From positions 27,076-91,075 of the forward strand of contig CAVPLM010000019.1 of assembly GCA_963706025.1 (NCBI GenBank): a stretch of DNA of 64,000 nt, written 5' to 3'. Source of the stretch: an uncultured Actinomycetes bacterium. Its GTDB lineage: Bacteria > Actinomycetota > Thermoleophilia > RBG-16-64-13. Each line of letters begins with the position of its first letter. Position 1 is the stretch's first letter. Made by a program: the position numbers and the translations under genes. Below the pieces are notes generated by a model. The model saw only the letters and a program-made list of their open reading frames with translations. It had not been told where the DNA came from and made no database searches. Positions 1-64,000 of the stretch are shown piece after piece.

Positions 1-857
1 AAGAAGAAGTTCACGACTTCATGCAGGACGCAGTCTGTCCTCCATGTGGAGATGTGATCAGCGGGCTTGACCCAGCCCAGCTCCCGCGTGATGGTCTCTT
101 TGATCTTCCGCCGCTCCCACGCGATGTAGTCGAATACCTTGATTTCTTGGATGGCAGGATCGTCCAGCTTCGGACGATCGCGCGCGAAAGGCGCATTGCC
201 CTTCACCGGGAACTCCAGCCGCTGCTTGAGGCTGAAGTACTCAGTTCTGTAGAAGTTGATGTCACGTAGCCTGTTCCACTTGGATCGGAGCATTCCCGGC
301 AATGCCCTCTCCTCGATGCGCTCAGTGGATTCCGCCGAGGATGTTCCCCAAAGAATCAGCGGCACGTCGTGTTTCTCGGCCGCTCTATAGGCCGCGGAAA
401 CGTAGCCGTACGAGCATTGGCGGCAGAGGGACAGCATCATATTCGCCAGACCGAGCGGCACCGCTGCACGGGTATTGGCCCGCACGATCTTGGTAGCCAC
501 GTCCTGTTTCGATCGCACCACCGACAGGTCCACACCCAGCGCGCGGCACGTGTTCTCGATGTTTCTCACTGCCTGCGGATTGCGAAATTCATTGTCGAAG
601 TTCACGGCCAGCGGCCTGAGTCCGTACACCTTCTTCGCCAGATACAGCACATAGCTGCTGTCGCGGCCTCCACTCAGTGGGACGATACTGTCGTAGCCGG
701 TCGGCCCCGGCCTCCGCTGAGCCAGCAGTTCCTTGAGCGCCGTCTCACCTGACAGTGTCTCTGGAACATAGCTCCGGCACAAAGAACACACGCCATTTTC
801 ATCGAAAGATATTCCTGGAACCGAGGCAGGCATTATGCAGGCAGTGCATCGATTCAT
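1..857 (-). CDS. N-acetyl sugar amidotransferase (PP-loop, WbuX/PseA-like), runs off the window
   Basis: Not in the ORF track because it has no stop in the window. Manual translation from ATG 857 (GGAGG RBS): MNRCTACIMPASVPGISFDENGVCSLC...YDSIVPLSGGRDSSYVLYLAKKVYGLRPLAV, with an N-terminal Cys cluster and the SGGxDS PP-loop. Confidence 0.85.
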   Translation of the reverse strand, partial: MNRCTACIMPASVPGISFDENGVCSLCRSYVPETLSGETALKELLAQRRPGPTGYDSIVPLSGGRDSSYVLYLAKKVYGLRPLAVNFDNEFRNPQAVRNIENTCRALGVDLSVVRSKQDVATKIVRANTRAAVPLGLANMMLSLCRQCSYGYVSAAYRAAEKHDVPLILWGTSSAESTERIEERALPGMLRSKWNRLRDINFYRTEYFSLKQRLEFPVKGNAPFARDRPKLDDPAIQEIKVFDYIAWERRKIKETITRELGWVKPADHISTWRTDCVLHEVVNFF

Positions 858-939
858 GAAGCCTCCGCAGTGAGCCTTCTATTCACGATCTGCGCAGCCA
901 TGAAACGGCAAGATCCGTGTAACCAACATCTCAACATCT

Positions 940-2124
940 CTATTCTCCAAGCTTGGCTGCCGCCAAACCGCCTGCGCCGAAACCAGAGGGGAGAGCCCGA
1001 AGCTTCCCAGGCAGATATCCGACGGACTGCGAGGTCGTTGTCGACGAAGTGCCGCCCGGGGTTGCCAACACTACGTTATCGAATGCGACTCCTGTACCCA
1101 GCTCCTCGCCCTCATATACGCCGTTGCGGAACACCACGTCAACGGGTTGCACGTATCCCCAGCCCACGAGCGCGTCGCCTCCCGAGGCTCTGAAGCGGTC
1201 GAACGTGATGCTGGCTCCGCCATAGAACTGGATGACCACGCCTCGCGAATCGGCTAGAAACGCGCCATCCTCAAACACGATATCGGACCACCCGCTCCCA
1301 ATGACCAGAGGCGATCCGCCGGTCCTGGCGTCGAGACTCACATTGGTGAACGTAAGGTCGCTCGAGGAACCACCCTCGACCCAGAGATGCAGCGTGTAGC
1401 CGGACCCACCGGAGAGGCTGCAGTCGGAAAAGCTGAGTCCGCGGCATTCCCGCTCAAGGTAGACAGTATGATGCTGGTTGTCTGGAAGTCTGACTGCCTG
1501 GAGGTCAAGACGCGCGAATGTCGAGTCGTGCACATGGGAAATGTAGAGGACCGTTTGGCAGTTGCGGGCCACGACATCGCTGACCGTCCAATGGTCGCCG
1601 ACCTGCCCTGAGCCCAGCTTCATGCCATAGGACAGATTGTCGAAGCGCAAGAAGCTCGCTTTGCAGTCGCGCGCTCCGACCATATAGACGCCGCTGACGT
1701 CACTGCCGTGGTCATCCGAGCGAAAACTGAGCCCGGAGAGGGTGACTTTTTGGAGATTGGTTCCCTGCATGATGAAGGTCTGCGAGGACTGCGCCGGCAT
1801 GGCGAGGACGGTTTGCCCCCGTATTCCCTCGATGGTGATACCGCTCTCAAGCTCCAGGGTTGACCCGACCAGGAACACGCCCGCCGGGATCATCACGTTG
1901 CCGTGGTCGTCAGAAGCCGCGTCGATCGCCGCCTGGATAGCCCCGGCATCGTCGGTAACCCCGTCAGCCCGGGCCCCATAGTCCAGGACGTTGAAGGTAT
2001 GGCTGCCGGTCGAGACGGAGACGGACACGCCAATGGCGACGCAAACAGCAACAACGACCGCTGCTGCCGCCAGCAGCCACGGGCGAGCATGGCCCGCCGA
2101 GCGCCAACGAACGGGGAGCGACAC
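940..2124 (-). CDS. Secreted right-handed beta-helix protein (pectate lyase 3/GH28-related)
   Basis: Hydrophobic N-terminus, FNVLDYGARADGVTDDAGAIQAAIDAA motif, beta-helix repeats, short Thr/Ser tail. Confidence 0.8.
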   Translation of the reverse strand: MSLPVRWRSAGHARPWLLAAAAVVVAVCVAIGVSVSVSTGSHTFNVLDYGARADGVTDDAGAIQAAIDAASDDHGNVMIPAGVFLVGSTLELESGITIEGIRGQTVLAMPAQSSQTFIMQGTNLQKVTLSGLSFRSDDHGSDVSGVYMVGARDCKASFLRFDNLSYGMKLGSGQVGDHWTVSDVVARNCQTVLYISHVHDSTFARLDLQAVRLPDNQHHTVYLERECRGLSFSDCSLSGGSGYTLHLWVEGGSSSDLTFTNVSLDARTGGSPLVIGSGWSDIVFEDGAFLADSRGVVIQFYGGASITFDRFRASGGDALVGWGYVQPVDVVFRNGVYEGEELGTGVAFDNVVLATPGGTSSTTTSQSVGYLPGKLRALPSGFGAGGLAAAKLGE

Positions 2125-2210
2125 GTGTTACTCCGTTCTGTAGAGGGGTGTGGATTCTATACCGGGCGGACCGGCTAGACAAATGCCGTGGCATTCTCGC
2201 AGCATACAAG

Positions 2211-2238
2211 CAGGCCGGCGTCTCACGGCGCCGGCCTG
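2211..2238 (-). terminator. GC-rich hairpin, possible terminator between the two beta-helix genes
   Basis: caggccggcg...cgccggcctg inverted repeat (10-bp perfect stem); weak U-tract. Confidence 0.4.
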
Positions 2239-2376
2239 TCCGCCCAGCATATTCCTGGCTCTTCGGCTCGCTATTCCAGGAGGGTAAGAGTGCCGAGGAC
2301 CTCGGTCAGTTCGCGGTCTGCCATTGGCCCAGCCTAAGTGATATCCCCCAGGTTGACATGCGACCTCGGTTGACTC

Positions 2377-5334
2377 TCAGTCTGCGCTCACCGAGAAGCT
2401 GCCCGGGCTGGTGGCCCAGCTCATGAAGTCGCCGGTGCCGGCCACCGGCCGGTAGGCTACGATGACTTGGTAGTCCCGACCGGACGGTACGCCGGTCACG
2501 CTGAGATCGGTGGAGAAGCGGCTGCCGGTAGCTGCCACCAGTTTGGTGGCAAACCAGTCGTCCGAGCTGGAACGGACCCACACCCCGAACTCACCACCAG
2601 CGAGAGCGGTGTTCGTGGTCCAGCTGGCCGTGACGCTTTGAGTCGAGGCGTAGCCGCCGGTGCCAATCGGGGCGGTGATAGTGATCGTGGGAGCGGTCGT
2701 TCCGATCGTGGTCGGCTGCAGGGTCGCGGTGGTGGGAGCCCGCAGTGTCACCCCGCTCGCGTCTATCCCGGTCCCGGAGCCGATTTGAGTCCCGTAGTAG
2801 ACGCCGGAGATGGAGCTGCCGCTTGAGGCCCCTTTAAAGAGCCGCTGGCCGCCAGCCGCCTCCAGGCCGGTGATACGGGTGTTGGTGGAGAGGATCTGGA
2901 TGAGGGCCTGGGTCGAATCACTCTGCCCCGGTATGACGAGGCCGTTGATGGTGATGCGGTCGTAGTCGTGGCTGAGGTAGATGGCCCGACTGCCTTCCCT
3001 GGCATCCACGGTCAGGTTGTTGAAGGTGATATCGTGCGAGCCGGTGCCACCGTAGATGTGAATCCCATAGCCGGAGCCCCGTCTGAATAGAGTGTTCGTG
3101 AAGCTGAGGTTAGTGGCGTTCCGTTCTATGTAGATGCCATGGGTCTGGTTCGACTGTGTTTCCTGCCGACCCACCGCGTCTATGTCCCAGTCGGTGAACA
3201 CCCCCCCATTGATGTCGCTTAAGTACATGGGCCGGAGGCAGTTCACCGAGACGATGCCCGAGAAGCGGTAGTTGGTGCCGATGGCCGAGGCGTTCCCCGT
3301 CTTGATCCCCCAGAACAGGTTGGTCAGGCGGATGTTCTCCAGGGTGAGGCCCTGGTTGGAGCCGGCCCACACGGCCCCCGCATTGTCAGTGTAGGCAGCC
3401 GACCTAAAGCCCAGGTCGCGGATGGTGATGTTGGACCTGCCTTCGATGTTGAATATCCAGGTCAAGCTGGACCGGGCCGGCATGGCAAGAACGGTCTGGG
3501 TGGGCCCGTCCCCCTGCACCACCAGGTTGCTCGGCGGGTAGATGGAGCTCGATACCGCATAGGTGCCCGCGGGCAGGTAGGCGGTCTTGCCCGCCGCCGC
3601 CGCCGCGTCCATACACTTCTGGATGGCGGCACTGTCGTTAGTCACCCCGTCAGCCTTGGCCCCATAGTCCCTCACGTTGAGTGTTGCCGAGGATGAGGGG
3701 GTGGGCGGGGCTGTCGTCGAGGTCGTCGACCTCACCGTCGTCGTCGTGGCCCGCAGAGTCGTGGTGGTGGGCGGCAGCGTGGTTGTCGTACTCGGCAGGG
3801 TCGTGGTGGTCGCGGTCGGCCGCACCGTCGTGGTCGTGGTCGGAGCGGTCGCATGCACTGAGAAACTGCCCGGGCTGGTGGCCCAGCTCGTGAAGGCGCC
3901 GGTGCCGGCCATCGGCCGGTAGGCCACGATGACCTCATAGCCCAGGCCGGCGGGTACGCCGGTCACGCTGAGAGCGGTGGAGAAGCTGCTGCCGTTAGCC
4001 GCCACCAGTTTGGTGGCATACCAGCCGCCCTGGGGCGAACGCACCCACGCCCCGAACTCACCGCCGGCGACATTCCTGCTCGTGGTCCACCTGGCCGTGA
4101 CGCTTTGGGTAGAGGCGTAACCGCCGATGCCGGTCGGGGCGGTGATATTGATCCTGGGAGCGGTCATGGTGGTCGTGGTCGTGGTGGGTGCGACCGTCGT
4201 GGTGGTGCTCGGCGGCCTGATCGTCGTCGTAGTCGTCGGCGCGATGGTCGTGACAGTTGTCGTCCCCCCGAGACTTACGTTCTCGAGGCTGACCCCGCTG
4301 GCGTTCCCCAATGCCGGGCCCGCGTAGGTCCCGTTTCTCATGATCGCCCCGTCACAACCGCCTGCCACCAACGATGAGCCGCCCGAGGCCGAAAAACGGT
4401 CGAAAAGGATGTTGCTGCCTCCGTAGAACTGGACTACCTGCCCGCCGGCCGTCTTCATGGTTGTGTCGGTGAAGGTCACATTGGAGAAGCCGCTCCCGAT
4501 AACCAGGGGGTAGCGGCCCGCAGTGGAGTCCAGACTCAGTCCGTCGAAGGTGAGGTCGCTGGAACTGCCCCCAGACAAATAGAGTTGCAGGGTATATCCC
4601 GAACCGCCCGATAGAGTGCAGTCGGTGAACGTGCAGCGTCTCACCTCGCCTTCAACGTAGATCGAGTGCTGCTGGTTGCTTCCGACCATCCGCACTGCCT
4701 CAAGGTCGAGTCGGGTGAAGGCCGAGTCCCTAACGTAGGAGATGTAGAGGGGAGCAAGGCAACTGCGGGCCACGATGTCGGAAATGACCCAGCCGCTACC
4801 CATGTTGCCCGAACCCAGTTTCATTCCGCGGTAGAGTCCTTCAAGGCGTAGGTTGCTCGCCCGGCAGTTTTGGGCTCCCGACAAGAAGATGCCCCCTACG
4901 TTGCCCGCATAGCCGTCGCTGCGAAAGGTGAGGCCGGTGATGGTCACGTTGGACAGGTCCTTGCTGTCCATAATGAAGGTCTGCCCGGACTGCGCGGCCA
5001 TGTAAAGGATCGACTGTCCCGGCGTGCCCTGGATGGTGACATTGCTCCTTGGGTGCACGGAGGAATTAACACGGAACGTCCCCGCAGGGAAGACCACGGT
5101 GCCCGCAACCGGAGCGGCTGCGTCTATCGCTTGCTGGATCGCCGCGGAATCGTTGGTCACGCCGTCGCCTTTAGCCCCGTAGTCGAGAACGCTGAAGCTC
5201 TGGCCCGCGGCGTTGGCCTGAGAGTTCACAAGAACCAGCAACACGAGGAAAGCGACGAATAGGAGTGCTAGTGAGCGGATGAGTCCGATGCGTTGCTTAC
5301 CAGTCGATTGGACGAGGGCAGCTTGACACTTCAT
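2377..5334 (-). CDS. Large secreted protein: two beta-helix domains, Thr/Pro-rich linkers and a duplicated ~100-aa beta-rich module
   Basis: Signal peptide ending ANA-A; two DYGAKxDGVTNDSAAIQ motifs; TTTTT linkers; module ITAPxGxGGYASTQSVTA...SWATSPGSFSV occurs twice. Confidence 0.85.
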   Translation of the reverse strand: MKCQAALVQSTGKQRIGLIRSLALLFVAFLVLLVLVNSQANAAGQSFSVLDYGAKGDGVTNDSAAIQQAIDAAAPVAGTVVFPAGTFRVNSSVHPRSNVTIQGTPGQSILYMAAQSGQTFIMDSKDLSNVTITGLTFRSDGYAGNVGGIFLSGAQNCRASNLRLEGLYRGMKLGSGNMGSGWVISDIVARSCLAPLYISYVRDSAFTRLDLEAVRMVGSNQQHSIYVEGEVRRCTFTDCTLSGGSGYTLQLYLSGGSSSDLTFDGLSLDSTAGRYPLVIGSGFSNVTFTDTTMKTAGGQVVQFYGGSNILFDRFSASGGSSLVAGGCDGAIMRNGTYAGPALGNASGVSLENVSLGGTTTVTTIAPTTTTTIRPPSTTTTVAPTTTTTTMTAPRINITAPTGIGGYASTQSVTARWTTSRNVAGGEFGAWVRSPQGGWYATKLVAANGSSFSTALSVTGVPAGLGYEVIVAYRPMAGTGAFTSWATSPGSFSVHATAPTTTTTVRPTATTTTLPSTTTTLPPTTTTLRATTTTVRSTTSTTAPPTPSSSATLNVRDYGAKADGVTNDSAAIQKCMDAAAAAGKTAYLPAGTYAVSSSIYPPSNLVVQGDGPTQTVLAMPARSSLTWIFNIEGRSNITIRDLGFRSAAYTDNAGAVWAGSNQGLTLENIRLTNLFWGIKTGNASAIGTNYRFSGIVSVNCLRPMYLSDINGGVFTDWDIDAVGRQETQSNQTHGIYIERNATNLSFTNTLFRRGSGYGIHIYGGTGSHDITFNNLTVDAREGSRAIYLSHDYDRITINGLVIPGQSDSTQALIQILSTNTRITGLEAAGGQRLFKGASSGSSISGVYYGTQIGSGTGIDASGVTLRAPTTATLQPTTIGTTAPTITITAPIGTGGYASTQSVTASWTTNTALAGGEFGVWVRSSSDDWFATKLVAATGSRFSTDLSVTGVPSGRDYQVIVAYRPVAGTGDFMSWATSPGSFSVSAD

Positions 5335-5352
5335 CTGTTGCCTCCATAAGCA

Positions 5353-5394
5353 AGGCCTGACCCGAGAAGGCGCTAGGCCTCCAGGGTCAGGCCT
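5353..5394 (-). promoter_or_regulatory. Hairpin between the riboswitch aptamer and the RBS (putative expression platform)
   Basis: aggcctgaccc (5353-5363) / gggtcaggcct (5384-5394) 11-bp inverted repeat, directly 5' of the GGAGG RBS of the 985-aa gene. Confidence 0.55.
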
Positions 5395-5396
5395 GG

Positions 5397-5478
5397 AGAC
5401 TTCGGCAACCCGGCTGACTCTGGTGGAGTCCCGTGGCTTTGCGCCCCCACCTCACGATGGGTTTGCCTTTTCGTTTCT
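5397..5478 (-). ncRNA. c-di-GMP-I (GEMM) riboswitch
   Basis: Minus strand reads AAAAGGCAAACCCATCGTGAGGTGGGGGCGCAAAGCCACGGGACTCCACCAGAGTCAGCCGGGTTGCCGAA. It has the GGCAAAC, GNRA-looped P2 (GTGA), CGCAAAGCC and GCCGGGTTGCCGA hallmarks and lies in the 5' leader of a surface protein gene. Confidence 0.88.
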
Positions 5479-5835
5479 GGCTAACTGCTACTGTTAAAGC
5501 AGGAGTTCTATCGGCGGGCCGACGGGTTTCCTTGAGCGTTGATTACACTGTGGGAGAAACCGCTGGACCGCGGACACGTTGGGCCGTAGCCTAGACGCCA
5601 ACTCGATGGCCGTCTGAGCGAGGACCGAACGCGGCCGAAGGATGTGCAGCGAAACTGCCCGGGCCGGGACAGACCCCTGCCGTTTCTGCCAGCTTGGCAG
5701 CGCATGTTCTCGAGCGGTTGAATGTCGGGTGGCCTTGGTTTGGTGAGCTGCAAGCAAGCGTCGTAGAATGATGGTCGCGGGGCTAGTCTCCAGACCATTG
5801 CTTTTCAAACTGGGCAAAGCGGGCTGCTGTAACTG

Positions 5836-7179
5836 ATGAACACATCGCACATGTCGGAGACCGAGGACCAGCCCGCTCCCGGGAAACCCCTGCCGATCGC
5901 ATCGTCCGCCGAGACTCGCACGGCCGGCAACGCGAGAAAGGCGAAGATAGCTTTCTTCGGGCACTTCGGGCGAGGCAACTGGGGCAACGAAAGCACCCTT
6001 CAGGCAACGCTCTGCTGCCTGCGCCGTCTGGCGCCGGACGCGGAATTCATGTGCATCTGCACCGGTCCGGACACGGTCGCTAGGACGTACAGCATCACCG
6101 CAGTACCCAGCAGGACCTTCTCAGCCGAGCGCCGGACTCCCCATAACAGACTGATCAGATCGGCGCGGAGGCTCGTGGTCGGAGTGCCCCGCGAGCTTCG
6201 CCAGTGGATAGGGAGCCTCAAGACACTGCGAGGTACGGACGCGCTGGTCGTTCCAGGGACCGGCTTGTTGAATGACGTCGATACTTTCCTCTCCTGGGGT
6301 CCATATGACATGTTCCGCTGGTCAGTCGCCGCGAGATTGTGTCGCTGCAAGGTCCTCTTTGTAAGCGTCGGAGCCGGTCCTCTCGACAGCCACGCCGGCA
6401 GATTCCTCGTCAAGTCAGCGCTTTCCCTGGCGGACTTCCGCTCCTACCGGGACGAGTCTACGCAGCAGTATCTTGAGGGAATCGGGTTCCGGGCCGGCCA
6501 TGACCCCCTCTATCCGGATCTGGCCTTCAGCTTGTCGGAGGATCTGGCACCAGAACGCAACGACAGCTGGAAACCCAGACCGGTCGTCGGCATCGGGCTG
6601 ATGAAATACGCCGGGGAATACGGCTTCGAGAAACCGACCAGGGTTGTCTATACAGCGTACCTGCGGACTCTAGTGGATTTTGTCGAGTGGCTGCTTCTCC
6701 GAGGATACGACGCCCGGCTACTGATCGGGGACGTCGTCGACAGACCCGCAGTGCAAGAGTTCAGATCATTGCTGGACGAACGGCCGGTGACGCAGGAAGC
6801 GGGCCGGGTCATCGATGAGCCTATCGAGTCCGTGGAGGGACTGCTGAGGCAACTCGTGGCAACGGATCTTGTGGTGGCAACTCGCTTTCACAACGTCCTC
6901 TTGGCGCTGCTCCTCAACAAGCCGGTCATCGCAATCTCTTTCCACCACAAATGCACTTCGCTCATGAGTCAGATGGGATTGTCGGAGTACTGTCAGGACA
7001 TCGATCGCCTGAGCACCAGCAGACTCTTCGGGCAATTCTCCGAACTCGAGCAGAACGCAGGTGATGTGAAGCGGATGGTGGCCGAAATAGTCGGTGCAAA
7101 ACGGGACGCGCTGGCCGAGCAATACGGCATCATACTAGAAAGGATCTGGCCGGACACGGTGTCAAGGCCACTCCCCTGA
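5836..7179 (+). CDS. Polysaccharide pyruvyl transferase family protein
   Basis: GHFGRGNWGNE N-terminal motif, SYRDEST, YPDLAF, VATRFHNVLLAL. Confidence 0.85.
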   Translation: MNTSHMSETEDQPAPGKPLPIASSAETRTAGNARKAKIAFFGHFGRGNWGNESTLQATLCCLRRLAPDAEFMCICTGPDTVARTYSITAVPSRTFSAERRTPHNRLIRSARRLVVGVPRELRQWIGSLKTLRGTDALVVPGTGLLNDVDTFLSWGPYDMFRWSVAARLCRCKVLFVSVGAGPLDSHAGRFLVKSALSLADFRSYRDESTQQYLEGIGFRAGHDPLYPDLAFSLSEDLAPERNDSWKPRPVVGIGLMKYAGEYGFEKPTRVVYTAYLRTLVDFVEWLLLRGYDARLLIGDVVDRPAVQEFRSLLDERPVTQEAGRVIDEPIESVEGLLRQLVATDLVVATRFHNVLLALLLNKPVIAISFHHKCTSLMSQMGLSEYCQDIDRLSTSRLFGQFSELEQNAGDVKRMVAEIVGAKRDALAEQYGIILERIWPDTVSRPLP

Positions 7180-7315
7180 ACCATCGGATCGTTCACGCGA
7201 GCGGGCCCCACGGTTGCCACCGGCCAGGAACCGACCTCACTAGGGTCGCTGTTCACGCCCAAGATCTTACGTACCCCCACCGTGCCTTGCTCTCGGATGT
7301 GCAGACAGGTGGTGG

Positions 7316-8263
7316 TCACTCGCGAGGTTCGGGGCGGAATCGACCCTGTTCCCACTGTCCCCGGTACCAGCGTGCGGTGAGGACCAACCCCTCGTCCAAG
7401 GGAACAGCCGCCTTCCACCCAAGCAACTCTTCGGTGCGGGCCACATCGGCGACCGGTTGACACTCAAGTGGACGATCGGTGAGGGCGCCGAGCTCAAGAC
7501 CGACGCTCGGATTCGCAAGTGCGGCCAGGCTTTCGGCCACCGAGCGCACCGAAGTGGCCTCACCCCGGCCGACGTCGACGGTCTTTCCACCCAGGCCCTG
7601 TCGACCTCCCGCGCGGACGAAGGCTTCGACCACATCCTCGACGTACACCCAATCTATCAGGCGCTGCCCGCTGCTCAGCTTCGGGCGTTCGCCCCTGAAA
7701 CAACTCACAAGTACATAGGGAACCAGCTTCCGCAGGTCCATCTGGCCGGGCCCGTAGACCATGAACAACCGGAGTACTACAACATCGAGTTGGTACAGCG
7801 CGTAGAACATGCGTGCGTAGCTGGAAGCGGCGCACTTGGCGGCGGCGTAGGGCGAGCAAGGAACCAGGCTGTTCCCCTCGAGCTCGGGCTCCTCCATAGA
7901 ACCTGCGAGAACCACTCTGCCGACGCCGGTCTCTGCAGCGGCTGTCATGACGTTGACCGCAGCCATGAGGTTGCTCTGGATGGTGGCTTGCACCCAGGAG
8001 AGTTCTCTTGAGCCGGTCACCTCGCTGGCGAGATGGAATACCAGCCTTGGTCTCACCGCTGCGATGACCCTGCGTGCCTGGTCCAACTCTGAGAGATCGG
8101 CCTGCCACCACCGCACCTCTCCCTCGTTGGCCGCCAGCGTTCTCCGCGAAACGGCATGAACCTCACCGGCAAGCGCCAGACGGCTAAGCAGACGGGAGCC
8201 GATGAAGCCACTTGCCCCAGTGACCAGGACCGGACTACTCTCCGTGCGAGTTTGCATACCCAT
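7316..8263 (-). CDS. NAD-dependent epimerase/reductase (extended SDR)
   Basis: VLVTGASGFIG, SPYAAAK (YxxxK), VYGPG. Confidence 0.85.
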   Translation of the reverse strand: MGMQTRTESSPVLVTGASGFIGSRLLSRLALAGEVHAVSRRTLAANEGEVRWWQADLSELDQARRVIAAVRPRLVFHLASEVTGSRELSWVQATIQSNLMAAVNVMTAAAETGVGRVVLAGSMEEPELEGNSLVPCSPYAAAKCAASSYARMFYALYQLDVVVLRLFMVYGPGQMDLRKLVPYVLVSCFRGERPKLSSGQRLIDWVYVEDVVEAFVRAGGRQGLGGKTVDVGRGEATSVRSVAESLAALANPSVGLELGALTDRPLECQPVADVARTEELLGWKAAVPLDEGLVLTARWYRGQWEQGRFRPEPRE

Positions 8264-8277
8264 CAGTCAAGACCACC

Positions 8278-9588
8278 TCACAACGGATCAGCCGCAGTCA
8301 GAAGGCGGGCGTCTACCAGACGCCCGGCCGCTTCTTGAACAACCGCAAAGGGCACGCCCGACCTGTCGGCTATGTCCAGCAGGTCATGGTTCCCATCAGA
8401 CAGGCTCAAGACCCAAAGCAGCGCCCGTTCAGCTGTTCCTATGGAGGTGTAGAGTCCCCGTTTGCCAAGTTGCGGCTCACATTTGGGGTTGAGATTCCTG
8501 AAGGTCCGGTTGCCGTCCAAGACAGCGAGTATCTCGACGATCCTCCTGTAGCTGTCTCCGAGGCTCTCCACCGTCACAAAATCCAAATCATCGGCGGACG
8601 TATGGTACTCGGGGTAGGACCCGTAGGGTGTTCGCGAGAAGCGGCCGACCGGAAGGTCGAACCCGGGCGAACAGTACTGTCGTTCGTCATAGCCGTAGGG
8701 ATCGAAGTCGAGGATCTCGTGAGGCTGCCCACTGTGACTGAGCACATGAGCGGCCGCGCGGTCGATCTCCGCATCGCCTCTGCGGCTCCTTTTGTAGGTG
8801 ATCACACCGCGATCGCCCAGGCCGGTAAGTACCAGTCCATGCCGAATACGGGGGACTCCGCTCTCGTTCAGGGCCAGCCAGGTGATCGCGCCGATCGTCC
8901 CCGGGATGAAGAGGAACCGGTACGAATAGCGGCGTCCAGCCAAGCTCATCTGTCTTGCCAACAAAGTCGCCAGGGAGACTCCCGAAAGATTGTCGTTGCA
9001 GAGGGACGGATGGCAGGCGTGACAGGAGATCAGTATCTCTGCATCCTCGGCCCCTCGCAGATAGAGCTCCCCGTAGGTCAAGAAGCCGTCATCAAGACTG
9101 GAATCTATCAGAACCTCATAGTCACCTTCTCGGAGACCGAGAAGATCGCGATGACTCAAGCAGAACCCCCAATTCTCCTCGTAGTATGAAGTCCTATAGG
9201 GAGTCCACTCGGGCCGATCGGGAAGAGTGAAGAGATGGGGTCTCAGCTCCTCCAATGACATGACCCGGTCTACCGGCACGCTGTAGCTGACGACGTGCAG
9301 ATTCGACCTCTGGAAATCGATCACCTTGCGGCCTTGAGCATCCTTGACGTATGCGTCCCGTATATTCCACTCGCGAGGCACGGTCCAGTCGAACACCCGA
9401 GTCCCGGAGGGCACCTCACGGATCTGGAGGGGGATATAGCGCCCGAGAATATCCATGGTCTGGCGAAACCCGTTCCCGGTGATGCTCCGGCAGATCGGAT
9501 GAAGTTCCTCGATCAGAGCATAGATCTCCCGGCCGATCGCCGAGCTGTCAAGGGAGATGTCAAAGCCTGGACGGTCCACGTGCCTCAA
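8278..9588 (-). CDS. DUF4910 aminopeptidase-like protein of polysaccharide loci
   Basis: PICRSITGNG, GTRVFDWTVPREWNI, HACHPSLCNDNLSG, GYDERQYCSPG, YHTSADD, C-terminal wHTH. Confidence 0.85.
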   Translation of the reverse strand: MRHVDRPGFDISLDSSAIGREIYALIEELHPICRSITGNGFRQTMDILGRYIPLQIREVPSGTRVFDWTVPREWNIRDAYVKDAQGRKVIDFQRSNLHVVSYSVPVDRVMSLEELRPHLFTLPDRPEWTPYRTSYYEENWGFCLSHRDLLGLREGDYEVLIDSSLDDGFLTYGELYLRGAEDAEILISCHACHPSLCNDNLSGVSLATLLARQMSLAGRRYSYRFLFIPGTIGAITWLALNESGVPRIRHGLVLTGLGDRGVITYKRSRRGDAEIDRAAAHVLSHSGQPHEILDFDPYGYDERQYCSPGFDLPVGRFSRTPYGSYPEYHTSADDLDFVTVESLGDSYRRIVEILAVLDGNRTFRNLNPKCEPQLGKRGLYTSIGTAERALLWVLSLSDGNHDLLDIADRSGVPFAVVQEAAGRLVDARLLTAADPL

Positions 9589-9962
9589 CCCTTAGTCCAC
9601 TTCCCTCTGACACCAAGACCGCGCAAAGAACCCGCGCTCATCCTCGAGCTTCTCCAGATCGATCACATAAGCGCCTGGCAGGGGAGTAGGGTGGCGCAGC
9701 TTGCCTCGCGCCAGACCTCCCATGTCATCCTACCGTCGAGTATAGCCGTGTTCAGTTACGGTGCAAGTGGTCGGCTGCGGGCTGAAAGTGAGTGACTGCC
9801 CCTTCGGTCACGACGGATGCCCGCTCTCTGTCTCCTTGAGGAGGCATTCCACCTTCTCCCTCGAGCGTGAGACAATCGTGGTCGATTACATTTGGCTCTG
9901 GGGACTCTAGTCTCCATCGGGTGCTAGGCTCTGCAAACGCGAGGGCAATTGGAGAGGCGAAG

Positions 9963-10875
9963 GTGGCGGAGCCGGCTTATCGCGTCAGCATCGGTCTTCC
10001 GGTCTTTAACGGAGAGCAATACCTTGAGCAGTGCATCCAGTCGCTGCTCGCGCAGACCTACACACAGTTCGAACTGGTCATATGCGACAACGCGTCTACC
10101 GATGCGACTGAAGAGAATATGTCGCTCATATGCCGCGCTGGATGATCGTATCCGCTACTATCGCAACCCAGAAAACCTCGGCGCTATCCCCAATTTCAAT
10201 CTGACCTTTGAGCTAGGCTCGGGGGAGTACTTCAGGTGGGCCGCTCACGATGACCTGTGCGCGCCGGAGCATCTCGAGCGATGCGTGGCCGTGCTTGACT
10301 CCCGCCCTTCCGTCGTTCTCTGTTACTGCAAGACCATGGAAATAGACTCGGAGGGAAAGGTGGTGGGTCCTTACGAGGATAATCTGGCTCTGCTTGATAG
10401 TGACCCGGTTAGGCGCCATAGGGCTTTTCACCGGCGGTTCAGAAACCAAGAGCGTTGCGAACCGGTGTTCGGTCTAGTCCGGCGTGAAGCCCTGCGCAAG
10501 GCGGGACTTCTCGGCAGCTTCAACTCGTCCGACATCATCCTTCTGCAGAGAATCGTCCTAATGGGGATGATCTACGAGGTTCCGGAGCGCCTTTTCTTCC
10601 GAAGGATCCATGCGCTCAGGTCGACACGCGCGAACAGGTCACCCGAGGCTCTGGCGGAGTGGCTCGACCCCGCCAACCGCGGGCGAGTTGCCGCCCCGCT
10701 GTGGAAACTGGTCTGGGAGCGATTCAGAGCAGTCAAGGACAGCTCTCTGACCGGGTGCAACAAGATCCGCTGCTACATGCATTGCATGAGTTGGCTCATC
10801 TGGTGGTGGCGCTGGCTCGTGCGCGAGGCCTTGAGAGTGATGAGTGCCCGGGTCGTTAACGTCGGCCGCACCTGA
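9963..10875 (+). CDS. GT2 glycosyltransferase (one frameshift near 10115)
   Basis: RVSIGLPVFNGEQYL...DNASTD in one frame, continuing ICRSYAALDDRIRY...WAAHDD in the next. Confidence 0.8.
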
Positions 10876-10949
10876 GCGACAGTCACCAGTTGACTCGTAC
10901 CGGCATCCTCTCATGTTCTCGATCGCAGCACCGATATTGAGGATAGTAT

Positions 10950-12017
10950 TTGCCCGTCCTTTCCATCGGTTCAAGGGTTCAGCAGGTGGGGGTCAGATTG
11001 CTCGTTAGCATAGTCATGCCCTGTTTCAATGTCGCGGACACCATCTCGCGCACTATCCGTTCAGTCTGCAACCAGACGTTCACCGGCTTCGAACTGCTGG
11101 CCGTCGACGATGGATCCGTAGACAAGACCGTGGAGATCATTCGCGATCGTGCCCATCAACACATGCCAGCCCGAGCGGAGCTTCGCGTTCTCTCCCAAGA
11201 GAATCGCGGACCCGGAGCAGCCAGGAACCGGGGTATGAGCGAGGCTCGCGGCGATGTCATCGCCTTCCTGGACGCCGACGACCTGTGGAGCCCAGAGTAC
11301 CTTGCGACGGTGGCGGCCGCCTTTCAGAGCTTGCCGCACCTCGACGCCCTTGCCTCGAACTCTTGGGACCTCCTCCCAGGGGGATACCATTTGAACGTCA
11401 AGCGGCCCAGGAATGACGAAGTTCTCATCATCGACGACTTCTTCAAGGCGGTGCTGCAGGGGACCATGGTGGTACGCACCAGCGGGATCTCGATCCGGCG
11501 GTCCGTAGTCAGCAGAGTCGGCCATATGAGAGAGGACCTGCTCCGATCGCAAGACCGAGAGTACTGGGCACGACTGGCGGCGTCTCGAGTCTGTTGGGGG
11601 TTTTCGCCTGAACCTCTCGTGGTCTACAACGGGATGAGAACCAAATCAGTATCCAACAACGAGTCGCGGTTCGTGAAGGTGCCCTCCCCAGAGATGTGGA
11701 GCAGAGAGGTCTGGCCACTGCTCGACTCCAGCATGCACGATGGCTTCCGGGGTTGGTACATGGAGCGCGCGCGGGAAATGTGCCGGGAGGCCCTGCAGGC
11801 GGGGCTCGACGACCAGGCGAGAGCCACCGCGAAGGAGGCGCTTTCACGCGCAGCCGATTGCCGCGACACTCTCTTCTTCCTCGCGGTGCGCTACGCTCCC
11901 AGAAAGGTCAATCGGTTCGTATGGCCAGCAGGCTCGCGGGTCAAGAGTTTATTTCGAAAAGCGGGCGGCGCACGTGATCTGACGCATGTAATGTCCGACT
12001 CGCCCAACCAACCTTAG
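10950..12017 (+). CDS. GT2 glycosyltransferase (start uncertain)
   Basis: VSIVMPCFN, VDDGSVD, GPGAARNRG, FLDADD. Confidence 0.85.
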   Translation: MPVLSIGSRVQQVGVRLLVSIVMPCFNVADTISRTIRSVCNQTFTGFELLAVDDGSVDKTVEIIRDRAHQHMPARAELRVLSQENRGPGAARNRGMSEARGDVIAFLDADDLWSPEYLATVAAAFQSLPHLDALASNSWDLLPGGYHLNVKRPRNDEVLIIDDFFKAVLQGTMVVRTSGISIRRSVVSRVGHMREDLLRSQDREYWARLAASRVCWGFSPEPLVVYNGMRTKSVSNNESRFVKVPSPEMWSREVWPLLDSSMHDGFRGWYMERAREMCREALQAGLDDQARATAKEALSRAADCRDTLFFLAVRYAPRKVNRFVWPAGSRVKSLFRKAGGARDLTHVMSDSPNQP

Positions 12018-12183
12018 GTCCGTACCCTCGGGGCGCCCGAACGATCATGCGGCGTATAGGTCGTTGTGCACCGCGCAGCACCGCCCGAGTTCCGAGCTTG
12101 GGGAATCAAGTGCGCACTGGTTCGTGTCGATACGGGCACTGGGCATTGAAAGATGGTTGGACGAAGAGCCAAAAGGGAAAGCA

Positions 12184-13420
12184 ATGACAGAAATGCCTAG
12201 ATGTAGATTCTGTGGACAACCACTCGAGGTGACCTTCGTCGACCTGGGAATGTCTCCTCTGTGCGAGAGCTTCTTGTCCGCCGATCGTCTGCACCAGATG
12301 GAGCCTTTCTATCCGTTGCATGTCTACGTCTGCGCTTCTTGTTTCTTGGTCCAACTCGAGGAGCACGTCAGCCCAGAAGACATCTTCTCCGAGTACGCCT
12401 ACTTCTCGTCGTATTCGACCAGCTGGTTGGAGCACTCCAAACGCTATGTGGACGAGATGGTAGAGCAGTTGGCGCTGACACCAGACTCCCAGGTCGTCGA
12501 GGTCGCAAGTAACGACGGCTACCTTCTCCAGTACTTTCTCCCCCACGGCATCGTTCCCCTCGGCATCGAACCTGCGGCCAACGTGGCCCGGGAGGCGGAG
12601 GCGAAGGGGGTCCACACACTGGTTGAGTTCTTCACCTCGGAGATGGCTCGAGCTCTAGTGCGGGAAGGGCGGGCAGCCGACCTGATCATCGGCAACAACG
12701 TTCTGGCCCAAGTTCCCAACCTCCGGGACTTCGTGGAGGGTCTAAGTATCCTTTTGCGACCGGGCGGTGTGCTCACCCTCGAGTTCCCCCACATCCTCCG
12801 CCTTATGGACGAGAGACCAATTCGACACCATCTACCACGAGCACTTTTCGTACTTCTCCTTCCTCACCGCCGAACGGATTCTTGGGTCATACGGTCTGCA
12901 GGTCTACGATGTCGAGGAACTGACCACGCACGGAGGCTCTCTGCGGCTCCACGCGCGGCGCGCGGAAGACCAGTCCCGGCCGGTGACATCGCGGGTGAAC
13001 AGACTACGCGAACTTGAACTGGAGCGAGGACTTGGACATCTTGCTGGGTACAGCTCTTTCGCCCCCCGGGTGGAGAAGACGAAGCGCGAACTGCTCAAAT
13101 TCCTCATCGACGCCAAGGAGAGCGGGAAGTCCGTCGTTGGCTACGGGGCGCCCGGCAAGGGCAATACGCTGCTCAACTACTGCGGAATCCGGACGGACTT
13201 GCTCGACTACACTGTCGATCGCAACCCTCATAAGTGGGGCATGTACCTTCCGGGCACACACATCCCTATCTTTGCGCCAGACCGACTTGCGGAGACCCGG
13301 CCGGATTATGTCTTGATCCTGCCCTGGAACTTGAAGGAAGAGATCACTGCTCAGCTGGAGTACGTAGGGTCGTGGGGTGGCCGCTTGGTCGTCCCCATAC
13401 CGGAGGTGCAGGTGCTTTGA
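12184..13420 (+). CDS. NDP-hexose C3-methyltransferase (Zn-binding, SAM-dependent; frameshift near 12812)
   Basis: CRFCG...CASCFLVQL Zn motif, EVASNDGYLL, FDTIYHEHFSY, THGGSLR, GYGAPGKGNTLLNY. Confidence 0.88.
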
Positions 13421-14196
13421 AAGTCGTTCTTTTCTGCGGGGGGCGTGGCACCCGGCTCAATGGACCCGGAGGAGACGTACCCAAACCGATGTTGGCGATC
13501 GGCTACCGGCCGATCTTGTGGCACGTCATGAAGTACTATGCGCACTTCGGGCACAAGGATTTCGTCCTCTGCCTGGGTCACCGGGCAGACGCCATCAAGG
13601 ACTACTTTCTCCACTATGACGAGGCGATCTCCAACGATTTCGTCCTGAGCGACGGTGGGCGGCAGGTGCGGCTGATGAACAGCGACATCGATGACTGGAC
13701 CATCACCTTTGTGGATACAGGTCTGCAGGCGAGCATCGGCGAGCGCCTGAAAGCGGTAGAACCCTATGTCGAGGGAGATGAGTACTTCCTCGCCAACTAC
13801 AGTGACGGGTTGACCGACCTCGATCTCAACAGTTATATCGAGCAGACGCAGCGCCAGGACAGAGTGATGACTCTTCTCGCTGTGCGCCCGGAGCTCACCT
13901 TGCATACAGTCTCCTCAAACGACTCGGGGTTTGTTGAGGCGATCAGACCCATGAGCGAGACCGATCTGTGGATAAACGGGGGCTATTTCCTCTGTAAGCA
14001 GGAGGTCTTTGGCTATCTCCATATGGGCGAGGACCTGGTCGGACCCACATTCGAACGGTTGATCGCTGACGGGGAGCTCTTGGCCTTCAGGTATCCTGGA
14101 TTCTTCAAGGCTATGGACACGTTCCGCGATAAACAGGAGCTTGAAGAGTTGTGGGCGGGGGGACGTGCCCCCTGGGAGGTCTGGAAGTGCGCTTGA
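13417..14196 (+). CDS. rfbF: Glucose-1-phosphate cytidylyltransferase
   Basis: KVVLFCGGRGTRL...PKPML, ILWHVMKYY, WINGGYF, MDTFRD; TTG start overlaps the upstream stop. Confidence 0.85.
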   Translation: MKVVLFCGGRGTRLNGPGGDVPKPMLAIGYRPILWHVMKYYAHFGHKDFVLCLGHRADAIKDYFLHYDEAISNDFVLSDGGRQVRLMNSDIDDWTITFVDTGLQASIGERLKAVEPYVEGDEYFLANYSDGLTDLDLNSYIEQTQRQDRVMTLLAVRPELTLHTVSSNDSGFVEAIRPMSETDLWINGGYFLCKQEVFGYLHMGEDLVGPTFERLIADGELLAFRYPGFFKAMDTFRDKQELEELWAGGRAPWEVWKCA

Positions 14197-14823
14197 TCGG
14201 TCTGCGCAGCGTGCTGTGCCTGGGCGCCCACGCCGATGACATAGAAATCGGCTGTGGCGGGACCGTCATTCGTTTGTTGGAGGAGAATCCCGAACTCGAG
14301 GTCCATTGGGTCGTTTTGAGCGCTCCCGGCGAGCGAGCGCAAGAGGCCCGGGGCAGCGCAGATCTGTTTCTGGCGGGTTCGGGACTCGCCGATGTGCGGG
14401 TTGCCGATTTCCGGGAGAGCTACTTTCCCTATGTAGGCGAGGAGGTGAAGGCGTACGTCGACCGCCTCCGTTCCGAACTCGAGCCGGAGGTGATCTTCAC
14501 CCATTGGCGCGGAGATTTCCACCAGGACCACCGGCTCGTGGGAGAGTTGACGTGGAATTCGTTCCGCAGCCACCTCATATTGGAGTACGAGATTCCCGAA
14601 ATGGGACGGCGACATGGGTCGCCCAAATGTCTTCATGCCCCTCGAGCGAGCCTTCTGCAGTCAGAAGATCGACCATCTACTGGGAGCGTTCCCCTCGCAG
14701 ATCGGCAAGGATTGGTTCGACGCCGAGTTGTTCTGGAGTCTGCTTAGGCTCCGCGGGATGGAGGCCCGTTCTTCGAGCGGCTACGCCGAGGCGTTCCACT
14801 GCCGCAAGCTGGTGTTGGGCTAG
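14187..14823 (+). CDS. PIG-L/LmbE family deacetylase (frameshift near 14600)
   Basis: LCLGAHADDIEIGCGG, HQDHR, ILEYEIP, C-terminal YAEAF. Confidence 0.85.
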
Positions 14824-14848
14824 ATCTGCTGCATCCGGAGGTAGCGAG

Positions 14849-15889
14849 GTGAAGGTACTAGTAACGGGGCACGATGGATACATCGGCAGCGTCATGGTGC
14901 CCGTTCTGCAGGCGGCCGGCCACGAGGTGGTGGGTCTCGACAACCGGCTGTTTCGCGAGTGCGGCTTTGGAGTGCCGGCGCCCCCTGTCCCGGCGCTGGA
15001 CCTTGACCTGCGCGAGGTGCAGATCGACGATCTGCAGGGGTTCGACGCCGTCGTCCATCTGGCCGGGATCTCGAACGATCCTGTGGGCGATCTCAGCCCG
15101 ACCTGCACCTACGACATCAATCACCTGGCTTCCGTGCGGCTCGCCGCTCTGGCGAAGCAGGCTCGGGTATCCCGCTTCCTGTTCTCTTCGTCTTGCAGTC
15201 TCTACGGCTCCGCCGGTGAGGACTACGTTGATGAGAATGCCGGCTTCAATCCGGTTACCCCCTACGGCGAGTCCAAGATCCTGGTGGAGCAAGACGTATC
15301 CCTAATGACCGACGATGACTTCAGCCCGACCTTCTTGCGCAACGCCACGGCCTACGGGGTGTCGCCGCGGCTGCGGGCGGATCTGGTGGTCAACAATCTC
15401 ACCGGCTTCGCCTTTCTTCAGGGTGAAGTGCTTCTCAGCAGCGACGGGACCCCGTGGCGTCCTCTGGTTCATATCGAAGACATCTCGCGCGCATTCCTAG
15501 CCTGTCTCGATGCGCCCCGCGAGGTTGTTCACAACCAGTCTTTCAACATCGGGCGCACGGAAGAGAACTATCAGATCCGCGACGTCGCGGAGATCGTGCG
15601 CGACGTCGTGCCGGGAAGTCGAGTCGCCTTCGGTGAAGGGGCAGCGGCCGATATTCGCGACTACCGTGTGGACTGCAGTAAACTTGCCCGGACATTTCCC
15701 CACGCCGTGCCCCGATGGACGGTACGTCGTGGGGTCGAAGAACTCTACGAAGCCTATCAGCGGATCGGTCTGACCGCCGATGATTTCCGTGATCGCTACG
15801 TGCGCATCGCGCACATCAAGCGATTGATGGCCGAAGGTCGGCTGGATGACGGTCTGCGCTGGACGGCAAAGGTGGATGGCGAAGCATGA
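14849..15889 (+). CDS. NAD-dependent nucleotide-sugar epimerase/oxidoreductase (extended SDR)
   Basis: KVLVTGHDGYIG, SSSCSLYG, YGESK, WRPLVH. Confidence 0.85.
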   Translation: MKVLVTGHDGYIGSVMVPVLQAAGHEVVGLDNRLFRECGFGVPAPPVPALDLDLREVQIDDLQGFDAVVHLAGISNDPVGDLSPTCTYDINHLASVRLAALAKQARVSRFLFSSSCSLYGSAGEDYVDENAGFNPVTPYGESKILVEQDVSLMTDDDFSPTFLRNATAYGVSPRLRADLVVNNLTGFAFLQGEVLLSSDGTPWRPLVHIEDISRAFLACLDAPREVVHNQSFNIGRTEENYQIRDVAEIVRDVVPGSRVAFGEGAAADIRDYRVDCSKLARTFPHAVPRWTVRRGVEELYEAYQRIGLTADDFRDRYVRIAHIKRLMAEGRLDDGLRWTAKVDGEA

Positions 15890-16464
15890 TCTTCACGGAG
15901 ACGAAGCTGCAGGGCGCCTTTATCATCGACATAAGGAGATTGGAGGACGATCGGGGGTTCTTTGCAAGGTCCTTTTGCCAGAACGAGTTCATGGAGCATG
16001 GGCTGAAGCCGGTCATCGCCCAGGCGAACATCGCGTATAACCACCGGGCCGGTACTGTGCGAGGCATGCATTTCCAGTACCCCCCGGCGGCTGAGACCAA
16101 GCTGGTGCGTTGCACGCGAGGGGCGGTCTCGGACATCATCGTGGACCTGCGACCAGAGAGCCCCACGTATCTCGAGCACATCACGGTCGAACTGAACGAG
16201 GAGAACCTTCGGGCACTCTACGTGCCCGAACGTTTCGCTCATGGTTATCAGGTACTCCGGGACGAGACCGAGGTCACCTATCAAGTGGGCGAATACTACA
16301 CGCCCGACGCCGAAGGGGGTCTATCGTTCGACGATCCGCGTCTGGGACTTGAGTGGCCTCTCCCCGTCACGGAGATCTCAGCCAAAGATCGGGCGTGGCT
16401 GCCGCTGAGCCAGATAGAGGCAGGGCTCAAGAGCCGCATGAGTCTCCAGGGGGATCAAGCATGA
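15886..16464 (+). CDS. rfbC: NDP-4-keto-hexose 3,5-epimerase (RmlC/RfbC family)
   Basis: DDRGFFAR, GTVRGMHFQ, KLVRCTRG, VDLRPESPTY, FAHGYQ. Confidence 0.85.
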   Translation: MIFTETKLQGAFIIDIRRLEDDRGFFARSFCQNEFMEHGLKPVIAQANIAYNHRAGTVRGMHFQYPPAAETKLVRCTRGAVSDIIVDLRPESPTYLEHITVELNEENLRALYVPERFAHGYQVLRDETEVTYQVGEYYTPDAEGGLSFDDPRLGLEWPLPVTEISAKDRAWLPLSQIEAGLKSRMSLQGDQA

Positions 16465-17792
16465 TTCTGGTTGACACGGCGCTCAGGGCCCGCGAGGCAG
16501 CGGGCAATCCGATACGGGTGGGCATAGTGGGCGCCGGTTTCATGGTCCAAGGGCTCACGAACCAGATTACGAACAGCGTCCCCGGCATGCGGGTGGTGGC
16601 CGTGCAGAATCGCCACGTGGAGAGGGCGGTCCACGTGCTTCGCTACACGGGCATCGAGGATCCCGTGGAGGTGACGACGCAGGGACAGCTGGAAGACGCG
16701 ATCCGCTCCGGCAGACCGGCCTTTTCAGAGGATGCTCTTCTGTTGGCGAGATCGGAGCAGATCGATGTGCTGGCAGAAGTGACCGGGTCGGTCGAGTTCG
16801 GCGCGCGGGTTGTTCTTGAAGCTTTCGAGCACGGCAAAGACGTCGTGCTCATGAACGCCGAGTTGGACGCCACGATCGGGCCGATCCTGCAGATCTACGC
16901 GGAGAAGCACGGAGTCATTCTCTCCGCCTGCGACGGTGACGAGCCTGGGGTGCAGATGAATCTGTATCGCTGGGTCAAGGGTTTGGGTCTGACCCCGCGG
17001 GTTCTCGGGAACGTGAAGGGACTTCAGGACCCCTACAGAAACCCCACCACGCAGAAGGGCTTTGCCGAGCGTTGGGGCCAGAACCCGGCAATGGTGACCA
17101 GCTTCGCCGATGGGTCGAAGATCAGTTTTGAGCAGACCATCGTGGCGAACGCCACCGGGTTCAGGGTCAAATCACGAGGGATGTCCAGAGGCCTTGAGTA
17201 CTCCGGCGACATCATGAAGATCGGCGAACTCTACGATGTGGAGGAATTGCGCGAACTTGGCGGCATAGTGGATTACGTGGTGGGCACACCGCTCACGAAA
17301 GTGTACTGCCTGGCAGAGCATCCGGATGCGAAACAGCAGACATACCTGAATCTCTACAAGATGGGCGAGGGCCCGCTCTACCCCTTCTTCATACCCTACC
17401 ACCTCGTCCACTTCGAGGTGCCCAACGCAATAGCACGGGTAGCGTTGTTCCGTGACTCGGTCGCCCCGCCTCTTGCTGGACCTGTGGTCGAGGTATGTGC
17501 TTTGGCGAAGCGTGATCTTGCGGCGGGCGAGATTCTTGACGATTACGGCATGTACATGACCTATGGAGAAGCAGTCAACACCGATGAGATGAGCGAGAAG
17601 CGCTACCTGCCCGAGGGTCTCGTGGAGGGCTGCAAGCTTAGAAGAAGCGTCCGGAAGGACGACGTCATCACATACGACGACGTAGAGCTTCCGCCGGATC
17701 GGCTCGCCGACAAGCTACGCCTCGAGCAGTACCGTCGCTTCCGTGGTGAAGACTGGCTGGAGGAGTACCTGAGTCAGGATAGCAGATCATGA
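16461..17792 (+). CDS. Homoserine-dehydrogenase-like NAD(P) oxidoreductase with C-terminal SAF domain
   Basis: VGIVGAGFM, MNAELDATIGP, DGDEPG, SFADGSK; SAF motif AKRDLAAGEILD...ITYDDVELP. Confidence 0.8.
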   Translation: MILVDTALRAREAAGNPIRVGIVGAGFMVQGLTNQITNSVPGMRVVAVQNRHVERAVHVLRYTGIEDPVEVTTQGQLEDAIRSGRPAFSEDALLLARSEQIDVLAEVTGSVEFGARVVLEAFEHGKDVVLMNAELDATIGPILQIYAEKHGVILSACDGDEPGVQMNLYRWVKGLGLTPRVLGNVKGLQDPYRNPTTQKGFAERWGQNPAMVTSFADGSKISFEQTIVANATGFRVKSRGMSRGLEYSGDIMKIGELYDVEELRELGGIVDYVVGTPLTKVYCLAEHPDAKQQTYLNLYKMGEGPLYPFFIPYHLVHFEVPNAIARVALFRDSVAPPLAGPVVEVCALAKRDLAAGEILDDYGMYMTYGEAVNTDEMSEKRYLPEGLVEGCKLRRSVRKDDVITYDDVELPPDRLADKLRLEQYRRFRGEDWLEEYLSQDSRS

Positions 17793-17927
17793 TTCACCTA
17801 CTCATGGAGAGCCCGCTCGGCACCCAGGCGCTCGACAATCGCCGGCACTTGCCCTGTCTGAGCGGCTAAGGTATCGGATTCTCCGACGGCGTCCAGAAAG
17901 GCAAGCGCGGTGCTGGCGCGAGAATCG

Positions 17928-19270
17928 TCAAGCACCCGACCCGGGAGAGACCGGCTCTCTTGCCAATATGCGATGGATCAGGGCGAAGGAAATGAAGAGA
18001 CATACTGTGCGGCCGATGAGCATGGCCTGCGGGAATGCGGCGAGATAGACTCCGTCCTCGATCAGCAAGAAGAGGCTACCTCCGTACACCGCTATGCCAC
18101 TTAGGACGCCGATAAGGCGCAGGCGCTGCCGACGCCCGACACTGAAGAGCGCATAGGCCGATTCAAAGCAGCGTATGAAGCATATCGGAAGTGCCCACTG
18201 TATGGCGGGCACTGCATCCACGTATTGCGGGACCAGCAACTGAGCGAGTGGTTCGACCAACCACCAAGCTATCAAGATCACCGGGATGACGGCGAGCGCC
18301 GTAGCAGCGATGGGCTTCGCTATTCCATGAGCCACTTCGCGTAGGCTTCGACCTCCTCCATACTGCTCGTTCATGCGAGGGTAGAGCACCTGACTGACGG
18401 CCCCTGGAATGGTCTGAACAGCGCTCATCGCCAGAACCACCATGGAATACAGACCCATCATTCGAGTGCCACCCAGCCTGAGAACCAGCGTCTGGTCGAT
18501 CACCGCCCAGTAGGCGAAGATCTGAAAGACTAGGAACATCGGTAGACCGATCCGCAGAAGGTGCTTCAAGTTGTCCGTTTCCCAATTGGGACCCACTTTG
18601 ACGGGCCGTCCACGGAAAGAAGGAACACAGTCAGTGCACTGGCGAGGATGGCGCGAAGGCAGAGTCCATAGAAGTCCAGGGGCACCACCAACACGAGAAG
18701 TGCCACTAGGGCTATCTGTTGCGCCACCCGCGCCTTGGCAAGCTTCGCGAAGTCGCGGGCAGTGCGGTAGGTAACCTGCAGGTAGTCGGTATAGAAGAGC
18801 AGGAAGGCTATGATGGCGTTGCTGAACCAGCCGGCGGCCTCCAAAAGGTTGCCTTGAGCCAAGTGCCAACCGGCGACACCGAGCAACGCCGTGAAGACGA
18901 CCCCTCCGACCATGAGGGTCCACGCTTGAGTGACGGCCGCCAACTCCTCAGCCCGGTGACGGTCGCCCTTGCCCACAAAGTAGGGGAGCTCCCTGCTCAG
19001 ACCGGAGGAGACTCCCAGTCCAAGAAGGGCTGCGTAAGGCAGGATCAGGCCGATGCCGTTGAAGAGGCCGAGGGTGGCGGGGTCGACCAGACGTCCTATG
19101 ATGAGTCCGCTGAACGCGCTGAGGAGTGTGGAGACGATGCCGCCACCCGCTAGGTATCCAACCGATCTTCTCGCGGTGATCGGCCGCTCTGTTTTGGTCT
19201 CAGTCTCGGCTGCGGCCTCCCCGCCTGCCGACGGGCGCCGTTTCAGCAGTCTGTTCTTGAAGGATCGCAA
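17928..19270 (-). CDS. Oligosaccharide flippase (Wzx/MOP family; frameshift near 18605)
   Basis: Multi-TM protein over two frames; LLRIGLP, MGLYS, QVLYPRM motifs. Confidence 0.75.
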
Positions 19271-19658
19271 GAGAGGACGCTATCTGCTAACAGCCGTGTC
19301 AATGCCCCCACGACCGAGTGGCACCAGCCTGCGCGTTATGGGCGAGCACACTCGGCCAGCTTCTCGGGCCACGAGGCGCTGCTCCAGGTCAATTCGCCAG
19401 TCGCTCTTGCACACGGTGAACCTCGGTGAGATATACGCTCCGGGCCGAAAGATCAGACGCACGGCCTTCTCTTGGACGCGGAACCGTCAGATACTTCCAG
19501 GATCGACAGGAAACGAGCATATCTAAAGGCAGCCTGATTTGTCGATGGATTTCTTGTGAGAATGCAGGGAGTAGCCCAACTGCGCCGTATAGAAGCGTTA
19601 TCGTCCCGAAATTGGAGGTCAAGCACGTGCTCAGGATCCAGAGAGTCGGTGACCGTCC

Positions 19659-21231
19659 GTGAGGGCGCAAGCAGGCTCGACCGCAGCGAGCATGCAGCGG
19701 CCGTCTGAGCTTTCACGGCGCCTCGATCCTTCCCAGCTGCTCGGTCATTTTGTGGTGGGCCGCTCGTTGCCACTCGAGCCGCCTGGATGGCATCGCCGAC
19801 AGCTGGACGGGTGGACTCTGGTGCACGAGCCGCGCCTCCCGGTCCAGGAGCTTCTGGACTCGGCTGGGGCTGAGATCGGTTGGCTGCTCGGACACGCGAT
19901 CGACCTCCAGTCGGGGACACTGGTCGCGAGCTCGCTCCGAACTCCGCTGCAACGCGACGCCGGCGAGGTCGATCGCGACTTCGAGGACTGGCTCTACCTG
20001 CTTGGGGGCCGGTTTGCAGCGATCATCCTCCATCCGAAGCCGGTCCTGTATCCGGATGCCGTAGGCGGGTTACCGGTGCTGTTCGATGCCGAGCTTCAGT
20101 GTGCGGCATCCTCTCCGTTCCTCCTCTGCTCCCCGGAGGGGACGGTGCCCGACTCGCCCCTCGTCGACGAGATTGCCGTGTTCGAGGGCTGGAGGTGGTT
20201 CGCACTCGGAACGACGTCCCATGCTCGGGCGGATCTTCTGCTGCCGAACCACGTACTCGACCTCGCTCGTTGGGAACAGTCCCGAACCTGGCCGCCGGCA
20301 TCGTTCGACTACGATGACCCCGGGCCCCTGGTCGAGGTTGTCGCGACCACGCTGGAGAAGACTCTCGCCGCGGTGGCGGCGGTTGGGCACCCCAACGTGG
20401 GCCTGACCGCCGGGGGCGATTCTCGGTCGCTTGTCGCGTGCTCACGAGGGGTACTCGATCGAATGCGTTTTTTTACCGTGGCGCAACCGGATGGGCTCGG
20501 GACTATGGACCTGGCCACGGCGCCTGCCCTCGCCAAGCGGTTCGGTCTCGAGTACCGGGTTCTTCCCTGGCTCGAGCCATCGACAGCCGATATCGAGCTC
20601 TTTCATGTACCGTACGGGGTGTCTCATCGGAGAGCCTCGCGGGCGAAAGGCGATACGGAGCTACAATCAGCTCGGAGGCGGCGAGGTCTACGTGTCGGCT
20701 ATGGGCTCGGAGATAGCGCGGGGGACGGGCTGGCGGCGCGGCGACGACCCAAGCGTGCGGCTCGAGCCGGAGGGCTTGCTGAGGCGTTTCGATTTCAGTC
20801 AGCAACCCGAGTTTCTCCGCCGCGCGAGTGATTGGCTTGCCGCCCTTCCAGAGGGGCTCAACGCGCTCGATGCCATGACGCTTTTTGACCAGGAGATGGT
20901 GTGGGGCGCATGGGGCGGCCCCCTGACGTTGGGCTACCCGGACGCCTACAGCTTCACGCTGTACCCATACGGACATCGTGCCATCTTGGACGCCATGCTT
21001 CGTCTTCCCTGGCAGTACCGCCAATCGGTACGCCTCCGCGAGGACATAATGGCCTCTCGCTGGAAGGAGTTGCTCGAAGTTCCGATCAACCGGCGACCTT
21101 TCCGGGTGGCCGTTCGAAAGAAAGCTCACAGGCCGGTGATGCTGGCCAAGGCCGGCCTCTCGTGGAAGGCTTGGAACAGGCTGCTCCTGAGGGCTCGAAG
21201 CGGCTCAGAGCGTCCACCGTCGGGACGTTGA
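19659..21231 (+). CDS. Asparagine-synthetase-like PP-loop protein (frameshift near 20600)
   Basis: LGGRFAAI...DAVGGLPV, LLPNHVLDL, VGLTAGGDSRSL (PP-loop-like), C-terminal RWKELLEVPIN. Confidence 0.6.
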
Positions 21232-21272
21232 CGAAGGGCGGTCCTTTCTCCCTTCAGCCCTGCAGGCGGTGA

Positions 21273-22139
21273 CTATCTACGGGCTACGGGCAGCGGCCGG
21301 CGGTGCAGGCCGCTCAACTTGAGGCCGAGGTAGCTGTGGTCGGCCTGATAGATGCCGACCCTAGGCAGCTCGAAACGATGCATTCCCAGCCCGATCGAGT
21401 CGATCACGAACGCGGCGGCGTATCCGGCCGCCTCGGTCTGACCCGCCACCCGCGCGTCATATGTGCCTCGGGGGTAGGCGAAATAATCGACCGCGCCACC
21501 CGTCAGATCCTGGAGGAAGGACTTCGATTCCCGCAATTCTCGTGTCAATTCGGCGTCGGCACATTCAGTGAGGACGCTGTGGGTCACACCGTGGGAACCG
21601 ACGGTGACCAAGGGGTCGGCAGCGCACGTCAGTAGCTCTTCAGCGCTCAGCCCATCGTACCAGTCGCGGGCTACGGCTTCGGGGACGCTATCCAGGCTTC
21701 CCCAGACGTGCTCCGCCTGCCGGCGCACAAACCCTAGCCAGTCGCGAGGATCGGCAACGTGCTGGGTGCTGACGAAGAACAGCGCCGGGCACCCGAACGA
21801 CCGCAGTACGGGCAGAGCGTTGTAGAAGTTGTTTGCGAACCCGTCATCGAAGGTGAGGAGCACGCCGGGTCTGTCGCCGACAAGGTACTGTTCGGGGGTG
21901 AGGAAGGCGAACCTATCCCTAAGCCACTCGAGCAGGATCGCCAGTTCGTCCACCGTGAAGTGCGGTTGGGCCTGACGATCGATCCCGGGCAGACGGTGCG
22001 AGGAGACCCCGTGGAGCAGGAGGGCGAAGCGTCCGTTGCGTACCAGGGTCTTGGATGCGAGAGCGGTGAAGCCCGTAGCCCACATGAGCCAGGCGGCCGT
22101 GTCGCGAGCACGGCCCTGTTTGCCCTTGACCCCTGTCAC
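21273..22139 (-). CDS. Polysaccharide deacetylase (CE4/NodB)
   Basis: LTFDDG, GSHGVTH, FAYPRG motifs. Confidence 0.85.
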   Translation of the reverse strand: MTGVKGKQGRARDTAAWLMWATGFTALASKTLVRNGRFALLLHGVSSHRLPGIDRQAQPHFTVDELAILLEWLRDRFAFLTPEQYLVGDRPGVLLTFDDGFANNFYNALPVLRSFGCPALFFVSTQHVADPRDWLGFVRRQAEHVWGSLDSVPEAVARDWYDGLSAEELLTCAADPLVTVGSHGVTHSVLTECADAELTRELRESKSFLQDLTGGAVDYFAYPRGTYDARVAGQTEAAGYAAAFVIDSIGLGMHRFELPRVGIYQADHSYLGLKLSGLHRRPLPVARR

Positions 22140-23278
22140 GGTCGCCTGCCCAGGTGCATCAGATCGATGTAGGCTCTCACGGCCCTGTCCGTGCTGAAGT
22201 GTTTCGCCTGGCGTCGCAGGACATCACGGTCGCGGTCGACTGCCAGTTCCTGCAGGATAGCCTGCGCCAGACCCTCAACGTCATCGGGGGGTGTCAGCGT
22301 CCCCACCTGCCCGCACCCGCAAGCAGAAGCAGCAAGGATCTCCCGCGGCCCGTGCGGGCAGTCGGTCGAAACCACCGGCAGACCGCAGGCCATCGCCTCG
22401 ATCAGGGCGTTCGGAAGACCTTCCCAGGCGGAGGAGAGGACAAAGAGGTCGGCTCGTGCCATGTAGGCATAGGGGTTCTCGGCAAACCCGGGCAGCGACA
22501 CGAAGGCCTCCGCTCCCAACTCCTGCACCAGGGCCTTCAGACTCGCTCGTTCTTCGCCGTCTCCCAGGATGACTAGGCGGAGGGGCCGCTGTCGCCTGGC
22601 GGCGGACACGGCCCGCACCAGTAGATCATAGTGCTTAGGGACACTCAAGCGGCCCACGGAGAGGATGATGGGGGGTCCCCCGTCGCCAAACCAGGGATGG
22701 GAAACAGGCTCCTGCATAAGGGGGACCATCTCATCGCTGCAGGCGGGGTTGTAGATCACCCGGACCAGGGAGCGCGGCACCCCCACGTGTCCGACAAGAT
22801 CGTCCGCCGCTCCCCGGGAGTTCGCTACGACGACATCGGCGCGCGGATAGAACGCTCGGGCGAGAGCGAAGATCACGCGGTCGCGCGCCTGCCCCGAGTT
22901 GGCCGCGGCCATACTCATGGTGGTGGCTTCCCTCAAGATCAGTTGCGGCGACCTGGCCGCCAGAGAGCGGGCCCAGACGGCGACAAGGTTCGCGTAGTGG
23001 AGCGTGGAGATAACGACATCCGGGTTCGCCTTATCGATATAGTGGGCAAGCGGCCCGGTGCTGGTAAGAACGCGCCGGCACTCGAGGTCGACCACCCGGA
23101 CGGTCGTGGGCAATGCCTGTAGATTGGGGCCGCTCGCGCTGGCCAGCACCAGATCCACCGCAAGCCCGGCATCGGCGAGGCCGATCGCAAGCCTTCTGAA
23201 CATCTTCTCCGCTCCACCCCAGGTCATCGAGGGAGCGAACAGCGCTACCTTCACCGGCCCGGCGGACCTGGTGGTCAC
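22136..23278 (-). CDS. GT4 glycosyltransferase
   Basis: GGAEK, SVGRL, EGLPNALIEAMACG, STDCPHGPREIL; start trimmed from the over-long ORF. Confidence 0.85.
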   Translation of the reverse strand: MTTRSAGPVKVALFAPSMTWGGAEKMFRRLAIGLADAGLAVDLVLASASGPNLQALPTTVRVVDLECRRVLTSTGPLAHYIDKANPDVVISTLHYANLVAVWARSLAARSPQLILREATTMSMAAANSGQARDRVIFALARAFYPRADVVVANSRGAADDLVGHVGVPRSLVRVIYNPACSDEMVPLMQEPVSHPWFGDGGPPIILSVGRLSVPKHYDLLVRAVSAARRQRPLRLVILGDGEERASLKALVQELGAEAFVSLPGFAENPYAYMARADLFVLSSAWEGLPNALIEAMACGLPVVSTDCPHGPREILAASACGCGQVGTLTPPDDVEGLAQAILQELAVDRDRDVLRRQAKHFSTDRAVRAYIDLMHLGRRP

Positions 23279-23334
23279 GCGCCGTCGGTACCCGGCGCCT
23301 GGGCCGGGGGCGGGCGGCAACCGGGGGTCCTCTT

Positions 23335-24429
23335 TCACCGCGCCGTCACAATCTCGGCGAGAAGTGCCTCCCATTCTGGTAGGACCCTGTCCCAGTCGCG
23401 AGCCTCCGCGCTCAGTCGCGCGTTTCGCGAAAGCCGTGCGGCCGTGTCCGGCTCGACAAGTATCCTGCGGATCGCCCCGGCCATGGCCTCCGGATCGGCT
23501 TGGGGAACAAGCAAAGCGTCCCGATCGTTCTCGACCAGGTAGGGCACCCCCCCGGCGTCCGTGCTTACCACGCACAGACCGCAGGCCATCGCTTCGACGA
23601 TCGTCTTCGGAGCGTTGTCGACGTTCGTGGTGTTCAGGAAGATGTCGCCCTCCTGAAGCACGAGCGGCACGTCTGTGTTGGGGACGGCCCCCCGGATGCG
23701 CACACGTCCATCGACACCCAGCCCGCGGGCCTCTTGGCGGGTCTGTTCCGCGCTCCAGTCTGCCGTGTCGGGGCCGACCATCACGAGCTCGATATCCGGA
23801 AACTCAGGGACCAGCCGCCTGACCACCTCGAGGGCTAAGACCGGGTTATAGCGGCGTTCGAAAGCTCTTACCCACACCAGCCTGGGTTTCGCCTCGGTTA
23901 TCCCGCGGTCGGGGTACCGGCTCATGTGGATCCCGTTCGGTATCACCCGGATGTCGGGACGCACATGTAGAAACTGGCCCGCCAGGAAGGAGGACGGAGA
24001 AATCACCACTGTGGCGGCTTCGAGCATCCGGCGGACCCGAGAAGGCCAACGCCTGGCGAAATCCGGGAGGGCTCCGGAGCGGAGGGTGATCACGAAGGGG
24101 CAGCGCAAGGCCCTGAGGCTTGCTCCGACGCCCTCTGCCCACACGAAAGCGGAGCCCGCAAACACATCAAGGTGCGCCACCCTGTAGCGGGGACGCTTGA
24201 TCCAGGTGGTGGCCACCATGTCCATCACACGCAGGCCCCGGTTCTCCACGTCGGAGGTGGTAGTAACGGACCAGCCCCGCGCGCTGAGACCGGCGGCCAT
24301 GTCCTCGCACACAAAGTGGATCCCCGAGGATTTCGACAGGAAGGCGCCGGCGATCAGCACCGGCGGTTTGCCGTTCCCGTCTTCGGGATGGGCCCGAACG
24401 CCATGATCGGTATCAGCCCTGGTCATCAC
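23335..24429 (-). CDS. GT4 glycosyltransferase
   Basis: VIPNGI, DNAPKTIVEAMACG, STDAGGVPYLV. Confidence 0.85.
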   Translation of the reverse strand: MMTRADTDHGVRAHPEDGNGKPPVLIAGAFLSKSSGIHFVCEDMAAGLSARGWSVTTTSDVENRGLRVMDMVATTWIKRPRYRVAHLDVFAGSAFVWAEGVGASLRALRCPFVITLRSGALPDFARRWPSRVRRMLEAATVVISPSSFLAGQFLHVRPDIRVIPNGIHMSRYPDRGITEAKPRLVWVRAFERRYNPVLALEVVRRLVPEFPDIELVMVGPDTADWSAEQTRQEARGLGVDGRVRIRGAVPNTDVPLVLQEGDIFLNTTNVDNAPKTIVEAMACGLCVVSTDAGGVPYLVENDRDALLVPQADPEAMAGAIRRILVEPDTAARLSRNARLSAEARDWDRVLPEWEALLAEIVTAR

Positions 24430-25049
24430 GGCCCATCAGGCTCGCTATCGTCTCAAGGACCACCCGCACGTCCGACCACGGAGTCCTTACCCGGAGGTAG
24501 TCCCTGTCGATGGCCAGCTTGGCCGGCATCACCTCGCGGATGTAGTGGTCCTCCCAGTCGTCGCCGGTCAGTTGGGTCTCCTCGCTTCGATAGCACAAGG
24601 AGGCAGGACTGGTTATCCCCGGCTTGGCGTCAAGGACCGCCAGTTGCTCGCGTGAATACAGGGCCACATACGACGGGTCTTCGGGACGTGGTCCCACGAG
24701 GCTCATCTCGCCCCTGAGGACGTTGAGCAATTGCGGCAACTCGTCGAGCTTCGTCCGCCGTAGCTTCCTCCCGAGAGGCGTGATCCTGGGGTCTTCGGCC
24801 GAGGTGATGGCCGGACCGACGCTCTGGGCCCCCTCGGTCATCGAGCGGAACTTGTAAAGGGTGAAGGGACGGGCGTTCCGGCCGACCCGAGTCGAGCGGA
24901 ACAGCGCCGGACCGGGACTGGTGAGTCTGATCGCCACGGCAAGAGCCAGAAGGAGAGGGCGACAAGAGCAGCAGACCGATCCCCGCGCCCGCCAGGTCAA
25001 GACCACGGATGCCCGCCTGCTCGGCTTGGAGGCACCGCCGGCCTGGCAC
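24413..25049 (-). CDS. Initiating sugar (phosphoglycosyl) transferase (frameshift near 24955)
   Basis: FTLYKFRSM, DPRITPLG, KLDELPQLLNVLRGEMSLVGPRPE. Confidence 0.85.
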
Positions 25050-25056
25050 TCGGAGC

Positions 25057-26246
25057 TCAGTGGCGGAAGGTGCGTACGACATCGTTCACCGCCTCGATGA
25101 CATCGGTCACGTCGTCGTCGGTCATCGCGCTGTAGATGGGCAGCGACAACTCCCGTCTGGTACTCGCGGTTGGCCACGGGGAAGTCATCCGGCTTGAAGC
25201 CGTAGGTGTCCCGGTAGTACGGGTGGAGATGCAGGGGGATGAAGTGCACGCTGGTCCCGATGTTGCGGGCCCGCAACTCCTCTACGAAACGGGCGCGGTC
25301 GATCGTGAGTCTCTCGAGGTCGAGCCTCAGCGCGTAGAGATGCCAGGCATGCTCCACCCAGGGCCGGACCGAGCGGGGTCTCCACTTGGGGCATCTCGGC
25401 GAACGCCTCCGTGTAGCGCGCAGGCGATCTCGCGCGCGCCGTCGGTTCATGGCATCGAGCCTTGGCAGCTGCGCAAGCCCCATGGCCGCCGCGATGTCGG
25501 TCAGGTTGTACTTGAAACCCGGGGCCACTATCTCGTAGTACCAGGAGCCCTCCGCCGCGTACCGGTTCCACGCGTTCTTGGTGATGCCGTGCAACGACAT
25601 CAGGCGGCACCGATCGGCGAGCGCCTCGTCGTCGGTGCAGATCATGCCGCCCTCGCCCGTGGTCATGGTCTTGGTGGCGTAGAAGCTGAAGCAGGTGAGG
25701 TGGGGAGACTCGCCCAGGCCGGGCCGGCGGGAACCGATGCGTCGTGCCGCGGTAGGCGGCCGGCAGGGAGTGAGCGGCATCCTCCACCAGCGCCAGCCCG
25801 TTCGCGGCGACGATCTCGTCGAGAGCGTCCATGTCGGCCGGGTGGCCGCCGACGTGCACCGGGAGCACAGCTCTCGTGCGAGGACCGATGGCGCGCGGCG
25901 ACCGCTTCCGGGTCGATGTTGAGAGTGTCGCTCTGGATGTCGACGAACCGTGGCCGGGCGCCGAAGTACCTGATGACTTCGGCCGTGGAGGCGAAGGTGT
26001 ATGGAGTGGTGATGACCTCGTCCTCCGGGCCAACGCCCATCGCCTCCAGCGCCAGGTGCAGCGCCGCGGTGCAGGAGTTGACCGCCACAGCGTGCGCGGC
26101 CCCGACGCGGGCGGCGAATTCACGCTCGAACCGGTGGGTCATAGCGCCCGTGGTTATCCAGCCCGGACTCAAGGACCTCGCTCGATCAGGTCCAGCTCGG
26201 ATCCGTCCAGATCCGGTCTTGAGAAAGGAAGGAAGTTGTCTCTCAC
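25057..26246 (-). CDS. DegT/DnrJ/EryC1/StrS aminotransferase (several frameshifts)
   Basis: [53 protein letters not shown] across frames. Confidence 0.85.
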
Positions 26247-26295
26247 AGTCGTCCTCTACCCTGTCGGTCGGTCGTAGACACTCATCGCGCCACCG

Positions 26296-27418
26296 TTAGC
26301 ATCGACCGGTCATCCACTTCTCTAAAACGTCCGCGACCCTCGGCCGCGGCCGCTCCGTCCCAGAGCGGTGGCACCTGCGCGACCTCGGCCTGTGTCGGAC
26401 AAGGCCTCGCGGGCGGCCGCCACGATGGCCGCGCGCGTCGGTTCCCGCTATCCGGTTGGTCCCCATCTCGACGGTAATGGGACGTCGGTGTTGTTGCGCA
26501 TAGTCACGCAGGGGACACCGAGGGCGGTGGTCTCCTCCTGTATGCCGCCGGAGTCGGTCAGCACGAGCCGGGCCTTGGCCATCAGTCCCAGGAAGTCGAG
26601 ATACCCCAGCGGCTCCACCAGCCGGACCGGCGCCCAGTCGCGGCCGCCGGCCTCGCGGCCGCGCTCCCCGCGACCTCCCTCCTCGATCCTCTGGCGGGTG
26701 CGCGGATGCACGGGGAAGAGGAGGGGCAGCTCCTCGCCGATCTCCCGCAGTGCCCCGCGGAACTCCTCGAGCGAGGCAGGGTCGTCCACAGCGGCCGGCC
26801 GGTGGAGGGTCACCAGCCCGTAGCGACCGGGCAGCAGGCCGAGCGCCTCCCAGGGCCTGCGGGCCAGCGCCGAATCCAGGTGAAGCCGAAGGCTGTCTAT
26901 CATGCAGTTGCCGACCAGGTGGGTCCGGTCCGGCGGGAATGCCCTCCTTCAGGAGGTTCTCGTTCCCGCTGGGCTCGGACGTGAAGAGGAGCTCGGACAG
27001 ATGATCGGTGAGGACGCGGTTGATCTCCTCCGGCATCGAGCGGTCGAACGATCTCAGCCCCGCCTCGATGTGGGCGACCGGGATGCCGAGCTTGGCCGCG
27101 GCCAGGGCGCAGGCGAGAGTGGAGTTGACGTCGCCGCCCGACGATGACCAGCCCCGGTTCGCGGTCCATGCAGACCTGTTCGAAGGCCGTCATCACCCGC
27201 GCCGTCTGCTCGGCGTGCGAGCCCGAACCGACCCCCAGGAACACGTCGGGCTGAGGCATGCGCGAGCTCTTCGAAGAACACGTCGGACATCGCCGCGTCG
27301 TAGTGCTGGCCCGTGTGGACCAGGATCTGCGAGCAGCCCGCGCCTCTTGCAGCTCCAGAAAGACCGGGGCGATCTTCATGAAGTTGGGCCGGGCCCCCAC
27401 TGCGCTGCAGATCAACAT
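26296..27418 (-). CDS. wecB: UDP-N-acetylglucosamine 2-epimerase, non-hydrolysing (several frameshifts)
   Basis: VGARPNFMKIAP, HTGQHYD, MPEEINR, VTLHR, TDSGGIQEE. Confidence 0.85.
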
Positions 27419-28652
27419 GGCCCGCCACCCCTTGGCTCCTGACTCTCCAGGTGGTCGATGAAGGCGTCGGCGATGGCCTTCCGGTCGAAACGAGCGACGG
27501 CGGCCGCCCTGCCTCGAGCCCCCATCGCCCGGCGCTCTTCCGGATCGTTCGCCAGCCGGCGGATGGCCGCCGCCAGGGCTTCCACGTCTCCAGGAGGTAC
27601 CACGACCCCGGCCCCGGCCTCGGTGAGTATGTTCTCCGCCTCGCCGCCGGTCATCAGGACCACGGGGAGTCCCGCTCCCATCGCCTCGTAGAGCTTGGAG
27701 GGAACGGCTCCGAACAGGCGCTCCTTGAGGGGGACCAGGGCGATGTCGGCGGACGCGAGCAAGCGCCGGTATCTGCTCCCGGGGCGCAGGGTCCAGGAAG
27801 CGGACGTTGTCCAATCCCGCGGCCCGGGCCTGGTCGACCAGGGCCGGCTTCTCCGGACCGTCCCCGATCAGGACGATCGAGAGGTCTCGGCAGGTCCCGC
27901 AATCTGGCCGCGGCCTCCAGCACGTGCCCCAGTCCCTGGGCGTAGCCGTGCAGGCCCGCGTAGAGGGCGATGACCGTGGCCTCTCCGGGGCGAGCTCGGC
28001 CAGCCCGGCTCGGGCTTCGTCCGATCCGGCATCGGGCCGAAAGACGTCGGACGCCACCCCGTTCGAGAGGTGATACAGGGTGGCCTGCGGGCAGTCCCGG
28101 CCTATCTTGGCGAGGATCTCCTTGCTCTGCCCGGTCACGCACCAGGCTTTGCGGTAGCAGAAGGTCTCCAGAGAGCGCGCCATGCGCAGCGTGAATCCCT
28201 CCCCGATGGCTCCCATCTGGACGGCGCTATCGAGCCACAGATCGGAGACGTTGAAGATCCAGCGGGCCCGCTTGAGCCGGCTGAGGAGGTAGCCGGAGAT
28301 GCCCAGGAAGAGCGGCGGCGACTCGGTGATGAGGTAGTCCAGCCGGGGGAGCGTGAAGGCTCCCACAAGCGCGGAGGAGAGCGGCGAAGGAGAAGTAGTT
28401 GAGGAGCCGCCTGCTCCCCAGACCCGTGGCGGGATAGACGTAGCTCCGGACCACAGACACATCGCCGGATCTCTCCCGGCGGACCAGACCCCCGTAGCCC
28501 GGGTAGATGCGCCCCTGCGGATAGTTGGGCATGGCGGTGAGCACGTAGACCTCGTGGCCGCGCTCGATGAAGTGACCGGCCAGATTGGACAGGCGCGCCT
28601 GCGGCGCGCCCATCTCGGGCGGGTAGTACTGGGTGAGGATTCCGAGTCGCAT
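27412..28652 (-). CDS. GT4 glycosyltransferase (WbuB-like; several frameshifts)
   Basis: TQYYPPEMGA, PNYPQG, ESPPLF, NVSDLW, PSKLYEAM. Confidence 0.8.
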
Positions 28653-28677
28653 CTTCTGATACCGGGCTTTCGACCCT

Positions 28678-29986
28678 CTAGGCCTTCAACACTCTCGGGC
28701 CCCACTCCTCCTTGACCACGTTGCGGGTGTCGACCACCAGCTTCACTGCTGTGTACAGAGCAGGATCGTAGAACTCACGATGAGCCGTGGATAGGAGGAC
28801 CAGGTCGTAGCGGGCGAACTCTTCCGCGGTCAGCGGTACGGAACGCATCTCAGGGTTGCCGCGGCGCCCGGGCCGGGCGGCCGGGAAGTGCGGGATCGCA
28901 GTAGGAGACGTCGGCGCCTCGCTCCCGCAAGAGCCGGATCAGCTCGTAGGAAGGCGATTCTCGGTCGTCGTCGATATCGGGTTTGTACGAGAGCCCCAGG
29001 ATCAGCACCTTCGCTCCCTTGAGGCCCTTTCCCTCGTCCGAGAGCGCGGCGCCCACTTTGGAGATGACCCAGGCCGGCATGCCGGTGTTGATCTCTCCCG
29101 CGAGTTCGATGAACCGGGTCCACACCCCGTGCTCGGCGGCCTTCCAGCTCAGGTAGAAAGGATCGAGCGGGATGCAGTGGCCGCCCAGACCCGGGCCGGG
29201 GTAGAAGGCCTGGAAGCCGAACGGTTTGGTCTTGGCGGCTTCGATGACCTCCCACACGTCGATGCCCATGTGGTCGAAGGTCAGCTTGAGCTCGTTCACG
29301 AGGGCGATGTTGACAGCACGGTAGATGTTCTCCAGCAACTTGGAGGCCTCGGCTACCCGTGCGCTCGACACGGGCACGACCTTGTTCATGATCTCGGCGT
29401 ACAACGCCGTGGCCACCTGGGTGGACTCCGGATTGACTCCGCCGACGATCTTGGGAATGATCGCGGTGTGGAACTCCCGGTTTCCCGGATCCTCGCGCTC
29501 GGGCGAAAAGGCGAGCAAGAAGTCCTCGGGGGTGCTCAGGCCGGTGGATTCGAGGACCGGCTTGATCTCCTCGTCGGTGGTCCCCGGATAGGTCGTCGAC
29601 TCGAGGATGATCAGCTGACCAGGGCGCAGATAGCAGGCGATGTCCCGGGCCGCGCCCAGGATGTAGCTGAGATCCGGCTCGCGATGCTTGCCGAGGGGAG
29701 TGGGGAGGCAGACAAGGATCGCGTCGCAGTGAGCAAGTACCGACATATCGGAGGTGGCATGGAACTCCGCGGTCCGTCCTCTCGCAGCGGCGACGCGCTC
29801 GGAGCCGATGTGGGCGATGTACGAGCGGCCCTCGCGAAGAGCCTCGACCTTGGCCGGGTCGACATCGAAAGCGATGACGGGGAAGCCCGCCTCGCTGAAG
29901 AGCAGCGATAGCGGCAGACCGACGTACCCCTGTCCGACAACACCCACTCGGGCTTCGTGCGCCGCGATGCGCTCAGTCAGTTCCAA
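28678..29986 (-). CDS. UDP-N-acetylhexosamine 6-dehydrogenase (nucleotide sugar dehydrogenase; frameshift near 28875)
   Basis: GQGYVGLPL, LESTTYPGTT, SPEREDPGN, GPGLGGHCIP, SYKPDIDDDRESP; the C-terminal VVDTRN is in a shifted frame. Confidence 0.88.
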
Positions 29987-30089
29987 TCGATTCTCCTCAG
30001 CCGGTGGGCTGCCCCACTACGATTGCCTCCATAAGCCTTTTCGACCGGCCTGCCGTGCCCCTTTAGCTTCCCTAAAGGAAACAGACGGG

Positions 30090-31067
30090 TCAGTCGTCCG
30101 TGTCTACCGTCCTGGCCCAGTCTCGGTTCTCCCGGTACCAGGTGCAAAGTCTGGTCACGCCTTCCTCCAGACTCACGTCGGGCCGCCAGCCCAGCAGACG
30201 CCCGGCCTTTCCGATGTTCGCCCAGGTGGCCATCACATCGGCCGCGTGCATGGGATGGCGTTCGATGCGCGCCTTGTGCCCGGTCTGCCCTTCGATGAGA
30301 CGGATCACCTCGAGAAGATCGTGGGGATGATCGCTGCCCAGATTGATGGTCTCGCACCCCAGGCGCCTGAGTCCCAGGATGGTCCCCCGGGCGATGTCGT
30401 CCACGTAGGTGAAATCTCGGGATTGCGAACCATCGCCGTAGAGACGGAGAGGGCGATCTTCGTAGATCCACTGGACGAACCGGAAGAGGCTCATGTCCGG
30501 TCTGCCGGCCGGCCCGTAGACCGTGAAGTATCTGAAGATGGTTACATCGAGACCATAGAGATGGTGGTAGGTCCAGCACATCGCCTCCGCCCCTTTCTTG
30601 GAAGCGGCGTAGGGCGACAAGGGCCGATCGGTGGGGGCATCTTCGGAGAAGGGAATGGGATTGTCCGCCCCGTAGAGGCTGGATGTAGAGGCAAGGACGA
30701 ATTTGCCGACTCCGTCGCGGCGACAGAGGTCCAGCAAGTTGAGGGTGCCCACTATGTTGGTGTCGACGTACACCCAGGGGTCTTCCACGCTCTGGCGTAC
30801 CCCGGCCCGGGCGGCGAGGTTCACGACCGCGTCGAACGGCCCCCACTCCCCCCACACGGTGCTGAGATCAGCGCGATCGGCGATGTCCGACCGCCGGAAG
30901 AGGTACCGGGGCCTTCCCTCGAGCCGGGCCAGGCGATAGTCCTTGAGACGAACATCGTAGGCCGGGGAGAGATTGTCGATCCCGCAGACCTCGTGGCCCT
31001 CGTCCAGAAGCAGTTCGGCCACCCGACTTCCGATAAATCCGGCCACACCGGTCAGCAAGATACGCAT
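30090..31067 (-). CDS. NAD-dependent epimerase (UDP-uronate 4-epimerase-like)
   Basis: TGVAGFIG, LAARAGVR, STSSLYG, YAASK, TVYGPAGRPDM, RDFTYVDD. Confidence 0.85.
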   Translation of the reverse strand: MRILLTGVAGFIGSRVAELLLDEGHEVCGIDNLSPAYDVRLKDYRLARLEGRPRYLFRRSDIADRADLSTVWGEWGPFDAVVNLAARAGVRQSVEDPWVYVDTNIVGTLNLLDLCRRDGVGKFVLASTSSLYGADNPIPFSEDAPTDRPLSPYAASKKGAEAMCWTYHHLYGLDVTIFRYFTVYGPAGRPDMSLFRFVQWIYEDRPLRLYGDGSQSRDFTYVDDIARGTILGLRRLGCETINLGSDHPHDLLEVIRLIEGQTGHKARIERHPMHAADVMATWANIGKAGRLLGWRPDVSLEEGVTRLCTWYRENRDWARTVDTDD

Positions 31068-31383
31068 CAACGCTCCTTCGAAGTACTCTGGCTCTGGGCA
31101 TCCCCGTGTCAAGATGATGATACTGGACCGGAGCGCCCTGGTGGGCCGGCCGACGGGGACGGTTGGTCTCCGCGAGACCGGCTGCCCGGCTACGGCCGCG
31201 TGCTGCCCTGCCGGGCCCTGCCGGCAAGTCAAGCGCTTGCTCATCGATCATCCGAGACCTAGGGGGAAGGTCGAGGCCACGCTTGACTTGATGGAGTTCG
31301 CCCGCCCAGAGAACTTGATGCTCGAGGAGCCTCCACCCCGGGGGTGTCGAGGCGGCTGAGGAGCAATCAGTGGGTGCAGTCGC

Positions 31384-31499
31384 TCAGAAGGCCTCGCGCT
31401 CCTTCAGCTTCTTCCACCACTCCTGATTGCTGCGATACCACGCCACCGCCTCAGCCAGCGCTTCAGCGAACGCACGCTCCGATGCCCAGCCAGCGCCTT
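31384..31499 (-). pseudogene. C-terminal remnant of dTDP-glucose 4,6-dehydratase (RmlB/RfbB-like)
   Basis: Manual translation GWASERAFAEALAEAVAWYRSNQEWWKKLKEREAF* matches the RmlB C-terminal pattern LGW...F..GL..TV.WY..N..WW; there is no upstream gene body. Confidence 0.65.
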
Positions 31500-31808
31500 T
31501 GCCGTGAGATCAGCGACGACGCCATCTGGCATTCTTCGGCCCTTCACTCATAAACAACTCGACATGTTGATCGGTGACTGTCTCCCAACTGAATTTCTGT
31601 GCCGCCCGTATCTTCGCTTTAGTTGCGTTGTCGTCTGAGCGACGAGCGGGTTGTCCAAAGCGTACCGTAGGACTCGGGCCAAGTCATCCGCACTGCCCTG
31701 CTTGCTCTTCAGCGGGTTTAGCGCCAAACCGGCCCGCCAGCGGAAGCCCGAAAGGACCCGGTGTACGGGCATGACTCCACCGAGCGGTCAGATTCGATTA
31801 CCTTCGGG

Positions 31809-32249
31809 TTATGAGTGCGACGAGGCCGTTTTCTGCCGTGACGTCGGGTGCCGGTCGGTGACAATTTCCCCTGCAAATAAGTGGGTTGGCCCGACCGTCC
31901 TGACGGCTTGATAGCCCCGTTTTGAGCGGTTCGTTTGCAGAATGTTTGCAGATCCCTGGCCGGCCTTGGCAGAGTTTGATGTTGCCGATCGGGCTGTGAT
32001 GGCAAACGAAATGGCCGAAGGAATACCGCGCCTATGCTCTGTGCCAGGGTCCGATGTGGACCGGCGAGACCTTGTCTTCAGCCAACGCTCCAGTTCGGCC
32101 GCTTCGTAGCGAACACCTCCTCCCAGCTTGATGAAAACCGTTCCGCCACCTTCCCACCGCCACTTCTCCAAGGTCTTGGGGCTCAGATCCAATCTCTCGG
32201 CCGCACCGCGTGTGTCGAGATACAAGGGCCCGGCCCACTTATCAGGCAC
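31809..32249 (-). CDS. Excisionase-like HTH protein (MerR/AlpA type); tail after ~32040 probably not meaningful
   Basis: YLDTRGAAERLDLSPKTLEKWRWEGGGTVFIKLGGGVRYEAAELERWL...RRSTSD. Confidence 0.75.
   Translation of the reverse strand: MPDKWAGPLYLDTRGAAERLDLSPKTLEKWRWEGGGTVFIKLGGGVRYEAAELERWLKTRSRRSTSDPGTEHRRGIPSAISFAITARSATSNSAKAGQGSANILQTNRSKRGYQAVRTVGPTHLFAGEIVTDRHPTSRQKTASSHS
31857..31940 (+). repeat. Degenerate direct repeat, copy 1 (copy 2 at 32399-32482)
   Basis: ggtgacaatt..cctgcaa...cccgaccgtcctgacggcttg...cccgttttgagcgg aligns by eye with the second copy. Confidence 0.65.
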
Positions 32250-32287
32250 TATGGGCTTCGGCGCCGGTGATGGGGGCGACGCTGGGT

Positions 32288-32348
32288 AAGCACATGGTAA
32301 GCGAGGGAACAGCGGTCAGCCTTTGAACTCTGCTTGCGCTACCTTCGG
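32288..32348 (+). repeat. ~60-bp dispersed repeat, copy 1 (copy 2 at 52071-52130)
   Basis: aagcacatggtaagcgagggaacagcggtcagcctttgaactctgcttgcgctaccttcgg; about 51/61 identical to copy 2 by manual alignment. Confidence 0.8.
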
Positions 32349-32398
32349 GGTATGAGCGGGAAGGGGGCCGTTTGCTCCCATAACGGCGAGTGACAGCA

Positions 32399-32482
32399 GG
32401 TGACGATTCTCCTGTAAGTCAAGGATTTCTCCCGACCGTCCTAACAGCCTGTGACGACCCGTTATGAGCGGCTCTTTGGCAA
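32399..32482 (+). repeat. Degenerate direct repeat, copy 2
   Basis: ggtgacgatt..cctgtaa...cccgaccgtcctaacagcctg...cccgttatgagcgg. Confidence 0.65.
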
Positions 32483-32596
32483 ACCGCGATACCCTGGGAA
32501 GAAGAGGCCGTGGGTACGTGGTCTGTCGTATCCATCTTGTCCATTAGAGATGTCTCGCTCTAACGATAGTCAGAAGACCAGCCTGTCCCGTGTAGC

Positions 32597-32627
32597 TTGA
32601 CACACTCGGCCCCTCCCTCCGTATACT
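32597..32627 (+). promoter_or_regulatory. Putative sigma70-type promoter of the first molybdoenzyme operon
   Basis: TTGACA-19bp-TATACT; the spacer is slightly long. Confidence 0.45.
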
Positions 32628-32696
32628 GCAGCACAGGCGCGTCTGAGAGCAACCGGGCGACGATCCGAGCACATTGACGGGCCTGGGGAGATCACG

Positions 32697-33360
32697 GTGG
32701 AACAAACAATCACCTACTTCGAGAAGCCGGGGCCAGCCAATACCGACAGGACCCTCCGGCTGGCAGCGGAGCAGGCCAGGCTACGAGGCATCGGCAAAGT
32801 CATCCTCGCCTCTACGCGAGGCGTCACTGCCAAGCGGGCCGCGGCACTCTTTGCCGGCACCGGCATCAGGCTGATCATCGTGCCCCACCAGTACGGCTTT
32901 ACCGAGTCGCAACTTTTCCCTCCGGATTCTGGTAGCCGCGCTGGAGCAGCCGGGCCACAAAGTCCATTTCGGCACCATGCTCTTTCACACCGACAAGTTC
33001 TACGGCTCCGGAGCGCCTGAGGCCATGGCGATGGTCCAGCGTACCATCTGCCAGGGCATGAAAGTGTGCGTCGAGATCACGCTGATGGCGGCAGATAGCG
33101 GACATGTCACCCGCGGAGAAGAGGTCATCGCGGTATCCAGCACCCGTCGGAGGGCCGACACCGCGGTAGTCGCCATCGCGTCGACCTCCAGCAATCTCCA
33201 CGACCCGCACATCACCGAGATCCTCTGCAAGCCATTGCAGACGAAGTCCTGGGCCCGGGGTACTAGTCCCTACGACCCGCCGAATCCTACCCCGTCCTCA
33301 GCGAAGAACCGTACTAGTAAGGGGATGATTGATGACCGAATCGAGGAAGACCAGGGATAG
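32697..33360 (+). CDS. Stand-alone pyruvate kinase C-terminal-like (PK alpha/beta) domain protein (frameshift near 32920)
   Basis: ITYFEKPGPANTDRTL...ASTRGVTA; QGMKVCVEITLMAADSG...ADTAVV...EILCKP. Confidence 0.75.
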
Positions 33361-35963
33361 CAAGACGGTTCTGAAGGGCCTGGGTCAGTGCTCCTTCACC
33401 CGGAACGGCGACCCGGCGGCCATCGACGTCAAGGACGGCAAGATACTGCGCATCCGGCCCCTTCATTTCGAGGACAAGTACACCAAGGAAGAGATCAAGC
33501 CCTGGCGGATCGAGAAGGACGGCAAGGTCCTCGAACCCCAGCTCAAGAGCTACCTGGCCCCCTACATGCTCGCCTACAAGAAGCGCGTCTACTCCCCCAA
33601 CCGGATCCTCTATCCCCTCATCAGGGAAGACTGGGACCTCCGAACGGCCGGCGGCGCAACGAGGAGAACCGGGGCAAGAGCAAGTACAGGCGCATCTCCT
33701 GGGACGAGGCGACCGACCTCATCGCCGCCGAGATCAAGCGCGTCCGCGAGACCTACGGGCCCTACGCCGTTCTCTGCCACGGCGACGGCCACGGCGAGAC
33801 CAAGATGGTGCACGGTCCCCACTCCTGCCAGATGCTCCTCATGGAGAAGGTGGGCGGCTACACCCAGGCCGTCCGCAACGCCGACAGCTGGGAGGGCTGG
33901 TACTGGGGCGCCGAGCACGTGTGGGGCGAGGGCGTCCAGGGTCACAGCAGCCGACGCCGACAACGTGCTCAACGACATCACCCAGAACACCCAGATGCTG
34001 ATCGCCATCGGCTGCGACCTCGAGACCACGCCCTGGGGCTTCGGCGGCCAGTTCCCCAGCAACGTCTGCTACTTCTGGAACGACATCGGCATCAAGCAGA
34101 TCTCCATCGCCCCCGACCTCAACTACTACGCCGGCGTCCACGCCGACAAGTGGATCCCCATCCTGCCCAACACCGACGCCGCCCTGCATCTGGCCATCGC
34201 CTACACCTGGATCAAGGAGGGCACCTACGACAAGGAGTACGTCGACACCCACGTGGTCGGTTTCGAGCCGTTCCGAGCCTACGTGATGGGCGAGGAAGAC
34301 GGCGTGCCCAAGACCCCGGAGTGGGCGGCCGAGAAGACCGGCGTCTCCGAATGGACCATCAAGGCGCTGGCCCGCCAGTGGGCGGAGCAGGTCACCTCCA
34401 CGCTGCACTACTACGGCGGCTCCTACATCCGCGGCCCTTACTGCCACGAGCCGGCGCGCCTGGAGTGTCTGCCTCGTGGGCATGCAGGGGATGGGCAAGC
34501 CCGGCGTGCACGTCTACAACAAGATGGCCGACGGGCTGACCCAGCTCGACCTGCCCCGGCCGGAGATAGCTGCTCAAGCTGGACGTCATCCGCAGCAAGG
34601 TGTGGAGCGGCCGTCCGCTGCTCGAGCTCACGCCCGCAGATCATCCCCAAGACCCAACTCCACCAGGCCATCCTCGACGGCCGCCGGTGAGTCGTGGGGC
34701 AGCACCTCGCTCTACGCGCACATCGACGATCAGTTCAAGAAGTACACCTATCCCATCCCCAAGGAAGAGGGCGGCAGCGAGGTCCACATGATGTGGATGG
34801 ACAACCCCTGCCGCAGCACCTGCTGGAACAACAGCATGGAGTCCATCCAGGCCTTCCGCAGCCCCAAGCTGGAGATGCATCGTGGTGCAGCACCCCTGGC
34901 TGGAGAACGACACCATCTACGCCGACATCATCCTGCCCATCAACACCAAGCTCGAAGAGCGAGGACTTCGCCCAGATCTCGCAGCGCCTCGCCCCTGAAG
35001 GGCATCGCCATCGAGGAGCAGGCCATCGAGCCGCTGGGCGAATCGCTGAGCGACTACGAGGCCGCCGGCGAGGTGGCCAAGAAGCTGGGCCTCTACGAGG
35101 AGTACACCGACGGCATGACCGTGCGACGAGAAGATCAAGTGGGGCTACGAGGTCTCGGGTTGCGCCGAAGCCATCAGCTGGGACGAGCTCGAACGAGAAG
35201 GGCTACTACTACATCCCCACCGAGGACGACTGGGAGAAGTACCCGGCCGGCATGCGGCTCTTCTACGAAGATCCCGAGAAGCCAATCCCTTGAAGACCCC
35301 CACCGGCAAGCTGGAGTTCTTCTCCCAGCGCCTGGCCGACCATTTCCCCGACGACGAGGAACGTCCGCCCTATCCCAAGTGGATCGAGAAGGGCCCCAGC
35401 CACGACGAGCGCCTCTCCAGCGAGCGGGCGAAGAAGTATCCGCTCCTCCTGGTGAGCAACCACGCCCGCTGGAGGACCCATGCCGAGAACGACGACATCA
35501 CCTGGACCCGGGAGATCCGCACCTGCAAGGTCAAGGGCTACGACGGCTACATGTACGAGCCGGTGTGGATCCATCCCGACGATGCCGCGGCCCGAGGCAT
35601 CAAGGACGGCGACATCGTCAAGCTCATCAACGAGCGGGGCACCGTTCTGGGCGGCGCCTCGTGTGGGAGCGCATCATGCCGGGCGTCACCTACCAGGATC
35701 ACGGGGCCCGGGCCGACATGATCTCGCACCGAGGCCGGCAACTCCATCGACCGCGGCGGGGCGAACAACCTCATCTCCCCGGCCAACGGCACCTCCCAGA
35801 ACTGCTGGGGCATGGCCACGAGCGGCTTCCTGGTCGACGTGCAGAAGGTGACCATGGCCGAGATGGAGGAGTGGCGGGAGAAGTATCCCTGAGGCCTTCA
35901 AGCGGGACTACGCGCCGGCCGCGGGTCTGCGCTTACACGAGCTGGATCAGAGGAGAGGAGTAG
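33332..35963 (+). CDS. Molybdopterin oxidoreductase, transhydroxylase-like large subunit #1 (many frameshifts)
   Basis: DVKDGKILRIRP, RVYSPNRILYPL, ISWDEA, RNADSWEGWYWG, DGVPKTPEWA, KTPTGKLEF, DRGGANN; no Tat signal and no N-terminal Fe-S motif. Confidence 0.85.
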
Positions 35964-35965
35964 TC

Positions 35966-36824
35966 GTGGGCAAGAAGGTCTTCATCGTCGACATAGCCCG
36001 CTGCAACGGTTGCTATTGCTGCCAGATCGCCTGCAAGGACGAGCACGTGGGCAACGACTGGTCGCCGTACGCCAAGCCGCAGCCCGACACCGGCCAGTTC
36101 TGGCTGCAAGCTGAACGAGTACGTGCGCGGCACCGTGCCCAAGGTGAAGCTCCACTACGTGGCGGTGCCCTGCCAGCACTGCGACCGAGGCCCCCTGCCT
36201 CGAGGCCTGCCCGGTCGAGGGCGCCATCTACAAGCGCGAAGACGGCCTGGTCATCATCGACCCCCAGAAGTGCACCGGCTGCCGAGAGTGCCTGCTCTCC
36301 TGCCCGTACGACGCCCTCTTCTTCAACGACGACCTCAACATCGCGCAGAAGTGCACCGGTTGCGCCCACCTGCTCGACGAGGGCTGGACCGTGCCCCGCT
36401 GCGTGGACATCTGCCCCACCGGGCGCGATCAAGTTCGGCGACGAGTCCGAGTTCGCCGCCGAGATCGCCAAGGCCACCCTGCTCGGGCCCGGCGGACGAG
36501 ACCAAGCCGCGCGTCTACTACCTGAACATGCCCAAGCGATTCATCGGCGGCCTGGTCTACGACCCGGTCGAGAAGGAGATCGTCGAGGGGCGCACGCTGC
36601 ACTCTGGTCGACGCCGACCGGCGAGAAGCGGTCGTGACCGAGACCGATGGCTTCGGCGACTTCTGGTTCAAGGATCTGGAGGAAGGAACGTTCTCGCTCA
36701 CCATCGAGGCGGAGGGTTTCGCTCCCGTCGGACATACGCATCGCTGGACACCAGCGACGACGTCAACCTGGGCGAGATCGCATTGGCAAAGCAAGGGCCC
36801 GTACCCCTTGCCGGTTTTCGCTGA
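35966..36824 (+). CDS. Fe-S small subunit (BthL/DmsB-like) with C-terminal beta-sandwich domain #1 (frameshifts)
   Basis: CNGCYCCQIACKDEHVGNDW, CQHCD, CTGCRECLLSCPY, KCTGCAH, ETDGFGDFWF, VNLGEIAL. Confidence 0.85.
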
Positions 36825-36949
36825 CCCGGGCGGGAAGCATCGGCAGACTGCGTGTCTTAGAGCCAAGCAGGCGCCCGGTGACGGCTGCGCATGCCTAAGC
36901 GGCCTGACCTCCCCCAAGTGCTTCCAGGAGTAGTCGCCGGCCCGAGGGA

Positions 36950-38933
36950 TCAGTCGCTCAATCGACTAGTTTTGCCGCCAGGTGTCCCTCGTGGATGGCG
37001 TCGTAGATCTTGCGGGGGCTCACGCAATCGCCAGCTTCGAGGACGCGCAAGGACTGGGTCGCTCCGTAGGCCCTCGATCAGCTCGCGGTTGGGTCTGAAG
37101 CCCGCGGCCAGGACCACGGAGTCGGCGGCGATGGCGGTCTCCTTGCCGGATCGGTCGGCCACGGTGATGCCGGTGTCGGTCACAGCGACCAGCCGCTGCC
37201 CCGTGTTGATGGTGACCTTCAGCGGCTGGAAGCGCTCCTCGTACACCTGGCGCTCGTCGAAGGTGATGTTGCACATGAACTCGTCGAGCATCTCGACGAA
37301 GATGACCTCTTTGCCCTGTTCGGCCAGGACGAGCCCCACCTCGGTGCCCACGATGCCGCCGCCGATGACCGCCACCGTGTCGCCGACCGTGGCTTCGCCG
37401 TGTAGCACCGCTGCGGCCGAGACCACTTTTGGATCGCCGATGCCGGGGATGTCCTCCAGCCCGAGAGCGGTCGCCCCGGTGGCCACGATGACCGCGTCGT
37501 AGGGGCTGCCACCGCCCGAGGCGTCACGCCCGGACCGCCGGTCAGGTCGGCGAGCGTGGCTTCCTTCGGCACCACGGTGATCCCCAGCTTCTCCACCTGC
37601 GTCCTCAGGTAGGCGACAAGGGGCTTCAGGTCGGGAGCTTTGAACTCGGGGATGGAGGCCTCGAGAAGCGCGCCGCCCAGCTCCCGCTTCTCGTAGAGAG
37701 TCACGGCATGGCCCTTCAGCGCGCAGACCCGGGCCGCTTCCATGCCGGCGGGTCCGCCCCCGACCACGGCCACCCTCATCGGGCGCACGGCCGGGGTGAT
37801 CTTGAACTCCTCTTCCCGGCACAGGGCGACGTTGACGCTGCAGGAGACCGTGTTCGCCATGTGGTCGCCGCGGGCGAGGCAGCCGTCGTTGCAGCGGATG
37901 CAGGGCCGGATGTCCTCCGGCCTGCCTTCTTTCGCCTTGAGCGGCCACTGCGGGTCGGCCCAGAGCGGCCGGCCCAGACCGATGAAGTCGCCCTTGCCTT
38001 CGGCCAGGATGCTCTCGGCCAGATCGGGCAGGTTGATGGAGCCCGAGGCGATCACGGGAGCTTGACCACCTTCTTCACCGCTTCCGCCGCCCACACGTTG
38101 TGGGCCAGGGACATCCCCATGGGGCTCACTTCGTGGATGGTGGTGTGGTGGATGCCGCCGGACATGTGGATGGCCGCTACTCCCCGGGCTTCCAGCCGCT
38201 TGGAGAGCTCGATGGTCTCTTCGATCGTGTGCCCTCCGGGCTCGTAGTCGGTGCCGCTCAGCCGCACGCACACGGGATAGTCGGGGCCGACCTGGGCTTT
38301 GATCTCCTTGACGATCTCGAGCAGCAGGCGCATGCGGTTCTCGAGCGGGCCGCCGTACCAGTCGGTGCGCTTGTTGGTGTAGGGTGAGAGGAAGTTCGAG
38401 ATGAGGTAGCCGTGGCAGGCGTGGATCTCCACCATGTCGAAGCCGGCCGTCTGCGCCCGCTTGGCCGCCTGGCCGAAGGCCTTCACGACCTCCTTGATCT
38501 CGTCGATGGTCATGGGCACCGGGATGGGGCAGCCGGCCGCGGTGATCTCCGGCCAGGGGACGTCGGAGGCGGCCTTGGGCTGCTCCAGGATGAACCGCTG
38601 CCTGCCCGCGTGCGAGATCTGGATGGCCGGCACCGCCCCGTTCGCCTTGATCGTATCCGCGAGCAGGGACAGCCCGGGGATGTGGTCCATCCGGGCGATG
38701 CCGAGCTGGCAGGGAGAGGCCTGGCTGGCGTCGTTGTCCACCCAGGCGTACTCGACGATGACCATGGCCGCGCCGCCCTGCGCCACTTCCTTGTAGTAGC
38801 GGAGCAGGCGGTCGGTGATGGAGCCGTCGGGATTGGCGAGCCCGGTGTGCTGCGGGGCCTTGACGATCCGGTTCTTGAGCGTGACGTTGCCGATCCGGCC
38901 CGGCTCGAACAGACGGGGGAAACTGGTTTGCAT
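36950..38933 (-). CDS. Fe-S/FAD-containing NADH:flavin oxidoreductase (OYE; enoate reductase/BaiCD/Fcr class; frameshifts)
   Basis: LKNRIVKAP, EIHACHGYLISNFLSP, RTDWYGG, CIRCNDGC...CSVN, VVGGGPAGMEAA. Confidence 0.88.
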
Positions 38934-39205
38934 TGGCTCATTTCTCCTTTCCGCCGTGATGCGACCCAGGCCGGGTCATGACCTGTTCACGGCTGTTTGG
39001 ATCGTCGTCCCTGCCTCACCAATCTCCCATCCGCATCCTCCTGGGCGTCCCTTCTCCTGCTCGGGTAGTCAGCGATGGGCTCGACAATGCACCATGCCGT
39101 ATTGCCGGCGTCGTATCGTTCATTCTATGAATCAAATGATACTTCTTCCGGGCGAGCTGGCGAATCCGGCTCGTCGGCGCCGTTCTTCGGCCGATTCTCC
39201 CGGGG

Positions 39206-39808
39206 CTAGAGATGGGCTATGACGTCGTCGGCGGTCGTGACGAGCGCAATCGCCGGGATCATCGACTTGATGACCACCTCGTGCAGTTCCCTATTGCCGT
39301 CGGTGGTGGTATCCGAAGGGACGATGAGGTTGTACAGACGGTCGGCCAGAGCGAAAGCGGCCGTAGCCACGGACATGCCCGTGGCTACCCCCGTCAGCAC
39401 CACGGTCTCTACCCCCTGCTCGACTAGATACTGTTCGAGATCGGTACCCCGGAAGACGTTGAACACCCAGTTGTAGAACACCGGCTCCCCAGCCACCGGC
39501 GCAAGCTCATCGATGACCTCCACGTCCCGCGTGCCCACATAGTTGGTCTTCGACTCCTTCGTTCCCATCCAAAACGGACCGTACACGGGCAACTTGGCGT
39601 CCACCGGAGTATGGGCGCAGACGAAAATCACCGGCAAGCCCTTTGCGCGGAATGCCTTCTGCAAGCCTTGCATCTTGGGGACGACCCCGTCCTCCCGGAT
39701 GGCCCGGCAGTGCCCGAGCACCTCCAGAGGACTGGGCGCCTTGCAGATGGCGTTCTGCATGTGGACCAGCAGCAGCGCTGGCTTCCCGACCATCTCCCAT
39801 TCGCTCAT
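39206..39808 (-). CDS. Isochorismatase/cysteine hydrolase fold protein with non-canonical catalytic residues
   Basis: ALLLVHMQN, VIDELAP, FRGTDLEQYL, VLTGVATGMSV, IVPSDTT. Confidence 0.75.
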   Translation of the reverse strand: MSEWEMVGKPALLLVHMQNAICKAPSPLEVLGHCRAIREDGVVPKMQGLQKAFRAKGLPVIFVCAHTPVDAKLPVYGPFWMGTKESKTNYVGTRDVEVIDELAPVAGEPVFYNWVFNVFRGTDLEQYLVEQGVETVVLTGVATGMSVATAAFALADRLYNLIVPSDTTTDGNRELHEVVIKSMIPAIALVTTADDVIAHL

Positions 39809-39863
39809 CGCCTTCTCCCTTCGCCCAACAAGGTGCGGTGTGCTCCAACCGTTCAGGAGTCTT

Positions 39864-40163
39864 TCATTCCGAAGAGTCTTCCATTGGCCAGTTGTAGACA
39901 AATATTTGCTCGCTATCAACAACGGTGCGCTTCCAATCAATACCATCCCGTAGCAACTCGCCGCCGACGAGCAATGCGAATTCAGGTTTGATTTCGTTGC
40001 CGTCAGCGATCAAATCAAAAAGCGTGCAATCACTTCCCTTGAGGCCGGTTGCTCTGAGAACATTCTCGATGGTCGCACTCGATCGGTCCACTCTTATCTC
40101 GCGTGCTCGCCAGCCGGCGGCATTGGCGGCATAGTCCGACATCATGTTCACTATCGCTCTCAA
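39864..40163 (-). CDS. MoaD/ThiS-like beta-grasp protein lacking the C-terminal GG
   Basis: 99 aa; pattern AAG.R.REI.V....TIENVL...LLVGG......T.V.D.EQIFV resembles MoaD/SAMP proteins; ends PMEDSSE. Confidence 0.5.
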   Translation of the reverse strand: MRAIVNMMSDYAANAAGWRAREIRVDRSSATIENVLRATGLKGSDCTLFDLIADGNEIKPEFALLVGGELLRDGIDWKRTVVDSEQIFVYNWPMEDSSE

Positions 40164-40218
40164 AAGTTGCCCCCTTGCTCCGGAGACACTGACTGCAGAC
40201 AGCAGGGAACATTAGACG

Positions 40219-41046
40219 CTACGTGGGCTCCCGGTCCATGGCAATATCGCCAAGGTTGATGTCCTTTTTCGACTGTGGCCGGCCCCAGTTCTTTCTTAAC
40301 GTAACCCGCCTTTTCCATAGAAACGAGATACGTTCCCTTGGGCAGCCCATCCACCAGGAAATCGCCGAACTCATCGGTTCGGACGGTTGCCCGGGTATCC
40401 TCGAGAACGAGTTCGAGGGTGACCAGCGCATCCTCAATGATTTCGTCGGCCTCGGGGTCATAGACAGTGCCCGCGATGAATGTTTTCGGTAGGCCGATGT
40501 AGTAGACGCGTGGCTTGGCACCCAGTTCGGGATGCAGCATCGGCCCTGGCGATTAACCCTGCGAACTCCTCTTCCTCCCCGAAGGTGAAGGCTCCGGTGG
40601 GGCAAGCTTCGGAACAACGGGTATCAGTCCACCCCTTGTCCAGCAAATGGGCGCAGAAGGTACATTTCTGGGCGATCTTCAGGTCTTTCATTAAAGTAGA
40701 TCACGCCCTGGTAGGGGCAGGCTTCCACACAGTCATGACTGCCCTCACAGATCTGTGGATCGATCACGACCAGTCCGTCATCCCTTTTGTAGATGGCCTT
40801 TTTGGGACAGGCCTTGATGCACGGAGCATCGTCGCAATGCTGACAGATCGTATGCTCGTACGCCACCTTGACCTTGGGAACCTGGCCGCGCACCTGGTCA
40901 ACCACCTTGGTCCAGAACTGGCCGGTGAGCGGCTGGGGTTTCGCGACGGGAGACCAGTCGTTCCCGCAGTGCTCGTCCTTACAGGCGATCTGGCAGTTGT
41001 GACAGCCGTTGCACTTGGTAATGTCGATTATCATTACCTTGCCCAT
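40219..41046 (-). CDS. Fe-S small subunit (BthL-like) #2 (frameshifts)
   Basis: CNGCHNCQIACKDEHCGNDW, CQHCDDAPC, KCTFCAH, RTDEFGDFLV, INLGDI. Confidence 0.85.
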
Positions 41047-41047
41047 G

Positions 41048-43633
41048 TCACTCGCCTCCCTCCAGGACACGCTCCAGGCGGAGACCGGCGTCGGCCTGAT
41101 ACGGCCGGCTGAAGGCTTCGGGATATGCTTTCCGCAACTCTTCGAGATGGGCGAGTTCCACCTCGACCAGGAAGCCGCTGCAAACCATGCCGGCGGCGTT
41201 CTTGGAGGTGAGGTTATGCGGGGTGATGGTGTTGATCGCGCCGCCCCGGTCCAGCACTCCGGGGACGATGGGGTCCCAGCGTGCGCCGTGATCGATGTAG
41301 ACCGCGCCCGGTCTAATTCGCTCGGTGACCCAGGCCCCGGCCAGAACGGAGCCTCTTTCGTTGAAGATCTGGTACCACGTCGCCATCGACGATGTTCCTG
41401 GGGGCCGCATCGGAGGGATGGATCCACAGCGGCTCGTAGTAGTAACCGTCGGGACCCTTCACTTTGCAGGTGTGGATCTCGCGCAGCCAGGTCATGTCGT
41501 CGTGCTGCGAATGCACCCTCCACCGCGGGTGGTTGGTGATGACCAGCAGAGGGAACTTCTTGCCTCGCTTGCCATCCCGGCTCTCCTGGTGAGATTCCCC
41601 TTCCGCTATCCACTTCGGCATCGGCGGGTCGCTCCGCGTCATCGGGGAAGTGCTCAGCCAGGCGAGAGGAATAGAACTCGATCTTCCCGCTGGGGGTGGT
41701 GAGGGGGCTCTTCTCCGGATCCTCGTAGAAACCGAGCAGCCCGGCTTTGTTCTTCTGCCAGTCCTCGTCCTGCGGGACGACGTAGTACCCCTCCTGCTTG
41801 AGCTTGTCGTAGGTGATCTCTCCAGCGGCGCCGGAATTCTCCCAGCCGACCTTGATCCACTCCTTGACAGTCTTGCCCTCCGTGTATTCCTCCAGGATGC
41901 CGAACCGTTCGGCGATCGGCGCAGACTATCTCGTAGTCGCTTTTTGACTCGCCCCTAGGCTGGATGGCCTTGGGCTGATAGAAGAGACAATGGAACTGGC
42001 CGCTCATCGCCTCCGTGCCGATGTCGTCGGTTTCCATTACCGTCAAGGAGGGGAGCACCAGGTCGGCCAGCATGCAGTCGTTCTCCATCCACGGGTGCTG
42101 GGCCAGCACGAACTCGATCTTGGGGTTCTGCAGCGCCCGGACGTAGGAGTTGGTATCGTTCCAGCACGTGACCCATGACGGGGTGTCGGTCCAGATCATG
42201 TGAATCTCGGTCCCGCCCTCGCGGGGGTAGGTGTACTTGATGAACTGCTGTTCCACGTTGTCGCGCGAAAGCGTGGTGCCGTACCAGTTGATCGGCGGGT
42301 TGAGTATCGCCTCGTGGATCAGGTCCTTGGGGATGAATTGCGGGGGAGTATCGGTGTACTTCCACCCGCGGTTAGCCCCAAGCAGGGCCGGGTAATACTT
42401 GGGCCCGGGGAGGGGATTTCTGGACTTCTTGTTGTAGAGGCCCCACTCGATCATCTTAAACTGATGCACGCCGGGCTTGCCCACGCCCTGCATCGCAAGG
42501 AGCAGGACCTGCAGTCTGGCCGGCTCAGTGGCATAGGGGCCTCTGATCCCGGGGCCGCCGTTACCAATAGCTATCGAGACAGTCCTCTTGCCCCAATACC
42601 GGGCCAGAGCCTTGATTGTATAGGAGGGCACACCGGTGATGGGAGCCGCCCATTGGGGGTCTTGGGAACACCGTCTTCCTTCCCCAGGACATAGTCCCGG
42701 AACTTGTCAAACCCGACGGTGTGGCTCTTCACGTATTCCTCGTCGTAGGTGCCTTCGGTCAGCCAGACATATGCGATCGCCAGATAGAGGGCGGCATCGG
42801 TGTTGGGCAACACCGGGACCCATTTGTCGGCATGTACCGCCGCGCCGTAGTTCAGATCCGGGGCGATGTAGATGGATTTGATACCGATGTCCGTGAACCA
42901 GTAGCACAGACGACTGGCCAGTTGCCCGTTAAAACCCCAAGGAGTGGTCTCCGGGTCGCAGCCCCAGAACAGGATCCCGTCGGTGTTCTTGGAGACATCC
43001 CACATAACATTGGTGACCGGCATCATCTGTCCCAAGGTTCTCGCCCCCCCATACGTGCTTGGCGCCCCAGTACCAGCCTTCCCAGCTGTCGGTGTTGCGA
43101 GTCTGCAGCGTATAGCCACCCAGCAGCTTGAGCAGCCGCCGATTGCAGCCGTGAGCGGAATGGACGCACTTCGTCTCCCCGTGTCCGTCTGACTGGGAGA
43201 GGATGGCCTCCATGCCGTACTGCTTCTTGATTCGCTTGATCTCCCCCACCACGATGTCCAGGGCTTCATCCCAGGAGATGCGCTCGTACCCGCTGATTCC
43301 GCGGTTCTGCGGGTTTCGCTCCCCTTTGGGGTCCCAGTCCGCTCTCTTGAGAGGGTAAAGGACCCTGTTCGGGGAGTAGACCCGGTTCTTGTAGCCGAGA
43401 GTGAAGGGAGGGATCAGAGACTTCATCGAGGGAGAAAAGGTCTTGCCCCGGGCAGTCATCTTCCAGGGTTCGATGTCCGGGTACTTCCAGTCATAGTGGA
43501 GTGGCCGGATGCGGACGATCTTGCCCTCGTCGCACTCCACCTGCACGCTGTTTGAGTCAGCAGCGATTGAGCAGAAGGCGAGCCCACGGACTACCGTCCT
43601 CTGCCCGTGCTTCTCCTTCTCCGTTTCTGACAT
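41048..43633 (-). CDS. Molybdopterin oxidoreductase, transhydroxylase-like large subunit #2 (frameshifts)
   Basis: GKIVRIRPLH, DGHGETKCVH, RNTDSWEGWYWG, HPRWRVHSQ, DRGGAINTITP. Confidence 0.85.
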
Positions 43634-43946
43634 CTGTCCGCAACCTCCGTTACCGCTAGATCAACACGAGCGCACAAGGAGTCAGGCGAGACTCTCTCGT
43701 GCTGGCCATCGCCCAGGCATCCCGACCGGTGAGCCTGGTGTTGGCCAGCGATGTCAATAATGGTGTAGCTGGAGAGCCAGGGAGCTGCTTGGCCGCACTC
43801 TTCGTTGCGAGCAGGGTTGTATTACGACGGTAGGCTCGTCTGGGAGCATGCACCTTCGGCACGGTCAGCGCGTGGCCCTAGTTGCGCCTGTTTGCCTTTC
43901 TGCGGCTGCTGGAACACTCAGTCGCTCGTTTCCGGGATTGGACAGA

Positions 43947-44603
43947 CTAGATCAACGTGATGATGTTCTGAACGTAGTTCCTGTAGTTAAAGGTGCACTT
44001 GGGGGCACCCTCGATCCAGTTGGCCGTTTCCCCATATGTGTTGTATTCGGGCGGCAGTATCATGCCGCGGAGGAAAGTGGCTGTGTTCCCCGGCTCCGAA
44101 GTAGAAACGAGGGGGTAGGATCCCTCTTCGTACCACGCGTCTCCCGGGGCACGGTTGTCAGAACACTCCCCTTTTTCAGACTCAATCAAGAGTTGCCCCT
44201 CTCTCATGCAACGGATGCCGGAGCCTGGGTGCGAGTGCAGACCGGTGCTTCCCTCGTGGCGAATGATCGAGTCGAGGCGGAACAAATACTTGGAGGTCGG
44301 TACAAGTTCGAACATCCTGACACGGCGGGACATCCGCAAACGAGAACTGATGTTCTCGCCGATAGCCAGATTGTTGGGCGCGCTTGTTCGCACCAGCTCC
44401 CAGCGCCATACCGTGGCACCTGCCGGTCCGGCCTCGATACGCAGTACATCCCTTGCGTACACAGCCGAATCCTTTTCGAGCAGAGCTCCGTTGACTACCG
44501 CCGAGCCATCGAAGATGTAGACGTTGGAGTGCTGCGCCTCCAAATCTGCAATCGGCTTAGCACCCGGACCATAGGTGTCGTGATAGAGCCTAAGCGAATA
44601 CAT
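43947..44603 (-). CDS. Cupin-fold protein
   Basis: GLHSHPGSGIRCMREG...APGDAWYE cupin-like motif; GGAGG RBS. Confidence 0.6.
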   Translation of the reverse strand: MYSLRLYHDTYGPGAKPIADLEAQHSNVYIFDGSAVVNGALLEKDSAVYARDVLRIEAGPAGATVWRWELVRTSAPNNLAIGENISSRLRMSRRVRMFELVPTSKYLFRLDSIIRHEGSTGLHSHPGSGIRCMREGQLLIESEKGECSDNRAPGDAWYEEGSYPLVSTSEPGNTATFLRGMILPPEYNTYGETANWIEGAPKCTFNYRNYVQNIITLI

Positions 44604-45059
44604 AGGTCACGCCTCCGTCATTGGATTGGTCTTGGACGCCTCATCGATACGAACCCTAGCTGCTGTACGAGAGTGGCGTTACTTCGCCCTGCACAAGTAC
44701 AGAGGAACCACCGGCGCTTCCGACAATCACCCCCTCTCTTGCCCGATCTAGAGGAGGCCCGAGGGCCTCGCAGAGACTTGCTTAATCTGGCCTAACGCTT
44801 GGGCCTGTGATCTAGCACCGAAGCCAAGAACTGGGAACGCGCGTCTGACGATGATGAATTAAAGACTAGCGTATCAGACGCACACGAGATTGTTGTTGGG
44901 AGCCATCAACACCAACTACGCGCCGGATGTCCGTGCACAAGTACTACCTGCTCTCCCCATTGCGCCACCGGGGAGCTGCTGTTGTCGACCGTATCGGTCC
45001 CCACACATGCTCGCTCAATTTGCTCGATGAGGGTGGCCGCTGTCTGGGCACACGCTATC

Positions 45060-45088
45060 TTGACTATTGATACGGGCGCTCCTATTCT
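45060..45088 (+). promoter_or_regulatory. Putative sigma70-type promoter of the solute-binding protein gene
   Basis: TTGACT-17bp-TATTCT, about 80 bp upstream of ATG 45171. Confidence 0.45.
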
Positions 45089-45170
45089 CCAACAAGGGTG
45101 TGCGCCCACGTCCCTGGGCAAATGCCTCGTGTTTCATGGCTTCTGTCTAACGCGAAAGAGAGGAATGCGC

Positions 45171-46607
45171 ATGGAAAGAGGAGACGTAACCCGCCGAGAG
45201 TTCCTGAGAATAGCCGGCATCGCCGGGGCAACGATCGGAATGGGCGCAGGCCTGGGCGGTCTCGTGGCCGCCTGCGGCGAAGAGGAGACGACTACCACTA
45301 CAGCCGCGGCGACTAGCACCACGATGGCAGCTGAAACCACCACCACTGCTGCCGCCAGCACTACAACCGTCAGCGCAGGCGCGGAGACGGGCCGGGAGAT
45401 CAAGATCGGCTATGTCGCCACAACCACTGGTCCACTTGCAGTGTTCGGGGTAGCAGATGAGTACTGTCTCGCGCGAGCGAAGGAGGGCTTTGCCGACGGG
45501 GTCGTGTGCGGAGACGGACAGAAACACCCGGTGTCGATTATTGTCGAGGACAGCCAGTCTGACTCGAACCGGGCAGCTCAGGTCGCCGGCGACCTTATTA
45601 ATAATGCCAAGGTCGATATGATTGGGGCTGGGTCGACGGGCACTAACGCCACGCCGGTCGCCGATCAGTCGGAGGCCTACGGGGTTCCGTGTCTCACCAC
45701 GGATGATCCGTGGCAGAACTACTTGTTCCCGCGGGGCGGCGATTTGAGCACAGTCTACAAGTGGACCTACAACGCCTTCTGGGGCACCGAAGACATCATC
45801 GCCACCTTCATGGACGTTTTTGGCCAGCTGCAGACCAACAAGAAGATCGCGGTGATACTACCCAACGACGCCCTCGGGATCCCGTGGCTCGCAGCGTTCG
45901 AGGAAGCTCTCCCCGCAGCCGGCTGGGATCCATTGTTCGCCGACTTGTACACTCCCGGCCTCGAGGACTACTCGGCTGATATCTCGGCCTTCAAGCAATA
46001 TGGCTGCGAAATTCTCTTTGGCGAGTTCTCCCCGCCGGATTTCACCAACTTCTGGACGCAGTCTCTTCAGCAGGGGTTCAACCCCAAAGTGGCGGCTCCG
46101 ATCGTATCGCTCGCGTTTCCTGAGGACGCGGCCGCTCTCGGAGACAAAGCCAACAACCTGTGTGGCGAGCTCAGCTGGCACCCAAAGGCACCTTTCACCT
46201 CGGCATTTCTGAACGGCGAGAGCTGCCAGCAGTTCGCGGACAAGTTTACCGAGTTCAATGGCAAGCAGTGGAACCAGTCCCTGACGCACTTCCTCATCTT
46301 CGAATGGATGTGGGACGTCCTCAAACGCGCAAAGAGCGTAGACGATAAGAACGCGATCGTCGAGGCAGTGAAGTCCACGAGGATGGATACCATCGCCGGG
46401 CCAATCGACTTCACCGGGGCCATCGAGACGGAGATCAGACCAGGTGTGGGCTTGGTTAGTGCCAACTGCTACAAGACCCCAATGTTCGGCAATCAGTGGC
46501 GCAAGGCCACAAGTGGCCCGTTCCCCTACGAGGCCACTATCATCAGCAACGTGTCAGGGTCGATGGTGCCGGTACAGGATAAGGTCCAGGAGTTGGTCTA
46601 CTCATAG
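45171..46607 (+). CDS. Tat lipoprotein, ABC solute-binding protein (LivJ/PBP1 class)
   Basis: TRREFLR twin-arginine motif, LVAA-C lipobox, Thr linker, IKIGYV..TGPLAVFG, DSQSDSNRA. Confidence 0.88.
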   Translation: MERGDVTRREFLRIAGIAGATIGMGAGLGGLVAACGEEETTTTTAAATSTTMAAETTTTAAASTTTVSAGAETGREIKIGYVATTTGPLAVFGVADEYCLARAKEGFADGVVCGDGQKHPVSIIVEDSQSDSNRAAQVAGDLINNAKVDMIGAGSTGTNATPVADQSEAYGVPCLTTDDPWQNYLFPRGGDLSTVYKWTYNAFWGTEDIIATFMDVFGQLQTNKKIAVILPNDALGIPWLAAFEEALPAAGWDPLFADLYTPGLEDYSADISAFKQYGCEILFGEFSPPDFTNFWTQSLQQGFNPKVAAPIVSLAFPEDAAALGDKANNLCGELSWHPKAPFTSAFLNGESCQQFADKFTEFNGKQWNQSLTHFLIFEWMWDVLKRAKSVDDKNAIVEAVKSTRMDTIAGPIDFTGAIETEIRPGVGLVSANCYKTPMFGNQWRKATSGPFPYEATIISNVSGSMVPVQDKVQELVYS

Positions 46608-46623
46608 GTATGAGACATACGGC

Positions 46624-46663
46624 GGGTAGATGCGGGCTCGCGACCGCGAGCCCGCATCTACCC
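46624..46663 (+). terminator. Long perfect hairpin downstream of the solute-binding protein gene
   Basis: gggtagatgcgggctcgc-gacc-gcgagcccgcatctaccc, 18-bp stem, no U-tract. Confidence 0.6.
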
Positions 46664-46688
46664 CAGCAGGGCTCCAAAAACCGGCCTG

Positions 46689-46955
46689 ATGTCTGAACTC
46701 CGATTTGCAGGATCGTCCCCGCAAGCCCGATCAGTCCGAAGTGCCGGTCAACTTGTGTACCCTGAGGTTTTGTCACGGCTCCTGCCGCTGGACAGCCGAA
46801 CAGCACAAGATCTCCAAGCGTACTACAGTATCGCGTACGGCTTGAACGGCTCGGCCACGGTCATCACGAACGCGCTCGAGCAAGATAGCGCCATATACTG
46901 CAAGGGGGCGTTGCCTCAGTTGAGGCTGGCCGGGACGGGGCGGCCATATCCATGA
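46689..46955 (+). pseudogene. Degenerate fragment of a paralog of the 43947-44603 cupin
   Basis: NGSATVITNALEQDSAIYCK aligns to DGSAVVNGALLEKDSAVYAR. Confidence 0.55.
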
Positions 46956-46980
46956 TCAATAACAAGGAGAGTCGATCACG

Positions 46981-48300
46981 ATGGCGGACCTAAAGACGTG
47001 GTTCGGCGGGCTTTCAATGCGGAACCCAATCGGTATTGCTCCGCTGGATCCAGCGATTGCGTACGCCAGACAACCAAGAGTGCATGCTGATTGGCTGCTG
47101 CGTCACGTGGAGGCCGGCGCTGGCTACCTGTATCTAGGTGGCACGCGGCTTCAGGCATCTGATCCCAAGGAAAGCCAGCCGGCGCAGAAGTTCTTGAAGA
47201 TTCAGTGCCCAGGATTTGCCAAAAGGGAGAGCATTCATGCAACGGGCGACATCACGTCCACGCAATTCTTCCTCGAGAAAGCACTTGAGATCATATCACT
47301 TGTGAAGCCCGAGTTGCCCGAGGATGTCCCTTTGATAGCGCAGCCCAACGTTCCGGGAGCTGATTTGGAGGACTGGGCACGGCTGTGTCAACTACTCGAA
47401 GAAGCCGGGGCAGACGCGCTGGAGCTGAACTTCTGCCCCCTCTCCATGGCGGGGAAGGAGCAAGGCGCAGAGCGCAGTCTCATCGATGAGGTTGACACTC
47501 TCGAGATGAGAACGCTTCGAGATCTTGGTCTCGTTCCGGGCCTGGGTGAGATTGCCGAAGTTCTCCCGATTGTGATTCGAGAATGCGTGCAGGCGGTGAA
47601 CATCCCCATAGGGCTCAAGCCGTCGGCAGAGGTTGGTTTTCCCCGATGCGTGGCCCTTGCGAAGCTGTCCGTGGAGGCTGGTGCAGCCTGGGTGGCAAAC
47701 GTGACCGCAGGCTTGACAGTCGCCCCGCCGGACATATACCGGGGTGGCCGATCTCCCTGGGAGAAGGTTGGTCTTGACATAAATCCCTTCGCCGGAACCT
47801 GTGGGCCGACCAACCGTTATCACTGCCGGAAAACCACGGCCACCATCGCCAAGTTTGTGCCCGAGGTGGACATCATGGCTATCGGTGGGCTGGTGAACCC
47901 GGAGCACGTGGTCGAGATGCTGATGCTCGGTGCCAAGACGGTGGGGCTCTCGTCCGGATTCTTCTGGAAAGGTAGGGCCCTCTTGCGGAACTCGCTTGCA
48001 TTCTTGAGCCGCTTCTTGGATGAGCATGGTTATGAAAGCGTTCAAGACATAGTTGGCCTGGGTCTTCAGTACATTCAGCCGGTGGATGACACCACAGACT
48101 GGAAAGTGGGCCAAATCTCTGCGCGCGTGGATACGGCCAAGTGCAACAACTGCGGGATTTGCTCCGACTCCTTCTGTCCGGTGCCGGTGACGAGGGACGA
48201 CGGGTATCCGTGGATTGATGAAACGAAATGTCAAGCTTGCGGCATGTGCGTGGCAACTTGTCCGTCCGATGCCATCTCAATTGAGAGGATCGCTACGTGA
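46981..48300 (+). CDS. Divergent dihydroorotate/dihydropyrimidine dehydrogenase (PreA-like) flavoprotein with 2x[4Fe-4S]
   Basis: FGGLSMRNPIG, GADALELNFCP, IPIGLKP, IMAIGGL, MLGAKTV; C-terminal CNNCGIC...CQACGMCVATCP. Confidence 0.75.
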   Translation: MADLKTWFGGLSMRNPIGIAPLDPAIAYARQPRVHADWLLRHVEAGAGYLYLGGTRLQASDPKESQPAQKFLKIQCPGFAKRESIHATGDITSTQFFLEKALEIISLVKPELPEDVPLIAQPNVPGADLEDWARLCQLLEEAGADALELNFCPLSMAGKEQGAERSLIDEVDTLEMRTLRDLGLVPGLGEIAEVLPIVIRECVQAVNIPIGLKPSAEVGFPRCVALAKLSVEAGAAWVANVTAGLTVAPPDIYRGGRSPWEKVGLDINPFAGTCGPTNRYHCRKTTATIAKFVPEVDIMAIGGLVNPEHVVEMLMLGAKTVGLSSGFFWKGRALLRNSLAFLSRFLDEHGYESVQDIVGLGLQYIQPVDDTTDWKVGQISARVDTAKCNNCGICSDSFCPVPVTRDDGYPWIDETKCQACGMCVATCPSDAISIERIAT

Positions 48301-48405
48301 GAGGCGGAGACTGCTGACGGAGCGGCAGCAGACAGCCCCGACGGAAGTCCGAAGAGTGCATTGGACTGAAAGCCAGCACCCATAGGAAAGTGTGCAACCT
48401 GAGAC

Positions 48406-49554
48406 ATGGAAAGAAAGCGAACAGAAATGCGGTCCGAGGTACTCCAACCGTCGCTGCGAGTGAGACCCACCATATGGAGTTTCTCTAGAAAACGGCACGA
48501 AGTCGATCAGGACGATGCAACGAACGATATGCTGGATTGCGCTGTGGGCTCTAACGCTCTGGGGACTTCACCGAACGTAGTAGAAGCTGCCAACAACTAC
48601 AGCTGGCGCACCTTGTCAACGTACCCGGACACTAGCTATCGGACCCTGAAGCGACAGATCTGTCAATTCTGGTCTAGGTATGCGCAACTGAGCCCGGAGA
48701 ACATCAAGTTGGCGAATGGCGCGGGGATAGTCCTGTCTCGGCTGAACCAGTTGTTCATCGAACCTGGTGTCAGCGCACTGGGTTACGCGCCTCAGTTCAA
48801 GGACTACATGGAAGACGTGGTGATACTTGGCGGCCGGTTCCAGGGGGTCCCGCTCCAAGCCTCTGAAGGATTCAAGTTTCGCGTAGCAGGGTTCTTGAAC
48901 ACGATCGGCACTGGATTCGCGGTTGTCTATGTCGACAATCCAAATAACCCCACAGGACAGTACATTGGGCTGGACGAGGTGGAGGCGATAGCGTCTGAAT
49001 GTGCCAGACGAGGCACCGTTCTGGTCGTAGATGAGGCCTTCGGTGACTATGTTCCAGAAGACTGTTCAGCAGTCAGCCTTTTGAACAGGTACAGCAATGT
49101 AGTCGTGACGCGAACCTTCAGCAAGGGTATGGGCATAGCTGACTTTCGTGTCGGTTACGGGGTAATGTCTAGCGAGTTGGGACGGTACTATGACCGCGTC
49201 GATCCTCCCTTCCAGATCTCTAGTCTTGCTGCTTTTCTTGCTGGCGAGGCTCTACATGATCACCAGTTTGTTGAGGCGAACAGGGAGAGGATCAGAGCTC
49301 ATAAGGCAAGGCTGACGTCTGGACTTCGCGAAAGAGGCTATAGCGTGGCCGAAACTCACGATACTTGCCCACTTTTTCTGTTGGGGCTAGATGATGAGGA
49401 TATCGACTTACGGGGACAGTTGCTGGCGAAAGGGATACGCACGATTGCGGGTACAGACTTCGAGAACCTGGGGAGTAACTACGTGCGGGTTAACACCCCC
49501 GCCGACGTCGAGGAGTTCTTGGCCCGACTCGATGGTCGAAAAGCGAGTGGATGA
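48406..49554 (+). CDS. HisC-like PLP aminotransferase (class I/II)
   Basis: DNPNNPTG, VDEAF, RTFSKGMGIADFRVGY. Confidence 0.85.
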   Translation: MERKRTEMRSEVLQPSLRVRPTIWSFSRKRHEVDQDDATNDMLDCAVGSNALGTSPNVVEAANNYSWRTLSTYPDTSYRTLKRQICQFWSRYAQLSPENIKLANGAGIVLSRLNQLFIEPGVSALGYAPQFKDYMEDVVILGGRFQGVPLQASEGFKFRVAGFLNTIGTGFAVVYVDNPNNPTGQYIGLDEVEAIASECARRGTVLVVDEAFGDYVPEDCSAVSLLNRYSNVVVTRTFSKGMGIADFRVGYGVMSSELGRYYDRVDPPFQISSLAAFLAGEALHDHQFVEANRERIRAHKARLTSGLRERGYSVAETHDTCPLFLLGLDDEDIDLRGQLLAKGIRTIAGTDFENLGSNYVRVNTPADVEEFLARLDGRKASG

Positions 49555-49685
49555 CCTGAATGATAGAGGGTAATCCATGACCGCCAGCGACCTCCTGGGG
49601 GTCGGGCTACTATTGCCTACCATACTTCGTGAACCGGTGGCAATGAGAATCTGCTGTTCTTGGCCGTGATCTTGAGGATTGGAGC

Positions 49686-51128
49686 GTGAGTAGGATGAGT
49701 CCCCATATGACCCCAGAGGAGTTCCGGCGACAGGGTCACGCCGCCGTTGACTGGCTGGCTGAGTACTTCGTACGGGTCGAGGAACTGCCGGTGGTCTCGA
49801 TGGTGGAACCGGGCGCGATTCGTTCGAAGCTGCCGGGTGAGCCGCCCTTGCAGGGGGAATCCATGGATGCCGTGCTACGCGACCTGGACGAGATCATCCT
49901 TGCTGGGATCACCCACTGGCAGTCGCCCAACTTCTTCGCCTACTTTCCGGGCAACACCTCGGGCCCGGCCATTATAGGTGAGCTTCTCTCGGCTGGGCTC
50001 AACGTGCAGGGTATGCTGTGGGCTACTAGCCCGGCCTGTACGGAACTCGAGACCCACGTGCTGGACTGGCTGGCTGATCTCCTTGCCCTGCCAGGCTCGT
50101 TCCGCTCCAGTGGTCCCGGCGGCGGCGTCATTCAGGATTCGGCCTCTGCAAGCACTCTGTGCGCCGTGGTGGCGGCCCGGGAGAAGGCTACCGAGTATGT
50201 AAGCAACCAGCGCGGCTGCGATGGCACGCTGGTCGCCTACTCCTCCAGCCAGGCTCACTCCTCGGTTGAGAAGGGCATCCGCATCGCCGGTATCGGAAGC
50301 GACCGGCTGCGACAGATCGAGGTGGACGAGAGCTATGCCATGCGACCTGAAGCGCTCGAGGAGGCTGTCCTTGCCGACCGGGCAGCCGGCCTGCGGCCTT
50401 TCATAGTTGTGGCTACGGTTGGGACGACCTCTTCGAATGCCCTCGACCCCCTTCCCGCGATTGGAGAGATCTGCCGCCGGCATGGACTCTGGCTCCACGT
50501 CGATGCCGCCATGAGCGGTACGGCCGCTTTATGCCCCGAGTTTCGCTTCATTCATGAGGGTCTTGAGTTGGTCGACAGCTATGTCTTCGATCCTCACAAG
50601 TGGATGTTCGGCGGCTTGGACTGCAGTTGTTTCTTCGTTGCCGAACGGCGGAGGCTCATCGGGGCTCTTGGGATCCTCCCGGAATACCTGCGCAACGCGG
50701 CCACCGCTTCCGGAGAAGTGATCGACTACAGGGATTGGCAGATACCTCTGGGGCACCGTTTCCGCTCCCTGAAACTCTGGATGATGATTAGACACTACGG
50801 CGCCGAAGGGTTGCGCACGGCCGTCCGCGAGCATGTAGCTCTGGCCCAGGAATTCGCATCCTGGGTGAGGGCCGACCCACGCTTCGAAACGGCGGCTCCG
50901 GCCCCCCTCAATCTCGTATGCTTCCGGCACAAAGGCGGAGACGAGACGAATCAAGCCATCATGGACCGGGTGAACTCCTCAGGGAAGATGTACATCAGCC
51001 ATACCCGGCTGGACGATCGTATGACCCTGAGAATGTGCGTCGCCCAGGAGCACACCGCAAGGCGGCATGTGCTCCGAGCATGGAAGCTGATTCAGGAAGC
51101 GGCTTCAGCGCTTGCACCCGGGACTTAG
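49686..51128 (+). CDS. Aromatic L-amino acid decarboxylase (group II PLP)
   Basis: THWQSPNFFAYFP, TSPACTELE, HVDAA, DPHKW, DYRDWQIPLG.RFRSLKLW. Confidence 0.9.
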   Translation: MSRMSPHMTPEEFRRQGHAAVDWLAEYFVRVEELPVVSMVEPGAIRSKLPGEPPLQGESMDAVLRDLDEIILAGITHWQSPNFFAYFPGNTSGPAIIGELLSAGLNVQGMLWATSPACTELETHVLDWLADLLALPGSFRSSGPGGGVIQDSASASTLCAVVAAREKATEYVSNQRGCDGTLVAYSSSQAHSSVEKGIRIAGIGSDRLRQIEVDESYAMRPEALEEAVLADRAAGLRPFIVVATVGTTSSNALDPLPAIGEICRRHGLWLHVDAAMSGTAALCPEFRFIHEGLELVDSYVFDPHKWMFGGLDCSCFFVAERRRLIGALGILPEYLRNAATASGEVIDYRDWQIPLGHRFRSLKLWMMIRHYGAEGLRTAVREHVALAQEFASWVRADPRFETAAPAPLNLVCFRHKGGDETNQAIMDRVNSSGKMYISHTRLDDRMTLRMCVAQEHTARRHVLRAWKLIQEAASALAPGT

Positions 51129-51293
51129 GCCTGCGACGGGGCCCGTTCCCTGCCTTGATAGCGGGTTGACATGCCGTGATGATTTGCCTGCCGTTTAGCG
51201 CGTTCCCCGAGAGCTGTCCGCATTGGTGATCTCAAGTGCAATAGAGACTGCCCGTGACGAATCGGACACTGACAGGCATGTTCAATTGGGCCG

Positions 51294-51797
51294 TTACTTC
51301 TTGGCGATAGCAGCGGCAACCTCAATCTCTATCCGCATATCGGGCAGGTCAAGCTCGATGCCTTTCAGCAAAACCCCGGCGCGAGGATTTTCCTTTAGGT
51401 CGGGGGCATACCTGGTGAAGAACTCGTCGGTGCTCTCAAGCATGTCCCACTTATCATCCCTATCGACAATAAAGAAGTTGATCCAGTAGATATCCTCGAG
51501 CCTGGCGCCAACTCCTTCCAGTATCTCCTTGATTCTCATCCAGCAGGCGGTGGTCTGCTCCTTAATCCCGCCCACGACGTTGCCGACGCGGTCTCGCTCT
51601 TCCTGCCAGTTCTGGGGCTCTCTGTCTGTCTCCGGGTTCCTCCCGGTCTGCCCGGCCAGCCAGATGATACGGTCCACCTTATCCAGCTTCACGTCGACGC
51701 ACGAGGCCCAGGGCATTTGATGGGTGCCGTGGTAGAAGGGGTAAACCGTGAAGGCAGGATATTCTTTCGCGAGGTCCTTTCTGAACGCTGCGGTCAT
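51294..51797 (-). CDS. RidA/YjgF family protein
   Basis: IWLAGQTG, IKEQT, RIEIEVAA; AAGGAGG RBS before ATG 51797. Confidence 0.85.
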   Translation of the reverse strand: MTAAFRKDLAKEYPAFTVYPFYHGTHQMPWASCVDVKLDKVDRIIWLAGQTGRNPETDREPQNWQEERDRVGNVVGGIKEQTTACWMRIKEILEGVGARLEDIYWINFFIVDRDDKWDMLESTDEFFTRYAPDLKENPRAGVLLKGIELDLPDMRIEIEVAAAIAKK

Positions 51798-52070
51798 GGC
51801 GCTTCCTCCTTTTCGCAAAAGACTTCGGGGCCGGGCTTTCGAGCAAACCATACAGAAGAAGTCGAAGGCCCCCGAGCCGACCATCCTCACGAAGATACTA
51901 CAGCGCGCAGCGCCCGCAGATGGCGCAGCAGATTTCCGCGGCCTGAGGGGTCCGTAAACCCCCGGACACGCGCTTGCGCGACAGCCCCCAATGGAAAACG
52001 CGCATACAGACCTGCTCATCATTAGTAAGTTGATCTGCCCTGCAAATCTGAATCTTCTGTTTGTCAGACA

Positions 52071-52130
52071 AAGCGCATGGTAAGCGAGGGAACGGCGTTC
52101 AGCCCTCAAGCTCTGCTCGCTCACCTTCGG
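52071..52130 (+). repeat. ~60-bp dispersed repeat, copy 2
   Basis: aagcgcatggtaagcgagggaacggcgttcagccctcaagctctgctcgctcaccttcgg. Confidence 0.8.
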
Positions 52131-52235
52131 ACTGATAATCCGATGCTTGGGGAACTCGGCACCGGTTGAGCTCCGCTTGCCTTTCCGCCGCCTTGTGGCC
52201 GCTTGCAGGCAGGATTGACTGAACGGAGCATTCAG

Positions 52236-52583
52236 TGGCTGCGCCCCGGTGTAGGTGAAAGCCTCACTCCGGGCTATCGCCAGTGAGGCGAAATGCTCGT
52301 CTAGTTCCAGGCCGTAGCAGACTCGGCCCGTCCGCTTCGCTGCGATCAGGGTGGAGCCAGAACCGCTGAAGAGGTCCAGCACGACGTCGCCTGAGCTCGA
52401 GGGATTCTCAACAGCTCGCTCCATCAGTTCAAGCAGCTTCATGGTGGGGTGAAGGGGAGAGACGTCCGGACGGGGTGTCTGACAGACGTCTGACTGATCC
52501 CTTCCTCCTCGGAAATGCCGGGTGGCGCCTTCGGGCCAGCCGTACCACACGGGCTCGTACGCGTGCTGGTAGTCGGCCTTCCA
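52236..52583 (-). pseudogene. C-terminal fragment of a phage-type N4/N6 DNA methyltransferase
   Basis: ADYQHAYEPVWYGW...HPTMK...VLDLFSGSGSTLIAA...CYGLELD; the catalytic DPPY-containing N-half is absent. Confidence 0.8.
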
Positions 52584-52634
52584 GGTGGGTGGCTAGTCAA
52601 TGGTCGTAGGAGCACTCGGTCAAGCCCATCCTCC

Positions 52635-53795
52635 TCAGTCCCAGCCGGAGCTTTCGATGCCCCAGGCGCTGATGATGCTCGCACGCACGCCCCTGTGCAG
52701 CCGTCTGAGAGCGACCTCGGCGTAGCAGTCGGCATGGGCGTAGTGGTCGTCCCGACAGCGTCGCACCCAGCGGGCCTTCTTCTGCCCGCTCACCGGGTCT
52801 TCCTCCACTTTTCTTACGATGTTGGTCATCTGCCGTATGAACTCGCGGACCCCATCGTCCAGGCGCGGTATACGGCGATCGCCCTTTTGGTGGACATCCC
52901 GCATGGCGTCAAAGGCATCGGTGCGGTTGATGGTCGCGGTCGGGGTGTTTTCTTTGTCGTATCCCCAGTCCACCAGCCCCTTCTGAGTATCGCCGTAGTA
53001 GGCCAGATAGACTCGGCCGCGGAAACGGCCGGCGAAGGCTCGGGCGGCGTGGGTGTGGGGGAGGGCGTCGATCACGCACACCCGCACGTCGTAGTCCTTC
53101 ATCAGCTGGTCCAAGTGAGTGAAGGTGGCGTCGGTCATCTCCTGGTGTTTGACCCGCAGGGTGAAGACGATGTCGCCATCCGGACGACGTTCCTTGATGA
53201 CGATGTAGAGGCCGTTGCCTTGGTCCACGCCCATGACGCAGCCTTTCCCGCTGGCGCTTTGAGGATAGTCGCCGACCAGCGCGAGGAGATCCGCTTCGCA
53301 TAAACCCCCATCGGCCGAGAGATAGGGGAGACCGAGCTCCGAGTTGAAGAACTCCTGCGGGTAGGCGGTCTCCTGCCACTTGCGCAGAAGTGCGGCCGGT
53401 TTCGTCTGGCACCCCGCCTCGCGCTCAGCCGCCGAAACGACCACGGAGGTGAACTTGCTCAGGTGGTATCCGTGTCTCGAGCGCTCCGGATACTTGGGCA
53501 CCCAGAGACCGTGGGCCGGGTCCAGGGGGCCCCCGCAGGAGGTACACACGAGCGTCTCGGCACCGGGCGGGCCCTTCACAAAGACGATCTCACGCCGGGG
53601 ATCGTCCGAGCGGCCGTGGGTCTGGGTGAACTCATCTTCGAGGCAGCGGTAGGTGGCGCAACGGTCGCACCTGAGCAGCCAGTGGCGCTGGTCGGTGGCC
53701 GCAAAGGCGGCATCGATGCCATAAAGCGGAAAGCTGGGAGTGGAGAGATACAGTTCGTAGCCGAAGCTGGAGTGTCCCAGCCGGGCGCGAGCCCT
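52635..53795 (-). pseudogene. 5'-truncated phage terminase large subunit (GpA-like)
   Basis: The frame stays open upstream of the called ORF: ARLGHS...LSTPSFP..GID...TDQRHWLLRCDRC, then FFNSELGLPY, MGVDQG, VIDALP, DDHYAHA. The Walker A/B region is missing. Confidence 0.75.
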
Positions 53796-53831
53796 TCTGC
53801 AGGACCGCCTGTACCTATAGATCGCCGTGTT

Positions 53832-56459
53832 TCAATCCTCAGCTTTCAGATCCCTGCCCTCGGTGATGTCCAAAGTCGCTTCTGCCTCCCACTTCTCGAC
53901 CTCGATGAGACAGGAGTTGTTTGCCATACCCATCGATGTGGGAGTTATGAACCGGCAAGGGGTCAGGATGTTCACGCACCCTCCACGGTCGGGTGACTCT
54001 CCTGGCCTGCCGATCGGCTCGTATTCTGCACACGACTCATAGGAGTGTACCGTGCCAGAACGCAGCCGTTCGGTGACCTGCGCGGCCAAGATAACCGAAC
54101 CCCGATCATTGAAGGCCCGCACCAGGTCGCCGTCACTGATGCCGCGGTCCTCGGCATCACTGCGGCTTATCCGCATGATCCAGTAGTAGTGACCATCCGC
54201 CGCCAAGGAGCGATTGTTCTGGACCTCGCGCATCCAAGCGTCTTTACCATCAGCCATGGTGTGATAGGAAAACCGCGGGTGCGGCGAAACCATCTGCAGT
54301 GGATATCGGCTGTACAATTCCTCGGTGTGGTGACCCTCCCAGGACTCGATGTACTGCGGTCCCATGGCCGGTCTTTCCTGGTCCACGTCGCCAAATCGAG
54401 TTAGGCTTGAGGATACAAACTCTATCTTTCCTGACATGGTTTGCAGGCCCTTGAGCCCGACTGTGTCCCCTGGCGCTGGGCCCCAGTCGGGCGTGTCCCG
54501 TACCCTTCCCTCTGCGAACCAGCGCAACGCAGGGGTTGGCTTGCGATTTTCGGGCGGAGGGACCACGTAGTAGCCCTTCTTCTGGAATTCTTCCCAGCTT
54601 ATTACCTTGGGCAGGTCAGAGGCACGGAAGACCGCTCTCACCCAATCTAATTCGCTCTTCCCTCCATCACTGAATGCTTCATAAAGACCCAAGTGCTTGG
54701 AAAGCTCGCAGAAGATGTCGTAGTCCGATTTGGACTCGCCCAGCGGCTCAATGCACTTCTGCTGTAGGGTGATGACACGATGGTTGCAGTTCGTGTAGCT
54801 ATCCGCGACATAACCCGAACAGTTGGCAGACTCGCTTATGTCCCAGCGCTCGAAGTTGGTGCAAGCAGGCAGGATGATATCCGCGAACTCGGCTTCGCCT
54901 TCCATCCAGATAGATTGGTTGACTACGAACTGAAGCCTGTCGTTGCGATAAGCGTTGACGTAGCGATTGGTGTCCGTCATGGTCCCGAAAAAGGAGCCAC
55001 CGTAGCGGTAGTACATTGCGATACTTGCATATCCTGGGGCAGGGTACTCATACTCCTGTAGCTGGGACTCAATGGAAGAACCGCAGAAACCCTTGCCCCG
55101 CCAACGAAGACGCTCGTGCATGATGGCCTCGGGGATATTGAGGCGAGGAACCGCCTGCCCCTCAGTGGAATCATGGGTGTTTCTGGTAACGCCGCGACCT
55201 TCGCTGAACATGCGATAGACCCACCGGTATCCGGCAGCTGACTTGTCCACGTCCCCAGATATACCGCCTTCGGCGTAGCCCGGGAACATGAAGGAGGTGT
55301 CAAGAGGCACACCCATGGTCGTCGACCAGATATTGCTGCCCGGTTTGCCCATTCCTTGCATCGCCGCCAGCGCGATCATGCTGCGGGCATATTCGTTGCC
55401 GTGGGCTGAGCGACAAGCGCCTCCCTGGCCACCTGCCCCCCCCGCAGCCAGCATCGTCTTCTTCGAAGCCCAGCGGCGCGCCACAGCTCGGATATCGCGA
55501 GCGGGGATACTCGTCTCAGTCTCTGCCCACTCCGGGGTCTTCGGCTGACCGTCGCTTCCGCCAAGAACGTACTCTTTCCACTCGTTAAACCCTACGGTTC
55601 GACCAGCGATGTATTCCTTATCGTAGGTATCCTCCGTAATCCAGGTGAAAGCGATGGCAAGGGCCAGGGCAGCGTCCGTGCCCATCCGAGGCGCGAGCCA
55701 CTTTCCTCCCAGAAGCCCCGCCGTGTGGTTGAAATACGGGTCGATGAAGACCATCTCCACGCCCAACTCCTTCAGCCAGAAGCGGCGAGGCGTGCTGTCG
55801 AAGGCGCCATAGATCCCGTGAGTAGTCTCCGGGTCGGAGGACCAGAACACCACCAATTCTGTGTTCTTGAGAGCGTCTTCCAGCAAGTCATACTGCTCTG
55901 GGATACCGAGACGGTGAGTGAAACCCCACATGTGCGATGCACCCCAGTGCCACCCCTCCCAACTGTCTGGGTTGTGAGCGGAGTGACACATCCCTACCAG
56001 GTTCAAGAATCGAAGATAGGCGCTGTGTCGGTAACCGACATTGCCCCACAGGTGGTGTGAAGAACAAGTAGTCAAGATACCTCCGGGGCCCACCTCACGC
56101 TTCACCCGCGCTATCTCCTCAGCCACTGTGGTGAGCGCTTCGTTCCAGCTTATTGGCTCGTAGCCGGACTCGCCGCGCTTCTCACAGTTGCGCTTCCCGT
56201 GGGGGTCGAAGTCCACCCTCTTGAGGGGGGTTAGAATCCGCTTCGGTGAGTAGATCAACGACTTCATGGCCACCGAGTAGGGGGCCAGAGTCGTCCTTCT
56301 CGGTGGAGTGAACGACCGCCCCCTAGCCTGAATAGTCCAAGATGCAGCATCGTTGTCATCCAGATCCATGGGGGTAATGCGGATGATCTTGCCATCATGG
56401 ACATCGACGAACACGGGACCGCCATTCGTACCATTGGTCAGTCGGGTGACTCGGGTCAT
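53832..56459 (-). CDS. Pyrogallol:phloroglucinol transhydroxylase large subunit homolog #3
   Basis: 875 aa; RLTNGTNGGPVFV, SSHHLWGNVGYRHS, NPDSWEGWHWG, FPGYAEGGISGD, ANCSGY, HSYESCA all match AthL as I recall it. Confidence 0.9.
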   Translation of the reverse strand: MTRVTRLTNGTNGGPVFVDVHDGKIIRITPMDLDDNDAASWTIQARGRSFTPPRRTTLAPYSVAMKSLIYSPKRILTPLKRVDFDPHGKRNCEKRGESGYEPISWNEALTTVAEEIARVKREVGPGGILTTCSSHHLWGNVGYRHSAYLRFLNLVGMCHSAHNPDSWEGWHWGASHMWGFTHRLGIPEQYDLLEDALKNTELVVFWSSDPETTHGIYGAFDSTPRRFWLKELGVEMVFIDPYFNHTAGLLGGKWLAPRMGTDAALALAIAFTWITEDTYDKEYIAGRTVGFNEWKEYVLGGSDGQPKTPEWAETETSIPARDIRAVARRWASKKTMLAAGGAGGQGGACRSAHGNEYARSMIALAAMQGMGKPGSNIWSTTMGVPLDTSFMFPGYAEGGISGDVDKSAAGYRWVYRMFSEGRGVTRNTHDSTEGQAVPRLNIPEAIMHERLRWRGKGFCGSSIESQLQEYEYPAPGYASIAMYYRYGGSFFGTMTDTNRYVNAYRNDRLQFVVNQSIWMEGEAEFADIILPACTNFERWDISESANCSGYVADSYTNCNHRVITLQQKCIEPLGESKSDYDIFCELSKHLGLYEAFSDGGKSELDWVRAVFRASDLPKVISWEEFQKKGYYVVPPPENRKPTPALRWFAEGRVRDTPDWGPAPGDTVGLKGLQTMSGKIEFVSSSLTRFGDVDQERPAMGPQYIESWEGHHTEELYSRYPLQMVSPHPRFSYHTMADGKDAWMREVQNNRSLAADGHYYWIMRISRSDAEDRGISDGDLVRAFNDRGSVILAAQVTERLRSGTVHSYESCAEYEPIGRPGESPDRGGCVNILTPCRFITPTSMGMANNSCLIEVEKWEAEATLDITEGRDLKAED

Positions 56460-56666
56460 CGTGCGACCCCTTTCATTTCTCGCGCCAGAAAGCGGCTGAC
56501 GATGGTGCTCCGCTCTCCTCGAATGCTCACGAAACCTTGAACTGCTCGTCACTCATGAAACTCTTCGTCAAGCCTCGGATGGGCGCGTCCACCCCCTTCC
56601 GCCTCGTTCTGCGGGTTGAGGTATCCCCAAGACGACTTGCGTTTGCGCTTGAGCAGTGATGTCTAT

Positions 56667-57206
56667 CTAGTACTTCCCTAGTGATTTAACATATTCCACG
56701 AACTGATCGAACGTACTATATTTCTTGTCGACCCCACCTATGAAATCAGCGTACTCATCTACGTCAGTGAAAGTTCGACCGGTAAGACAATCAGTCATAT
56801 CGGTGCTGATGCCGCTGTCGCGTGACCAAGGGGGTGAGAATGAGTGGAGCAATATCATCTCGGTTTCGCCTACATTTGAATACGAGTGGGGTGCATACGC
56901 AGGAATGTAAAGCAAAGTCCGTCCAGTGATAGGCTTTACTTCAGCCTCTGACAACGGCCATCCAAGATAGATATTGCACTTGCCTTGGCCACCAATGAAA
57001 TCAAAGTAATATACACTCTCACTTCTGGTGTGATAATGAGGTGTGCTGTAAGCACCCGGCTGATACCAGACTATTTCCCACGTAGTGTTGTACATCTCGG
57101 GCGGCCGGGGAGCGAAGAGTCGCTTGCCCCACAGCTCCCCTTTTTCGTGAAGTTCAGCGAGAGAAAAGACGGTCGGCTTCTCCCCGGGCGTAAACTCAGA
57201 TCTCAT
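56667..57206 (-). CDS. Cupin domain protein
   Basis: PHYHTRSESVYY and PAYAPHSYSN metal-binding cupin motifs. Confidence 0.8.
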   Translation of the reverse strand: MRSEFTPGEKPTVFSLAELHEKGELWGKRLFAPRPPEMYNTTWEIVWYQPGAYSTPHYHTRSESVYYFDFIGGQGKCNIYLGWPLSEAEVKPITGRTLLYIPAYAPHSYSNVGETEMILLHSFSPPWSRDSGISTDMTDCLTGRTFTDVDEYADFIGGVDKKYSTFDQFVEYVKSLGKY

Positions 57207-57282
57207 TAAACTTACCTCCTTCTCTTATGGTTATTGCCTAGATCTCAATCAACACGACCGTCGATCACAGTGTTCCACTTCT

Positions 57283-59883
57283 TCATTCTGGCTGGACCCC
57301 CCATTTCTCGACCTCGATGAGGCAGGAGTTGCTGGCCATGGCGAACGATGTGGGCGTCAGAAAGCGTTTGGAGGTCAGAAGATTGACGCAGCCAGCCCTG
57401 TCCGCTGACTCACCGGGCTCCCCCAGGGGCAGATAGTCGGCACAGGACTCGTAGGAGTGCACCGTGCCTGCCGGTACCCGCTCGGTAACTTGCGCCACGA
57501 GGATGACAGAGCCCCGGTCGTTATAGGCACAGACAAGGTCGCCGTCCTTGATCCCACGAGCCTCGGCGTCCTTGGTGTTGACTCGCATGACCCAGTAGCG
57601 GTGACCGTCCACCAGCACCCGGTGGTCTTTGACCTCGTTCAGCCAGCTCTCCTTGGAATCGCCCATGGTATGGAAGGAAAAGCGCGGGTGGGGCGAGACC
57701 ATCTGCAGTGGGTACTTGTCGTAGAGCTCTCTGGTGTGGTGGCCTTCCCAGCTGGGGATGTACTGCGGCCCCATGATCGGGCGCTCGGGGTCGCTAAAGC
57801 CATTGGCTGCGAATCGCTTGAGGCTATTGGACACGAACTCGATCTTGCCCGACTGGGTCTGTAGGCCCTTCAGGCCGACCTGATCACAAGGCGCTGGACC
57901 CCAATCAGAAGTGTCACGCTTCCGATCCTCAGCAAACCAACGCATAGCTGGGGCCGACTTGTGATCCTTCGGGAAAGGCACGACGAAGTATCCCTTTCTC
58001 TCGAACTCTTCCCAGGTAATGTATTTGGGCAGATCGGTGGCATGGAATGAGTCCTTGACCCACCCATACTCATCTTTGCCCATGCTGAAGAGTTCATAGA
58101 TGCCCAGCCGTTTCGCCAATTCACAGAATATGTCGTAGTCCGACTTGCTTTCCCCGAGTGGCTCGATGCACTTGTGCTGCAAGGTGATCACCCTATGGTT
58201 GCACTGAGTGAAGGTGTCAGGGATGTAGCCTGAGCAGTTGGCGAACTCGCTGATATCCCAGCGTTCGAAGTTCGTGCAGGCTGGCAGGATGACGTCGGCG
58301 AAACGGGCCTCCCCTTCGAACCAGATGGACTGGTTGGCCACGAACGGGACCTTGCCTTCCCGGTATGCGTTGACGAACCGGTTGGTCTCGGTCATCGTGC
58401 CGATGAACGAGCCGCCGTAGCGGTAGTACATCTCAACGTGAGGGTAGCCGGGAGCGGGATACTCAAACTGCTCGAATTGCATCTCGATAGAAGCGGCGCA
58501 GGCCCCCTTACCGTGCCACTTGAGACGCTCGTGCCGCATGACTTCGGGGATCAGCAGACGAGGCATTATTTGCCCCTCTGCTGTGTCGTGGACGTTAGCA
58601 GTCCCCCCCGAAAGAGCCCCCTTGGGGAATAGCCGCGAGTATTGTTGGAAAGCGGTCCCTGTCTTCGCGACATCGCCAGATATGCCGCCCTCGGCATAAC
58701 CCGGGAAGAAGAATGACTCATCATGGGGAGCACCCTGGGTGGTGCTCCAGATATTTGTACCCGCTTTGCCGTAGCCCTGCATCGCCGCAAGTGCGATCAT
58801 TGTGCGAGCCCACTCGCCGCCTGTGGCAGAGCGGCAGGCACCTCCCCAACCTCCGAGACCGCCAGCAGCCAGCATGGTCTTTTTGGCGCCCCACTCCCGG
58901 GCTAGGGCTCGAATCTCGCGTGCTGGAATGCCACACTCACCTTCAGCCCACTGGGGGGTCTTCGCCACACCGTCGCTCTCGCCCAATATATAGCGCTTCC
59001 ACTGCTCGAAGCCGATGGTACGGCCGGCTATGTACTCCTTATCGTAGGTGCCTTCGGTAATCCAGGTGAAGGCGATCGCTAGCCCCAGCGGTACGTCTGT
59101 ACCAAGCCGAGGGGCGAGCCATTTGTCCGAGAAAAGTCCGGCGGTGTGATTGAAATAGGGGTCGATGAAGACCATCTTCACACCTAGCTCCTTGAGCCAG
59201 AACCGGCGTGGCGTGCTCTCGAAAGCGGAGTAAATGCCGCCACCAGTGGTCTCTGGGTCCGATGACCAGAAGACGATCATGTCGGTATTCTTGAGCGCAT
59301 CTTCCAAGAGATCGGTCTGTTCAGGGATGCCCAGACGGTGAGTGTTGCCCCACATATGCGCTCCCACCCAGAGCCAGCCCTCCCAGCTATCAGCATTCTG
59401 TGCAACCCATGTCATGCCAGCCAGATTTGAGAACCGCATGTAGGCCGAGAAGCGGTATCCGACATTTCCCCACAGATGGTGAGAGCCACTAGTCGTCATA
59501 ATGCTGCCCGGTCCCGCCTCACGTTTCGCCCGAACCATCTCCTCAGCAACCATATCTGCCGCTGCATCCCAGCTTATGGGCTCGTACCCGGAAACGCCGC
59601 GATTATGGATGTTGCGCTTGCCCTTCGGGTCGAAGTCCACTCGTTTTAGGGGGGTTAGGATCCGCTTGGGCGAGTAAACCATGGACTTCTGGGCCACCGC
59701 GTGGGGGGCCAAGGTGGTCCGACGAGGAGGTTTGAAGGTACGGCCCCGTGCGTCGATGGCCCAACTATCGGCGTCGTCTTCGTCGAAGATAATCGGCGTC
59801 ATGCGGACGATCTTGCCGTCTTTCACGTCCACAAAGACGGGGCCGCCAGTAGTGGAGTTAGTAAGTCTCGTCACCTTTCCCAT
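57283..59883 (-). CDS. Pyrogallol:phloroglucinol transhydroxylase large subunit homolog #4
   Basis: RLTNSTTGGPVFV, GSHHLWGNVGYRFS, NADSWEGW, GGLGGWGGACR, EFANCSGYIPD. Confidence 0.9.
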   Translation of the reverse strand: MGKVTRLTNSTTGGPVFVDVKDGKIVRMTPIIFDEDDADSWAIDARGRTFKPPRRTTLAPHAVAQKSMVYSPKRILTPLKRVDFDPKGKRNIHNRGVSGYEPISWDAAADMVAEEMVRAKREAGPGSIMTTSGSHHLWGNVGYRFSAYMRFSNLAGMTWVAQNADSWEGWLWVGAHMWGNTHRLGIPEQTDLLEDALKNTDMIVFWSSDPETTGGGIYSAFESTPRRFWLKELGVKMVFIDPYFNHTAGLFSDKWLAPRLGTDVPLGLAIAFTWITEGTYDKEYIAGRTIGFEQWKRYILGESDGVAKTPQWAEGECGIPAREIRALAREWGAKKTMLAAGGLGGWGGACRSATGGEWARTMIALAAMQGYGKAGTNIWSTTQGAPHDESFFFPGYAEGGISGDVAKTGTAFQQYSRLFPKGALSGGTANVHDTAEGQIMPRLLIPEVMRHERLKWHGKGACAASIEMQFEQFEYPAPGYPHVEMYYRYGGSFIGTMTETNRFVNAYREGKVPFVANQSIWFEGEARFADVILPACTNFERWDISEFANCSGYIPDTFTQCNHRVITLQHKCIEPLGESKSDYDIFCELAKRLGIYELFSMGKDEYGWVKDSFHATDLPKYITWEEFERKGYFVVPFPKDHKSAPAMRWFAEDRKRDTSDWGPAPCDQVGLKGLQTQSGKIEFVSNSLKRFAANGFSDPERPIMGPQYIPSWEGHHTRELYDKYPLQMVSPHPRFSFHTMGDSKESWLNEVKDHRVLVDGHRYWVMRVNTKDAEARGIKDGDLVCAYNDRGSVILVAQVTERVPAGTVHSYESCADYLPLGEPGESADRAGCVNLLTSKRFLTPTSFAMASNSCLIEVEKWGVQPE

Positions 59884-59988
59884 TGATGATGCGCCTCCGT
59901 CCTCATTTGTTCTCGACCCATTCGCGCGCCGGCTTGCGCGCAGTATGCCGATATATTCATGCTGGGTGGCCCGGTGAGCGGCGCCGGT

Positions 59989-61035
59989 CTACGGCCCCAG
60001 AAACACCTTCAGACAGCGATCCTTGTGGTTCTCGAACAGGTCGTAGGCTTCGACCGCGTCCTCAAGCGAGAACCTATGCGTTCCGATGGGCCCCAGATCG
60101 ACTCGTCCGTGCTCGACGAGCTTCATGAGCTTGGGGATGTGCACCATGTTGCCCAGTCCCATCACCACTTTGATCCCCCTGAAGATCAGTTCGTGCACGG
60201 GAAACTCCACCGGTTCGCTGAAGAGCCCTACGCAGGACACGGTGCCGTATTTGTTGATCATGCGCGTGGCGTTCGAGAAGGCGCTCGTGTCGCCGCTGGC
60301 TTCAAGGACCACATCCACACCTTCCTGACCTGTCGCCGCCAGTATCTGCTCGGCGGGGTCACATTGCCGGATGTCTATCGGAGTCGCGCCGTAGCGCTCG
60401 GCCAGAGCCAGGCGATTCTCGAAGAGGTCGATGGCGAAGACCCGGCTGGGCCCGAATTGCCAGGCAGAGAGGACGGCGCAGAGACCCACGGGGCCGCAAC
60501 CTGAGATGGCGACCGTATCCCCCACCTTTATCTTGGCCTCGTAAGCCGCGTGGTAGCCGGTGTTGAACATGTCGCCGACCAAGACGGCCTGCTCGTCTGG
60601 GACGCCGGCCGGGATGTGCGTTAGTGCGAAATCTGCATAGGGAACGCGGACCAGCTCCGTCTGCACGCCGTCAAGACCCATGGGAGACAAGAACAGACCT
60701 CCGCCATACGTGGACAACTCCGGGCAATTCTGTAGAATGCCCGACCGGCAGGCCTGGCAGGTGCCGCAGGTGACGGCCGGGGGCGAGACGACACGGTCGC
60801 CAACGCGGAAACGCCGGACGCCGGCCCCTGCCTCCTGAACGACCCCGACGAACTCGTGTCCAAGTATGGTACCGGGTTCAATGCCGGGTATGCGTCCGTG
60901 TTTCATGTGTACATCGGTGCCGCAGATCGCGGTCAGGGTCACGCGGACCAGGACATCCGACGATTCCCGCAGTGAGGGCTCAGGAACGTCCTCTACGATG
61001 ATCTGCGCACCATCTCTCAGGACGACTGCTCGCAC
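59989..61035 (-). CDS. Zn-dependent alcohol dehydrogenase (MDR family)
   Basis: ICGTD, GHE, CGTCQAC...C structural Zn site, GCGPVG; GGAGG RBS before GTG 61035. Confidence 0.88.
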   Translation of the reverse strand: MRAVVLRDGAQIIVEDVPEPSLRESSDVLVRVTLTAICGTDVHMKHGRIPGIEPGTILGHEFVGVVQEAGAGVRRFRVGDRVVSPPAVTCGTCQACRSGILQNCPELSTYGGGLFLSPMGLDGVQTELVRVPYADFALTHIPAGVPDEQAVLVGDMFNTGYHAAYEAKIKVGDTVAISGCGPVGLCAVLSAWQFGPSRVFAIDLFENRLALAERYGATPIDIRQCDPAEQILAATGQEGVDVVLEASGDTSAFSNATRMINKYGTVSCVGLFSEPVEFPVHELIFRGIKVVMGLGNMVHIPKLMKLVEHGRVDLGPIGTHRFSLEDAVEAYDLFENHKDRCLKVFLGP

Positions 61036-61496
61036 TTTGCACCTCCAGCTGTTCTCGCAGATACCATGTAGATCATGTGCATGGATGATCTCATAGGCAG
61101 TATGTGAGCAACGCTGGTCATCATGTCGAAAACCGGCGCTTTCTCCAGCCCACGGCGGCAATCCCCATCAAGCTCGCCTCTCTCGAGATATCGATCAAGA
61201 ACCACTTTCGGGAACTGATCGTCAACACCCGTGGATGCGTGTTCGCGCCCGCCGCACCTGGTGCCGATCCAAGAGCGCCAGTGCGAAGGCAGCGGGCGCT
61301 TCAGGCTCCTCGAGGATGCGGCCTTCTGGCTACCATAACGGCGAATGACCCATGCTTCCCGAGGACCCGGGTCGCGAAAACCATCACGAGGTTTGACTCT
61401 CCATGCCCCCCGTACCTGACTCACTGGAACGCAGCTCCTAGGGTAGCCGCTGAAGGCCAGGTTGCGGGCAACTCGAGGGATGGCTGAGCCGGAATA

Positions 61497-62666
61497 TCAG
61501 AGCGCCTTCATGTAGACCTCGGTAGCGTCTTTCGCTCCGACATCGCGCGGGTTCATCAAACCGAGGGGGAAGGACTGATAGGTCATGAGCTCGTCGACCA
61601 GACCAGGGATATCCGCGGCCGTGAGCCCCACTTCGCTCAGCCGTTGCGGCATGTCCAAGTCGGAGAGCAGCGCACGCACTGCCGAAACCGACTTAAGTGC
61701 CGCATCCCGGATGGAAAGCCCATTTGTGTTCTCTCCAAGAAGTCGGGCGACTTCTGCATGTTCTCCGGAGCCGAGATCAGGTTGTACTCCATCGCGTAGG
61801 GGAGCATGAGACCCACCGCAGCTCCATGAGAGATGCCAGCCCGCTTGCCCAAGGCTATGTTCATGAGGTGGGCTAGTCCCACTCCCGCCACTGACCCGGC
61901 AAACATGGCGAACGAGGCGCCGATCGACATCTGATACCGGTCCTCCATCCGGGCGCATCCTTTGGCATATGCTGGCCCGATGCTTTTCGAGATAAGCCGA
62001 ATGGCCTCGGAAGCAAAGAGATCGGTGACGAGATTGGCCCGGCAACAGGTATAGCCTTCTATGGCGTGAGCAAGGGCGTCCATACCGGTATGGGCGGTGG
62101 CCGTGGCCGGAAGGTCTCTGGTGAGAGCCGGGTCGACGATCACCGCCTCTGGGAGATTCAGGGGGATGATGTAGACGTTGGTCCTATCATCGGTCGTGTC
62201 GGTGGTGATGACAGCGGCCGTGCTCCACTCCGATCCAGTGCCGGCGGTGGTGGGGATGAGGATCTTGGGCAGGCTCTTCTCGAACACTTTTCCCTCCAGC
62301 AGATCCTGAAGGCTTGCCCCCTCGTTGGCGGCGAGGATGCTGGCGGCCTTGGTAGTGTCCATGACGCTGCCCCCGCCTACGCCGACGAGCAGGCCGTAAT
62401 GTCCACTCTTCACCCTCTTAGCCAGCTCCTCGATGCCGCTCGCCGGTGCTTCCACCCCACACCCATCAAATACATCGGCCTCAAGCTGGGCCGAGGCCAG
62501 GCTCGCCTGCACGGTGTCGATGATTCCAGCGCCGGCCACTCCCCGGTCGGTGACGATGAGAATCCGGTTTGGCGACAGGGTTTTCACCACGTCCCCGGCC
62601 GCCTATGGCACCTACACCGAGCAGGGTCCGCGGAATTGCTATTTCGACAAGGTCAGCGTGAGACAC
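61497..62666 (-). CDS. Iron-containing alcohol dehydrogenase (frameshifts near 62600 and 61770)
   Basis: GGGSVMD, PTTAGTGSE, DALAHAIE, GLAH...SHG, MPQRLSEVG, NPR. Confidence 0.88.
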
Positions 62667-62778
62667 TTGATCTTCTCCTTCCGCCCGTTTTGGGCCGGCA
62701 ACAGCTTGACTCTCCGAAGCACTCAATTGCTGGATCGGCGTGATTGCGTCTAAGGATAGGAAGGACGCGCAGGTGTTT

Positions 62779-63443
62779 CTAGATATCCTTGGTGTCACGG
62801 GCGTAGAGCCCGGGCAGAAACTCGGCTAAATTGCCCATCTCGTGACAGTTGTGTTCGAGCAGACCTACAGCCTCTTCTATGGTGGCTTTCCGCAACCAGA
62901 ACCGGTTTCTCATCTCGCATCCGAAATAGGTGTCACGGACCATGTGAAGGAACGCGCCGAAGGACGCTCCTTTGTCATCGCCCAGATCGGCGCAGAGGGC
63001 ACAGTTGATGTTCGTGTCCGTGAACCGAGAAGTGTCCATGATCTCTGCGGGGTCGTAAAAGCTGATGACTATGGGGACGAGCTTACCCCCCAATACTCAC
63101 TGATGCGCCAAGTCGCCCCCGCTACGGTGCCGGGCTTGTTCTTGAAATCCGATTCGAACGTGGTGTGATCGGGGCTCCAGGTTTTGTTTCTGTCGATGTT
63201 CGTCATGTAGCTTGCGAACCACCGATCGACCATCTTTCCCTTGCAGTGGGAGAAACGGGTGAGGGTGTTGACAAACATGCCGCCATCAGGGGCAGGGGCG
63301 TAGCCTGTCTCTATCGGCCCATAACCCGGAGACAGGACCTCTTCGATGACCTCTGGAGGAAATGTGAACCTCTCCATAACCTGATGTCTCCTTTCGCGTA
63401 CCGACTCCTTGGTGAAGAACTCCGGCAACCGGGCGTCGCCATT
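62779..63443 (-). CDS. DAPG hydrolase PhlG / phloretin hydrolase family C-C hydrolase (frameshift in the G-run near 63088; start uncertain)
   Basis: ETGY...DGG, MVDRWF, WSPDH, ISEYWG, GCEMRNRFW, LEHNCHEMGNLAEFLPGLY. Confidence 0.75.
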
Positions 63444-63559
63444 CCCTGAGCCGCCAGGCTAGTTGTATGCCGGTTCGTACGCAAGAACCAGGCACCATTA
63501 CGTATAGCGCAACGAAGCTTGGCGCCATACGTGATGAAGACGCGAAATGGCATGTGCTT

Positions 63560-63603
63560 CCACTCGCGGTCGAGAGCCGATATCGACTCTCGACCGCGAG
63601 TGG
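63560..63603 (-). terminator. Long hairpin downstream of the second solute-binding protein gene
   Basis: ccactcgcggtcgagag...ctctcgaccgcgagtgg, 17-bp perfect stem. Confidence 0.6.
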
Positions 63604-63613
63604 ATCAATCCTG

Positions 63614-64000
63614 CTAGTACTGCATCGGCTTAAGTTTGGACGCAGCCTCTTCCGTCATTCCTGGTACATAGCTACTCGCCAGGTATGCCAGCTGGTAGCT
63701 CCATTTGGGGTCCGTGCTCTTGCGCCACTGGCCACCCCCCATCGCCGCGCTGACCCCGTTCGGCACGGGGCGAGCCTCGCTGCCCACGGCCGCTGTGAAA
63801 TCAATCGGACCCTGGCTGGTCATCATCTTTGTGCTGCCGATGGCGGCCAAGAATTCCGCTTTGTCATCGAGATTCTTCGTCCGTTCCACTGCGTTGATGA
63901 ACAGCTCCATCATGCCCACCTGCATTATCCCCTGCGTCCACTGTGTGCCGGTTTTGGCCTCGTAGTCATCGGCGAGCTCCTGACAGCTCATTCCGGTGAG
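63614..64000 (-). CDS. ABC solute-binding protein, C-terminal part (paralog of 45171-46607)
   Basis: SCQELADDY...QWTQ...GPIDFT...GGQWRK aligns with SCQQFADKF...QWNQ...GPIDFT...GNQWRK. Confidence 0.85.
   Translation of the reverse strand, partial: LTGMSCQELADDYEAKTGTQWTQGIMQVGMMELFINAVERTKNLDDKAEFLAAIGSTKMMTSQGPIDFTAAVGSEARPVPNGVSAAMGGGQWRKSTDPKWSYQLAYLASSYVPGMTEEAASKLKPMQY

Follow-up and report, generated by a model that had tools for sequence, protein, structure and literature searches.

The closest described counterpart of the enzymes reported here is AthL/BthL (PgtL), the pyrogallol-phloroglucinol transhydroxylase from Pelobacter acidigallici (PDB 4v4c), in which we take Ser175 to be the Mo ligand, assume active-site roles for Asp174, Trp176 and His144, and presume the small subunit to hold three clusters. 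Among reductases, Fcr of Eubacterium ramulus presumably has an FMN/Fe-S/FAD old-yellow-enzyme (OYE) architecture, and among hydrolases Phy (PDB 5xe5/5xey) and PhlG (3hwp), of 279-302 aa, share four positions (His, Glu, His, Glu) that we take to be metal ligands. Resorcinol hydroxylase (RehL/RhL) of Aromatoleum (Azoarcus) anaerobius belongs to the same Ser-coordinating RhL/PgtL family as AthL and catalyzes net dihydroxybenzene hydroxylation (PMC10100899); likened by description, it may serve as a model for clade II or Ib defined below. Catechol dehydroxylases (Dadh/Cldh) are nearest to acetylene hydratase and stand apart from pyrogallol hydroxytransferase (PMC7028382), and the phloroglucinol pathway of Clostridium scatologenes combines BKACE, SDR, 3-hydroxyacyl-CoA dehydrogenase and cyclase families (PMC10470551). 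Multi-copy pyrogallol hydroxytransferase genes (2-3 copies) occur in subsurface Chloroflexi (PMC3971608, PMC4959651), and peat Actinomycetota express pgthAB (PMC12203004); in both settings, several AthL-like genes per uncultured anaerobe have been read as plant-phenolic catabolism. Characterized family members are very few (AthL, resorcinol hydroxylase); annotation software nonetheless names every copy pgthA.

We analyzed a window of 64,000 nucleotides from a Thermoleophilia genome of the RBG-16-64-13 family, widespread actinobacteria of wet soils and sediments. The original prediction had described a 31-kb span (32697-64000) as one candidate new catabolic island joining Fcr/Phy with AthL chemistry. 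Its gene inventory was confirmed, as all listed families lie within that span (Table 1), including four Mo large subunits (A-D), two BthL-like Fe-S subunits adjoining A and B, and two alcohol dehydrogenases (ADHs), one Zn- and one Fe-dependent. One of the two announced cupins gave a weak Cupin_2 match; the other had no Pfam match and appears cupin-like through its Atlas neighbor set, 14% of whose members carry Cupin_2. Similarly, one LivJ-class protein is full, with a twin-arginine/lipoprotein-like N-terminus, and the second is cut by the contig end. The reported lack of a regulator held among the open reading frames (ORFs) scanned in 32697-64000, where no such family matched; as the window's right edge (64000) is the end of contig C19, a regulator, small subunit or transporter of the right block may lie beyond it.

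Table 1. Features at and between the two gene blocks, with the evidence for each
Feature	Position	Strand	Evidence
HTH_17/excisionase-like ORF	31809..32249	-	PF12728 E 4e-8; phrog_66; just outside left block
Direct repeat, left copy	32288..32348	+	61 nt, 84%; brackets left block
Pyruvate-kinase C-terminal-domain-like protein	32697..33360	+	PK_C E 1e-4, below cut-off, on intact congener copy
Mo large subunit A	33329..35963	+	PF21423/PF00384; tree and residue table; AthL sister clade II
Fe-S small subunit of A	35966..36824	+	Pfam profile match; congener copy
FMN/4Fe-4S/FAD OYE reductase, BaiCD/BilR/NCR type	36950..38933	-	no curated cut-off reached
Isochorismatase-family protein	39206..39808	-	PF00857, 104 bits
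Small ORF	39864..40163	-	no family match
Fe-S small subunit of B	40160..41046	-	third motif with Cys-to-Ser change
Mo large subunit B	41048..43633	-	PF21423/PF00384; AthL sister clade II; frameshifted; intact ortholog P0001
Cupin-like protein 1	43947..44603	-	Atlas neighbors 0.94-0.95; 99% in G001, 67% in G003
LivJ-class binding protein, full	45171..46607	+	PF13458
PreA/dihydroorotate-dehydrogenase-like flavoprotein, C-terminal ferredoxin domain	46981..48300	+	weak PF01180 and Fer4; NF006183 101 bits, below cut-off
HisC/CobD-like PLP enzyme	48406..49554	+	PF00155; TIGR01141, TIGR01140 below cut-off
Group II PLP decarboxylase	49686..51128	+	PF00282, 370 bits
RidA/L-PSP-like protein	51294..51797	-	PF01042; last gene in common with G001
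Direct repeat, right copy	52071..52130	+	partner of 61-nt repeat
Prophage remnant: truncated DNA methyltransferase and truncated terminase large subunit	52251..53810	-	phrog_498, phrog_675
Mo large subunit C	53832..56459	-	PF21423/PF00384; AthL clade I; intact; 1233 bits to PDB 4v4c
Cupin 2	56667..57206	-	one weak Cupin_2 match
Mo large subunit D	57283..59883	-	PF21423/PF00384; AthL clade I; intact; 1190 bits to 4v4c
Zn-dependent dehydrogenase (Zn-ADH)	59989..61035	-	PF08240/PF00107
Fe-containing alcohol dehydrogenase	61497..62666	-	PF00465; frameshifted
Short PhlG/Phy-fold hydrolase, about 200 aa	62779..63377	-	two PF18089 halves, 46-48 bits
Second LivJ-class protein, C-terminal part	63614..64000	-	tblastn 38% to first LivJ; cut by contig end

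Comparison with relatives divided the span into a left block (32.3-51.9 kb) and a right block beyond it, with the terminase and methylase fragments of a prophage remnant (52.2-53.8 kb) at the junction. Window positions 32338-51892 aligned continuously with the congener genome G001 at 91-95% identity; there, the flanks of the left block differ from those in the window and the right block is absent. Across the four other genomes compared at the DNA level, the left block was present in one (G001) and the right block in none. A 61-nt direct repeat brackets the left block, and blastn found no third copy in G000. Third-position GC content was 0.53-0.82 in 17 of 18 measured genes or gene pieces, compared with 0.94 in the OYE. 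Linkage across relatives was not conserved: with the right-block cupin and PhlG piece as markers, none of 60 other family genomes gave a hit, and a three-gene part recurs on one independent metagenome contig (L115), which carries a PhlG-like end, the Fe-ADH and cupin 2 in the same order, without D or the Zn-ADH. Cupin 2 itself is rare (nine homolog clusters, the window's own included). A single new flavonoid-degrading island was thus mostly not supported; the span is better described as two or more gene blocks acquired separately. We put at roughly 60% the probability that the region is accessory and hypervariable, with at least two cassettes that arrived independently as peripheral modules of a genome-wide Mo-bisPGD network, acting on substrates indicated by their neighbors.

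The families concerned are expanded throughout the genome, which holds about 25 AthL-like loci (four of them in the window), 19 LivJ, 11 OYE and 20 BthL-like loci. By the original prediction's own terms this expansion counts against it, as does the lack of conserved linkage. Four or more AthL-like loci within 31 kb do exceed uniform scatter (P=0.019). Clustering is nevertheless the rule for this family in this genome, as 15 of 25 loci lie no more than 10 kb from another, and five stand within about 16 kb on contig C17. Because AthL-family genes stand in both blocks and cluster above uniform chance, a shared catabolic theme is possible. AthL-like domain matches number 7-38 in 43 of 61 RBG-16-64-13 family genomes (median 15, maximum 38), compared with the 2-3 copies of the Chloroflexi and peat literature. 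On C17, genes for the four C. scatologenes families directly precede the best AthL match (1297 bits); none of the four matched in the window, which contains none of the genome's six cyclase and seven BKACE matches.

All four Mo large subunits carry PF21423 and have AthL as nearest structural relative, B via its ortholog and A by Pfam and tree only; 4v4c was the best PDB match for C, D and the B ortholog. As in AthL, a Ser-ligated Mo-bisPGD motif is present and neither an N-terminal Fe-S motif nor an export signal was seen, and Ser175, Asp174, Trp176 and His144 are kept in all four (AthL numbering, counted by hand on the C-versus-4v4c alignment). A quick tree of 25 rows from this genome, built without AthL, RehL and catechol dehydroxylases themselves, separated 11 clade II sequences, including A and B, from 14 of clade I/Ib, including C and D (SH-aLRT 100). 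C retains S143, H144, Y152, R153, D174, S175, W176, Y404, F468, C557 and Y560, with W354 replaced by Q; D retains the same residues except F468, which is A, and has F in place of H154. Within the pocket set (Y152, R153, W354, Y404, F468, C557, Y560), C lacks only W354, D only F468, and C17_25360 nothing. C and D are therefore supported, judging by their residues, as close AthL relatives with the catalytic residues retained, although unlike AthL they show pocket changes, have no adjacent small subunit and belong to a family of about 25 copies.

The prediction of four transhydroxylases fared less well for A and B, which fail the AthL pocket: S142 is D, the residues Y152, R153, W354, F468, C557 and Y560 are lost, and Y404 aligns in B only, within a poorly aligned stretch. 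Unlike AthL, both have a D-G/Q-H-G-E loop (D-G-H-G-E in A) and partners rich in cysteine, with 15-16 Cys in three intact clade II small subunits versus 12-13 in five intact clade I/Ib ones (a frameshifted clade I subunit on C14 was left out). The B ortholog scored 460 bits to AthL, at 31% structural-alignment identity. By sequence, A and B fall in an uncharacterized sister clade in which most AthL pocket residues are absent. Small subunits adjoin A and B only, and none of the four enzymes neighbors a three-cluster BthL-type subunit: the partner of A shows four Cys motifs, all complete in the congener copy, and a C-terminal carboxypeptidase-regulatory-like domain, and that of B carries the substitution listed in Table 1. 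A catechol dehydroxylase identity was not borne out for C (67 bits to acetylene hydratase versus 1233 to AthL) and for clade II, whose model reached a TMq of 0.62 with acetylene hydratase versus 0.86 with AthL.

The same clade II model fits DMSO/TMAO reductases nearly as well as AthL (TMq 0.79-0.80), which raises the alternative that paralogs outside C17 act mostly on non-phenolic substrates such as N-heterocycles or S-/N-oxides, the polyphenol label being borrowed from the only solved relative. Left-block neighbors do belong to nitrogen-metabolism families, and many copies are expressed in samples to which no polyphenol was added; in published peat data, one relative transcribes at least 28 pgthA copies. 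Phenolics are native to peat, however, so expression in unamended samples is compatible with phenolic substrates. The eleven AthL residues of C, all but one of which recur in D, also speak against this alternative, as does the co-occurrence of the AthL expansion with Phy homologs (PF18089 in 37 of 43 AthL-rich versus 2 of 18 AthL-poor family genomes, which as kin are not independent). We regard it as unlikely.

A single island, in which an Fcr-type OYE, a phloretin hydrolase and four transhydroxylases funnel flavonoids and trihydroxybenzenes to phloroglucinol, draws on the presence of every family inside 31 kb and on the same PF18089 co-occurrence. The lineage's tie to polyphenol turnover has support in print, as genera of the RBG-16-64-13 family expressed FCR-, PHY- and/or CHI-annotated genes in catechin-amended peat (10.1101/2024.10.22.619724). 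Induction, examined in a relative only, was not seen: at day 35 the pgthA copies of this family member summed to an expression of 0.57/3.15/0.37 in unamended and 0.18/0.18/0.85 in catechin samples, and hence were not raised by catechin. Moreover, the OYE (left) and the PhlG homolog (right) sit in different blocks, not one of 76 AthL loci pairs an OYE with a Phy homolog, and the 1.5 kb around each of 30 Phy loci is free of OYE and AthL matches. The OYE combines FMN, Fe-S and FAD domains, is 658 aa long in its intact G001 copy and resembles Fcr in broad architecture; its best curated models (BaiCD, BilR, mycofactocin OYE) stayed far under cut-off. The trio of OYE, isochorismatase and LivJ is found again at two further congener loci, where no match to AthL or Phy families occurs in 20 kb.

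The hydrolase likewise departs from Phy and PhlG, although it belongs to the same Pfam family and keeps the His-Glu-His-Glu metal site of the PF18089 fold. Its N-terminal part is missing, its homologs are likewise short (183-214 aa), the Tyr preceding the first metal His is Asn, and its intact ortholog scored 63 bits to Phy compared with 108 for the genome's canonical copy. It is the weakest PhlG homolog of the genome, beside three canonical Phy homologs elsewhere (230-248 bits); the PhlG equivalog model, run on the canonical C3 copy only, missed its cut-off. We classify it, by sequence features, as a short and divergent subfamily. Together with the missing AthL pocket in A and B, these observations make the single island improbable. 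Very improbable, finally, is that faulty assembly or binning produced the juxtaposition, or that A and B have decayed to pseudogenes: G000 contamination of 7.3% with near-duplicate contigs, the position at a contig end, indels relative to G001 (27 in the A region, 14 in the B region) and a junction unbridged among the public contig pieces listed would fit it, but the indels are nearly all single-base and on both assemblies, the OYE is intact in G001, B has an intact ortholog (95% over the piece compared), and the C, D, LivJ, PreA-like, HisC-like and decarboxylase genes are intact.

Within the preferred reading, an accessory region of separately landed cassettes, each cassette would serve at the periphery of a genome-wide set of about 23-25 cytoplasmic Mo-bisPGD enzymes. 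In the right block, the binding protein may import a substituted hydroxybenzene, from which the short PhlG-fold metallohydrolase could strip a C-acyl group or similar substituent, the ADHs processing the side-chain product. C and D, using a BthL-type subunit encoded elsewhere, would then shift or add a ring hydroxyl through AthL-type His/Asp/Ser-Mo machinery in altered pockets, and the resulting meta-hydroxylated ring could be fermented by the C17 operon. For the left block, we suggest that A and B catalyze net hydroxylation or dehydroxylation instead of redox-neutral transfer, because Mo-Ser and His/Asp are kept, the pocket is rebuilt and the small subunit has 15-16 Cys. Their substrate may be a nitrogen-bearing aromatic (an aromatic amino acid, an amine or a hydroxylated N-heterocycle) and not a flavonoid, since the neighbors are decarboxylase, aminotransferase, PreA-like, isochorismatase-like and RidA-like genes. 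More tentatively, and with clear reservations, RBG-16-64-13 Thermoleophilia may be specialist anaerobic ring-tailoring bacteria that exchange AthL-family enzymes as mobile cassettes, nearly half of these enzymes (11 of 25 in this genome) forming a sister clade with a rebuilt active site and a longer Fe-S wire. On this view the left block would encode the first AthL-family enzymes to hydroxylate or dehydroxylate nitrogen-bearing aromatics, and in the right block two altered transhydroxylases would work alongside a short C-C hydrolase of a new subfamily on an acylated polyhydroxybenzene.

The locus itself is the less important part, being one variable patch of a repertoire whose textbook trihydroxybenzene operon lies elsewhere in the genome; the remaining interest is that large enzyme repertoire of putative functions. 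If dozens of diverged paralogs serve different rings, the labels behind current inferences on polyphenol turnover under anoxia are too broad, and the paralogs together would be a ready panel for new oxygen-free aromatic C-O chemistry.

Several features had been absent from the original prediction, namely the PreA/DHOD-like, HisC-like, PLP decarboxylase, isochorismatase-like, RidA-like, terminase and methylase genes; the HTH_17 excisionase-like ORF lies outside its span. The decarboxylase presumably resembles aromatic-amino-acid decarboxylase, and the small ORF without a family match looks, by eye, like MoaD/ThiS. Frameshifts affect the pyruvate-kinase-like gene (one), A (many single-base indels) and the short hydrolase gene, which reads in two frames with one frameshift in a G run.

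We assign a probability of about 0.6 to the reading that this locus consists of separately acquired peripheral cassettes. The division into blocks, the enzyme clades and the places of the genes were observed directly; substrates and reactions are inferred. Comparison of the window with four relatives (the congener G001, and G002, G003 and G009) revealed a left and a right block, which carry genes A and B and genes C and D, respectively, all four encoding large subunits resembling AthL, the Pelobacter acidigallici pyrogallol-phloroglucinol transhydroxylase. The left block aligned with G001 in one piece at 91-95%, between different flanks, and was not found as a block in the other three genomes; the right block was absent from all four, so that the single conserved, linked island of the original prediction did not emerge. 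A direct repeat brackets the shared part, an excisionase-like ORF lies outside it, and a tRNA scan found 0 tRNA genes in the window and thus no tRNA attachment site. Searches of 60 other family genomes found neither the right-block cupin nor the hydrolase piece in any of them, and a homolog of the right-block Zn-ADH (77%) adjoins another clade I gene in G001. The closest relatives of gene D were MAGs of Thermoleophilia and other Actinomycetota. Identical match coordinates put the genome of locus L023 in the window's family, which PMC12203004 (Supplementary Data 2) lists as Thermoleophilia, RBG-16-64-13.

Pfam bore out most of the predicted inventory, namely all four AthL-like large subunits, both Fe-S subunits, the PF18089 hydrolase, the OYE and both ADHs. 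One of the two LivJ proteins and one of the two cupins were likewise found by Pfam; the second LivJ was placed by a 38% tblastn match and the second cupin by its Atlas neighbours. Genes for PreA-like, HisC-like, decarboxylase, isochorismatase-like and RidA-like proteins had been omitted, as had the truncated pair of genes between the blocks. The canonical motif of the isochorismatase family is an Asp-Lys-Cys triad; by eye, the window protein has His, Trp or Asn, and Ser at these positions, and is kept in congeners at 63-98% despite the apparent absence of the triad.

Coordinates of features in the window (positions 27076-91075 of contig C19 in the source genome G000) and on other G000 contigs
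Feature	Position	Remark
Surface-polysaccharide locus	1-31300	Pyruvyl transferase, C-methyltransferase, glycosyltransferases; two pectate-lyase/beta-helix proteins
Intergenic element, ~150 nt	31799-31952; 32340-32486	Two copies
Direct repeat, 61 nt	32288; 52071	84%
Part shared with G001	32338-51892	Left block
A	33329-35963 (+)	Clade II
Isochorismatase-like protein	39206-39808	
B	43633-41048 (-)	Clade II
Truncated terminase and truncated DNA methylase	52.2-53.8 kb	
C	56459-53832 (-)	Clade I
D	59883-57283 (-)	Clade I
Short motif	61329-61349	Related to ~150-nt element
PF18089 hydrolase	62779-63377	
Near-perfect palindrome, 46 nt	63559-63604	Directly after second LivJ gene
Probable AthL operon	C17:20976-28900 (L120:8977-16872)	
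Hydrolase pair	C3:314800-318400 (L121:6843-10419)	
Near-duplicate contig part	C8:144929-182500	
~150-nt element, other copies	C25:11962; C25:14686	73-75% identity

C and D aligned with AthL at 1233 and 1190 bits. Counted on the AthL alignment, at positions taken to be functional, C retains S143, H144, Y152, R153, D174, S175, W176, Y404, F468, C557 and Y560, with W354 changed, and D has changes at F468 and H154. No small subunit adjoins C or D, as is the case for 11 of the 25 AthL-like loci in G000. The two enzymes may shift ring hydroxyls of substituted hydroxybenzenes or introduce new ones, using a small subunit encoded elsewhere, and their products would feed a lower pathway encoded on contig C17. 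The AthL copy there scored 1297 bits with all pocket residues, the best of three G000 copies compared with AthL, and is preceded by BKACE, SDR, 3-hydroxyacyl-CoA dehydrogenase and cyclase genes, the same four gene families as in the C. scatologenes phloroglucinol pathway (PMC10470551). This run is likely a true trihydroxybenzene fermentation operon; the window contains none of the 6 cyclase or 7 BKACE matches of G000. On C17, the run continues from AthL into BthL, followed by four clade II genes.

A quick tree restricted to G000 paralogs placed A, B and nine other sequences in a separate clade (SH-aLRT 100). An intact B ortholog scored 460 bits against AthL, and its predicted structure (pLDDT 91) resembled AthL (TMq 0.86) more than DMSO reductases (0.80) or acetylene hydratase (0.62). 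In an alignment of 89 close homologs, His151, Glu153, Asp182 and Ser183 did not vary, and Asp149, His158 and His161 hardly did; at E<=1e-30 the homolog search gave 3936 clusters, some of them probably clade I, and the few named sources were Thermoleophilia, Desulfobacteraceae, Spirochaetes and Dehalococcoidia. Small subunits contained 12-13 Cys in five intact clade I/Ib cases and 15-16 in three intact clade II cases, the ninth being frameshifted, and the partner of A has four full Cys motifs. The longer Fe-S wire suggested by these sequences fits net electron transfer, and A and B would catalyse net redox reactions of an aromatic ring, with a nitrogen-bearing compound as the probable substrate. 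Non-phenolic substrates throughout the locus appear unlikely.

The enzyme families singled out in the original prediction are not special to the window. Genome-wide, G000 contains 25 AthL-like loci (PF21423 matches, 25 and 24 in two counts), 19 LivJ-like, 11 OYE and 20 BthL-like loci. Three AthL-like genes, almost identical, sit on the near-duplicate contigs C1, C8 and C29 (C1/C8, 98% over ~37 kb; C29, 91-98% in pieces), leaving ~23 distinct loci; the duplication is probably strain redundancy in the bin. Four AthL-like loci in 31 kb would be unlikely under uniform scatter (P=0.019), but 15 of the 25 loci lie within 10 kb of a paralog, and C17 carries five loci. Across 61 family genomes, 43 had 7-38 PF21423 matches (median 15) and 18 had 0-1, although a match count is not a strict count of gene copies. 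Sampling across the class gave matches in 27/36 genomes of this family, in 15/36 of one other family (1-7 each) and in 0/128 of ten further families. JAEXAI01 and JAATFL01 (PMC13460747) were rejected as relatives, both being Coriobacteriia.

A unified flavonoid island is improbable. Across the lineage, PF18089 was present in 37/43 AthL-rich and 2/18 AthL-poor genomes, which are kin and not independent; this favours the predicted flavonoid link at that level. At the locus the link was not supported: OYE and a Phy homolog co-occurred in 0 of 76 loci around gene D relatives. Of these loci, 24 had LivJ, 5 OYE and 1 a Phy homolog; a rough automated count gave at least two AthL-like genes for 37 of them and at least three for 15. 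The PF18089 halves in the window scored 46-48 bits versus 230-248 for three intact copies elsewhere in G000. With 16 homologs of 183-214 aa (P0140-P0155) that keep four metal positions, the window hydrolase belongs, judged by sequence, to a distinct short (~200 aa) PhlG-fold subfamily; one member is named from Chloroflexota, and none was found outside G000 in 300 phylum genomes searched. Relatives also carry two low-scoring PF18089 loci, L116 and L117, which were rejected as orthologs and lie beside no AthL-like gene. The OYE reached no cut-off of curated models. It recurs (91-95%) at two further congener loci, next to isochorismatase, LivJ, IclR and another OYE; cupin 1 is present at one of these loci, and neither has an AthL-like or a Phy-like match within 20 kb. 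An IclR-isochorismatase-LivJ-OYE-OYE module without an AthL-like gene recurs at L112 (G003:C14) and L113 (G001:C19), accompanied by genes for an alpha/beta hydrolase, an SDR, a 2-hydroxyacid dehydrogenase and a TPP E1 dehydrogenase. On contig C3 of G000, two canonical PhlG/Phy-family hydrolase genes stand in tandem with one for an EthD-domain protein; TetR/MerR and LysR regulators and an aldehyde:ferredoxin oxidoreductase are encoded nearby. Close PF18089 pairs recur in several family genomes.

The literature treats RhL/PgtL as a Ser-coordinating family in its own right (PMC10100899), set apart from catechol dehydroxylases (PMC7028382), and reports two to three copies per genome in subsurface Chloroflexi (PMC3971608, PMC4959651). 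In a peat study (10.1101/2024.10.22.619724), the genera found to express FCR, PHY and/or CHI include CAQPS01, Chersky-299 and RBG-16-64-13, and according to its Supplementary Data 6 one RBG-16-64-13 MAG transcribes no fewer than 28 different genes with the label pgthA. Day-35 pgthA sums of that MAG were 0.57, 3.15 and 0.37 unamended versus 0.18, 0.18 and 0.85 with catechin; the polyphenol induction expected of the predicted island was not apparent in these data. The comparison is weak, since it covers a single MAG at a single time point, with values normalised to the community. Literature searches found no description of the AthL copy-number expansion or the sister clade, although subscription journals or supplements may contain one. 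What makes the locus of interest is the breadth of the repertoire across the family, together with the unstudied clade II, and not this gene arrangement.

An artefact is the least likely explanation. The window ends at the contig end, and G000 is 92% complete with 7% contamination. Two public DNA runs (share 0.05) yielded nothing longer than short pieces, of which some match the two blocks identically and none among those listed bridges the block junction; they were left out of the argument. A 2.1-kb metagenome contig repeats the window's order of hydrolase end, Fe-ADH and cupin, without Zn-ADH and D, which disfavours a purely random right block. Frameshifts affect A and B, the small-subunit partners of both, the OYE, the Fe-ADH and the hydrolase. 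Relative to G001, the A region differs by 27 indels and the B region by 14; almost all are single-base, and they fall on both assemblies. The OYE frame is intact in G001. The frameshifts are read as probable sequencing errors, and pseudogene decay of A and B was judged less likely from the indel pattern.

A promoter and terminator scan of 51-64 kb returned consensus matches only. The palindrome may be a terminator or processing site. In G001, a polysaccharide locus likewise flanks the shared block, on the opposite side, and one copy of the ~150-nt element adjoins that block.
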